20,444 nucleotides of DNA from a virus. The position numbers were made by a program, and so were the translations under genes. The notes beneath the pieces were generated by a model. The model worked only from the letters and a program-made list of their open reading frames with translations. It was not told the DNA's origin and did no database searches. Positions 1 to 20,444 of this stretch are shown piece by piece (within the stretch, counting starts at the first letter, position 1; each line of letters starts with the position of its first letter). The stretch covers positions 128,001 through 148,444 of IMG/VR virus record IMGVR_UViG_3300045988_163304; one strand, written 5' to 3'.

Positions 1-378
1 TATTTTAAAATATTATTTTCATTAATTGAAATAGCTTTAACATTACCTTCTGAATCTCGATAATAATATCGGTAATTAATAGTTTCATTTAATAAAAAAC
101 GCCTAAATTTAAATATTAATTCATAAGCATTTGCTAAAAGAATACGATTTGAAGCAGTATTTGTTTTTGATTTAAAACCAACTATTTTTTTTATATTTCC
201 TTCATGATATATAGCACGCATTTTTTGTTGACACATTAATATTGTTTTATCTACCTAAGTTTTAAATTCATCTAGGTCAATATTTAACATTTGCTATGAA
301 TCTTCCTGAAAGGCTTTACTAACCATATCATTTACTACATTAAACTCTTTCTCAGATAAGATTTTTACTTTAGCCATC
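1..378 (-). CDS. hypothetical protein, N-terminal part only (continues past window start); contains at least 2 in-frame TAG
   Basis: ATG at 376-378 on minus strand, preceded by GGAGGTA ribosome-binding site (revcomp of 391-397). Reads MAKVKILSEKEFNVVNDMVSKAFQEDS[TAG]QMLNIDLDEFKT[TAG]VDKTILMCQQKMRAIYHEGNIKK... with no TAA/TGA to position 1. Confidence 0.5.
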
Positions 379-396
379 TCATCTCTTCTTTACCTC

Positions 397-440
397 CTAA
401 AATAAAAAAAATGGGAAGAGGAATAAATCCTCTCCCCATA
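397..440 (-). terminator. rho-independent terminator after 456..1568
   Basis: GC hairpin GGGGAGAGGATTTATTCCTCTTCCC on the minus strand, followed by a U-run (plus-strand A8 at 397-404). It is GC-rich in otherwise AT-rich DNA. Confidence 0.6.
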
Positions 441-455
441 AAATTTTTAATTAAA

Positions 456-1568
456 TTACCAATTATAACTATCGTGAGATTTCTGGTGAACTGTGCTATG
501 ACGATGTAAATCCTCATTATCCAGATATTCAATTACTTGAATTGCAGCCAGAACCTTCTTACTATGATCGAAACGAGTATAATCAGGGAATGCATCTAAG
601 GTGAAAGTAAATGTACTTGGGTCACCAGAAGAAGCCATAGTAAAGGTGAAATTAGACTGAATCTTGCAGTTAGGAATAATGAACTCAGCAGGCATGTCTA
701 CACCGTTAGTATCACGGAATAGAGTAGAAGCCTCAAGATAATAGTTACCACCAAACTTATCAGCAGTAATTTCCATCTGAGTAGCACCAGACTTACGTTC
801 AGTGTAATAATCAACTAACACAGAATCGAACTTTAGACGATTTGGTAGAGTAACTACATCATAAGCGGTATTATCTCCACTAGCTGGAGTATATTTATGT
901 CCACCACTTTGCTCATCCTCATAAGAAGCTAAACCAACATACATATCATGGTCCATTACAGCCACACGATAATAAGTCTTGCCGTCTAAATCTTCTACAG
1001 TAGGAGCAAAATCAGTATCAATTCCAGAAGCCTTAGAATCTTGAATGGTAGCATTGCCTTTGTCATCATAAACCTCATGAACGGGAATGTAAGGTTCAGA
1101 GATAATTTCACCATTCTTCATAAACATAACATAAGCATAGTTGTCACCAGCATTAGCAGGCATATAAGGCTTATTCTCAGTATAAATAGCAAACTTAAAA
1201 CTATCCTCAAGAATCTTAAAACGTTTGCTATCACTTACATCAATAGTCTCAGTAATATGCTGATAAATTGGCTTATCTGCATTAGCAGAAATCAAACCAG
1301 CACCAGAAAGAATCATAAATCCTTCAGGAGAAATTAAAGCATCCTCCATAGTGAAGGTCAGAGTTCTTTCACCTTCCCATGCTACCAAACGAGAGTTACC
1401 ACGACCACCTTGTGCATATACAGTGGTAGCAGCACCTTCTAAGCTAGAAGTTTTCAGGGTGTCAAAATAAATAACAGGTTCACCAGCATAGAACACCTTA
1501 TTACCGATTTTCTGTGCTGACTTAGCCTTTAGTACAACATCACAAATTTCGCGGACACCGAATTTCAT
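456..1568 (-). CDS. abundant structural protein, 370 aa (possibly major tail/tube protein, guessed from position; product uncertain)
   Basis: Intact ORF in the track with no TAG. Strong ribosome-binding site GGAGGAAATAACACT before ATG. TAA stop, then a terminator. It is the last gene of the late block. Confidence 0.8.
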   Translation of the reverse strand: MKFGVREICDVVLKAKSAQKIGNKVFYAGEPVIYFDTLKTSSLEGAATTVYAQGGRGNSRLVAWEGERTLTFTMEDALISPEGFMILSGAGLISANADKPIYQHITETIDVSDSKRFKILEDSFKFAIYTENKPYMPANAGDNYAYVMFMKNGEIISEPYIPVHEVYDDKGNATIQDSKASGIDTDFAPTVEDLDGKTYYRVAVMDHDMYVGLASYEDEQSGGHKYTPASGDNTAYDVVTLPNRLKFDSVLVDYYTERKSGATQMEITADKFGGNYYLEASTLFRDTNGVDMPAEFIIPNCKIQSNFTFTMASSGDPSTFTFTLDAFPDYTRFDHSKKVLAAIQVIEYLDNEDLHRHSTVHQKSHDSYNW

Positions 1569-1595
1569 AGTGTTATTTCCTCCTTGTATTTTTAA

Positions 1596-2324
1596 TTAAT
1601 GAATGTTTTTCATCCAATTATCCGGGGTCCCTTCAGGTTTACCGCCAGCTAAACGCTAGCGCACATCCAGGTCCCAAGCAGTATATAGCGTATATCTCTC
1701 CATTAAATCATATAATTGGAACATTGTCAGATTTGTCAAATCCTATAATGACATTGAACCTAATCCAATAGTCAAGATTGACATATACTAACTAAAAACA
1801 CTTACATTCGAATTACCGTTTTGAGCGGCAACTCGCTGTCTCCCTCGCATTAGCTTTTGAGCAATCTCACGAGCCTTGTCGTTGGCAGGATTGAAAGCCT
1901 ACTAATCCATCGGGCCATTGTGCATACAAAAGATTAAACGCAACACTTCTTGTAATGCTTCAAAATTATTCCCATCTACAGTAATAGGAGGAACACCTTC
2001 CTTCATAAATAATAATGAATTCGGCGTCACATTTACTTTATATGATGGGAATAATAAATTTAAGACATTTAAAATGTTAGCTTTTTTATCCTTTGTTTCA
2101 TCCTATAACATTATCGTCATAAATATCTAAAAATTATTAATACTGTCTAGAATAGTTTTGTCCTCTATAAACATAGTTTTATGCAAACAGAGAGTCTATG
2201 CTCCAATAAAAAAATCAGATTCCCCAATAAATGAAATTTCTTTTATCCTTGGTTGATGAGCGACTAAATTACATTCAGGAATCAATATATCAGTTCCGCA
2301 AATTAAATTTAAGCGGTAATCCAT
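1596..2324 (-). CDS. hypothetical structural-module protein, 242 aa, with about 8 in-frame TAG
   Basis: Manual minus-strand translation from ATG 2322-2324 (overlaps the upstream TAA as TAATG) to TAA 1596-1598 is continuous if TAG is sense: MDYRLNLICGTDILIPECNLVAHQPRIKEISFIGESDFFIGA[Q]TLCLHKTMFIEDKTILDSINNF[Q]IFMTIML[Q]DETKDKKANILNVLNLLFPSYKVNVTPNSLLFMKEGVPPITVDGNNFEALQEVLRLIFCMHNGPMD[Q][Q]AFNPANDKAREIAQKLMRGRQRVAAQNGNSNVSVFS[Q]YMSILTIGLGSMSL[Q]DLTNLTMFQLYDLMERYTLYTAWDLDVR[Q]RLAGGKPEGTPDNWMKNIH. It includes the GC-rich stretch 1600-1900. Confidence 0.55.
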
Positions 2325-2926
2325 TATTTACTAATATAATCCTTGAATTCTTTAATAAATTGTTCCTCTTTAATTTTGCCGCTATTTTTATCAGGATAAG
2401 TTGGCATATATTTTTCATCTTCGCCACCATGAACAGTGCGATACATCAAACATAATCCAGCAAATTCATCATTTAAAACAATCTAAGTAGCACCCATAAA
2501 TTCTAAATAACCAATACCAGTTAATTTTTTCAAATTAAACATTGAATCAATTTCTCCGGCAATTTTATACGGGCGTAATGCATAATCTCTTAAATTCCAT
2601 TGGTCAAAATGACATATAATATCAAATTGAATAGTATTATCTCTAAACTCTGGATTTTCACTGGGAGTAAAATTATCGAAATTAATTAATACATAATTTA
2701 AAACAGAACCATCAACATATAATTTAGGCACTATTTTAATATTAGTTCCTAGCAAACTTAAAGACTAATCTTCAGTAAGATTAGGTTTTTCCATAGCATC
2801 ACTAGTAGTATAATATAATAATTTTTTTAAACGATTATTTTTTAATATTTCATTAACAATAATCCCAGTATCTTTTTCCATAGATAGAAAACTTGATTTT
2901 GGAATATGATATCCGTCTATTCTCAT
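2324..2926 (-). CDS. hypothetical protein, 200 aa, 2 in-frame TAG
   Basis: AAGGAG ribosome-binding site then ATG 2924-2926. Includes track ORF 2483..2755. TAG at 2765-2767 and 2483-2485 lie between clean protein sequence. TAA stop at 2324-2326. Confidence 0.6.
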
Positions 2927-2948
2927 GTTTTCAATCTCCTTTTACTCA

Positions 2949-4103
2949 TTAAAACAATGATTCTACTACTATAGTTTTTCGACTAGTTCCATAAACTAAA
3001 TCAAACTAACCGCTATAAGTAGAATCCCATTTAAGTTTAATTGTTGCAAATCCTTTATCATTAGTTCCTTCACTAATAATTCGGACAGGAACATCATTAC
3101 CTTCAATTTTCCAAGTTCCTCGAACATTTTTAATATTTAAATTAAAATCATATTCTTTTTTAGGCTTAATAAAGGTTTCACCAACTATATTTAAAATTTT
3201 ATTATTATCTTTGTTATCATCTATAATTTTACGTTTTAGTATTGGGTCTGGTATTTTAAATACATCAGCTAATCCTGCATCTCGGTCATCTGTAAACTCA
3301 TTAGCATAATATTCAACAGCATTTACTTCAATAACGCCAGTCATGCTAATATTATTTACAGCTTCAACTCTCCAGCAGGTATCATAAACTGAACCGTCTT
3401 CCGGCCAAATATAAAACTTCTAATAACGCTTAAAAAATTTCAAAGTTTTTTCATTTTTAGGAATTAATAAATTTAAAGAATAATTTGGATTGTCTACGCT
3501 AGTAGTATGTTTTTGAATATAATCAATTTTAGTTTCTACTGGACCTCGGTTAGCCACATAAACTACATTTAATTCATCATCCATCATAAATGGAATTTGA
3601 TAAGTACATCTACGAACATCTCCGCGAAAATAAGCTAATTCATCTAAATCCTATAAATAAATTAACCAATAAGTTCCAGTATTACACCATTCAAATACAT
3701 CTCCACAATTAAATTTATGTTCAAATCCAATTGAAATAACTTTATCATCATAATCCTATTTTAATTTATTAGGATTCATTAATGCTCGAACAGGAGGTAA
3801 AATATTTTTTTCTTTTTTAGTTTCTACCTCTGTAGCCGCACATTTACGCACCCAAGCCGCCTAATAAGAATATTTAGTAGCTTGGTCTAACGAATGTCGT
3901 TTATCTTTGATCATTCGCTACTGTTGGGCAAAACCACCCGCACTCATTAATCTTTTAGCCATATTTAAACTACCATCAACTGAATCTGGCTAAGGAATTT
4001 TTATACTTGTATCACCTAAACGAGCCCCTACAAGATTTACACTTTTATTAGTATTTAAACCATAAGGCAATAATTTTTCCATTTTTTCTGGACGTTTTGG
4101 CAT
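2949..4103 (-). CDS. hypothetical structural protein, 384 aa, 8 in-frame TAG
   Basis: AGGAGA ribosome-binding site then ATG 4101-4103. Continuous translation through TAG at 3990, 3918, 3861, 3756, 3651, 3420, 3006 and 2997. Includes track ORF 3006..3344. TAA at 2949-2951. Confidence 0.6.
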
Positions 4104-4363
4104 TACTTTCTAATCTCCTATAATAAACTAATACATTCAAATACAGTTTTTCTATAAATTGAGAATTCAATATCATTTAAAACATTTAATCCTTCTAATT
4201 TACTAAGCAACTATAAAAATCGCGGGTCCTAAATAAAAATTTCATTTAAGCCCGCAATTTCAATAATAACTGTATTTAATTGTTTATCCCAATCTTCTTC
4301 ATTTTCTCTCATAGGGATTAATTTCCACAGTTGATTAGTTAATCTTACTATATTTTTTTCCAT
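4103..4363 (-). CDS. small hypothetical protein, about 86 aa, 3 in-frame TAG
   Basis: ATG 4361-4363. Reads MEKNIVRLTNQLWKLIPMRENEEDWDKQLNTVIIEIAGLNEIFI[Q]DPRFL[Q]LLSKLEGLNVLNDIEFSIYRKTVFECISLL[Q]EIRK. Stop overlaps the next start as TAATG. Weak ribosome-binding site. Confidence 0.4.
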
Positions 4364-4391
4364 GACTTCATCGGAAATATCTGTATGATAT

Positions 4392-4979
4392 TTAGTTATC
4401 ATAAGGATAATTTTTATAATGAAATACGCCCCAATTGGATTCGTATTTCCCTTCTACTAATTTACGACGTTTATATAAACGTTGCATATGAAATGATTGT
4501 CTCTAACATTCACTCAGTAAAGACATCAATTTTTGTAAATGATTAGCCTATGAAGTCATTTTAAAATCTGAACCACTATACTTCATACGAGTGTGTTCAA
4601 TAGAAGTAACTTGGCGCTATACCCAATTTACCATCATCAATATAGCTAAAATATTAATTTCCTCCGGTGTTAATTCAGCTCCAAAAGATGAATGTTCTAC
4701 CATTACACGAGGAGGGCGGATTTCTGATTCTTCATCTGTTTCATCTTCCCACAAAAGACCAATTACAAAATCATCTTCTAATATTTCATCTTCATATTTA
4801 ATTTCCTAATCAATAGTATAATCATAAATATCAAATCTAGGAAATTCAAATTCAGGTAAAATATTTAAAAGTATCGCACGTAAATCTTTAATTGTATCTT
4901 CTGGAGTTAATTCAATATAAAGGTCATCAGTAATTTTCCCAAGGAAGCGATTATAAATATCAGTGAATTTAGTTCCCAT
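4392..4979 (-). CDS. hypothetical protein, 195 aa, 4 in-frame TAG
   Basis: GGAGGCG ribosome-binding site then ATG 4977-4979. Reads MGTKFTDIYNRFLGKITDDLYIELTPEDTIKDLRAILLNILPEFEFPRFDIYDYTID[Q]EIKYEDEILEDDFVIGLLWEDETDEESEIRPPRVMVEHSSFGAELTPEEINILAILMMVNWV[Q]RQVTSIEHTRMKYSGSDFKMTS[Q]ANHLQKLMSLLSEC[Q]RQSFHMQRLYKRRKLVEGKYESNWGVFHYKNYPYDN. TAA stop. Confidence 0.6.
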
Positions 4980-5000
4980 GATACGCCTCCTATTTATTTA

Positions 5001-5588
5001 TTATTCAGCAGATTTAGTTTCAGTTTGCTTTACTACTTTGTAAGCACTTCCAGATGTACGACGTCCTGCAGGAGTAGATTCTGTAACACGTCTTTCAGCT
5101 GGCTTATCTGCGATAGTTTCCTTTTTATCGTCTTCTTTACTAGCGCGGTCATTTTCAATAGCTTTATCTACATCAAAACCAGTTTTAGCTTTTAAAGCTT
5201 CACGCTTAGCCATATCAGTAATGGGTAATTGAACAGACATGGTTTTAATCAAATCAATAACTCCAATAGGAGCAAAATCAAGAGCATCTAAAAATGCATC
5301 AATAGAACCACTAAGAATTAAATCACGCACTTGCTCTTCTGACATATTATATTCAGGTTCACGATGAACATTTAAATCATCAGTAACTTCATTTTCCATA
5401 ATCTGTAAGAAATTAGCAATTAATTCACGTCCACCAGGTTGGTAAGTCAATTTTTCTAGTTCCCCAAATGGAATGCGCTTCACCTCACCGGGCGCCCATT
5501 CGCGTCTCAAATTACTCTCAGGAATTCTATATACAACAACACTAGTACTTCTATTTTTTACATTAAACATATCTTCAGAACGAATCAT
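5001..5588 (-). CDS. hypothetical head-associated protein, 195 aa (basic C-terminus)
   Basis: Intact track ORF with no TAG. Lies directly downstream of the capsid gene and its terminator. TAA stop. Confidence 0.75.
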   Translation of the reverse strand: MIRSEDMFNVKNRSTSVVVYRIPESNLRREWAPGEVKRIPFGELEKLTYQPGGRELIANFLQIMENEVTDDLNVHREPEYNMSEEQVRDLILSGSIDAFLDALDFAPIGVIDLIKTMSVQLPITDMAKREALKAKTGFDVDKAIENDRASKEDDKKETIADKPAERRVTESTPAGRRTSGSAYKVVKQTETKSAE

Positions 5589-5605
5589 TTTATTATCTCC
5601 TTTTT

Positions 5606-5650
5606 CTCTAAAAAAAATAAGGGGAGAGGGAGTAAATCCCTTCTCCCCTT
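5606..5650 (-). terminator. rho-independent terminator after major capsid gene
   Basis: Hairpin AAGGGGAGAAGGGATTTACTCCCTCTCCCCTT on the minus strand plus a U-run. Near-identical motif to the terminator at 397-440. Confidence 0.6.
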
Positions 5651-5676
5651 AAATGAAATCTATATTAAGGTTTAAA

Positions 5677-6783
5677 TCAAATTTGTCCACTTAGACGTCC
5701 ATCATAGGTAACAACCTTACCAGTTACACCATCATAGTTCCAAGTATACATCTGACCCATTAATGAAGTATCAACATAAGAGCAAATGTTGTTAGCCAAC
5801 ATACAACCAACGCCGACCTTCTTATAAACCTGAATCTCACGAGAACGATCATAATTGCTGAATTCATCAACAATAGTTCCACCCTCGAAAGCAATCTTTA
5901 CAGGCTTGCCATCAACACCAGTAGGAATAATCCAAGCGTAGCCAGGATCAATAACCTTACGGGTATTACTTTCATCCTCGAAGCCCTGCTCTAGAATAAC
6001 AACTTTGGTTCCCTTATAAGAAGCCAAACGACCAGTATTCCACAGCTCAGTCTTCATAGCTTCAGTATAACGCCAAGCTTCATTAGGAATCATACGAACA
6101 GCAAATTCATAAGTACAATAAATAGTAGGAGTACCATAAGCAGAAGCGATGGTAATCAAACGATCCATAGCACCCTCATCGAAACCTGCTGCAGCAACAC
6201 GGTTAGCAGGAGGTAGCTGATTAATAGAAGACTTCAAAGCCAAAGCAACTTCCTTGTAAATCAGTTCATCCATACCATCCATAATAATCTTGGTAACTTC
6301 AGCAAAATCAACACGACCATCTAAGAACTCTTCGAAGCCGATTTGAGCAGCTCCGCCGATAGCAGAGGTACGAACCTCAAAGCTCTCGTTTTCAGCAGGT
6401 CCCAGCTTGAAGACTTCATAGATACCAGCCAGTCCAACGCGAGTCACAAACTGCTTAGCACGTGCGCGTGTGTTTAGAGGACGACGGAAAATGGGCTTAT
6501 CACCCTGAGCAAACTGCTTAACTTCAGCAAACTGCTCATAAGATTGAGAAACCTTCTTAGGAAGAACTTCATCCAAAGTCTCCTCAATCATTGAGAAAAT
6601 TAAATTTTTATTTTCACGATATAGAGCATTAGTGCCAGCCAGCTCATTCATCTCATTACGTAAAGTATCGTTCAGAGCCTCATAAGAAAGGTTCTGACCA
6701 TTATAACTGTAAGCCACAGGAGAAGAAGGATCAGCCTTAGCAACAGTCTTCATTAAAGCAACTAAATTGTTTCTATCTAACAT
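5677..6783 (-). CDS. putative major capsid protein (HK97-like), 368 aa
   Basis: Intact ORF, no TAG, TGA stop, followed by a strong terminator. Sits after a scaffold-like gene. Size and composition fit a major capsid protein. The call rests on gene order and protein features only; no homology search was run. Confidence 0.7.
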   Translation of the reverse strand: MLDRNNLVALMKTVAKADPSSPVAYSYNGQNLSYEALNDTLRNEMNELAGTNALYRENKNLIFSMIEETLDEVLPKKVSQSYEQFAEVKQFAQGDKPIFRRPLNTRARAKQFVTRVGLAGIYEVFKLGPAENESFEVRTSAIGGAAQIGFEEFLDGRVDFAEVTKIIMDGMDELIYKEVALALKSSINQLPPANRVAAAGFDEGAMDRLITIASAYGTPTIYCTYEFAVRMIPNEAWRYTEAMKTELWNTGRLASYKGTKVVILEQGFEDESNTRKVIDPGYAWIIPTGVDGKPVKIAFEGGTIVDEFSNYDRSREIQVYKKVGVGCMLANNICSYVDTSLMGQMYTWNYDGVTGKVVTYDGRLSGQI

Positions 6784-6800
6784 TATTCTTCTCTCCTTTC

Positions 6801-7736
6801 TTACGCAATACGTAGAATCTTAGCGCCACGTTGTCCATCAGGCATAGTATATACCTTAACAACCTGCCACTTCATATCCTGACTCTCATCTTTTACAAGA
6901 ATTCCGTCAGCAGCTGCTGGAGCTAAAATATCACCAACAGAAACACTATCTTCATTAATCATATTAGTAGTATAATGATCACCAACATTAGTCTTGAAGA
7001 CACGAGGAACCATTGCAGTACCTGGAGTCATGCGCTTCTCATGATAAACACCAAGCTTCTTATATGGATCATTAGTCCAAGTCAGCTCTTCGTAAATGTC
7101 AGCGACATCAGTTAGAACCTTATCATAAGCATACTTTACAGGCACAGGAGTCTTAGTCTGATTGGTCTTAGGATCAATTTCATACTCTACACCATTATAA
7201 GTAAACTTATTGTCCTTAACATCATAAACTTCGCCAGCGATGGTAACAGTCTTTAGACCCTGGTCTAAAGCAACAGTGTGCTCAAGTACCTTGTGGTCAG
7301 CACCAGTTTCATCAACACCATTCCAGAAACGTCCACCATATTCAACCTCAGTATGCTCCCAATCATATGGAGAATAAATACGAGCCTGATAGTCGTCCTT
7401 TAGCATAGCAAATTCGCAATCCCACTGCTTAGTTCCATCAGGATGATCGCGATATAACTTAATCTCATTATAAACTAGCATCCACTCACCCTTGCCAGTA
7501 AAATTCACTTCACCAATACCATTGGCATTAGCAGCGTAATCATACTTGACAAACTGGCCGTTTTCAAGAATATTAATATCCTTGTTAGCAGGCAACTGAG
7601 CATAAATTTGAGCGGTTCTTTGTGCAGACAGGTGATTTGGCTCAACCTGACCATAACCAAACTCAACATACTTAGCCTGTGACTTAGGTGGATTCTTACC
7701 AACGCCTAAATGAGAATTTAAAAAATCCTTAAACAT
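6801..7736 (-). CDS. hypothetical head protein, 311 aa
   Basis: Intact track ORF between the scaffold-like and capsid-like genes. No TAG. Confidence 0.75.
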   Translation of the reverse strand: MFKDFLNSHLGVGKNPPKSQAKYVEFGYGQVEPNHLSAQRTAQIYAQLPANKDINILENGQFVKYDYAANANGIGEVNFTGKGEWMLVYNEIKLYRDHPDGTKQWDCEFAMLKDDYQARIYSPYDWEHTEVEYGGRFWNGVDETGADHKVLEHTVALDQGLKTVTIAGEVYDVKDNKFTYNGVEYEIDPKTNQTKTPVPVKYAYDKVLTDVADIYEELTWTNDPYKKLGVYHEKRMTPGTAMVPRVFKTNVGDHYTTNMINEDSVSVGDILAPAAADGILVKDESQDMKWQVVKVYTMPDGQRGAKILRIA

Positions 7737-7754
7737 TTAAGTATGTCCTCCTTA

Positions 7755-9341
7755 TTAGTTTTTATTGGCTGATTCTAGAACAGCCTTGACCCAAGCTGGC
7801 ATTCCAGCATCTCTGTCATCATCTAAATTGCTTAAATTATAGGTAGTTGGGCCTTTATTATTATTATCATCATCAAGGTTAAAATTAACCTTGTTGCGAA
7901 CACAAATAACAGAAAGTTTTGCTTCAATATCATCAACAGAATACTTATCAATGTTATCAATAACATCTTTCTTATCATCATCAGACAGCATATAGAATGA
8001 TTGAATCATAGCTTCTTTGTCCTTGCGCTCAATACTATTTTTAAACTCAGTCAAAGAAGTATTAGTTTCACTTAGAGCCTTATTTTCAGCTTCTAACAAA
8101 CTAAATTTATTTTGCAACTCTTCATATTCTACCTTTAAGCTAACATATTCTTCAATTTCATCTAAGGAATACTTTTTCTTTTTCTTTTCATCCTTATCAT
8201 CTTTTGAAGGATCATCATCTTTATTTTCTGACTTTTGACCATTATTTTTAGAAGAACCATCATCTTTTTTATTCTCAGGGTCGCCAGAATTATCGCCCTT
8301 ATCATCGTTTGCCTTTTTATTTTCTTCTTCTTGCTTTTTCTTAAATTCGGTTTCATAAGCTTCAACCGCCTCTAAAGCAAATTGAGGCTCTGCCGCTGGA
8401 GTATAAGATTTAGTCACTTCAATTAAACCTTCACCAGGAACAAGATCATCAGAATCACTCAAAGAAAAGTTTAAACGATAATATTTCATATCTCCGCGAT
8501 CTTGAAGAATAGCAAATTTTTGACTATTATCTTCAAAAACGCCATCAATACGATACTTAGAGCAATAATTGTTAGAGCCATCAGGGAAAGCCTTATTTAC
8601 GTATTCCCATAAAGCACTCCATAGAGAATCTCCGATTTCTACGGCATATCTATTAAACACTTTTGCTCCTCCTTCTTTTAATAATTCTTTTAATTCATTC
8701 ATCATTGAGTATAGTTCATTTTTAAAACTATCATCAAATGAAAGAGAAAACTTTGTAATAGAGGAGCCTTCGAAGCAAGGTTCACACTCTTCTCCTAAAA
8801 TACAAAGTTTAGAAATAATTGCTTCATTAATAATGAAAAACTACGGCTTTCCATTATTATCTTTCGTCCAAGTTCCATCTAAAGTGCCTTCATCAAGTTC
8901 CATAGAATGATTATTACCCTACTCAATGATGCGCTTACATTCTGGATATTGGCCGGTCCATAAATATCCTTCAGTCATAAGATATTCATGTTCATTAACG
9001 CCATCATCTAAAAATTTCTAAAACCAAACCTTGGCACCTAAATCTACAAAACCATAAGGTTTAGTAGTGTCTTTCATTTCAAACTTTCCGTTTGAAATAT
9101 TAATAATTCTATTGTGTTCCTCAAAATCTCCATTAGATTCATTATAAAAACCAACAATAGGACTGCCAGGGAGACTATTAGCCATCTCCCTTGCAGTTTC
9201 TTTAGAAATAATGCTTCGATTGCGATTTGGTTCATCCCCAACGTAGCAAACTTTAATTTGGCATTTAGAAATCAAAGGATTAATAGGAGTTACATTAATA
9301 AATTCACAAGGCGTTTCAAGTTTAATACTTTGATGCTTCAT
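7755..9341 (-). CDS. putative prohead protease/scaffold fusion-like protein, about 528 aa, 3 in-frame TAG
   Basis: Track ORFs 9018..9341 and 7755..8705 are in the same frame (both ends = 2 mod 3). Translating the intervening 8706-9017 gives no TAA/TGA and three TAG (9018, 8919, 8841): ...GAKVWF[Q]KFLDDGVNEHEYLMTEGYLWTGQYPECKRIIE[Q]GNNHSMELDEGTLDGTWTKDNNGKP[Q]FFIINEAIISKLCILGEECEPCFEGSSITKFSLSFDDSFKNELYSMMNELK... The C-terminal part is K/D/E-rich low-complexity plus coiled coil, typical of scaffolds. AAGGAGG ribosome-binding site before ATG 9341. Confidence 0.55.
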
Positions 9342-9613
9342 GATTTACCTCCTTAATTCATTGACTCTTTATTTTTTATGGTTTTTTCACTTTTCTAATC
9401 ATCAGCCTTTTCAGGTCGCCCAGACTATTTTGTTTCAGTAGTCTGTTTTGTAGTAGTCTATTGATTACTACTTCCTGAATTATTTTGTGTTTTATTCTAA
9501 TTGTTTGAACCTTTATTACCCAAAACATCTTGACTACTCATAGTAGAAGACATTAATGGCGGGATCATAATTTCAGTTAATTTCAACACATCATTTTCAA
9601 ATACCGCAGTATT
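9342..9613 (-). promoter_or_regulatory. intergenic region upstream of the head-morphogenesis operon, with GTAGTC/GACTAC inverted-repeat hairpins
   Basis: CAGACTA-N11-TAGTCTG at 9421-9445, GTAGTAGTC-TATT-GATTACTAC at 9451-9473, and TGACTACTCATAGTAG at 9531-9546. No ORF. Largest non-coding gap in the late block. Confidence 0.45.
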
Positions 9614-11014
9614 TAAAATAAAACTCTAAGAATGACCAAGAGCAATTTGAGGTAGCATCTTAGAATAACCAAGTTGCGTTTGTTCTTTATACAATTTTGA
9701 CATTTCTTTATAATTATATTGTGTAGTTTCAAGCATATAAAATTTAAAACTATATTTCTTATTGTTCGCAACTTTCATCTTTACTATTCTATCAAAAAAA
9801 ATGTTAAATTGCAACAACAAGTTTCTAACAGTTGATTCATCATTGAGGATAGACTTCTCTAATGATAAATTACCATCAGTATTGAATAAATTTTGAGAAA
9901 TACCTAAATTATTATAGACAGTACGTTCAACTTTTGCTAAATCATCTGTAGTAGTTGTAGTATTTTTATCTGATAAATCAATAGATTGAACATCAGTAAA
10001 TGTTGTTAAAACATCAACACCAATAGCTCTTGATAACATAGCAACAGCATTATTATGTATATCACGAGATTCATCAATATCAAATATTAAATCACCATTT
10101 TTATCCATAGGAAGTTTTTGAACAATAATTTTTAACAACTTCTACATTTGTTTTCTGCGATCTAAATCTTGAGCAGCGTCTAAATCCATGAGAGCAGGGA
10201 TAGAATTGATAAATGGTGGTGTATCACTGCCATTAAAATTAAATTTCACACTTAATTCTGGAGATAGTAAATACCAACTTCCACTATAATCTCCCTTAAT
10301 ATCAGGAAGTAATTTTCCCTTCTTATATAAAACATATCCACGCTAAAATTCTTCAGGGAATAATTTTAATACGCGCATACGATAATTAGGATCTGGAAAC
10401 TAATCAAAAAATCGCATATCAAACTCAATTGCTGGCATACCAGCCACAAAGTATCTAGAACGGCAATAACTAGCAGGCAATTCTTGTAACATTAAACTAT
10501 TTGCAGATTGCACTATATATCCATAATAACAACCATTTTTCATAATACTTTGAGCAATATCACCGCAGATTTTTTTAATATAAGTATTATCTAAGTAATT
10601 TAATAACTTTGAGAAATCTTTTAAAACTTTTTCATCTTTTACCGTATCATCTAAAATCTCTGGAGCGACATACCAATCATATCTATACAAATAAGCAAAA
10701 TAATTACATACTCGCTCATAAATACCGCTAATATCATAAAATAAATTAGAAATTCTACGCATTTCAACAATATCACGATTTATCATAGCTCGTAATACAT
10801 CATTTTTAGTGACCATGCGACATGGACCACGACGATTAGGATATAAACGAGCAAATGACCCTAAATCTAATACAGCATCATCTAATGTTTGAACTCCAAC
10901 TTTTATTTTACGATATTCTGTTGGATCAGCAGTTCGATAATCACTTGTTCCATTGCTGATATTAAATCCTTTGGAGTGGATGATTTCCTAACGTGATAAT
11001 TCTTTAGTATCCAA
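9614..11014 (-). CDS. putative portal protein, about 466 aa, 4 in-frame TAG
   Basis: Track ORFs 10400..10816 and 9626..10138 are in the same frame and joined by clean sequence across TAG at 10400, 10343, 10142 and 9626. Probable TTG start 11012-11014 after AAGGAGGTG ribosome-binding site. TAA at 9614-9616. Located just downstream of the terminase, as is usual for portal genes. Portal identity is inferred from position and size. Confidence 0.5.
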
Positions 11015-11026
11015 AATTCCACCTCC

Positions 11027-11383
11027 TTAATATCCAGCTAATTGCATTATATAATCATATGTAATAAGATTCTCGTCTGTATAAGGAATCTCTATTAATT
11101 TAAAATCATGTAAAGCACAAAAACGTCGTTTCTGATTATCATTATACTGTTGTTGGTATAAACCTTTTTTACCACCAAATTTCGCACTAGGCTCATAATG
11201 CTATTTACCCTAATATTCAATAATAAAATCAATTCTACCATCATCATCAAAAACGACAAAATCAAAACGTAAAGGTCTACCACTTGGTGCTTTTAAATCT
11301 GGAAAAATATATTCCATTTTAAATGGTAATTCAGCTTGTCGCAAAATCTCTTCAATTTTAATTTCGCCTCTAGACGCTCTCAT
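11027..11383 (-). CDS. small PD-(D/E)XK (DUF559/Vsr-like) endonuclease-like protein, 118 aa, 2 in-frame TAG
   Basis: GGAGGTAATT then ATG 11381-11383. Reads MRASRGEIKIEEILRQAELPFKMEYIFPDLKAPSGRPLRFDFVVFDDDGRIDFIIEY[Q]GK[Q]HYEPSAKFGGKKGLYQQQYNDNQKRRFCALHDFKLIEIPYTDENLITYDYIMQLAGY. The D...IEx(Q)GxxH pattern resembles the EvDGxxH core of DUF559 nucleases. Confidence 0.5.
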
Positions 11384-11393
11384 AATTACCTCC

Positions 11394-13127
11394 TCAATTT
11401 AAGAAACACCAATCTTTAGCATTAAACTTTTTACGTTTCTTCTTTTTATCTTCTTCTAATTTTAAATAATATAGTCCATATTCAAAAGCAGAAAATTTAT
11501 CTTTTCGGATACTTTTATTTGCTTGCTTCAGGATAATGTTTACTCCTTCAGTCTCTTCACGCAAATTCATCATTTCTTCTTTTAATATGGAAGTTAATGT
11601 AAATGGTTTTAATTCTTCTGCCCTCTATTCTGGAGTCATAGTTTGACCTTTCTTTTTAGCAAGGAGTTTATTTTTTGCTACGCGCTCATCAATTAAAAAT
11701 TTCACTTTTCCAGAAGCAAGTTGTGATTTGGCAATCGCATGAGCTTCTGTATTAAGTGGCGCATTAGCTTTTATAATATACATAGCATCTAATACTGTAT
11801 TAGATGTTTTATATTTTTTATAAAATAAATCATCATCATTGACAACGCCAAAATCAGGGAAAATTTCATTGGTTTCAGGATCAATCTATGTCTTAACCAT
11901 ATAATCAATTAAACCAATTCCTAAACCATTACCATCAATTACAATTCTATCAGCATTATATTTATAATATAATTTTTTTAATTTAATAGTTTGGTCTTCA
12001 AAATGTTCATCAGATAATGTGTATATATTTACTAAACTTTTAATTGAACCACCTTGTGATTGTGGAGTCACTTTAAATACGCAAATGACTGAATCACATC
12101 CTTTACGACCGACATCAACAGCAAGTACATAAGATGCTAATTTTGAATTACGCCCAGATGCTTCATATTCAGGCTAATTTAATATTCTATTTCTATCAAA
12201 TATTTCAGCATTAAAAAATGCATCTTCTACTGTGCCAGACCATTTACTTTCATATTCTCGGTCAAATGAACTTTCATTGAACGTTCCGTCCATTTTTAAG
12301 TCTTTAATAAAATTCGCATCTAATAATTTCATTAAAACAGGAATACGATAAGTACCACCCATAATGATAGATTGCTAAGGTTTAACAATCTCCCAAACTA
12401 ATAATTGAATTAATTTATCATAAGGGAAAGTATTTTTATATCCAGCAGTAGTAATATAAATTTGAGATTTATTAAGAGTTTCATCGGGTTGAGTAGTACC
12501 ATCCATACACATACGAGAAATATTCATTGTAGGAATAATAACTTGTGATAAAATATCACCATCAACACCAACGCACTCTTCAATTAAACCGCCGTGGCGG
12601 CGTTTACCACGAGAAGACTCTCTTGCAGCAATATTATCGAAATATGAACCATTTTTAAATACATATTTAACATAATCTTTACCTTCAAGTGTCTAACCAC
12701 GACGCCAATCTATTTCTTTCTAAAATGCAGGAATAAGAGTACAAATTTCTTGAACTTTTTCTTTTACAATTCCAGCCGCTTGTTCTTTACCACCAGAAGT
12801 AATAAATAATTTGCATCTAGGATATAGAATAGCACGACACATTAAGACCATCATTGATAAAAAAGATTTTGAATAAGCACGAGGGAATACAGCATAAATA
12901 TATTTATGACGCATCGCAGCGCGCAAAAAGATTCTCTAATAAAAATAGAGTTTAAAATGTTGAGGGCCGCCATCAGGCCCAGCCATAAAGTCGATAAACA
13001 TATCTGGATATTCTCTCCAAAAGGCTATGTACTATCTTGCTTCTGGTATAATCGCACGAAGACGGTCCTCTGAAATTCCAATCTTTTTACGCTTCTAAGA
13101 TAAATCAAGTAAATCCTATAAAGCCAT
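11394..13127 (-). CDS. terL: terminase large subunit, about 577 aa, at least 6 in-frame TAG
   Basis: ATG 13125-13127 sits one nt after the upstream TAA. N-terminus reads MAL[Q]DLLDLS[Q]KRKKIGISEDRLRAIIPEAR[Q]YIAFWREYPDMFIDFMAGPDGGPQHFKLYFY[Q]RIFLRAAMRHKYIYAVFPRAYSKSF (terminase N-terminal motif plus deviant Walker A). Includes track ORFs 12720..12926, 12174..12362 and 11886..12071. The last carries VIDGNGLGIGLID, a nuclease-domain Asp motif, followed by ...GVVNDDDLFYKKY...LDAMYII. TGA stop at 11394-11396. Confidence 0.7.
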
Positions 13128-13128
13128 A

Positions 13129-14325
13129 TTATCCTTCTAAATTCCTTAAAGTCTAAGCATCTATTTCAGACTCTTCCTCAAGGAAATCATTATATTCAAT
13201 TAAATCTTCATCTTTAAGATGATCGATTTCTTCCATCGTTAAATCTTCTTCAATATCTTGATCTTCTTCTTTATTTTCCTCTTCTTGCATTTTCTTAATA
13301 GCCCCTTCAATGAGATTACCTAGATTCATCTCTTCAGTGACTAATGTGTGTGTATAATTCTTTAAATCTTGTAAAGTTTCATCAACTTTATCTTTTGGAC
13401 CTTCTGTATAATACCGAGGAATAAATCCTTCAGTCTCACACATGGCCACTAATTCTCCAATAGAATCAAATGCTTCTCCTGTGTCTGCTTTATTTTGAGC
13501 GGCGGTGAAATTACCTGATTTCATTAGACTATCATAAACCTTGCTCATCTTTTGAAAACCTTCGATATCACCAATATCGATCAACTAGTTTGCTTTTAAG
13601 GATGTCTTACAAATTAATTTTAATGTATCAATATGACCAGCGCCGCGAATATCATAAGAACTCATCATTTCTTCATAAAGTTGCTCTAGTTTAACCCATT
13701 CTTCGGGTTTATACGCTTTACCCCACTTCATACGAAGATATAAAATATCTTCTTCTGTTAAATCGAGGTCATCTGCTGGGTCATGTTCAATACCATTCTA
13801 TTGATCAAAATAATTATCACCATCTCTAAAACGTTCTGGCAATTCAGGAGTATAAGGTTTTAATTCTTCTTCTGGAATAGCGACAGTAGATTTAGCAATA
13901 GCCGTTGCTATTTGCTAAGCATCATATCCTTGACGTTTCATAGTTTGCTCTAATTTATTATTAGCCACTTCCTATAAAAACTCAGAATCTTTCCATCGAT
14001 AATCTTTATATTGTTTAAGTTTCATTTTGGACAAATATCTACCTAAAATACTCATACCAGTTAATTTAGATTTATCTTGTCCATATTTCATTAGTAATTT
14101 ACTCCACTCCTCTGGAACATAAGGTATATCAATTTCTTGTAAAATCCACATATAAGTTTCTGGATTCCAGTTATCTACAAGCATTGTAATACATTTTTTA
14201 CATTGAGGGAGTTTTCCATCATTTGGATATTTTTCTAAATTATTAGATGTATAAAACTGGTCAGCACCCATAGTTCTATTACATCGTTCACAATAATATA
14301 CTTTATTACTATTATCTACAGTCAT
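13129..14325 (-). CDS. zinc-ribbon plus acidic C-terminus protein, about 398 aa, 4 in-frame TAG (possible terminase small subunit, from position)
   Basis: AAGGAGGA ribosome-binding site then ATG 14325. Track ORFs 13972..14325 (CxxC...CxxC) and 13153..13584 (acidic tail) are in the same frame. The intervening 13585-13971 translates cleanly with TAG at 13972, 13915, 13798 and 13585, plus TAG 13153. TAA at 13129-13131 immediately precedes the terL ATG. Confidence 0.5.
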
Positions 14326-14367
14326 AATTTTCCTCCTTATATTTATCCAATAACAGGCCTCTCAAAA

Positions 14368-15432
14368 TTATAACTGTTTGCCCTTGTTTTTGGCATTACG
14401 GCATTTTTTACAAATACTATAATAGCCATCTTTACTGGTTTTATTTTTACTAAAATATTTATTATGTGCTAATTTAATTTGCCCACAGCGACTACATTTT
14501 TTATATTTACCTTTTGCTTTATGTAAATAATAATCATATAGGTATTGGTCTTCAGCCGCAGAGGCGATTAATTTTGGAATTTTATTGCGCCATAAACTAG
14601 AAATATATTCTAAGCTATGAGTAATATTAAATTCCTCTTGAATTTTCTTTTGAATGTCTATATTCTATAATCCATCAATTTTATATTCAACTATTCTATC
14701 ATATAAAGGATAATCTTTAAGAGCAATAGTACATAAATTATCAAAATCTTCCATAATATACCATAAATCTCTTTCAAAATCTCCCCAACTATCTTGTTTT
14801 AAACGAGAATAATTACATAAAATTGCAGAACATACTCTAGGATCTAATAGTGAAACGCCATCCGGGATTGGATAACCATCATCATCAAAAATGCAAGTCG
14901 TGTCCTCTAATGGAATAAAATTTCTTGAACGAGTAATTTTAGTCATAATAATTGGACGACGAACTGCATTTTTAATAACATACTAATCTTTACGCATTTC
15001 AATAATAGCACGTTTAATTATAAATGCTTCGCGCCCTTCACTAACTCGTAATTTGGCTTCCCAAGTAGTAATGGCGTCTCTTAACTATTTTAAATGAGGT
15101 ATTTCTTCTATATCTTTTTTAGTAATTGTAATTTTGGGCTAAAATATTGTATTTTTATTTTCAGTAATTAAATTATAAATTCCATCTTCGCCATTCTCAA
15201 ATTGGGAAACAAGACCTTCAAAAGATGTTTCACGTTTATTAACTGTTGCCATACGATTATCAGTTAATAATTTACGCTCCTTTTTCTCTTGTTTCTCCAT
15301 ACAAAGAATGATATAGTCCCCTAATATTTCTAAATATCGAGGAGAGGGGTCTGGGGTTTCCTCTAATATTTTCTTGACTAATTCATTTCTTTCTTCTGGA
15401 GTTTGTAAGGAATAATCTAATTTTATCATCAT
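14368..15432 (-). CDS. hypothetical protein, about 354 aa, 4 in-frame TAG, C-terminal CxxC-N-CxxC zinc ribbon
   Basis: GGAGGTA ribosome-binding site then ATG 15432. Track ORFs 15139..15432 and 14665..14946 are in the same frame and joined through TAG at 15139, 15085 and 14983. Extended through TAG 14665 to TAA 14368-14370 (...CSRCGQIKLAHNKYFSKNKTSKDGYYSICKKCRNAKNKGKQL). First gene after the leftward promoter. Confidence 0.5.
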
Positions 15433-15457
15433 TACCTCCAGATTTTTTTACGTCTTC

Positions 15458-15486
15458 ATTATACAAAAAATTTTTCCAGGTGTCAA
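15458..15486 (-). promoter_or_regulatory. sigma-70/sigma-A consensus promoter (leftward)
   Basis: Minus strand reads TTGACA (revcomp of 15481-15486), a 17-bp spacer, then TATAAT (revcomp of 15458-15463). GGAGGTA ribosome-binding site and ATG lie about 25 nt downstream. Confidence 0.6.
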
Positions 15487-15541
15487 ATTTTAATAAATGC
15501 ATTTAAAAAATTTTTAAACGATACTATTAATTGGAAAAAAT

Positions 15542-15570
15542 TTGACAATAAAAAAAATTTTTTGTATTAT
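15542..15570 (+). promoter_or_regulatory. sigma-70/sigma-A-like promoter (rightward) for the small-gene cluster
   Basis: TTGACA 15542-15547, 17-bp spacer, TATTAT 15565-15570. AAAGGAGAAG ribosome-binding site then ATG 15601. Arranged back-to-back with the leftward promoter and shares an A/T-tract spacer motif with it. Confidence 0.5.
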
Positions 15571-15600
15571 TATTATAATAAAAAATAAAAGGAGAAGTTT

Positions 15601-15999
15601 ATGGTAATTGCTATTATTATATTAAGTATATTATTAATATTATCTATTATATATAATGTATTGTTTACAAAAGGAGTCACTAAACTTCTTGACCCTGAAA
15701 ACATTGAACAAAAATATAATTTAATAGCAGATTATTATGCAGATGCAAATAATATTGAAGAAAGCTTTCCTTGTTGTTTATTATTATATCTTCAATTTAA
15801 TGCGAAAGAATCTGCAAAAATTGCAGACTTCTCTAATTATGAAAATTCTAATATAATCGCCTATTCAGTTTTGTCCAAGGGTCCGCCACCACCTGGATAC
15901 GCCAATCAACTGGAAGAAGACGGCTCTATAAGAATATTAGTCCGCAATGTTCGAGTAAATAAATATAAGGATGGTGAATATTTTTGGGAGCCTATGTAA
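15601..15999 (+). CDS. membrane-anchored protein, 132 aa (N-terminal TM helix)
   Basis: Track ORF with good ribosome-binding site. Hydrophobic N-terminus MVIAIIILSILLILSIIY. Confidence 0.65.
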   Translation: MVIAIIILSILLILSIIYNVLFTKGVTKLLDPENIEQKYNLIADYYADANNIEESFPCCLLLYLQFNAKESAKIADFSNYENSNIIAYSVLSKGPPPPGYANQLEEDGSIRILVRNVRVNKYKDGEYFWEPM

Positions 16000-16190
16000 T
16001 TGTTATCTTTTGGATAATCATTTCAGCATTAGTAATGTTTGAATATATTGATGCAATTCAAAGCGCCGGTGAAAATAAATTAATTGTTTGTTTAATATTT
16101 TTTATTGGTGGCCCAATATTTGCTGCGAGTGATTTATTACAAAAAATTTTAGATATATTTTTACCGGAAGGGTGGAATGGTGATGACTGA
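15984..16190 (+). CDS. small 2-TM membrane protein, about 68 aa
   Basis: Track ORF with TTG start overlapping the upstream gene. Two hydrophobic segments. Confidence 0.45.
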   Translation: MGAYVIVIFWIIISALVMFEYIDAIQSAGENKLIVCLIFFIGGPIFAASDLLQKILDIFLPEGWNGDD

Positions 16191-16209
16191 AAAATAGATT
16201 AAATATATT

Positions 16210-16500
16210 TTGAAAAATTTTAAACGAGGCACTACTATTCTATTTATGGGTGTATCATTTAATCAATATATTAATCTTGAACAATTAACTGAAGCAGGAT
16301 ATACTTGTATCCTATTAGGTGAAGGTCAAGATTATTGGCCCTATATTAAAAATGATATGATTATTTATATAGATGGTATTGGTAATAAAATAAATTGTTA
16401 TCCATTGCATTGTCCTATTTTTGTATACGATAAAAATCGAGTAATAAATACTAAAAATAGAGATGTGCGCGTTTGGGTAGAAGTGTTAAAAGAGGAGTAA
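16210..16500 (+). CDS. hypothetical protein, about 96 aa
   Basis: Track ORF. The start could be ATG 16246 instead of the alternative start used by the track. Confidence 0.5.
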   Translation: MKNFKRGTTILFMGVSFNQYINLEQLTEAGYTCILLGEGQDYWPYIKNDMIIYIDGIGNKINCYPLHCPIFVYDKNRVINTKNRDVRVWVEVLKEE

Positions 16501-16501
16501 T

Positions 16502-16795
16502 ATGAAAATTTATAAATATTTAATTGAAACTCCAGGGTCTACTCATATTATGGATCATTTGACAGATATTGTATCTACTGGATTAGATGTAAATAATAAT
16601 CCATGCGTATGGGCAGTTTATGATGAAAAAGCACCCAAAAAATATTTTCAAATTAATGCTGTTGGCACAGGTTGGGAATTGGATAAATATGTAAATAATA
16701 ATGACAAATATTTAGGAGTTATTAATGATGGCGAGTATATTTGGCATATTATTAAGTCTTCTGGAGAAAAATGTCATATAATGGAGGAGAAATGA
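16502..16795 (+). CDS. hypothetical protein, 97 aa
   Basis: Track ORF. ATG overlaps the upstream stop (TAATATG). TGA stop. Confidence 0.6.
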   Translation: MKIYKYLIETPGSTHIMDHLTDIVSTGLDVNNNPCVWAVYDEKAPKKYFQINAVGTGWELDKYVNNNDKYLGVINDGEYIWHIIKSSGEKCHIMEEK

Positions 16796-16799
16796 TTTT

Positions 16800-17117
16800 A
16801 TGGAAGAAGGAAAAAATTATTTTGATATTGTAATGCGAGAAGGCCAAGCAATAGTTCATAATGAAGGTTCTATTCATTAGGTTGATAGCTTAGGCCGTCT
16901 TGTTTTTCCTAAGAATTTAAGACAAAAATATGGTATTGCTCCTGGCGACCGTATGGAATTTTATACTATTGAATATAATGGTGAAGTTTATGTTGGAGTG
17001 CGAGTGAGTAAACGATATGGTAGTAGAATAGAGTATTTACGCGCTAAAGAAGTATTAGATGATTTAGGAATTGAAATTCCTCAAAAACTAACTGATGCTA
17101 TTAATGGAGTAATGTAA
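16800..17117 (+). CDS. AbrB/SpoVT (swapped-hairpin) family DNA-binding protein, 105 aa, 1 in-frame TAG
   Basis: ATG 16800, TAG at 16878-16880, then VDSLGRLVFPKNLRQKYGIAPGDRMEFYTIEYNGEVYVGVRV. This is a textbook AbrB/MazE-type motif lying directly after the TAG. TAA at 17115-17117. Shows TAG is read as sense on the plus strand too. Confidence 0.65.
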
Positions 17118-17118
17118 T

Positions 17119-17262
17119 ATGCCTAAATATAAAAGTTTTGGAAATGCGCTTGCTGCTAAAATGCAGAAAAAGGCTAATTATTATGCTACTAAAGCAGTTC
17201 ATCAAATTGTATGGGGTGAAAACCCTAAACGGGGTCGTCCTAAGAAGGAGAATAAGAAATGA
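17119..17262 (+). CDS. small basic protein with AT-hook-like motif, 47 aa
   Basis: ATG overlaps the upstream stop. Reads MPKYKSFGNALAAKMQKKANYYATKAVHQIVWGENPKRGRPKKENKK. It contains the RGRP AT-hook core. Confidence 0.45.
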   Translation: MPKYKSFGNALAAKMQKKANYYATKAVHQIVWGENPKRGRPKKENKK

Positions 17263-17342
17263 TTCTTGAAGCATTAGCATTAATAGGATTAATTTTATTT
17301 TTTCCTATTTGGCTTTTTGGTAGGAATAAGATTAAGAAGTAA
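17259..17342 (+). CDS. possible 27-aa hydrophobic peptide
   Basis: ATG within ATGA overlap with the previous stop. Reads MILEALALIGLILFFPIWLFGRNKIKK. TAA stop. No independent ribosome-binding site. Confidence 0.3.
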   Translation: MILEALALIGLILFFPIWLFGRNKIKK

Positions 17343-17354
17343 TTAAAAAAATTC

Positions 17355-17408
17355 TACCGTTATTTGAATTGAAAAAAGTTTTACCGTTATTTGAATTGAA
17401 AAAAGTTT
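17355..17408. repeat. tandem direct repeat, 27 bp x 2 (TACCGTTATTTGAATTGAAAAAAGTTT)
   Basis: Two identical units at 17355-17381 and 17382-17408 immediately after the last AT-rich-part gene, at the composition junction. Confidence 0.8.
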
Positions 17409-17668
17409 TGGTGAGAGTTTGTACCAGCCAAACAAAAAAATAAAAAGCAAAAAAAATTTTTTCCCGAAACCCACCCCCCGGTCGGTTTTTATCTGAGAAA
17501 AAATCTGAACACTATCGAGACCTTCTTGGGCTTGGTGCACGCGGAAAGGCTAGACCATCCCCAATACAGCCCCTCAACTCGCAGAACCGCGAATGGGCGT
17601 CGCGGTCCTCATTCGCAATAAATACAAACTCCACAAAAAATCTCTCGCAAATTTGTGTATTCTGCCAA

Positions 17669-17697
17669 TAGACAAGCATCCTGAAATCTGGTATAAT
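17669..17697 (+). promoter_or_regulatory. promoter, TAGACA-17-TGgTATAAT (extended -10)
   Basis: -35 at 17669-17674, TG at 17689-17690, TATAAT at 17692-17697. Paralogous to the promoter at 19632-19660 (shared TGCCAATAGACAA). Confidence 0.55.
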
Positions 17698-17722
17698 AGT
17701 ATCATCAAAGGAGGAATGATCT

Positions 17723-17818
17723 ATGTCTATCATCTACAAAGTCGTGCGCTTCATCGTTGCGGTCGCCGCTATCGCTGGCACTGGTATCTTAATGTGCCTC
17801 ATCTGCCTCCCTCACTGA
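17723..17818 (+). CDS. 31-aa hydrophobic peptide (type-I-toxin-like or leader peptide)
   Basis: AGGAGG (17709-17714), 8-nt spacer, ATG. Reads MSIIYKVVRFIVAVAAIAGTGILMCLICLPH. TGA stop lies inside the terminator hairpin. Confidence 0.45.
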   Translation: MSIIYKVVRFIVAVAAIAGTGILMCLICLPH

Positions 17819-17830
17819 GGGAGGTTTTTT
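17806..17830 (+). terminator. rho-independent terminator
   Basis: CCTCCCTC-ACT-GAGGGAGG, an 8-bp perfect stem, followed by TTTTTT. Confidence 0.7.
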
Positions 17831-18033
17831 GTTGCCCAAAGATTGTTAAAAATTTAACGATGTAGCAAGATTGTTAAAAGATTAACAATGTAGCGAGATT
17901 GTTAAAAATTTAACAAACACTCAACCAAGAGAGAACAAGGACACGCACGGCACAGTGGACAAGGCAGAGCGAGCCAACGAGCGAGCGACCAACAGACAAA
18001 GAGAACAACACACAACACAACACAATGATAAAT

Positions 18034-18057
18034 ACATTGTTAATGTATTAACAATGT
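18034..18057. repeat. perfect 24-bp palindrome ACATTGTTAATGTATTAACAATGT
   Basis: Read directly from the sequence. It sits at the switch point between a T-poor flank (17921-18030) and a C-poor flank (18058-18127). Confidence 0.9.
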
Positions 18058-18079
18058 AGTATAGTAGTATGGTATGGTA

Positions 18080-18100
18080 GGGTGTAGGGCAGGGGTAGGG
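18080..18100 (+). other. canonical G-quadruplex motif GGGTGTAGGGCAGGGGTAGGG
   Basis: Four G-runs of at least 3 with 2-4 nt loops, inside a nearly C-free 70-nt stretch. Confidence 0.6.
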
Positions 18101-18513
18101 TGTAGGTAGTAGGTGGTGGAGGAGAGTAGACCAACAATAAGAGATGCGAACGCGCTTCCCACCGGTCGGCTCACCGGGAACCGCGCACCAATAAATCTAA
18201 TGTAAGTATTCCATTTCTCTTTTGGGTTCATCATCGTTAACGGCCCTAATCGCCCAAGAATAAGCCCTCGCACTATTGCCAAACAATACAGCAGGGCAGG
18301 TGCTGAACAACGCGTGTCCCACAATGCACAGTTTGCACAGAGGGGCGAGCAAGATTGTTAAACATTTAACAATGTGAGAACCAAGAGCAAGAGAGTAAAG
18401 AGTGCGCTTGCACAGGTAGCAAGGAGGATACACACGGCACAGTTGATACATTTGCTGACCGAGCAAGATTGTTAAAAAATTCACAATGTGTGGATGTGGT
18501 GAAGTTGCTGTTT

Positions 18514-18535
18514 GATTGTGAAAATTTTCACAATC
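18514..18535. repeat. perfect 22-bp palindrome GATTGTGAAAATTTTCACAATC
   Basis: Read directly from the sequence. Confidence 0.9.
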
Positions 18536-18675
18536 GCTGTTGGATGCCGAACACGGACGCCGCGCCCCTAACTTCACCACGTTAAAGTGTTAAAGAAAAA
18601 AAATCGCAAATCCGATTGTTAAAATAATCACAATCTCTGTCCCGAAAATAAGTAGGTTATTTTTGAAAAAACCCC

Positions 18676-18704
18676 TTGACAAATTGCCCCAAGTGTGCTA
18701 CAAT
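18676..18704 (+). promoter_or_regulatory. promoter TTGACA-17-TGTGCTACAAT with upstream TTTTTGAAAAAA A-tract
   Basis: -35 at 18676-18681, -10 TACAAT at 18699-18704 with TG at -15/-14. Paralogous to the promoter at 20369-20397. Confidence 0.6.
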
Positions 18705-18734
18705 GATTACAGTAAAACAAAGGAGGATGATACA

Positions 18735-18971
18735 ATGTCTAACATCTATGGAGTCTGCTACACCACCAAAGAGCCTGTTGTTTACAACAGAGGGACACAG
18801 TGGGAAAAAACCTGTTCTGATTTTCTGTTCGTTCAGGCACGCAAGGATAATGGCACGGAGCTGGTGGACAAGCTGAACGCCCTGCTTGCTGAGGGTGTGG
18901 AAAAGTACGAACTGCTGGACTTGACCAAGATTGACCATTTCTATCTTGCTCAGTCTGAGGAAATGTATTAA
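18735..18971 (+). CDS. small hypothetical protein, 78 aa
   Basis: AGGAGG plus 8 nt then ATG 18735. Reads MSNIYGVCYTTKEPVVYNRGTQWEKTCSDFLFVQARKDNGTELVDKLNALLAEGVEKYELLDLTKIDHFYLAQSEEMY. TAA stop. GC-rich codon usage. Confidence 0.6.
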   Translation: MSNIYGVCYTTKEPVVYNRGTQWEKTCSDFLFVQARKDNGTELVDKLNALLAEGVEKYELLDLTKIDHFYLAQSEEMY

Positions 18972-18984
18972 GGAGGAAATGACT

Positions 18985-19173
18985 ATGACACGCACTATCG
19001 CTAATACCTACATCTGCATCAACGCCGAGGGACAGACGCTCTCCATCATCGCCCGCACGGGCAACGAAGCCCACAACATTGCAATAGGGTTTCTACGGAA
19101 AGCCAACATCGTGAGCGTTCGCCGTGTGTTCAAGTCCGGCAAGCTGGGCAAGGAAATTCTGAAAATCAAATAA
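18985..19173 (+). CDS. small hypothetical protein, 62 aa (second gene of a two-gene operon)
   Basis: AAGGAGGA plus 8 nt then ATG 18985 (an alternative ATG is at 18979). Reads MTRTIANTYICINAEGQTLSIIARTGNEAHNIAIGFLRKANIVSVRRVFKSGKLGKEILKIK. TAA stop, then a terminator. Confidence 0.6.
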   Translation: MTRTIANTYICINAEGQTLSIIARTGNEAHNIAIGFLRKANIVSVRRVFKSGKLGKEILKIK

Positions 19174-19179
19174 AATAAA

Positions 19180-19203
19180 CAGGGCGCAAGCCCTGTTTTT
19201 TTT
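19180..19203 (+). terminator. rho-independent terminator CAGGGC-GCAA-GCCCTG plus T8
   Basis: 6-bp perfect stem with a GNRA tetraloop and a U-run. Confidence 0.8.
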
Positions 19204-19213
19204 GAAAAAACTA

Positions 19214-19242
19214 TTGACAAACATAAATAAGCGTGTTATAAT
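19214..19242 (+). promoter_or_regulatory. promoter TTGACA-17-TGtTATAAT with upstream TTTTTTTGAAAAAA
   Basis: -35 at 19214-19219, -10 at 19237-19242. Near-duplicate of the promoter at 20041-20069. Confidence 0.65.
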
Positions 19243-19274
19243 AAATACAGAAATTAAGAAATGAGGTACACGAA

Positions 19275-19463
19275 ATGAAAAACATCTATGAAATCGAGAA
19301 CATCATCGACGAAATTCCCGCTGATGATTGGGCTGGCATTTGTAATCTGATGGACTACTACTATCAGTCGAATTTCTCCGCTGATGCTGAGCAGAGACTG
19401 GCAAGAGCAATCGCGCCTTACGGTTTAACCACAGAGGAAATCCTGACTTGGGACGCTGAGTAA
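19275..19463 (+). CDS. small acidic hypothetical protein, 62 aa
   Basis: Track ORF. Ribosome-binding site GAAATGAGGT. TAA stop lies in the terminator loop. Confidence 0.6.
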   Translation: MKNIYEIENIIDEIPADDWAGICNLMDYYYQSNFSADAEQRLARAIAPYGLTTEEILTWDAE

Positions 19464-19478
19464 GCGTCCTTTATTTTT
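19451..19478 (+). terminator. rho-independent terminator GGACGC-TGAGTAA-GCGTCC plus TTTATTTTT
   Basis: 6-bp stem. The loop contains the stop codon of 19275..19463. Confidence 0.65.
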
Positions 19479-19631
19479 ACTACTGGATTGTTAAAACTTT
19501 AACGAGCATCGTCGCGCCCATCAAGCACGTGGCGCCCCGAAATATTATACCACAGCAGTCCACCAGTTGTCAAGAGAAAAATGCGAAAATTTCGCACAAA
19601 ATTTGCTATCCCGATTTGTATAGTTTGCCAA

Positions 19632-19660
19632 TAGACAAAATGAAATAAGCATGTTATAAT
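19632..19660 (+). promoter_or_regulatory. promoter TAGACA-17-TGtTATAAT
   Basis: -35 at 19632-19637, -10 at 19655-19660. Paralogous to the promoter at 17669. Preceded by the 9th palindrome (19486-19506) and a perfect inverted repeat TGCGAAAATTTCGCA (19581-19595). Confidence 0.55.
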
Positions 19661-19692
19661 GAATACAACAAAACAACAAAGGAGATACAAAG

Positions 19693-20001
19693 ATGATTAA
19701 CATTCGTTCTATCCGCAAACTGGGTGAAAATGATGGGCTGACGCTCAAAATGGGCAAAAAGGTAAACTATAAATCCGGCTGGCAGGTTGCCACAGAGGGC
19801 GTGGAATGTAAGACCGCACAGGAAGCCATTGACGCGGTGAGAGACTATGGCGGAAATTGCGGCGTATGGTTCAGCGAGGGCATTTATTACATCGACAAAA
19901 GCAAGCGCGTGGCGACAAAGCGTGAAGCTATGGAAATCGGCAAAGCGTGTAATCAAATTTCCGTGCTGAAATGGGCGACTATGACGCTTGCATACTGCTA
20001 A
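19693..20001 (+). CDS. hypothetical protein, 102 aa
   Basis: Track ORF. GGAGAT ribosome-binding site. TAA stop, then a terminator. Confidence 0.65.
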   Translation: MINIRSIRKLGENDGLTLKMGKKVNYKSGWQVATEGVECKTAQEAIDAVRDYGGNCGVWFSEGIYYIDKSKRVATKREAMEIGKACNQISVLKWATMTLAYC

Positions 20002-20006
20002 AATAA

Positions 20007-20030
20007 TAGGGCGAAAGCCCTATTTTTTTT
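20007..20030 (+). terminator. rho-independent terminator TAGGGC-GAAA-GCCCTA plus T8
   Basis: 6-bp stem, GAAA tetraloop, U-run. Confidence 0.8.
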
Positions 20031-20040
20031 GAAAAAAGTA

Positions 20041-20069
20041 TTGACAAACCGCTTTTAACCTGCTATAAT
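20041..20069 (+). promoter_or_regulatory. promoter TTGACA-17-TGcTATAAT with upstream TTTTTTTTGAAAAAA
   Basis: -35 at 20041-20046, -10 at 20064-20069. Confidence 0.65.
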
Positions 20070-20099
20070 TAAACCATCAAAAGAGAGGAGCTAAAAGCT

Positions 20100-20291
20100 A
20101 TGACAAACTTTGAACAGTATTTCGAGAAACTGATGGGGATGAAGAAAGCGGAAATCATCAATGAGGGCATCACTTGGGGCTTCTGGGCGAACACCGAGGG
20201 CAACAAAGCCGAGCTGATGAAATGGAAAAAAGTGCTGCTGGCGCGTTCCCTCGCCGATAGGCTGGAAAGACTGGAAAGGCGGGGCTACTAA
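20100..20291 (+). CDS. small hypothetical protein, 63 aa
   Basis: Track ORF. Ribosome-binding site GAGAGGAG. TAA stop. Confidence 0.6.
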   Translation: MTNFEQYFEKLMGMKKAEIINEGITWGFWANTEGNKAELMKWKKVLLARSLADRLERLERRGY

Positions 20292-20293
20292 GA

Positions 20294-20318
20294 CAAGGGC
20301 GAAAGCCCTTGTTTTTTT
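20294..20318 (+). terminator. rho-independent terminator CAAGGGC-GAAA-GCCCTTG plus T7
   Basis: 7-bp stem, GAAA loop, U-run. Confidence 0.8.
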
Positions 20319-20368
20319 ATATGGCATTATGCCCATAATTCGGTTGAAAATTTTGGTCATTTTGCCTA

Positions 20369-20397
20369 TTGACATCCTGCCCCATTTGTGCTATACT
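20369..20397 (+). promoter_or_regulatory. promoter TTGACA-17-TGcTATACT
   Basis: -35 at 20369-20374, -10 at 20392-20397. Shares the CTGCCCCA-N-TGTGCTA spacer motif with the promoter at 18676. Confidence 0.55.
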
Positions 20398-20401
20398 CGG
20401 T

Positions 20402-20426
20402 CGCGCGCCCACGGCCCTGGCGCGCG
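20402..20426 (+). other. GC hairpin at predicted transcript 5' end (GCGCGCC-N9-GGCGCGC)
   Basis: Stem at 20403-20409 pairs with 20419-20425, directly after the predicted start site. The downstream gene is beyond the window. Confidence 0.4.
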
Positions 20427-20444
20427 AAATTTACCATTATACCA

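What the first reader, a model, noticed from the sequence alone, without database searches (positions are those of the whole stretch)
1..17342. Genome-wide reassignment of TAG from stop to sense codon (probably Gln, genetic code 15)
About 50 in-frame TAG codons lie inside genes that are otherwise continuous and recognisable (TerL N-terminal motif FWREYPDMFIDF and nuclease motif VIDGNGLGIGLID, the AbrB swapped-hairpin domain, the DUF559-like nuclease, the protease/scaffold linker, portal-like and TerS-like genes). Fragments listed separately in the ORF track are in the same frame, and the bridging sequence has no TAA or TGA. TAA and TGA are the only terminators, so this is not code 4 or 25. Recoding occurs on both strands, including the gene directly after the sigma-A-type promoter at 15.45 kb, so suppression must be available from the start of infection.
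Basis: partly seen in the sequence, partly recalled or inferred. Interest (0 to 1): 0.85.

Follow-up and report, generated by a model that had tools for sequence, protein, structure and literature searches.

The report
Gut phage reads TAG as glutamine
This stretch of an abundant ~199-kb gut phage uses the stop codon TAG as a glutamine codon in its late (virion-building) genes but almost never in its early genes, a real but already documented kind of phage code switch whose decoding agent I could not find.

Summary
With TAG as a stop, ORFs of 100 aa or more cover 43% of the window; with TAG as sense they cover 92%. I count 61 in-frame TAGs in credible genes up to 17262, and every gene ends in TAA or TGA.

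TAG behaves like glutamine. In 36 standard-code relatives, Gln is the majority residue at 35 of 62 TAG sites. True CAA/CAG sites give 83 of 132.

The reassignment is not genome-wide:
- **Late operon:** TAG supplies 36% of Gln codons.
- **Replication block:** 9%.
- **GC-rich early region (from 17.3 kb):** 7%. These genes carry consensus sigma-70-type promoters.
- **Four abundant virion genes:** no TAG at all.

This is the published late-gene recoding pattern (Borges et al.; phAss-1). NCBI taxonomy already has a "Caudoviricetes code 15 clade". The phage's TerL family holds code 11, code 15 and code 4 members.

No tRNA, release-factor or tRNA-synthetase gene appeared in about 80-85% of the genome, so the decoding agent is unidentified. 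Verdict: a new member of a known kind, of modest interest.

The parts
3..377 (-). 5' part of a late-operon gene that runs off the left end of the window; 2 in-frame TAG
   Evidence: 338-341 aa gene in same-species loci
456..1568 (-). tail tube protein (YomU_Tube), 370 aa, 0 TAG, stop TAA
1596..2324 (-). YomV-like virion protein, 242 aa, 8 in-frame TAG
   Evidence: Gln in standard-code relatives at 4 of the 8 sites
2324..2926 (-). YomW-like protein, 200 aa, 2 TAG
2949..4103 (-). 384-aa virion protein, 7 TAG. The longer ORF to 4136 adds 2 TAGs that lie upstream of the real start
4103..4402 (-). 99-aa protein, 3 TAG
4392..4979 (-). 195-aa protein, 4 TAG
5001..5588 (-). 195-aa head-region protein, 0 TAG
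5677..6783 (-). YonB-family protein (major capsid position), 368 aa, 0 TAG, 9 of 12 Gln codons are CAG, stop TGA
6801..7736 (-). 311-aa head-region protein, 0 TAG
7755..9341 (-). YonD-like protein with an acidic/lysine-rich linker, 528 aa, 3 TAG
9353..11014 (-). portal protein (phrog_2739), 9 TAG; Gln in nearly all relatives at codons 9, 291 and 463
11027..11383 (-). small homing-endonuclease-like nuclease between TerL and portal, 118 aa, 2 TAG (both Gln in all 36 relatives)
11394..13127 (-). large terminase (YonF-like), 577 aa, 10 TAG, stop TGA
13129..14325 (-). YonG-like protein (small-terminase position), 398 aa, 5 TAG
14368..15432 (-). first gene of the late operon, 354 aa. PHROG 5767 is labelled 'sigma factor' (unconfirmed). 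C-terminal zinc ribbon. 4 TAG, all Gln in relatives
15458..15486 (-). 12/12 sigma-70 consensus promoter in front of 14368-15432
15542..15570 (+). 11/12 sigma-70-like promoter for the divergent + strand module
15601..17262 (+). divergent AT-rich module of five small genes: 132 aa; 105 aa with 1 TAG; DUF7352; AbrB/MazE-type 16800-17117 with 1 TAG; 47 aa
17343..20444 (+). start of the GC-rich (44%) early region. It holds six small ORFs (17723-17818, 18735-18971, 18985-19173, 19275-19463, 19693-20001, 20100-20291), with five consensus promoter matches and five intrinsic-terminator matches among them, and no in-frame TAG

Best explanation
The window comes from a ~199-kb tailed phage of gut Bacillota with an SPbeta-like (Yon/Yom) virion module. 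In its late genes UAG is translated as an amino acid, almost certainly glutamine, while UAA and UGA terminate. The recoding is graded. Early genes have host-type promoters and GC 43-57%, and they are compatible with the standard code. Replication genes carry few TAGs. The structural operon and the endolysin carry many: 62 in the tape-measure gene alone. The four most abundant virion proteins avoid TAG entirely. The most likely logic (inferred, and the published model) is a mid-infection code switch. Early proteins are made under the host code, then efficient UAG suppression appears and permits full-length late proteins. The first late-operon gene is transcribed from a host-type promoter and carries 4 TAGs, so it could act as a translational gate. 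The decoding agent is not in the window. No canonical tRNA was found in about 80-85% of the genome. My estimates are: about 0.2 for a canonical phage suppressor tRNA in the unexamined 15-20%; about 0.4 for neutralisation of release factor 1, letting host tRNA-Gln or a non-canonical RNA read UAG; the remainder for a host- or helper-encoded suppressor.
For: Shown:
- Coding coverage rises from 43% to 92% with TAG as sense.
- There are 61 in-frame TAGs, and all terminators are TAA or TGA.
- Profile and homolog alignments cross the TAG sites.
- In 36 standard-code relatives Gln is the majority residue at 35 of 62 TAG sites, against 83 of 132 at genuine CAA/CAG sites, with the same E/K/T/D remainder.
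- In distant standard-code phages Gln is 21% of residues opposite TAG, against a 3.8% background.
- Within the species, most changes at TAG sites are swaps with CAA or CAG.
- TerL codon 64 is Gln in every relative.
- Gradient: late genes have 13.9 TAG per 1000 codons (88% of genes), the replication block 3.1, the early region 1.8; Fisher p about 1e-28.
- The four abundant genes have 0 TAG among 39 Gln codons, p about 3e-8.
- The endolysin has 4 TAGs and the tape-measure gene 62.
- The early region has consensus promoters and terminators.
- Public gene calls already give these proteins with Q at TAG.
- The pattern is the one described in bioRxiv 10.1101/2021.08.26.457843 and PMC10607447.
Against: No suppressor tRNA, and indeed no tRNA at all, was found. 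No release-factor or aaRS gene was found either.
- ARAGORN found nothing in the window or in about 160-169 kb tiled from same-species contigs.
- A custom CUA-anticodon-loop scan of nine of the tile loci found nothing.
- Rfam at gathering score found nothing.

Timing is inferred from promoters and composition, not from expression data. The tile mixes strains and leaves a gap of about 30-40 kb. Gln is inferred from alignments, with no peptide evidence. The GC difference between early and late regions by itself shifts Gln codon choice, so part of the gradient could be compositional.
Confidence: 0.85

Rival explanations
1. One reading: a uniform, genome-wide code 15, with suppression already active at the start of infection.
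For: A perfect sigma-70 consensus promoter sits directly in front of a gene with 4 TAGs. Two TAGs lie in the + strand module. Some replication genes have TAGs.
Against: 97 early-region genes hold only 22 TAGs (7% of Gln codons). Six of those lie within 9 codons of the end, and 13 lie in two AT-rich homing-endonuclease-like islands. The six promoter-proximal early ORFs in the window have none.
Confidence: 0.08
2. TAG encodes some other residue (pyrrolysine, Glu, Lys, Tyr or Trp) rather than Gln.
For: E and K are each the majority residue at 5 of the 62 TAG sites. ARAGORN labels CUA tRNAs as 'Pyl' in phAss-1.
Against: The substitution spectrum at TAG sites mirrors that of genuine Gln codons (56% versus 63% Gln majority). 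Within the species most changes at TAG sites are to CAA or CAG. No pyl genes appear in the gene tables.
Confidence: 0.04
3. TAG stays mainly a stop, with only leaky read-through that yields small amounts of full-length protein.
For: No decoding agent was found. The abundant virion proteins avoid TAG.
Against: There are 62 TAGs in the tape-measure gene, 45 in a 2369-aa tail protein, and 9-10 in portal and TerL. Even 90% read-through per codon would give 0.1% full-length tape measure (arithmetic). The phage is very abundant, so it is viable.
Confidence: 0.02
4. A decayed prophage or an assembly or sequencing artefact that produces fragmented pseudogenes.
For: Table-11 ORFs are fragmented.
Against: Only TAG interrupts the frames, never TAA or TGA. 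The TAG sites are conserved across many independent assemblies of about 197-200 kb.
Confidence: 0.01

Closest known systems
Late-gene stop-codon recoding in gut phages (Borges et al., bioRxiv 10.1101/2021.08.26.457843); large Firmicutes-associated clades Jade, Sapphire and Agate
   Same: Genome of about 200 kb. TAG recoded in structural and lysis genes, while early genes are standard-code compatible. The clade mixes code 11, 15 and 4. TAG stops are rare in standard-code relatives (13 of 139). A suppressor tRNA is often undetected (they found one in 40% of TAG-recoded genomes).
   Different: I could not test whether this phage belongs to one of their named clades, because no reference sequences were available. 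Two features here may add to their account: the strong early/late GC split, and TAG avoidance in the most abundant virion proteins.
phAss-1 / proposed Phassvirus, NCBI 'Caudoviricetes code 15 clade' (PMC10607447)
   Same: A human-gut siphovirus-like phage with a homologous TerL (44% identity), TAG read as Gln in TerL, portal and tape measure, and NrdD/NrdG present.
   Different: phAss-1 is 136 kb with 36 tRNAs, including Sup-CTA genes right next to nrdD. This phage is about 199 kb, has no megablast similarity to phAss-1, and has no tRNA next to its nrdD or in any other part examined.
crAss-like phages (Crassvirales) using code 15, validated by metaproteomics (PMC9523058)
   Same: [quoted passage not shown]
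   Different: An unrelated lineage (podovirus-like, Bacteroidota hosts). This phage has an SPbeta-like virion module and relatives that infect Bacillota.
SPbeta-like and related Bacillota phages (Enterococcus H1/EF1, Geobacillus E3, Bacillus FADO/Sophrita, Brevibacillus Sundance)
   Same: A syntenic YonG-YonF(TerL)-YonE(portal)-YonD-YonB...YomW-YomV-YomU module. TerL is 33-52% identical.
   Different: Those phages use the standard code and carry tRNA arrays upstream of the terminase. This phage is recoded and has none there.

Membership tests
Genetic code 15 (TAG = Gln) phage | In-frame TAG inside conserved, otherwise intact genes | tested here: met
   61 in-frame TAGs; coding coverage 43% to 92%; profiles span the TAG sites
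Genetic code 15 (TAG = Gln) phage | TAG aligns with Gln in standard-code homologs | tested here: met
   Gln is the majority residue at 35 of 62 sites, versus 83 of 132 for true Gln codons. Gln is 21% versus a 3.8% background in distant phages. TAG swaps with CAA/CAG within the species
Genetic code 15 (TAG = Gln) phage | TAA and TGA retained as terminators | tested here: met
   All window genes end in TAA or TGA, with none in frame internally
Genetic code 15 (TAG = Gln) phage | Phage-encoded suppressor tRNA with a CUA anticodon | tested here: inconclusive
   None in the window or in about 80-85% of the genome tiled from same-species contigs, by ARAGORN, a custom scan and Rfam. About 30-40 kb remains unexamined
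Genetic code 15 (TAG = Gln) phage | Peptide evidence for Gln at UAG | not testable with these tools
   Requires metaproteomics
Late-gene recoding / code-switch model (Borges et al.) | Early genes compatible with the host's standard code | tested here: met
   Early region: 1.8 TAG per 1000 codons, 13% of genes, consensus sigma-70 promoters
Late-gene recoding / code-switch model (Borges et al.) | Structural and lysis genes preferentially recoded | tested here: met
   Late operon: 13.9 per 1000 codons, 88% of genes. The endolysin has 4 TAGs
Late-gene recoding / code-switch model (Borges et al.) | Code-change machinery (suppressor tRNA, RF2, aaRS) encoded in the standard code | tested here: inconclusive
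   No such genes in the Pfam-annotated gene tables or RNA scans of the examined 80-85%
Phassvirus (phAss-1 genus) | High nucleotide identity and synteny with phAss-1 (80-86% among members) | tested here: not met
   No megablast hit to phAss-1; TerL only 44% identical; 199 kb versus 136 kb
SPbeta-like virion module | Yon/Yom protein families in conserved order | tested here: met
   Precomputed Pfam hits YonG_N, YonD_N, YonB, YomW, YomV_2nd and YomU_Tube, in order

The most novel reading that the evidence does not exclude
This very abundant ~199-kb phage achieves near-complete UAG-to-Gln decoding (62 TAGs in one gene) without any canonical tRNA of its own. It might do so by neutralising host release factor 1 so that host tRNA-Gln reads UAG near-cognately, or through a non-canonical suppressor RNA. 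If so, it would be a tractable example of the unexplained majority of recoded phages that lack a detectable suppressor tRNA.
Probability: 0.35. Interest if true: 0.75.

Novelty: new member of a known kind. Interest (0 to 1): 0.3.

Why it matters
In practice, table-11 annotation shatters this phage's virion genes. Two PHROG families of 'unknown function' are simply the two halves of such a terminase. Any pipeline that meets this very common gut phage must use table 15.

Biologically, the window spans the boundary between a standard-code early region and a TAG-recoded late operon. That makes it a clean illustration of the code-switch model.

No tRNA gene was found in about 80-85% of the genome. 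This sharpens an open question: how do recoded phages without a suppressor tRNA change the code? The window does not answer it.

Tried and rejected
- **Pfam on the joined proteins:** almost nothing; only the AbrB/MazE domain reached its gathering score, and the DUF2726 and ATPTG10 matches fell below theirs. PHROGs and precomputed Pfam hits were informative instead.
- **Megablast of the whole window against 50,697 phage records:** only a 376-nt, 72% match.
- **Rfam on the window:** nothing at gathering score. Permissive E-value search of 17000-20444 gave only two chance-level matches, SNORD43 and sroH.
- **ARAGORN with introns or lowered thresholds:** only noise inside coding regions.
- **An apparent 7-kb gene-free stretch downstream of the tape measure (L118):** an artefact of my ORF lister. 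It is one 2369-aa tail gene with 45 TAGs that ran off the locus.
- **TAA-as-sense and TGA-as-sense readings:** rejected. They open many overlapping frames, and no in-frame TGA or TAA occurs in the genes.
- **Following the phAss-1 arrangement (Sup-tRNAs beside nrdD):** this phage has NrdD and NrdG but no tRNA there.
- **'Sigma factor' label for 14368-15432:** no support from Pfam, NCBIfam or PDB sequences.
- **MAG bins as host evidence:** treated only as weak evidence for a Bacillota host.


Full report
**1. The observation**

Under the bacterial code the window looks broken. ORFs of 100 aa or more cover 43% of it. Treating TAG as sense raises this to 92%, while treating TGA as sense gives only 49%. 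The table-15 ORFs form a tight head-to-tail operon on the - strand (3..15432) and a short divergent module on the + strand (15601..17262).

Three ORF starts were too long when compared with gene calls and alignments in relatives: 2949-4136, 4103-4513 and 16105-16500. After correcting them, credible CDSs contain 61 in-frame TAGs, 59 on the - strand and 2 on the + strand. Every gene ends in TAA or TGA, and no TAA or TGA is in frame internally.

**2. What the sequence is**

The window is identical over 10,345 nt to ENA contig ERZ27260788:k119_216859, which is 199,479 bp.

The same TerL, already translated with Q at the TAG positions, is in the public protein collection on hundreds of contigs of up to about 197-200 kb from human and pig gut metagenomes.

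Precomputed Pfam hits on relatives' gene calls label the operon as an SPbeta-like Yon/Yom virion module. Its order is:
- YonG_N
- TerL
- a small homing-endonuclease-like gene
- portal
- YonD_N
- YonB
- YomW
- YomV
- YomU tube
- a tape measure of about 2640-2780 aa

PHROG profiles match the joined portal end to end (E 2e-81). They split TerL into two 'unknown function' families, which look like table-11 fragments of recoded terminases.

By tblastn the nearest cultured relatives are standard-code phages of Enterococcus, Geobacillus, Alicyclobacillus, Bacillus and Brevibacillus, with TerL 33-52% identical. phAss-1 is at 44%. GTDB MAG bins that carry relatives are mostly Bacillota, which is only weak evidence for the host.

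**3. TAG is sense and behaves as Gln**

- **Distant standard-code phages.** Alignments to six of them run through the TAG positions. Gln is the commonest residue opposite TAG, 26 of 125 non-gap cells (21%) against a 3.8% background.
- **Closer standard-code relatives.** In 36 of them (TerL 60-79% identical), Gln is the majority residue at 35 of 62 TAG sites. Genuine CAA/CAG sites give 83 of 132, with the same E/K/T/D remainder.
- **Sites conserved as Gln.** TerL codons 64 and 414, both endonuclease sites and YonG-like codon 247 are Gln in all 36 relatives. Portal codons 291 and 463 and codon 256 of the first operon gene are Gln in every relative aligned there (34-35).
- **TAGs near C-termini.** YonG-like codon 391 of 398, the 99-aa gene's codon 132 in the numbering (4 codons before its stop) and the 384-aa gene's codon 377 in that numbering (18 codons before its stop) also align with residues rather than with protein ends.
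- **Within the species.** TAG is conserved at 57-58 of 64 aligned sites. Where it changes, it usually swaps with CAA or CAG.

**4. The recoding is not genome-wide**

I tiled about 160-169 kb of this phage from same-species contigs and called genes on the transcribed strand.

| Region | Genes | Genes with TAG | TAG per 1000 codons | TAG share of Gln codons | Mean GC |
|---|---|---|---|---|---|
| Late structural operon | 40 | 88% | 13.9 | 36% | 0.31 |
| Replication / nucleotide metabolism / lysis | 64 | 36% | 3.1 | 9% | 0.35 |
| Early region | 97 | 13% | 1.8 | 7% | 0.43 |

The early-versus-late difference gives Fisher p about 2e-28.

The replication block holds gyrase, ligase, DnaB, RecJ, a PIF1-like helicase, Pol III alpha, NrdD/NrdG, dUTPase, PhoH and a CHAP-amidase endolysin.

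The early region begins at window 17.3 kb:
- Thirteen of its 22 TAGs lie in two AT-rich homing-endonuclease-like islands.
- Six lie within the last 9 codons, so they may be true stops. One example is the gene at L013 11808-12131, where TAG sits five codons before TAA.
- Inside the window, 17.3-20.4 kb has GC 44%. It holds six small ORFs, five promoter matches of 11-12 out of 12, all with a TG extension, intrinsic terminators after five of the ORFs, and no TAG.

Within the late operon four genes have 0 TAG among 39 Gln codons (p about 3e-8). They also prefer CAG. The genes are the tube, the YonB-family protein and two neighbours.

The most heavily recoded genes are:
- the tape measure, with 62-63 TAGs
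- two giant tail proteins, with 45 and 18 TAGs
- the endolysin, with 4 TAGs

**5. The promoter argument**

A 12/12 consensus promoter (15486-15458, - strand) and a GGAGG site do precede gene 14368-15432. Its four TAGs are Gln in relatives.

This does not force early suppression. It fits equally well with a gate in which the first late-operon product is completed only once suppression exists. That reading is inference.

The 'sigma factor' label for this gene comes only from PHROG 5767. Pfam, NCBIfam and PDB sequence searches give nothing.

**6. Family and literature context**

The 78 IMG/VR loci with TerL 63-98% identical include three kinds of lineage:
- TAG-recoded lineages
- standard-code lineages (TerL 74-79% identical)
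- four TGA-recoded loci

In the TGA-recoded loci, in-frame TGA aligns with Trp in 45 of 66 cases.

In standard-code relatives only 13 of 139 late-operon stops are TAG.

This matches Borges et al., who describe:
- large Firmicutes-associated clades that mix codes 11, 15 and 4
- recoding of structural and lysis genes
- early genes in the standard code
- suppressor tRNAs detected in only 40% of TAG-recoded genomes

Babkin et al. describe phAss-1 and related TAG-recoded gut phages. NCBI taxonomy lists a 'Caudoviricetes code 15 clade'. Code 15 has been validated by metaproteomics in crAss-like phages (PMC9523058, listed).

**7. The search for the decoder**

The window has no tRNA and no Rfam hit.

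I walked outwards through the early region, the whole tail module, the point where the two transcription directions converge, and the replication block. The loci used were L013, L101, L103, L228, L016, L118, L125, L129, L134, L137, L138, L219, L222-L226 and L231. L013 and L226 come from the window's own contig.

None of the methods found a tRNA:
- ARAGORN
- a custom scan for CUA anticodon loops with a T-loop, run on nine of the tile loci
- Rfam at gathering score over 288 kb of loci

No release-factor or aminoacyl-tRNA-synthetase domain appears in the gene tables.

phAss-1 keeps two Sup-CTA tRNAs beside nrdD. This phage has nrdD and nrdG but no tRNA there.

**8. Mechanism**

Shown: TAG is sense, it behaves like Gln, it is concentrated in late genes, and it is avoided in early genes and in the most abundant virion genes.

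Inferred: a temporal switch from standard-code to TAG-reading translation.

With 62 TAGs in one essential gene, read-through per codon must be close to complete. At 90% per codon, only about 0.1% of products would be full length. Competition from release factor 1 must therefore be essentially removed late in infection.

tRNA arrays are compact, and 80-85% of the genome is empty of them. On that basis I put a canonical phage suppressor tRNA in the gap at about 0.2.

The alternatives are RF1 neutralisation with near-cognate reading by host tRNA-Gln, a non-canonical suppressor RNA, or a host or helper suppressor. It is my own knowledge, not tested here, that RF1-deficient E. coli inserts Gln, Tyr and Lys at UAG.

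**9. Verdict**

The code-15 reading is supported. The 'genome-wide' claim and the 'from the start of infection' claim are not.

The phenomenon is well documented, and public gene callers already handle it for this phage. It is a new member of a known kind. The residual interest lies in the missing decoder and in the clean early/late code boundary that the window captures.

Noticed in passing
window 17841-19507: Eight sites of a 22-bp palindrome (consensus GATTGTTAAAANTTTAACAATG, up to 3 mismatches; 0 expected by chance). They cluster in and around a roughly 0.9-kb ORF-free, GC-rich stretch (17820-18735) at the head of the early region and look like repressor operators. The stretch also contains an odd G/T-rich run (gtagggtgtagggcaggggtagggtgtagg).
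   Followed up: partly
window 17343-20444 and L013 10193-20192: The phage has a two-part composition. Early genes have GC 42-57% and GC3 up to 0.70, whereas the late operon has GC about 0.30 and GC3 about 0.15-0.3. This suggests either different origins or strong selection on early-gene codon usage toward the host.
   Followed up: partly
window 456-1568, 5001-5588, 5677-6783, 6801-7736: The four presumably most abundant virion proteins have no TAG and use CAG for 25 of 39 Gln codons. Neighbouring genes use CAA and TAG and almost never CAG.
   Followed up: yes
window 11394-13127: PHROG families phrog_15503 and phrog_24618, both labelled 'unknown function', match the N- and C-terminal halves of this TerL. 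They were probably built from table-11 fragments of recoded phage terminases.
   Followed up: no
L062, L065, L072, L095 (IMG/VR relatives, TerL about 65% identical): Relatives in the same TerL family are TGA-recoded. In-frame TGA aligns with Trp of the window's proteins in 45 of 66 cases. Other relatives at 74-79% TerL identity use the standard code.
   Followed up: yes
L103 11818-12747 and L101 15963-16526: AT-rich islands (GC about 0.31) with 6-7 TAGs each sit inside the GC-rich early region. The first looks like an HNH/AP2-type homing endonuclease gene. Window 11027-11383 is another small nuclease gene wedged between TerL and portal.
   Followed up: no
L013 11808-12131: An early gene has TAG five codons before its TAA. 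It would end at TAG under the host code and gain a 4-residue tail once TAG is read through.
   Followed up: no
L226 1027-2285; L231 1-1581; L134 15573-16946: Unusual cargo elsewhere in the genome: an AAA_33 kinase plus metallophosphatase pair (a polynucleotide kinase/phosphatase-like pair that could point to RNA repair), a vault MVP-shoulder-like 828-aa protein, a Band_7/flotillin-like protein, and a radical-SAM-like gene (CxxxCxxC motif) inside the tail module.
   Followed up: no
L016 12934-20862; L125 3422-10531; L129 9677-17878; L137 6854-13477: The tail module is exceptionally long, about 55 kb after the tube gene. It has a tape measure of about 2640-2780 aa and three further proteins of 2200-2730 aa.
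   Followed up: no

What the first reader, a model, noticed from the sequence alone, without database searches (positions are those of the whole stretch)
17343..20444. Abrupt switch from about 30% GC TAG-recoded phage DNA to a 50% GC module of promoter-ORF-terminator cassettes
Within about 100 bp (17.35-17.46 kb) the base composition, codon usage (CTG, GGC, GCG rich) and gene architecture change completely. Seven small ORFs follow, each with a consensus extended -10 promoter, an AGGAGG ribosome-binding site and an intrinsic terminator. Six of the seven end in TAA (the 31-aa peptide gene ends in TGA), and none has an in-frame TAG. This could be a horizontally acquired early or host-takeover/anti-defence module that is translatable under either code. 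It could also be a phage-host or prophage junction (the 27-bp tandem repeat sits at the boundary), or a chimeric assembly.
Basis: partly seen in the sequence, partly recalled or inferred. Interest (0 to 1): 0.7.

Follow-up and report, generated by a model that had tools for sequence, protein, structure and literature searches.

The report
Early-gene block of TAG-recoded phage
The jump in base composition is real. It marks the start of a conserved 15-kb block of small, strongly promoted genes, probably early genes, in a ~198-kb human-gut phage, written in standard code and GC-rich codons while the late genes read TAG as an amino acid and use AT-rich codons.

Summary
GC rises from 32% to 45% at position 17,461 (ORFs 46-52%). 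Six small ORFs follow, not seven. They sit behind five near-consensus TTGACA-17-TGnTATAAT promoters with strong Shine-Dalgarno sites and five terminators. They end in TAA or TGA and have no in-frame TAG.

It is not a chimera, a prophage end or a recent import. The same junction is colinear in more than 10 independent assemblies, in contigs up to 199 kb with relatives at 88-93% identity.

The window holds the first 3 kb of a ~15.3-kb block. Extended -10 consensus promoters run at about 2 per kb in the block, against about 0.02 per kb outside. The genes are small (median 75 aa) and turn over quickly between relatives.

The contrast is almost purely synonymous: GC3 is 0.63 in the block and 0.22 in late genes.

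The distant relative phAss-1 has the same layout at its PhageTerm-defined genome end.

The best reading is a native immediate-early, host-takeover-type block like SPO1's, readable by the uninfected Firmicutes host. Early timing and protein functions are inferred, not shown.

Three unexplained elements also sit in the block: an array of 20-bp palindromes, hairpins flanked by convergent promoters, and one T-less and two C-less tracts beside the window's only G4 motif.

The parts
17341..17409 (.). 27-bp tandem repeat (2.6 copies) inside the AT-rich spacer (17,343-17,461; 22.7% GC) that separates the last low-GC gene from the block
   Evidence: TRF. Copy number varies from 1 to 2.6 among relatives, and L002 has an unrelated repeat here. 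It was not found elsewhere in the sampled genome.
17462..17668 (.). GC-rich non-coding leader, almost invariant among relatives. This is the start of the high-GC block; the change point is at 17,461.
   Evidence: Alignment of 7 genomes; change point; no Rfam match.
17669..17697 (+). Promoter P1: TAGACA-17-TGgTATAAT (11/12 with extended -10)
17723..17818 (+). 31-aa hydrophobic peptide gene (AAAGGAGG ribosome-binding site, TGA stop)
   Evidence: 90-94% aa identity in relatives
17805..17825 (+). Intrinsic terminator (9-bp stem followed by TTTTTT)
17826..18675 (.). ORF-free conserved segment. It holds 8 copies of the palindrome ATTGTTAA-N4-TTAACAAT, the first three as a 28-bp tandem. It also holds a 69-nt T-less tract (17,957-18,025), two C-less tracts (18,053-18,089 and 18,091-18,130) and the window's only G4 motif (18,080).
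   Evidence: (9 sites against 0.07 expected)
18676..18704 (+). Promoter P2: TTGACA-17-TGcTACAAT
18735..18971 (+). 78-aa ORF, first gene of a two-gene cassette (TAA stop)
   Evidence: no Pfam, PHROG or PDB match
18985..19173 (+). 62-aa ORF, second gene of the cassette (own AAGGAGG site, TAA stop)
19177..19198 (+). Terminator. With the next promoter it forms a ~73-bp repeated terminator/UP-like/promoter unit.
   Evidence: family D5
19214..19242 (+). Promoter P3: TTGACA-17-TGtTATAAT (12/12)
19275..19463 (+). 62-aa ORF (TAA stop). Missing or diverged in some relatives.
19450..19470 (+). Terminator overlapping the stop codon
19484..19573 (-). Half element: a ninth palindrome copy (19,487-19,506), a GC-rich hairpin, and an antisense 12/12 promoter (TTGACA-18-TATAAT, 19,573-19,544)
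19632..19660 (+). Promoter P4: TAGACA-17-TGtTATAAT
19693..20001 (+). 102-aa ORF (TAA stop), a member of a family of more than 5,000 metagenomic proteins. The predicted alpha/beta fold is confident but has no known relative.
   Evidence: (pLDDT 89.9)
20005..20024 (+). Terminator
20041..20069 (+). Promoter P5: TTGACA-17-TGcTATAAT (12/12)
20100..20291 (+). 63-aa ORF (TAA stop)
20290..20315 (+). Terminator
20369..20444 (+). Convergent-promoter hairpin element: TTGACA-17-TGcTATACT, then the hairpin TCGCGCGCC/GGCGCGCGA, then a reversed promoter. It is cut by the window end, which is also the contig end. The full unit is L001 10,677-10,772.

Best explanation
Positions 17,343-20,444 are the first 3.1 kb of a ~15.3-kb block that is native to a ~198-kb phage. 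The phage is SPbeta-like in its structural genes, reads TAG as Gln, and infects human-gut Firmicutes, probably Clostridia. The block is most likely the immediate-early, host-takeover-type region.

Proposed mechanism. On entry, the host's sigma-A RNA polymerase finds about 30 near-consensus extended -10 promoters packed into this block. Each promoter drives a cassette of 1-3 genes (median 75 aa) with a strong Shine-Dalgarno site, closed by an intrinsic terminator. The genes avoid TAG both as a sense codon and as a stop, and they use GC-ending codons (GC3 0.63). An uninfected cell can therefore translate them. The late genes carry about 1.2% in-frame TAG and AT-ending codons (GC3 0.22), so they presumably wait for the phage's suppressor tRNA and perhaps its own tRNA set. 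The products are membrane peptides, proteins of unknown fold, and further along a 5'-deoxyribonucleotidase, an HD hydrolase and a T5orf172 protein. They presumably redirect the host and counter its defences, which would explain the fast cassette turnover.

Shown: the composition and codon switch, the promoter, ribosome-binding-site and terminator sequences, TAG avoidance, conservation of the junction and block, cassette flux, and the same architecture in phAss-1.

Inferred: use of host polymerase, early timing, host-directed function, and that the GC-rich codons match the host.
For: 1. The block is real and native to the phage.
- Window 9,693-20,444 is 100% identical to an ENA contig of 199,479 bp that continues beyond the window.
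- The junction is colinear at 88-93% identity in 7 IMG/VR contigs of up to 197.7 kb.
- Other contigs of 199.2 and 193 kb carry the window's tail-tube gene, its flanking genes and the adjoining structural module; the junction itself lies outside the stretches fetched from them.

2. Extent. In contig 140174 the high-GC block runs from about 52.6 to 67.9 kb. It is flanked on both sides by low-GC genes that use TAG.

3. Promoters. In that contig, 30 promoters with at most 1 mismatch plus TG lie between 52,780 and 67,313, and 27 of them are on the + strand. Only 1 was found in about 54 kb sampled outside the block. In the window's own genome there are 28.

4. Genes. All 27 genes start with ATG and nearly all have an AGGAG-type site. 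Stops are 21 TAA and 6 TGA. There is one TAG, five codons before an alternative stop, where about 29 would be expected at the late-gene rate.

5. Composition. GC1 is 0.45 in late genes and 0.50 in the block, GC2 is 0.32 and 0.36, and GC3 is 0.22 and 0.63. Amino-acid composition is similar.

6. Turnover. Block proteins are 58-100% identical among relatives, with presence/absence differences. Late proteins in the same genomes are 89-100% identical.

7. Content. NT5C/5'-deoxyribonucleotidase (PF06941 at 1.8e-5; phrog_2643, 'host takeover' category), HD and T5orf172.

8. Generality. In phAss-1 the late region is 34-41% GC and the region from 94 to 136 kb is 45-56% GC (mostly 49-52%). Consensus promoters are dense over the last 12 kb, with the first starting about 40 nt from the PhageTerm-defined end (PMC10607447).

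9. Precedents. The SPO1 host-takeover module (PMC6873191) and the code-partition model for recoded phages (10.1101/2021.08.26.457843).
Against: - There are no expression data, so 'early' is inferred from promoter type and position.
- Two consensus-like sigma-70 promoters without the TG extension also sit in the divergent region at 15,458-15,570, in front of the late operon. Promoter type alone therefore does not separate temporal classes.
- The host is unknown, so the match between block codons and host codons is untested.
- phAss-1 encodes a nearly complete tRNA set, not only readers of AT-ending codons.
- No tRNA or suppressor tRNA was found in the roughly 85 kb of this phage that I could reach.
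- None of the window's six proteins has an assigned function.
Confidence: 0.72

Rival explanations
1. The block is a foreign island, recently acquired by horizontal transfer from a higher-GC phage or host and not yet ameliorated.
For: The compositional boundary is sharp, within about 120 bp. Cassettes come and go between relatives. The small proteins have no homologues in INPHARED phages apart from one 16-kb faecal contig.
Against: The block and its junction are present and colinear in all relatives at 88-93% identity. There are no flanking direct repeats, no integrase, and the 27-bp repeat is not found elsewhere. The difference is confined to third codon positions, with similar amino-acid usage. 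phAss-1 shows the same gradient of GC and promoter density with unrelated genes. The rest of the non-late genome is also higher in GC, at 40-44%.
Confidence: 0.07
2. The junction at about 17.35-17.46 kb is, or lies next to, the physical genome end. The block would then be a terminal and possibly terminally redundant region, as in SPO1 or T5. This is compatible with the main explanation.
For: In phAss-1 the promoter-dense block abuts the PhageTerm-defined end and is transcribed inward (PMC10607447). The Logan contig L002 starts within about 10 bp of the junction. The spacer is hypervariable and repeat-bearing, while everything after 17,462 is nearly invariant. The 166- and 168-kb contigs end less than 1 kb beyond the block's far border.
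Against: Several assemblies read straight through the junction, with at least 40 kb on each side. No read data were available, so coverage and termini are untested. Other contigs break at repeated promoter or hairpin units inside the block, including the window's own end. Contig ends are therefore weak evidence.
Confidence: 0.3
3. The GC-rich synonymous sites of the block do not serve to match the host tRNA pool. They may instead keep the first-expressed DNA or RNA out of reach of AT-directed host silencing, nucleases or RNases, or suppress spurious promoters between the real ones.
For: The shift is purely synonymous. The ORF-free 850 bp is also about 43% GC, so the bias is not limited to codons. 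phAss-1 carries a complete tRNA set rather than an AT-codon supplement.
Against: There is no direct evidence for such host systems here. Intergenic promoter regions in the block remain AT-rich.
Confidence: 0.25
4. This is a phage-host (prophage) junction, and the right-hand part is bacterial chromosome.
For: GC rises at prophage borders in recoded prophages (10.1101/2021.08.26.457843). Two GTDB MAG contigs carry a 49-50% identical homologue of the 102-aa protein.
Against: The contigs of 193-199 kb carry phage genes on both sides, and the ~197.6-kb IMG/VR contigs start at different points of the genome. The block consists of 60-200-aa orphan genes at about 2 promoters per kb, unlike a chromosome. 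After the block come more TAG-using and phage-like genes. The MAG hits are short contigs of 11-17 kb, at least one of which carries the same promoter-hairpin element.
Confidence: 0.02
5. This is a chimeric assembly that joins two unrelated genomes.
For: The abrupt change in composition. The window's contig ends 3 kb after the change.
Against: The same junction appears in independent assemblies made from different samples with different assemblers, including diverged strains.
Confidence: 0.01

Closest known systems
Host-takeover module of Bacillus phage SPO1 (genes 37-60, in the 12.4-kb terminal region)
   Same: Both are blocks of about 12-15 kb. Both hold some two to three dozen mostly small genes arranged in many short operons. 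Their promoters and ribosome-binding sites are typical of highly expressed genes read by the host sigma-A polymerase, and both hosts are Firmicutes (PMC6873191).
   Different: No sequence homology was detected. SPO1 uses the standard code throughout and, from my own knowledge, has no comparable GC3 split. Terminal redundancy and early timing are not shown here. The structural genes here are SPbeta-like (siphovirus type), not herellevirus-like.
Pre-early (first-step-transfer) region of T5-like phages
   Same: Both are early blocks tied to a genome end that include a 5'-deoxyribonucleotidase. A T5orf172-domain protein is also present here. T5-like phages carry ~9.7-kb terminal repeats and inject in two steps (PMC10644984 abstract). 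The dmp gene assignment is from my own knowledge.
   Different: There is no evidence here for two-step injection or terminal repeats. The host clade and virion genes are different. A1/A2 homologues were not searched for.
Code-partitioned, stop-codon-recoded phages (Borges et al. model)
   Same: In-frame recoded stops are concentrated in structural and late genes. Early genes are compatible with the host's standard code, and the phage infects a standard-code host (10.1101/2021.08.26.457843).
   Different: That work links low overall GC to recoding. In the passages I read it does not describe a sharp within-genome split in GC3 that coincides with the code boundary and with a promoter-dense block. 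I searched the paper by keyword and did not read it in full.
phAss-1 / proposed Phassvirus (OQ749652; NCBI 'Caudoviricetes code 15 clade')
   Same: It is the nearest annotated genome, with the major capsid protein 50% identical. It also reads TAG as Gln, comes from the human gut, and has a predicted Eubacteriales host (PMC10607447). It has the same layout: a low-GC late region, a high-GC promoter-dense terminal block, and convergent-promoter hairpins.
   Different: Its genome is 136 kb rather than about 198 kb. Its GC contrast is milder (about 35% against 51%). The one block protein tested, the 102-aa one, has no match in it. The paper does not mention the GC split or the promoter block.

Membership tests
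Phage immediate-early / host-takeover gene block (SPO1 type) | A contiguous cluster of many small genes in short operons | tested here: met
   27 genes with a median of 75 aa in 12.7 kb of L001, six of them in the window
Phage immediate-early / host-takeover gene block (SPO1 type) | Strong host-type (sigma-A) promoters and strong ribosome-binding sites on each operon | tested here: met
   28-30 extended -10 promoters with at most 1 mismatch, about 100-fold enriched over flanking phage DNA. AGGAG-type sites lie upstream of nearly all starts. These are sequence matches only.
Phage immediate-early / host-takeover gene block (SPO1 type) | Transcribed early by unmodified host RNA polymerase | not testable with these tools
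   Needs RNA-seq or in vitro transcription
Phage immediate-early / host-takeover gene block (SPO1 type) | Products shut off or redirect host processes | tested here: inconclusive
   Only a 5'-deoxyribonucleotidase-like protein (PHROG 'host takeover' category), an HD protein and a T5orf172 protein were recognised, all outside the window. The window's six proteins have no hits.
Phage immediate-early / host-takeover gene block (SPO1 type) | Location in a terminal redundancy or at the genome end | tested here: inconclusive
   phAss-1's equivalent block abuts its PhageTerm end. For this phage there are only hints from contig ends.
Code-15 (TAG to Gln) recoded phage with a standard-code early region | Many in-frame TAG in late and structural genes, with ORFs restored by read-through | tested here: met
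   56 TAG in 14 late genes. Terminase, portal and other genes are intact only with read-through.
Code-15 (TAG to Gln) recoded phage with a standard-code early region | A subset of genes free of the recoded codon | tested here: met
   0 in-frame TAG in the window's six ORFs. 1 of 2,511 codons in the whole block, and that one lies five codons before an alternative stop. No other TAG stops.
Code-15 (TAG to Gln) recoded phage with a standard-code early region | A phage-encoded suppressor tRNA(CUA) | tested here: inconclusive
   None in the window or in the roughly 85 kb of this genome reached. About 110 kb was not sampled. phAss-1 has three.
Horizontally acquired genomic island / moron cluster | Patchy presence among close relatives, with an empty site in some | tested here: not met
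   The block is present at the same site in all relatives. Only individual cassettes vary.
Horizontally acquired genomic island / moron cluster | Flanking direct repeats or a recombinase | tested here: not met
   No repeat is shared between the two borders. No integrase domain was found in the block proteins scanned.
Prophage-host junction | Bacterial housekeeping genes beyond the border | tested here: not met
   Phage-like orphan genes continue for at least 40 kb. The genome assembles into contigs of 193-199 kb, and the ~197.6-kb IMG/VR contigs start at different points of it.

The most novel reading that the evidence does not exclude
This phage family may write its genome in two dialects as a two-layer translational timer. 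The first-expressed block uses standard code, GC-ending host-style codons and consensus sigma-A promoters. Late genes combine TAG=Gln with AT-ending codons, so they stay untranslatable until phage tRNAs accumulate.

The block may also carry regulatory elements not described before. One is a hairpin with a conserved loop (CACGRCC) flanked by convergent promoters, which may give rise to a family of early sRNAs of about 100 nt or act as polymerase-collision switches. The other is a localised array of 8-11 palindromic protein-binding sites next to a G-quadruplex motif.
Probability: 0.3. Interest if true: 0.75.

Novelty: new variant of a known kind. Interest (0 to 1): 0.55.

Why it matters
Recoded gut phages are common, yet how they time the switch between genetic codes is known only as a model. 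This block gives a concrete, conserved and sharply bounded 'standard-code' compartment. Its boundary in code, in codon usage (GC3 0.22 against 0.63) and in promoter type falls within about 120 bp. That makes the model testable with reporters, codon swaps or metatranscriptomes.

The block also provides dozens of small, fast-evolving orphan proteins from a widespread phage family, which are candidates for host-takeover or anti-defence functions. One of them belongs to a family of more than 5,000 metagenomic homologues.

For assembly and annotation pipelines, it is a caution that such a GC jump inside a phage contig is genuine biology, not a chimera or a prophage edge.

Tried and rejected
- Sequence searches for the module. 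blastn of the 3-kb module against INPHARED found no match.
- Family and structure searches for the window's six proteins. Pfam and PHROGs gave nothing above threshold for any of the six. PDB sequence search of the 78-aa and 102-aa proteins gave nothing.
- RNA families. Rfam found no family at gathering score, and only terminator-like noise at E < 1.
- tRNA scans. None were found in the window or in the loci reached, so the suppressor tRNA of this phage was not located.
- The 27-bp boundary repeat. I searched for it elsewhere, including the block's far border, and did not find it.
- Hairpins as CRISPR-repeat mimics. Two copies begin GTCGCGC and end GAAAT. I dropped the idea because the stems differ freely between copies through compensatory changes, which is the opposite of mimicry of one host repeat.
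- GC3 against TAG density across phAss-1. With naive code-15 ORF calling the trend is in the expected direction (rho -0.24, p 0.005). It is contaminated by wrong-strand ORFs, so I do not rely on it.
- RNA folding of the 850-bp ORF-free segment gave z = -3.6, but the palindromes inflate this.
- Literature searches found no description of the within-genome GC split. This is absence of evidence only.

Full report

Yes, with corrections. GC is 32.1% over 1-17,342, 22.7% in a short spacer (17,343-17,461) and 44.7% over 17,462-20,444. The sharpest 2-kb contrast falls at 17,461. The '50%' figure holds only for the ORFs, which are 46-52% GC with GC3 0.54-0.70.

The left part is genuinely TAG-recoded. 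Under the standard code its minus-strand genes fragment. With TAG read through, 14 tightly packed genes appear, carrying 56 in-frame TAG in 4,804 codons. They include the terminase at 11,394-13,127, the portal at 9,353-11,014 and the major capsid protein at 5,677-6,783.

The right part contains six complete ORFs, not seven: 31, 78, 62, 62, 102 and 63 aa. Five near-consensus promoters drive them, because the 78-aa and 62-aa ORFs form one operon. There are five intrinsic terminators. All starts are ATG behind AGGAG-type sites, five stops are TAA and one is TGA, and there is no in-frame TAG.

The pattern TTGACA-N14-TGnTATAAT with at most one mismatch hits the window 7 times against 0.04 expected, and 6 of the hits lie in the finding's region. 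The 27-bp tandem repeat is at 17,341-17,409.

- About 850 bp (17,826-18,675) is ORF-free.
- The 'seventh' promoter (20,369) and a perfect antisense promoter (19,573-19,544) belong to non-coding hairpin elements.

**2. Is it an artefact or a host junction?**

No. The window is the last 20.4 kb of ENA contig ZEEV15-1 scaffold_77 (111,159 bp). Positions 9,693-20,444 are 100% identical to a 199,479-bp contig from another sample, which runs on for more than 10 kb of similar cassettes.

Seven IMG/VR contigs of up to 197.7 kb align straight through the junction at 88-93% identity. The ~197.6-kb IMG/VR contigs start at different points of the genome. Further contigs of 199.2 and 193 kb carry the window's tail-tube gene and the adjoining structural module. 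The genome is therefore about 198 kb.

The structural genes hit the SPbeta-derived Pfam families YonG, YonD, YonB, YomW, YomV and YomU. The nearest annotated genome is phAss-1 (OQ749652), with the major capsid protein 50% identical. Next come the ~140-kb Enterococcus phages at 41%.

The window's end at 20,444 is an assembly break inside a repeated promoter-hairpin unit, not a biological end.

**3. What the window is part of**

The high-GC stretch is a bounded block of about 15.3 kb, at about 52.6-67.9 kb in IMG/VR contig 140174. Beyond it lie about 3 kb of 25-30% GC with minus-strand TAG-using genes. After that come at least 22 kb of about 40-44% GC with plus-strand, TAG-free genes.

The block coincides with an extraordinary promoter cluster. 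There are 30 extended -10 promoters with at most one mismatch between 52,780 and 67,313, 27 of them on the + strand. Only one was found in about 54 kb sampled elsewhere in the genome. The window's own genome has 28.

Its 27 called genes in L001 have a median of 75 aa, and several are predicted membrane peptides. The distal part encodes an NT5C/5'-deoxyribonucleotidase-like protein, an HD hydrolase and a T5orf172-domain protein.

**4. Nature of the compositional switch**

The switch is almost purely synonymous.

| Measure | Late genes | Block |
|---|---|---|
| GC1 | 0.45 | 0.50 |
| GC2 | 0.32 | 0.36 |
| GC3 | 0.22 | 0.63 |

Amino-acid usage is similar. Leu shifts from 59% TTA to 50% CTG, and Ile from 76% ATT to 57% ATC.

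TAG is avoided in the block in every role. At the late-gene rate about 29 sense TAG would be expected. One is seen, five codons before a TGA, so either code gives nearly the same protein.

The last TAG-containing gene, an AbrB/MazE-like protein, ends at 17,117. The last low-GC gene ends at 17,342. The boundaries of code, codon usage and promoter type therefore coincide within about 120-350 bp.

**5. Native or acquired?**

The block is native to the lineage. It sits at the same site in all relatives. No repeats are shared between its borders, and the 27-bp unit occurs nowhere else in about 85 kb sampled.

phAss-1 has the same design with different genes. The 102-aa protein has no match in it by tblastn. 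Its late region is 34-41% GC. The region from 94 to 136 kb is 45-56% GC, mostly 49-52%. Consensus promoters are sparse in the middle and dense over the last 12 kb. All point inward, and the first starts about 40 nt from the end defined by PhageTerm (PMC10607447).

Within the conserved frame the content is fluid. Block proteins are 58-100% identical among genomes, with cassettes present or absent, while late proteins in the same genomes are 89-100% identical. Repeated ~70-bp terminator/UP-like/promoter junctions could mediate this shuffling (family D5).

**6. Most likely mechanism**

This is an immediate-early, host-takeover-type block. It is analogous to the SPO1 host-takeover module: a 12.4-kb terminal region with 26 small genes whose promoters and ribosome-binding sites are typical of highly expressed genes (PMC6873191). 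It also resembles the pre-early region of T5-like phages.

It fits the model in which recoded phages express standard-code genes first and recoded late genes only after suppressor tRNAs appear (10.1101/2021.08.26.457843).

The promoter consensus with TG extension and the strong Shine-Dalgarno sites point to a Firmicutes host. So do the Eubacteriales prediction for phAss-1 and the Lachnospiraceae and Eubacteriales MAG bins that hold related short contigs.

Timing, polymerase usage and protein functions are inferences.

The reason for the GC3 split is open. Matching of the host tRNA pool is attractive. Alternatives are protection from AT-directed silencing or nucleases, or suppression of spurious promoters. 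These remain possible because the ORF-free segment is also about 43% GC and phAss-1 carries a complete tRNA set.

**7. Unexplained elements inside the block**

(a) Palindrome array. Window 17,826-18,675 carries eight copies of the 20-bp palindrome ATTGTTAA-N4-TTAACAAT, and a ninth lies at 19,487. That is 9 hits against 0.07 expected. Number and position are conserved in all relatives, and the site is absent from about 60 kb sampled elsewhere. The same segment holds the window's only T-less run of 35 nt or more (69 nt), two C-less runs, and its only canonical G4 motif.

(b) Convergent-promoter hairpins. These are units of two face-to-face consensus promoters about 38 bp apart around a GC-rich hairpin.
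- There are five full units in the 20.3 kb of L001, and they also occur in phAss-1 and in a MAG contig.
- Across 18 distinct copies the 9-bp stem is 94% paired, and 5 of 9 pairs show double compensatory changes.
- No shuffle out of 500 reached the observed covariation, and slid controls scored 0.085 or less.
- The loop (CACGRCC) and the 3' flank (GAAATTTCC) are conserved.
- The reversed promoter would start an RNA at the hairpin and run about 90-130 nt into the upstream terminator, which is often symmetric. A family of early sRNAs, or a polymerase-collision device, is therefore possible.

No Rfam family matches either element.

**8. Novelty and verdict**

The kind of region is known: a phage early or host-takeover block, and a code-partitioned recoded phage. 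New here are the sharpness and purely synonymous nature of the GC3 split, its exact coincidence with the code and promoter boundaries, and the accompanying regulatory elements. I found no description of these in the phAss-1 paper, in the recoding preprint passages I read, or by keyword searches.

I rate it a new variant of a known kind, of moderate interest.

Noticed in passing
window 17826-18675 (plus 19487-19506): An array of 8-9 copies of the 20-bp palindrome ATTGTTAA-N4-TTAACAAT in a conserved ORF-free segment, with the first three as a 28-bp tandem. Number and position are conserved in relatives, and the site is absent from about 60 kb sampled elsewhere. It could be a binding array for a dimeric regulator, an origin, or a packaging or partition site.
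   Followed up: partly
window 20369-20444 and 19484-19573; L001 10677-10772, 11808-11903, 15873-15967, 18297-18391, 20057-20130; L033 30714, 32917; L029 11178: Pairs of face-to-face consensus promoters about 38 bp apart around a GC-rich hairpin. The stem is supported by covariation, and the loop (CACGRCC) and 3' flank (GAAATTTCC) are conserved. The design is shared with the distant relative phAss-1. These may be early sRNA genes or polymerase-collision switches.
   Followed up: partly
window 17957-18130: A 69-nt T-less tract, the only one of 35 nt or more in the window. It is followed by two C-less tracts and the window's only canonical G-quadruplex motif (GGGTGTAGGGCAGGGGTAGGG at 18,080).
   Followed up: no
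L001 18587-19171: Four consensus promoters, three of them in tandem about 120 bp apart. Each is embedded in an inverted repeat (CCCCTCTTGACA ... TGTCAAGAGGGG), and the tandem three have no ORF behind them. They may be non-coding RNAs or operator-flanked promoters.
   Followed up: no
window 15458-15570: A divergent pair of sigma-70-like promoters without the TG extension: 12/12 on the minus strand and 11/12 on the plus strand. They lie between the TAG-recoded late operon and the low-GC plus-strand operon. Host polymerase may therefore also reach late genes, leaving translation (TAG) as the block.
   Followed up: no
window 16800-17117: An AbrB/MazE/SpoVT-type DNA-binding protein gene (PF04014, 3e-6) with one in-frame TAG, two genes upstream of the block border (two short ORFs, 17,119-17,262 and 17,259-17,342, lie between). 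It is a candidate regulator.
   Followed up: partly
L002 1-120 (corresponds to window ~17333-17450): An independent 11.3-kb contig, 93% identical, starts within about 10 bp of the junction. It carries an unrelated AT-rich repeat there (GAAATGAAAAAAGATTTCAT x2). The spacer is hypervariable, while the sequence from 17,462 onward is nearly invariant.
   Followed up: partly
L001 12215-12538: The only block gene that touches TAG. Under the standard code it stops at TAG (102 aa). Under code 15 it continues 5 codons to a TGA. The protein is nearly the same under either code.
   Followed up: yes
L026 11848-12777: A low-GC3 (0.17) ORF with 6 in-frame TAG, sitting alone among TAG-free genes of ~40% GC. 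It may be an inserted late-dialect gene or a homing endonuclease.
   Followed up: no
window 19693-20001: The 102-aa protein belongs to a very large family found only in metagenomes (5,227 hits at E <= 1e-3, on contigs of 158-205 kb). The predicted alpha/beta fold is confident but matches no solved structure.
   Followed up: yes
L001 16108-16554; L020 11634-12032 and 12256-12867: The distal part of the block encodes a 5'-deoxyribonucleotidase-like protein (NT5C), a T5orf172-domain protein and an HD hydrolase. This is reminiscent of T5 pre-early functions.
   Followed up: partly

What the first reader, a model, noticed from the sequence alone, without database searches (positions are those of the whole stretch)
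17839..18640. Non-coding 800-bp hub with 8 copies of a 20-24 bp palindrome (plus a 9th at 19486)
The copies are GATTGTTAAA-N-TTTAACAATC, with ATTGTGAA/TTCACAAT variants. Three are in a 28-bp tandem, two are perfect 22-24 bp palindromes, and the rest are scattered at irregular spacing. This density of dimer-binding sites is typical of a repressor operator array, a partition centromere (ParB/KorB-like, as in phage-plasmids) or an iteron origin. The TGTT...AACA outer bases resemble parS-type sites. No cognate HTH/ParB gene is obvious among the adjacent small ORFs, so the binder may be encoded elsewhere.
Basis: seen in the sequence. Interest (0 to 1): 0.75.

Follow-up and report, generated by a model that had tools for sequence, protein, structure and literature searches.

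The report
Phage array of Rex-type operator palindromes
An 800-bp non-coding stretch of a large gut phage carries eight (plus one nearby) copies of a palindrome that matches the published binding site of Rex, the NADH/NAD+-sensing repressor of Clostridia, so the phage may read, or soak up, its host's redox sensor; binding has not been tested.

Summary
Nine sites match TTGTKAA-N4-TTMACAA with 0-1 mismatch: eight in 17843-18633 and one at 19488. About 0.002-0.2 are expected by chance. The stretch is non-coding.

The motif is the published Clostridial Rex operator consensus (TTGTTAANNNNTTAACAA). The TTGTGAA/TTCACAA variant is the general Rex consensus.

The window comes from a ~200-kb gut phage. 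The hub sits where TAG-recoded, 30% GC genes meet a ~15-kb standard-code, 45-50% GC island of small genes with sigma-A-type promoters.

In six close relatives the half-sites are 95.5% invariant, against 77% for the rest of the hub. Arrays at the same junction recur in several lineages of the family but are missing from some close relatives, so they are an accessory feature, not a core origin.

No Rex, ParA/ParB or co-occurring gene was found near any array. The adjacent AbrB-type gene does not track the arrays. One relative also carries perfect LexA and HrcA (CIRCE) operators.

Best reading (about 0.5): an operator array for host Rex that ties early phage events to host redox state, or titrates Rex. 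The parS and iteron readings are not supported. Rex binding itself is untested.

The parts
17839..18640 (.). Non-coding hub that holds eight Rex-type boxes. It lies at the boundary between TAG-recoded low-GC genes and the standard-code island.
   Evidence: sites and chance; ORFs broken in relatives; GC and genetic-code boundary.
17843..17860 (.). Box 1, TTGTTAAAAATTTAACGA (1 mismatch). First unit of the 28-bp tandem; it starts 12 nt after the T-run of the terminator at 17805-17825.
17871..17888 (.). Box 2, TTGTTAAAAGATTAACAA (perfect). Second unit of the tandem.
17899..17916 (.). Box 3, TTGTTAAAAATTTAACAA (perfect). Third unit of the tandem.
18037..18054 (.). Box 4, TTGTTAATGTATTAACAA (perfect), with arms that extend to 12 nt. 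It overlaps two weak divergent promoter-like sites, TTGTTA-17-TATAGT (+) and TTGTTA-18-TATCAT (-). It sits between a T-poor tract and a C-free G-rich tract.
   Evidence: The same TGTA spacer is seen in lineage B.
18355..18372 (.). Box 5, TTGTTAAACATTTAACAA (perfect).
18469..18486 (.). Box 6, TTGTTAAAAAATTCACAA (perfect; mixed T/G-type half-sites).
18516..18533 (.). Box 7, TTGTGAAAATTTTCACAA (perfect match to the general Rex consensus). It is the core of a perfect 22-bp palindrome at 18514-18535 and is enclosed by an 11-bp inverted repeat (18496-18506 / 18570-18580).
18616..18633 (.). Box 8, TTGTTAAAATAATCACAA (1 mismatch). Its centre lies about 86 nt upstream of the inferred start of the promoter at 18676-18704.
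   Evidence: The same box-to-promoter layout is seen in L073 and L101.
19488..19505 (.). Box 9, TTGTTAAAACTTTAACGA (1 mismatch), outside the hub. It lies about 40 nt downstream of the inferred start of a consensus minus-strand promoter and about 135 nt upstream of the promoter at 19632.
17669..17825 (+). First cassette of the island: promoter TAGACA-17-TATAAT (17669-17697), a 31-aa hydrophobic ORF (17724-17819) and a hairpin terminator (17805-17825). Boxes 1-3 follow directly.
   Evidence: Against L002, five of seven ORF differences are synonymous, read by eye from the alignment.
18676..19173 (+). First strong promoter after the hub (TTGACA-17-TACAAT) with its two small genes (18735-18971 and 18985-19173). 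This is the candidate regulated unit.
19544..19573 (-). Perfect TTGACA-18-TATAAT promoter with a TG, on the minus strand. It reads leftward through box 9 and antisense to the gene at 19275-19463.
   Evidence: It is identical in close relatives.
16800..17117 (+). AbrB/MazE-type DNA-binding gene (105 aa, one in-frame TAG). It is the nearest DNA binder but not the likely partner of the boxes.
   Evidence: Pfam PF04014 above its cut-off. It is present in many relatives without arrays and was not found near the arrays of lineage B.

Best explanation
The hub is an array of operator sites for the host's redox-sensing repressor Rex, carried by a large TAG-recoded phage of Clostridia.

Established Rex biology: a Rex dimer binds the 18-bp palindrome when the NADH/NAD+ ratio is low and leaves it when NADH rises.

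Inferred mechanism here:
- The boxes sit at the head of the standard-code gene island that host RNA polymerase transcribes, so they tie the start of that programme to host redox state.
- Boxes 1-3 could block read-through from the first cassette (17669-17825).
- Box 4 could cover the weak divergent promoter-like sites at 18037/18054.
- Box 8 could act on the promoter at 18676.
- Box 9 could block the antisense promoter at 19573.
- As the phage genome replicates, nine near-consensus sites per copy would also draw Rex away from host operators.

Shown: the sites, their selective conservation, their match to the Rex consensus, their recurrence at this junction, and the lack of a linked binder gene.

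Inferred: that Rex binds them, and what binding does.
For: 1. All nine sites match TTGTKAA-N4-TTMACAA with 0-1 mismatch. TTGTTAANNNNTTAACAA is the Clostridiaceae Rex consensus; one of these papers also reports DAP-seq and EMSA support. TTGTGAANNNNTTCACAA is the general Rex consensus. The only variable core position here (T or G) is the position that differs between those two consensuses.
2. Over 378 unique sites in the family, all 7 positions of each half-site are 87-99% conserved and the spacer is A/T-rich.
3. In six close relatives the half-site columns are 95.5% invariant, against 77% outside the boxes (Fisher p = 7e-7).
4. Of 99 fetched loci with the neighbouring 353-aa gene (some are overlapping pieces of the same contigs), 27 have at least 4 boxes at the same junction, in lineages with 65-98% TerL identity.
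5. No linked binder was found. tblastn with B. subtilis Rex (checked against PDB 2VT2) finds nothing in 2.1 Mb of fetched loci. No ORF family within 9 kb is shared by more than 12 of 23 array-bearing loci.
6. An apparently unrelated ~50-kb phage group has a pair of perfect boxes.
7. Relative L101 combines 31 such boxes with 9 perfect Gram-positive LexA boxes and one perfect HrcA CIRCE element. That shows this family places host-repressor operators in its early region.
8. Relatives are mostly binned with Clostridia/Bacillota MAGs. The island uses sigma-A-type promoters, and its genes carry 1 in-frame TAG per 2,506 codons, against 23 per 1,941 in the low-GC genes.
Against: - No binding data exist, and the host is not identified. 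MAG binning of phage contigs is weak evidence.
- Rex operators usually overlap promoters. Here no box overlaps a strong promoter core; box centres cluster 50-90 nt upstream of the -35 element or in the leader. Only box 4 overlaps promoter-like sites, and those are weak (9 of 12).
- Eight sites in 800 bp with almost no promoters is not a normal Rex regulon layout.
- Flanking preferences (A-G-A before TTGT) are not part of the published consensus as far as I could check.
- Lineage B has variant sites such as TTGTTAGTTA..TAACTAACAA. These could mean a binder that co-evolves with the phage.
- Dense arrays were found in essentially one phage family, which would also fit a family-specific binder encoded outside the roughly 40 kb examined.
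Confidence: 0.5

Rival explanations
1. The boxes are operators for a phage-encoded dimeric regulator (or another host regulator, for example of the Crp/Fnr family) whose specificity happens to resemble Rex. It would be encoded outside the region examined and would control the early island as a classical phage repressor or activator.
For: - Dense arrays are found in essentially one phage family.
- Boxes lie 50-90 nt upstream of -35 elements, often as pairs 33-35 bp apart, which looks more like an activator or looping layout than Rex repression.
- Lineage B has variant sites.
- Only about 40 kb of the ~199-kb genome was examined.
- TGTGA-N6-TCACA, contained in box 7, is also the Crp-type site (from my own knowledge).
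Against: - No candidate gene was found. No ORF family co-occurs with the arrays within 9 kb. Pfam and PHROGs give no regulator in the island.
- The AbrB-type gene does not track the arrays.
- All 7 positions of each half-site, including the outer TT and inner AA that Crp-type sites do not need, are conserved.
- An apparently unrelated phage group carries the same boxes.
- A relative carries true LexA and CIRCE operators.
Confidence: 0.27
2. The array is mainly a decoy. It regulates little on the phage, but as the genome multiplies it titrates host Rex and so switches on the host's fermentation and NAD+-regenerating genes for the phage's benefit.
For: - Eight near-consensus sites lie in 800 bp with no strong promoter among them.
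- One Clostridial genome was reported to have only 27 predicted Rex sites, many of them imperfect, so a replicating phage would outnumber them.
- Array size varies freely between lineages, from 4 to 31 sites.
Against: - This rests on Rex being the binder, which is untested.
- In relatives the boxes hold fixed positions relative to promoters, which points to cis-regulation.
- I know of no precedent for a Rex decoy, and three literature searches found none.
Confidence: 0.15
3. The hub is a partition centromere (a ParB/KorB-type parS cluster) of a phage that persists as a plasmid.
For: - It is a cluster of palindromes in non-coding DNA.
- The outer TGTT...AACA with 8-nt spacing resembles the Firmicute parS TGTTNCACGTGNAACA (from my own knowledge).
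- Dispersed centromere sites near promoters are known in phage N15 (from my own knowledge).
Against: - The inner 8 positions differ from parS.
- The array is absent in relatives with 80-87% TerL identity.
- L101 has 31 sites placed in front of promoters.
Confidence: 0.05
4. The hub is the replication origin, with the boxes acting as initiator-binding repeats. Box 4 sits between a T-poor arm and a G-rich, C-free arm that could form R-loops or G-quadruplexes.
For: - Strand composition around box 4 is mirrored: 4 T in 114 nt on the left, 1 C in 73 nt on the right.
- A run of four G-tracts persists in relatives although its sequence varies (judged by eye).
- Weak divergent promoter-like sites lie on box 4.
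Against: - There is no AT-rich unwinding element and no initiator gene nearby.
- The repeats are palindromes, not directly oriented iterons.
- The mirrored composition is not seen in lineage B.
- The array is missing in close relatives and dispersed in L101.
Confidence: 0.05

Closest known systems
Rex operator (ROP) sites of Clostridia and other Gram-positive bacteria
   Same: The same 18-bp palindrome, TTGTTAA-N4-TTAACAA, with the TTGTGAA/TTCACAA alternative and an A/T-rich spacer.
   Different: - The sites are on a phage genome.
- There are eight in 800 bp, instead of the one or two per promoter that I recall as usual for bacterial Rex targets.
- None overlaps a strong promoter core.
- Binding and NADH response are untested.
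Host LexA boxes on phage genomes (for example coliphage 186 tum and CTX-phi; from my own knowledge)
   Same: A phage places the operator of a host stress repressor in its own regulatory DNA, so a host signal steers the phage. Relatives of this phage carry Gram-positive LexA boxes and a CIRCE element beside the Rex-type boxes.
   Different: The signal here would be redox state rather than DNA damage. The window itself has no LexA box. The sites form a large array rather than a single operator.
Phage repressor operator clusters (lambda OL/OR type)
   Same: Several palindromic dimer sites clustered at the head of the early genes.
   Different: No adjacent repressor or Cro-like gene was found. There are many more sites, spread over 800 bp.
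parS / KorB-type centromere or operator arrays (P1, N15, RK2)
   Same: Repeated palindromes in non-coding DNA, some near promoters; the outer TGTT/AACA bases.
   Different: The core sequence differs. No ParA/ParB was found in the fetched DNA. The array is not conserved among close relatives.

Membership tests
Rex operator (ROP) | Match to the 18-bp consensus TTGTTAANNNNTTAACAA / TTGTGAANNNNTTCACAA | tested here: met
   Six perfect sites and three with one mismatch. Consensus taken from PMC5367854, PMC8457756 and PMC5355995.
Rex operator (ROP) | The organism in which the sites act encodes Rex with this (Clostridial) specificity | tested here: inconclusive
   The host is unknown. Relatives are mostly binned in Clostridia/Bacillota MAGs. 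No rex gene was found in 2.1 Mb of fetched phage loci.
Rex operator (ROP) | The site overlaps or abuts the promoter it represses | tested here: not met
   No box centre lies between -20 and +50 of a strong -35 element, over 575 promoters in array-bearing loci. Only box 4 overlaps promoter-like sites, and those are weak.
Rex operator (ROP) | Bound by a Rex dimer and released by NADH | not testable with these tools
   Needs EMSA, footprinting or DAP-seq.
ParB-parS centromere | Sequence related to parS (TGTTNCACGTGNAACA), or a cognate ParB site next to parAB | tested here: not met
   Only the outer 4+4 bases match.
ParB-parS centromere | Conserved in close relatives that share the lifestyle | tested here: not met
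   Absent from relatives with 80-87% TerL identity.
Iteron replication origin | Directly oriented repeats with an AT-rich unwinding element and a nearby initiator gene | tested here: not met
   The units are palindromes. The hub is 45% GC. No initiator was found by Pfam or PHROGs. The boxes are dispersed over 12 kb in L101.
Phage repressor-operator module | A cognate DNA-binding gene adjacent to, and co-inherited with, the operators | tested here: not met
   An AbrB-type gene is adjacent, but it is present in relatives without arrays and was not found near the arrays of lineage B. No ORF family is enriched across lineages.

The most novel reading that the evidence does not exclude
This family of TAG-recoded Clostridial phages wires its host-transcribed early region to several host stress repressors at once: Rex (redox), and in some members LexA (DNA damage) and HrcA (heat shock). 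It does so with operator arrays large enough both to gate the phage programme and to titrate the repressors, so that replication of the phage reprogrammes host fermentation and stress regulons. This would be a new kind of host sensing and takeover by DNA sites alone.
Probability: 0.2. Interest if true: 0.85.

Novelty: new variant of a known kind. Interest (0 to 1): 0.66.

Why it matters
If host Rex binds these sites, this gut phage couples the start of infection, or the host's fermentation genes, to the NADH/NAD+ ratio. I found no report of that for any phage.

It would give a concrete, testable link between gut-anaerobe metabolism and phage activity. It would also add a transcriptional layer to the switch between standard-code and recoded genes in alternatively coded phages.

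The finding is cheap to test: gel shifts of a 20-bp site with Rex, with and without NADH.

Tried and rejected
- Known RNA in the hub: Rfam at gathering and at E<=1 gave nothing credible, and there are no tRNAs.
- RNA folding of 18120-18352 was not better than shuffles (z -1.2 and -0.3). An alifold run on six relatives gave no convincing covariation beyond one pair in the 11-bp inverted repeat.
- Coding in the hub: rejected.
- Boxes acting as -35 elements: a -10-like hexamer at the right distance is only about twofold enriched, which is not convincing.
- Asymmetric flank (GCAAGA): 'AGA' occurs next to either half-site roughly independently, so the site is symmetric.
- AbrB-type gene as the binder: rejected on co-occurrence.
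- The 102-aa protein at 19693-20001 partly co-occurs with arrays (12 of 23 array-bearing loci, 3 of 37 without), but it is absent from many array-bearing loci and has no family match.
- GenBank phages: no relative. Rex hits in that collection look like host fragments.
One step through IMG/VR relatives showed no further boxes in the next 10 kb.
- Ravcheev et al. 2012 (the source of the consensus) is not held; it is cited through later papers.

Full report
**1.

The pattern ATTGTKAA-N4-TTMACAAT with up to two mismatches occurs nine times in the window: 17842, 17870, 17898, 18036, 18354, 18468, 18515, 18615 and 19487. It occurs nowhere else. Shuffles of the window give 0.21.

Against the 18-nt core TTGTKAA-N4-TTMACAA, six sites are perfect and three have one mismatch. 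Simulation from the hub's own dinucleotide make-up gives 0.002 sites at that level, against 8 observed.

Three sites form a 28-bp tandem, and 18514-18535 is a perfect 22-bp palindrome.

The hub does not code. Its two minus-strand ORFs carry extra in-frame stops in all five close relatives, and one also carries frame-shifting indels.

**2. Where the hub sits**

The window belongs to a phage.

- With TAG read as a sense codon, the minus strand from 1 to 15447 becomes a continuous run of long genes: capsid, portal-sized and terminase-sized ORFs.
- The low-GC genes carry 23 in-frame TAGs per 1,941 codons. Genes to the right of the hub carry 1 per 2,506.
- GC content jumps from about 30% to 45-50% at about 17,450. 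In close relatives the high-GC block lasts about 15 kb.
- That block is a string of small genes. In the window each has a TTGACA-17-TATAAT promoter and a strong ribosome-binding site, and most end in a hairpin terminator.

The source is a 199,479-bp human-gut contig, and the same junction is present in an independent assembly.

The hub therefore lies exactly between the recoded genes and the part that host machinery can express directly. This fits the published model for alternatively coded phages (bioRxiv 10.1101/2021.08.26.457843).

**3. What the motif is**

TTGTTAANNNNTTAACAA is the consensus operator of the redox-sensing repressor Rex in Clostridiaceae. Later papers use it as such and credit Ravcheev et al. 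2012, and one of them also reports DAP-seq and EMSA support (PMC5367854, PMC8457756, PMC9600882). TTGTGAANNNNTTCACAA is the Rex consensus in other Gram-positive bacteria (PMC5355995 and others).

The one core position that varies among the nine sites (T or G) is the position that separates these two consensuses.

Over 378 distinct sites collected from the phage family, all seven positions of each half-site are 87-99% conserved and the spacer is A/T-rich. That includes the outer TT and inner AA, which a Crp-type TGTGA-N6-TCACA site would not need.

**4. The sites are under selection and recur**

In an alignment of six close relatives, 95.5% of half-site columns are invariant. The figures are 75% for the N4 spacers and 77% for the rest of the hub (p = 7e-7).

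A terminase search brought in about 90 related loci from IMG/VR and from MAGs.

- Arrays of 6-10 boxes lie at the same junction in lineages with 98%, 75% and 67% TerL identity.
- A scan for two perfect boxes within 34 nt found 43 viral loci. Most belong to this family, and some hold 11-31 boxes.
- Of 99 fetched loci with the neighbouring 353-aa gene (some are overlapping pieces of the same contigs), 27 have at least four boxes just upstream.
- Relatives with 87% and 80% TerL identity have none. In L012 the junction holds an AbrB-type gene and a promoter instead.

The array is therefore an accessory, exchangeable module. It is not the family's origin or packaging site.

**5. Who binds**

There is one: 16800-17117 encodes an AbrB/MazE-type protein (Pfam PF04014, above its cut-off). 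Homologues of this gene occur in many relatives without arrays and were not found near the arrays of lineage B.

- An unbiased comparison of all ORFs within 9 kb found no family shared by more than 12 of 23 array-bearing loci.
- Pfam and PHROGs give no regulator in the island.
- tblastn with B. subtilis Rex (verified against PDB 2VT2) finds nothing in 2.1 Mb of fetched loci.
- Soj and Spo0J queries also find nothing.

A host protein is thus the simplest candidate. Three more observations point the same way:

- An apparently unrelated ~50-kb phage group carries a pair of perfect boxes in a 1-kb non-coding region.
- Relatives are mostly binned with Clostridia and other Bacillota.
- Relative L101 carries, beside 31 Rex-type boxes, nine perfect Gram-positive LexA boxes and one perfect CIRCE element, the HrcA operator. 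These two motif identities come from my own knowledge. So this family does build host-repressor operators into its early region.

**6. How it may work**

No box overlaps a strong promoter core. Box centres cluster 50-90 nt upstream of -35 elements, or 25-45 nt into the transcript.

In the window:

| Box(es) | Position relative to transcription signals | Basis |
|---|---|---|
| 1-3 | Directly after the terminator of the first cassette | |
| 4 | Covers two weak divergent promoter-like sites | |
| 8 | About 86 nt upstream of the start of the 18676 promoter | |
| 9 | About 40 nt downstream of a perfect minus-strand promoter that reads antisense to gene 19275-19463 | |

I infer that Rex, bound at a low NADH/NAD+ ratio, hinders transcription into and across this region, and that a rise in NADH lifts the block.

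Nine near-consensus sites per genome copy would also compete with the host's own sites; one Clostridial genome was reported to have only 27 predicted. Titration of Rex is therefore a likely side effect, or even the main purpose. None of this is shown.

**7. What counts against the Rex reading**

- Binding is untested and the host is unknown.
- The layout is unlike a normal Rex regulon.
- Flank preferences and the variant sites of lineage B could reflect a phage-specific binder.
- Only about 40 kb of the genome was examined.

I put the Rex reading at about 0.5, another binder at about 0.27, and the centromere and origin readings at about 0.05 each.

**8. Novelty**

Rex operators are known, and so are host LexA boxes on phages. 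Three full-text searches for Rex sites on phage genomes found nothing relevant. I class this as a new variant of a known kind.

Noticed in passing
window 1-17300: The genes are TAG-recoded (genetic code 15). Reading TAG as sense turns fragmented ORFs into long genes (for example 9353-11026, 11394-13145 and 13129-14361, all on the minus strand). The low-GC genes have 23 in-frame TAGs per 1,941 codons, against 1 per 2,506 to the right of the hub.
   Followed up: partly
window 17450-20444, continuing about 12 kb in L001/L140: A ~15-kb island of 45-50% GC inside a ~30% GC genome. It is made of small genes; in the window each has a consensus promoter and most end in a terminator. In close relatives it is followed by a 25-32% GC stretch. 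The reason for the two compositions is unexplained.
   Followed up: partly
window 17357-17410: A tandem 27-bp repeat, CCGTTATTTGAATTGAAAAAAGTTTT x2, at the end of the low-GC block. The same element is present three times in relative L012, which has no boxes. Function unknown.
   Followed up: partly
window 17724-17819: A 31-aa hydrophobic ORF (MSIIYKVVRFIVAVAAIAGTGILMCLICLPH) with its own promoter; its stop codon lies inside the terminator hairpin. Five of seven differences from L002 are synonymous, read by eye from the alignment.
   Followed up: partly
window 17917-18030 and 18058-18130: Mirror-image composition around box 4. The left tract has 4 T in 114 nt. The right tract has 1 C in 73 nt and contains GGG-N4-GGG-N2-GGGG-N2-GGG. 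G-richness persists in relatives while the sequence varies. It might form G-quadruplexes or R-loops; this was not tested.
   Followed up: no
window 19544-19573 (minus strand): A perfect TTGACA-18-TATAAT promoter with a TG, pointing against the gene cassettes. It would make an RNA antisense to gene 19275-19463 that ends at the two-way terminator at 19177-19198. It is identical in close relatives.
   Followed up: partly
window 17651-17675 and 19614-19638: A second promoter class has TAGACA as its -35 element, preceded by TTTGTRYR-N3-TGCCAA. The motif occurs in 23 family loci, including some without boxes. It may be a family-specific regulatory site.
   Followed up: partly
L101 (IMGVR_UViG_3300033463_001124), 1-12459: The early region of a relative has 31 Rex-type boxes, mostly as pairs 33-35 bp apart in front of promoters. 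It also has nine perfect CGAAC-N4-GTTCG (LexA) boxes and one perfect CIRCE element at 2723. LexA-type boxes also occur in L094, L096, L108, L117 and L121.
   Followed up: partly
window 18496-18506 / 18570-18580: An 11-bp inverted repeat, GTGGTGAAGTT / AACTTCACCAC, encloses box 7. One position changes on both arms together in relatives.
   Followed up: no
L104, L106, L107, L111, L113, L116, L120, L127: A separate group of ~50-kb viral contigs (46% GC) with a single pair of perfect boxes 35 nt apart in a ~1-kb non-coding region. It shares no ORF family with the main family.
   Followed up: partly
window 17938-17959 and 18425-18446: A 22-nt direct repeat, AGGAYACRCACGGCACAGTKGA, follows boxes 3 and 5. 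This shows that part of the hub arose by duplication of a box-plus-flank unit.
   Followed up: no

What the first reader, a model, noticed from the sequence alone, without database searches (positions are those of the whole stretch)
17921..18130. Mirror-image strand composition around the perfect palindrome, with a G-quadruplex motif
The 110 nt left of the 24-bp palindrome (18034-18057) are almost T-free (A/C/G only, CA-repeat rich). The 70 nt to its right are almost C-free (G/T/A), including GGGTGTAGGGCAGGGGTAGGG. Both strands reading away from the palindrome are therefore G+T-rich and C-poor. This is far beyond mutational skew and suggests a designed or functional element: a bidirectional origin, divergent C-less transcripts, or a packaging or recombination site.
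Basis: seen in the sequence. Interest (0 to 1): 0.6.

Follow-up and report, generated by a model that had tools for sequence, protein, structure and literature searches.

The report
Phage array of Rex-type operator sites
The "palindrome" is the best of nine copies of the binding site of the host redox sensor Rex, clustered in untranslated DNA at the start of a gut phage's early genes; the oddly one-sided base composition beside it is mostly short-repeat spacer DNA, not an origin or a conserved G-quadruplex.

Summary
The skew is real. There are 5 T in 113 nt to the left of the palindrome and 1 C in 73 nt to the right, and the window's only G4 motif lies at 18080-18100. The "mirror" claim is only half right: both outward-reading strands are about 73% G+T, but the left one is A-poor, not C-poor.

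The palindrome has 12-nt arms around a non-symmetric GT centre. It is one of nine dyads matching TTGTTAANNNNTTAACAA, or TTGTGAA...TTCACAA. That is the published operator of the NADH/NAD+ sensor Rex in Clostridia. All nine lie within 1.7 kb, at the junction between the late genes (30% GC, TAG-recoded) and the early genes (45% GC) of a ~197-kb gut phage.

- Similar arrays head the early region of distant relatives, which have no skewed blocks.
- They also sit near the ends of unrelated phi29-like phages.
- The same tandem boxes precede an AdhE-like gene in a Clostridiales genome.

The skewed blocks are cryptically simple DNA: (GAGC)n and ACA repeats on the left, GGTAGG repeats on the right. The G-rich block is hypervariable, and the G4 motif is kept in only 6 of 14 unique sequences.

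I found no conserved ORF, no RNA structure and no origin signature. Rex binding and its purpose (sensor or sponge) are inferred, not shown.

The parts
17669..17830 (+). Upstream cassette. It holds a sigma-A-type promoter (TAGACA-17-TGnTATAAT, 17669-17697), a 31-aa hydrophobic ORF (17723-17818) and an intrinsic terminator (17805-17830). The box array starts 10 nt after the terminator.
   Evidence: The ORF product is not on record in the protein collection.
17839..17922 (.). Three tandem 28-bp units, each carrying a Rex-type box: 17843-17860 (1 mismatch), 17871-17888 (0) and 17899-17916 (0).
   Evidence: family D1; period 28, 2.8 copies. The consensus TTGTTAANNNNTTAACAA is the Rex box of Clostridiaceae.
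17918..18032 (+). T-poor spacer S1 (5 T in ~115 nt). It is made of: a purine-rich motif C (CAACCAAGAGAGAACAAGG, ~17922-17940); motif B (ACACGCACGGCACAG, 17941-17956); (GAGC)5.5 at 17967-17988; and ACA-type repeats at 18005-18025.
   Evidence: Motifs B and C recur in the paralogous spacer 18374-18467 (D3/D14, 45) and in the distant relative L044. Indels of +2, -4, +6 and +12/-8 nt in relatives rule out coding.
18033..18058 (.). Inverted repeat with 12-nt arms and a GT centre. It contains a perfect Rex-type box, TTGTTAATGTATTAACAA (18037-18054).
   Evidence: It is invariant in 14 unique sequences except L022, where the centre is flipped (TGTA->TACA). It lies in the least diverse segment of the locus (pi 0.025 for 18005-18079).
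18037..18065 (+). Weak promoter-like site TTGTTA-17-TATAGT. Its -35 lies inside the box, and it points into the G-rich block.
   Evidence: 9 of 12 matches; chance is not excluded. The -10 varies in relatives: TATAGT in most, TACAGT in L036 and TATAAT in L042. It is not found at boxes of the distant relative L044.
18025..18054 (-). Weak promoter-like site TTGTTA-18-TATCAT on the minus strand. Its -35 is the other half of the box, and it points into the T-free block, so any RNA from it would be A-free.
   Evidence: 9 of 12 matches. It is conserved in close relatives.
18058..18130 (+). C-poor, G-rich spacer S2a (1 C in 73 nt), built from GTAGTATA and GGTAGG-type units. The G4 motif is at 18080-18100. 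The hypervariable part is 18080-18125.
   Evidence: Diversity is pi 0.22, against 0.05-0.06 in the neighbouring genes, and there are many indels. A canonical G4 is present in 6 of 14 unique sequences.
18131..18353 (.). GC-rich spacer S2b with local hairpins (18150-18185 and 18289-18305). Its composition is not skewed and it is not repetitive.
   Evidence: k-mer redundancy not significant. The minus-strand ORF 18040-18324 is broken by frameshifts in relatives. RNA folds have z close to 0.
18355..18534 (.). Module 2, a paralogue of 17895-18100. It runs: box 18355-18372; T-poor spacer with motifs C and B (18374-18467); box 18469-18486; GT-rich spacer (18488-18514); box 18516-18533. That last box is TTGTGAAAATTTTCACAA, a perfect match to the general Rex consensus.
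   Evidence: (D3, D14).
18616..18633 (.). Eighth Rex-type box (TTGTTAAAATAATCACAA), 40 nt upstream of the first strong early promoter (18676-18704).
19488..19573 (-). Ninth box (19488-19505). It lies downstream of a perfect leftward promoter (TTGACA-18-TGnTATAAT, 19573->19544) and a GC hairpin.
   Evidence: The same unit (terminator, box, hairpin, leftward promoter) occurs three times in L044.

Best explanation
**What it is.** The region 17,839-18,634, plus one outlier at 19,488, is an array of nine operator sites for the host redox-sensing repressor Rex. Rex is a dimer that binds DNA at a low NADH/NAD+ ratio and is released by NADH. The array lies in untranslated DNA at the head of the early-gene region of a ~197-kb phage that infects gut Clostridia and reads TAG as a sense codon. 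The "palindrome" is the most symmetric box of the array.

**The skewed blocks.** The T-free block to its left and the C-free, G-rich block to its right are the spacers on either side of that box. They owe their one-sided composition to what they are built from:
- On the left, two T-free motifs of unknown function (motifs B and C) that are conserved in the phage family.
- On both sides, lineage-specific slippage expansions of short units.

The polarity of these units mirrors the inter-box linker TGTAG|CRAGA. The first half of that linker is C-free and lies 3' of a box. The second half is T-free and lies 5' of the next box. The G4 motif is a by-product of the GGTAGG-type repeat.

**How it probably works (inferred).** There are two possibilities. 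Rex bound to the array could couple early phage events to the host's NADH/NAD+ state. Alternatively, the replicating array could titrate Rex and so derepress host fermentation genes.

**Shown here:** the sequence match to the Rex consensus, the clustering, the recurrence in other phages and at a bacterial Rex-type target gene, and the simple-sequence nature and variability of the spacers.

**Inferred:** that Rex actually binds, and what the phage gains from it.
For: **The boxes**
- Nine dyads lie within 1.7 kb. At the 3-mismatch threshold the whole window gives 11 matches where about 1 is expected by chance, including two stray 3-mismatch hits outside the cluster.
- In relative L034 there are again nine boxes in 1.9 kb and none in the other 18 kb.
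- The boxes match TTGTTAANNNNTTAACAA with 0-1 mismatches, and one is a perfect TTGTGAANNNNTTCACAA.
- Both strings are published Rex consensus sequences. The clostridial one was recovered by DAP-seq and validated by EMSA in C. thermocellum.

**Recurrence elsewhere**
- In a Clostridiales genome (L046), three such boxes, two of them 28 bp apart, flank a TTGACA promoter directly upstream of an Aldedh-family (AdhE-like) gene. That is a classical Rex target.
- Arrays of 9-18 boxes occupy the same position in distant relatives L015, L024, L029, L016 and L044.
- Arrays of 4-5 tandem boxes lie 100-280 nt from the contig ends of two phi29-like phages.

**The spacers**
- TRF units and k-mer redundancy show they are simple sequence.
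- Indels in relatives are built from local motifs.
- S2a has four times the diversity of its surroundings.
- T-freeness is not strictly kept: there are about 6 singleton C->T changes against about 10 G<->A changes.
- The skewed blocks are absent from L015, L016 and L029.
- Motifs B and C are shared with L044.
- The flank polarity, 5' AGCnAGA and 3' TGT..G, is seen in this clade.
Against: - No binding data exist, and the host is unknown. The only hint is that L044 was binned with an Acutalibacteraceae MAG.
- Regular tandem arrays of near-identical sites are more typical of iterons or centromeres bound by an element's own protein than of host operator sites.
- Crp/Fnr-type regulators recognise the related core TGTGA-N6-TCACA (from my own knowledge).
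- I hold only about 35 kb of the 197-kb genome, so a phage-encoded binder, including a Rex homologue, cannot be excluded.
- S1 is as conserved as the neighbouring genes (pi 0.054). The core 18005-18079, which includes the ACA repeats and the first 20 nt of the G/T block, is the most conserved stretch of the locus. So part of the skewed DNA may be under constraint that this explanation does not account for.
- The linker-expansion origin of the polarity is an inference drawn from sequence resemblance alone.
Confidence: 0.55

Rival explanations
1. The boxes are iterons or a centromere or regulatory array bound by a phage-encoded dimeric protein, possibly a Rex mimic. On this view the locus is the phage replication origin or a partition / early-to-middle switch site, and the strand-asymmetric blocks serve as loading or unwinding zones.
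For: - The tandem phasing is regular (28 bp) and some relatives carry 6 identical copies.
- Several further repeat families are interleaved with the boxes: motifs B, C and D.
- The layout (three dyad repeats, then an asymmetric spacer, then an inverted repeat) resembles ori-lambda, as I recall it from my own knowledge.
Against: - The motif equals the host Rex consensus at all 14 specified positions. Its variation runs along the T/G and A/C axis that separates the two published Rex consensus sequences.
- The same array occurs in phi29-like phages with no detectable shared protein, and at a bacterial adhE-like promoter.
- The spacers are ~50% GC, not AT-rich.
- The cumulative GC-skew minimum is at ~15,500, not here.
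- No replication or partition gene was recognised nearby.
Confidence: 0.15
2. The inverted repeat is a Rex-gated pair of divergent promoters. When NADH rises, Rex leaves and host RNA polymerase makes a C-free, G-rich RNA rightward and an A-free RNA leftward. The G-rich non-template strand then forms an R-loop or G4 that primes replication, or the RNAs act as small regulators.
For: - Both -35-like hexamers lie inside the box, and -10-like hexamers sit 17 and 18 nt away.
- The core 18005-18079 is the least diverse part of the locus.
- A G-rich non-template strand lies immediately downstream of the rightward site, and it holds the only G4 motif in the window.
Against: - Both sites score only 9 of 12, in a region where 5 such matches are expected by chance. 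The phage's real early promoters score 11-12 of 12 and carry a TG extension.
- No terminators follow either site.
- The G4 motif is lost in 8 of 14 unique sequences.
- The leftward RNA has no G>C skew.
- RNA folds of either strand are no better than shuffled sequence: z = -0.95, -0.55, -0.02 and +0.6.
- Rfam finds nothing.
- No equivalent promoter hexamers flank the boxes in L044.
Confidence: 0.1
3. The untranslated repeat region marks a physical or functional boundary of the genome. It could be a terminus or packaging site. It could also be an injection-stop region like the T5 iss region (the phage T5 injection stop signal), where arrays of host-protein boxes hold the entering DNA.
For: - The locus lies exactly at the late/early junction, where GC steps from 30% to 45%.
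- Several short contigs break at 17,485-17,490 and inside the G-rich block. One 129-kb contig overlaps itself by 363 nt across 17,765-18,113.
- phi29-like phages carry the array next to their ends.
- The T5 iss region is likewise an untranslated region full of repeats, inverted repeats and palindromes, with 8 DnaA boxes.
Against: - Three independent contigs of ~197.5-199 kb contain the locus. In two it is internal, and in the third it lies several kb from an end.
- Contig breaks are expected at hypervariable or repetitive DNA.
- No read-level data are available.
Confidence: 0.1
4. Nothing here is functional. The boxes and skewed blocks are selfish or neutral repeats that happen to resemble a Rex site.
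For: The spacers evolve by slippage, and the skewed blocks are lineage-specific.
Against: - The array is kept at the same genomic position across relatives that are only ~69% identical in their late genes.
- The central box and its flanks are the most conserved DNA of the locus.
- The same motif was acquired independently by phi29-like phages.
Confidence: 0.05

Closest known systems
Rex operator sites (ROP / Rex boxes) of Clostridia and other Gram-positive bacteria
   Same: An 18-bp dyad, TTGTTAA-N4-TTAACAA (Clostridiaceae) or TTGTGAA-N4-TTCACAA (general). The window's boxes match with 0-1 mismatches. Tandem boxes 28 bp apart also occur at an AdhE-like gene in a Clostridiales genome.
   Different: Known Rex boxes are single or paired sites in promoters of fermentation and respiration genes on bacterial chromosomes. 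Here there are nine (up to 18 in relatives), in untranslated phage DNA and mostly not over promoters. I found no report of Rex-box arrays in phages in the searchable library.
Phage T5 injection-stop-signal (iss) region with its eight DnaA boxes
   Same: A large untranslated stretch at the edge of the first-expressed genes of a big lytic phage. It is dense with repeats, inverted repeats and palindromes, and carries an ordered array of binding sites for a host DNA-binding protein.
   Different: The host protein differs (DnaA versus Rex-type), as do the phage lineage and the host (Gram-negative). Nothing is known about two-step DNA entry for this phage, and the role of the DnaA boxes in T5 is itself a hypothesis.
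phi29 use of host regulator sites (Spo0A boxes near early promoters and genome ends; parS sites). Cited from my own knowledge.
   Same: A lytic phage places binding sites for a host global regulator near its early promoters and genome ends, so that its development follows the host's physiological state. The phi29-like contigs L012 and L033 carry the Rex-type array at the equivalent place.
   Different: The signal sensed would be redox state (NADH/NAD+) rather than entry into sporulation. This has not been tested.
ori-lambda-type origins (dyad iterons, then a strand-asymmetric region, then a palindrome). Cited from my own knowledge.
   Same: The order of elements is similar: tandem dyad repeats, a strand-asymmetric spacer, then an inverted repeat.
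   Different: The spacer is not AT-rich, the repeats equal a host operator, no initiator gene surrounds them, and there is no skew switch at the site.
Cryptically simple sequence / microsatellite slippage tracts
   Same: Short units (GAGC, ACA/ACACA, GGTAGG, GTAGTATA), length polymorphism between close relatives, and high local diversity in the G-rich tract.
   Different: The tracts sit in a conserved architecture. The left tract embeds two family-conserved motifs and is no more variable than the neighbouring genes.

Membership tests
Rex operator (Rex box) | 18-bp inverted repeat matching TTGTTAANNNNTTAACAA or TTGTGAANNNNTTCACAA | tested here: met
   Nine sites with 0-1 mismatches to one or the other consensus.
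Rex operator (Rex box) | The same motif stands in front of canonical Rex-regulon genes in bacteria of the likely host group | tested here: met
   L046 (Clostridiales UBA1775): three boxes around a TTGACA promoter directly upstream of an Aldedh-family, AdhE-like ORF.
Rex operator (Rex box) | The site overlaps or adjoins the promoter it controls | tested here: inconclusive
   Only weak promoter-like hexamers flank the central box. Box 19488 lies ~40 nt downstream of a perfect leftward promoter. Box 18616 lies 40 nt upstream of the first strong early promoter. The other boxes have no promoter.
Rex operator (Rex box) | Bound by Rex dimer and released by NADH; host encodes Rex | not testable with these tools
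The only hint is L044, binned with an Acutalibacteraceae MAG.
G-quadruplex element | Four or more runs of at least 3 G, with loops of 1-7 nt | tested here: met
   18080-18100, the only such motif on either strand of the window.
G-quadruplex element | Motif conserved among relatives | tested here: not met
   Present in 6 of 14 unique sequences. The tract is hypervariable, with pi 0.22.
Bidirectional replication origin | AT-rich unwinding element next to initiator sites | tested here: not met
   S1 is 50% GC and S2a is 51% GC.
Bidirectional replication origin | Cumulative GC-skew extremum at the site | tested here: not met
   The minimum is at ~15,000-15,500, where gene orientation flips. The curve is flat across 17,500-20,000.
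Bidirectional replication origin | Replication actually starts here (marker frequency, 2D gels) | not testable with these tools
   No read or culture data are available.
Structured non-coding RNA | Fold more stable than shuffled sequence, covariation, or an Rfam match | tested here: not met
   z-scores are -0.95, -0.55, -0.02 and +0.60. The alifold covariation term is unfavourable, with 3 compensatory pairs out of 80. There is no Rfam hit at gathering threshold, and only sub-threshold hits of no relevance (E 0.1-0.5) at E<=1.
Protein-coding sequence | Reading frame conserved in relatives | tested here: not met
   The minus-strand ORF 18040-18324 is frameshifted in L001, L003, L006 and L007. 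S1 has indels of 2, 4 and 6 nt.
Genome terminus / packaging site | Fixed ends at this position in independent assemblies or reads | tested here: inconclusive
   Contigs of 197-199 kb run through the locus. However, several short contigs break here, and one 129-kb contig has a 363-nt terminal overlap across it.

The most novel reading that the evidence does not exclude
Lytic phages of gut and rumen Clostridia, from at least two unrelated families, carry tandem arrays of the host Rex operator at the leading edge of their early regions or at their genome ends. They would use host NADH/NAD+ sensing in one of two ways:
- As a gate, so that development or replication proceeds only in metabolically reduced, actively fermenting cells.
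- As a DNA sponge, so that the replicating array strips Rex from the chromosome and derepresses fermentation genes to the phage's benefit.

In the strongest form of this reading, the central box with its G-rich, R-loop-prone flank is a Rex-gated start site for replication or for a regulatory RNA.
Probability: 0.3. Interest if true: 0.7.

Novelty: new variant of a known kind. Interest (0 to 1): 0.45.

Why it matters
If the boxes are real Rex sites, this would link the redox state of anaerobic gut bacteria directly to phage development or to phage takeover of host metabolism. It would parallel phi29's use of Spo0A and the DnaA boxes of T5, but for a different signal and in the poorly studied TAG-recoding gut phages. 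The idea is easy to test with EMSA or DAP-seq using Rex with and without NADH. It could also help predict hosts for uncultured phages.

The skew and the G4 motif that prompted the finding are of minor interest on their own. They illustrate how slippage in spacers between repeated sites can mimic a "designed" composition.

Tried and rejected
1. **Long RNA hairpin.** I tested whether the A/C/G-only left arm pairs with the G/U-rich right arm through G-U wobbles. Folds are no better than shuffles on either strand.
2. **Structured RNA downstream.** The candidate pairing was between the G-rich tract and the C-rich tracts at 18220-18280. z is close to 0 and there is no useful covariation.
3. **Known RNA family.** Rfam finds nothing at gathering threshold, and only irrelevant sub-threshold hits at E<=1. 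There are no tRNA genes.
4. **Minus-strand ORF through the G-less tract (18040-18324).** The frame is not conserved in relatives.
5. **Chimeric assembly as the cause of the GC step.** The junction is present in many independent contigs.
6. **Similarity to annotated phages.** blastn of 17400-20444 finds nothing. phAss-1 has a single Rex-type box and no array in the 95 kb I held.
7. **L032 as an independent case.** It has G-less flanks around two boxes, but it looks like non-phage low-complexity DNA with a tandem duplication, so I discarded it.
8. **One wasted collection scan.** I gave the wrong spacer length.
9. **CsrA-sponge reading of motif B.** The GGA is not conserved between the L044 copies and the window copies (sequence inspection).
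10. **Sequence-level inverted duplication of the two flanks.** The reverse complement of the left flank does not align with the right flank beyond ACA/TGT (sequence inspection).
11. **Selection against T in S1.** Singleton C->T changes occur at roughly the rate expected.
Full report
**1. The observation**

The left block (17921-18033) has 52 A, 30 C, 26 G and 5 T. Its T-free runs of 69 and 34 nt are the two longest in the window. It is the only place in 20.4 kb where 60 nt hold two or fewer T. The right block (18058-18130) has 18 A, 1 C, 36 G and 18 T.

Against the composition of the surrounding 45%-GC DNA, the T depletion has P = 5e-8 per window. It was never approached in 300 Markov simulations. 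The C depletion is less exceptional. GGGTGTAGGGCAGGGGTAGGG at 18080-18100 is the only canonical G4 motif in the window.

Two details of the finding are wrong.
- The palindrome is a 12-nt-arm inverted repeat (18033-18058) with a non-symmetric GT centre.
- The left outward-reading strand is A-poor, not C-poor (T52 G30 C26 A5). Both outward strands are, however, about 73% G+T.

**2. What the palindrome is**

It is not unique. A 20-mer dyad, ATTGTTAA-N4-TTAACAAT, occurs nine times between 17,842 and 19,506. At the same 3-mismatch threshold about one match is expected by chance in the whole window.
- Three copies are tandem with a 28-bp period.
- The core, TTGTTAANNNNTTAACAA, is the published Rex-box consensus of Clostridiaceae. 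It was recovered by DAP-seq and confirmed by EMSA in C. thermocellum.
- The copy at 18516-18533, TTGTGAAAATTTTCACAA, is a perfect match to the general Rex consensus.
- The variation among copies is exactly the T/G and A/C difference between the two consensus sequences.

In a scan of one genome per species, the tandem pattern turned up in a Clostridiales genome. There, three boxes surround a TTGACA promoter immediately upstream of an aldehyde-dehydrogenase-family (AdhE-like) gene, a classical Rex target.

**3. Context**

The window is from a phage.
- Positions 1-17,440 are about 30% GC. They carry structural genes on the minus strand (portal and virion proteins) that are interrupted only by in-frame TAG codons. 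This matches the code-15 phage phAss-1, its nearest annotated relative at 50% protein identity.
- From about 17,440 the DNA is about 45% GC. It consists of small plus-strand genes, each with a near-consensus sigma-A promoter and a terminator, which is an early-gene layout.
- The box array fills the 1.2-kb untranslated stretch between the two domains.
- Independent assemblies give contigs of 197.5-199 kb that contain the locus.
- In one of them, nine boxes lie within 1.9 kb and none in the flanking 18 kb.

**4. Relatives**

About 25 close relatives (87-96% identical) were recovered from viral and metagenome collections.

More distant relatives keep an array of 9-18 boxes at the same place, between the late genes and the first early cassettes. 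These are L015, L024 and L029 (69% identity in late genes), L016, and L044. L015, L016 and L029 have ordinary spacers without T-free or C-free blocks.

Two phi29-like phages carry 4-5 tandem boxes 100-280 nt from a contig end. Their identity rests on a DNA polymerase N-terminus that matches PDB 1xhx at 3e-16, and on a weak phi29 SSB hit.

The conserved feature is therefore the box array. The skew is a lineage-specific property of two spacers.

**5. Anatomy and evolution of the skewed spacers**

Both are cryptically simple. TRF reports (GAGC)5.5, (ACAACAC)2 and (ACACA)3 on the left, and (GTAGTATA)2.4 and (GGTAGG)5 on the right. K-mer redundancy exceeds composition-matched shuffles, whereas the next spacer (18131-18353) is ordinary.

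The left spacer also contains two motifs that recur elsewhere:
- CCAAGAGAGAACAAGG (motif C).
- ACACGCACGGCACAG (motif B).

Both recur in the paralogous spacer 18374-18467 and several times in L044. Part of the left spacer is therefore an old, conserved unit of unknown function.

Among 14 unique orthologous sequences, nucleotide diversity is as follows:

| Segment | pi |
|---|---|
| 18005-18079 (box and immediate flanks) | 0.025 |
| Left spacer S1 | 0.054 |
| Adjacent genes | 0.053-0.061 |
| 18080-18130 (G-rich tract) | 0.22 |

- The G-rich tract also has many indels.
- Indels in relatives are built from the local units and are not multiples of three.
- T-freeness is not policed. Six lineages carry singleton C->T changes, against about ten G<->A changes.
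- The canonical G4 survives in 6 of 14 unique sequences.

Boxes in this clade have polar flanks, 5' AGCnAGA and 3' TGT..G. The inter-box linker TGTAG|CRAGA is C-free in the half next to the upstream box and T-free in the half next to the downstream box. Expansion of these halves would give exactly the observed pattern: T-free DNA 5' of a box and C-free DNA 3' of it. The same pattern appears in miniature around the box at 18469. This origin is my inference.

**6. Alternatives tested**

- **Coding.** The minus-strand ORF through the G-less tract is frameshifted in relatives.
- **RNA structure.** Four folds have z between -0.95 and +0.6. The alignment fold has an unfavourable covariation term. 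Rfam finds nothing relevant.
- **Origin.** The spacers are not AT-rich. The cumulative GC-skew minimum lies at about 15,500, where transcription direction changes.
- **Terminus.** Long contigs pass through the locus. However, short contigs tend to break at 17,485-17,490 and in the G-rich tract, and one 129-kb contig overlaps itself by 363 nt across 17,765-18,113. I attribute these breaks to hypervariability and strain mosaicism, but cannot prove that without reads.
- **Divergent promoters.** TTGTTA-17-TATAGT and TTGTTA-18-TATCAT flank the central box and are conserved in close relatives. They score only 9 of 12, where chance gives about five such sites in this region. They are not seen at boxes of L044.

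**7. Most likely mechanism**

*Shown:* a dense, positionally conserved array of sequences identical to the Rex operator at the head of the early region, with spacers that evolve by slippage.

*Inferred:* host Rex dimers occupy the array when NADH/NAD+ is low. The consequence could be sensing: blocking or delaying early events in poorly energised cells, much as phi29 uses Spo0A sites (my own knowledge). It could instead be titration: hundreds of replicating genomes, each with nine or more sites, removing Rex from host promoters and derepressing fermentation. I cannot choose between these. The G4 and the T-free tract need no function of their own under this view. The strong conservation of 18005-18079 leaves room for a local role, such as Rex-gated weak promoters.

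**8. Comparison with known systems**

As a sequence class, the boxes pass the tests for Rex operators that could be run here: consensus match, and occurrence at a canonical target. They could not be tested for binding.

As an arrangement, the closest analogue is the untranslated T5 iss region, with its repeats, palindromes and eight DnaA boxes. The next closest are the host-regulator sites of phi29.

Full-text searches found no report of Rex-box arrays in phages. That library is incomplete, so this is an absence of evidence only.

**9. Verdict**

The interpretations offered (origin, G4 element, packaging site) are not supported. The skew is best explained as simple-sequence spacer DNA within a phage-borne array of Rex-type operators. 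The array, not the skew, is the interesting feature. I rate overall interest as moderate (0.45) and novelty as a new variant of a known kind.

Noticed in passing
window 17,440-17,490: GC steps sharply from ~30% (late, minus-strand genes) to ~45% (early, plus-strand genes). The step is conserved in relatives, and the 45% domain continues for at least 10 kb beyond the window. Three independent short contigs end within 5 nt of each other here (L022, L028, L040), which suggests a strain-mosaic or recombination junction.
   Followed up: partly
window 9,018-10,816 (-) and 16,800-17,117 (+): The portal reading frame is interrupted by eight in-frame TAG codons and by no other stop. An AbrB/MazE-like gene has a conserved in-frame TAG. 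This fits TAG-to-Gln recoding (code 15), as described for phAss-1.
   Followed up: partly
L012 1-290 and L033 14,380-14,724: Two ~17-kb phi29-like phages carry 4-5 tandem Rex-type boxes (28-29 bp period) 100-280 nt from a contig end. In L012 the array lies just upstream of a consensus promoter that is followed by a possible pRNA-like hairpin RNA. The phi29-like assignment rests on the DNA polymerase N-terminus, which matches phi29 DNAP.
   Followed up: partly
window 19,484-19,575; L044 (reverse complement) ~2,538-2,620, ~3,050-3,130, ~3,779-3,860: A conserved unit is placed after early-gene terminators: a Rex-type box, a GC-rich hairpin, and a perfect leftward promoter (TTGACA-18-TGnTATAAT) firing towards the box. 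It may be a short antisense or roadblocked transcript.
   Followed up: no
window 18,566-18,598; L013 590-660; L014 78-150; L044: A further shared motif, CCCC(T)AACTT(C)ACCACGTTAAAG(T/C)GTTAAAG, lies next to the box arrays in several phage contigs. In L013 and L014 it is followed by four TATATAACAG repeats and a CA-rich, T-poor stretch before another palindrome.
   Followed up: no
window 17,941-17,956 and 18,429-18,443; six copies in L044: Motif B (ACACRCACGG..CAG/GCGTTG) and motif C (CCAAGAGARGA) are interleaved with the boxes in this phage clade. Their binding partner or role is unknown.
   Followed up: partly
L022, position equivalent to window 18,044-18,047: The centre of the inverted repeat reads TACA instead of TGTA. 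That is the reverse complement of the loop, as expected from a hairpin or cruciform loop inversion rather than two independent substitutions.
   Followed up: no
window 17,345-17,398: Two tandem 27-bp repeats (AAAAAARTTYTACCGTTATTTGAATTG) lie at the very end of the AT-rich domain, just before the GC step.
   Followed up: no
window 20,351-20,442; L003 1-82, 1,293-1,384, 6,143-6,233: A promoter plus GC-rich hairpin leader element (TTGACAT...TATACT, then GGTCGCGCGCCCACGGCCCTGGCGCGCGA) is repeated at least four times in the early region.
   Followed up: no
L005 1-363 and L021 8,966-9,328: The start and end of what appears to be one 129-kb contig are identical over 363 nt. The overlap spans window 17,765-18,113, so the assembly's terminal overlap falls exactly on this locus and ends inside the G-rich tract.
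   Followed up: partly
window 18,056-18,130: There are eleven TAG triplets in 75 nt, in a phage that reassigns TAG. This is probably just a consequence of the GGTAGG/GTAG repeat unit.
   Followed up: no
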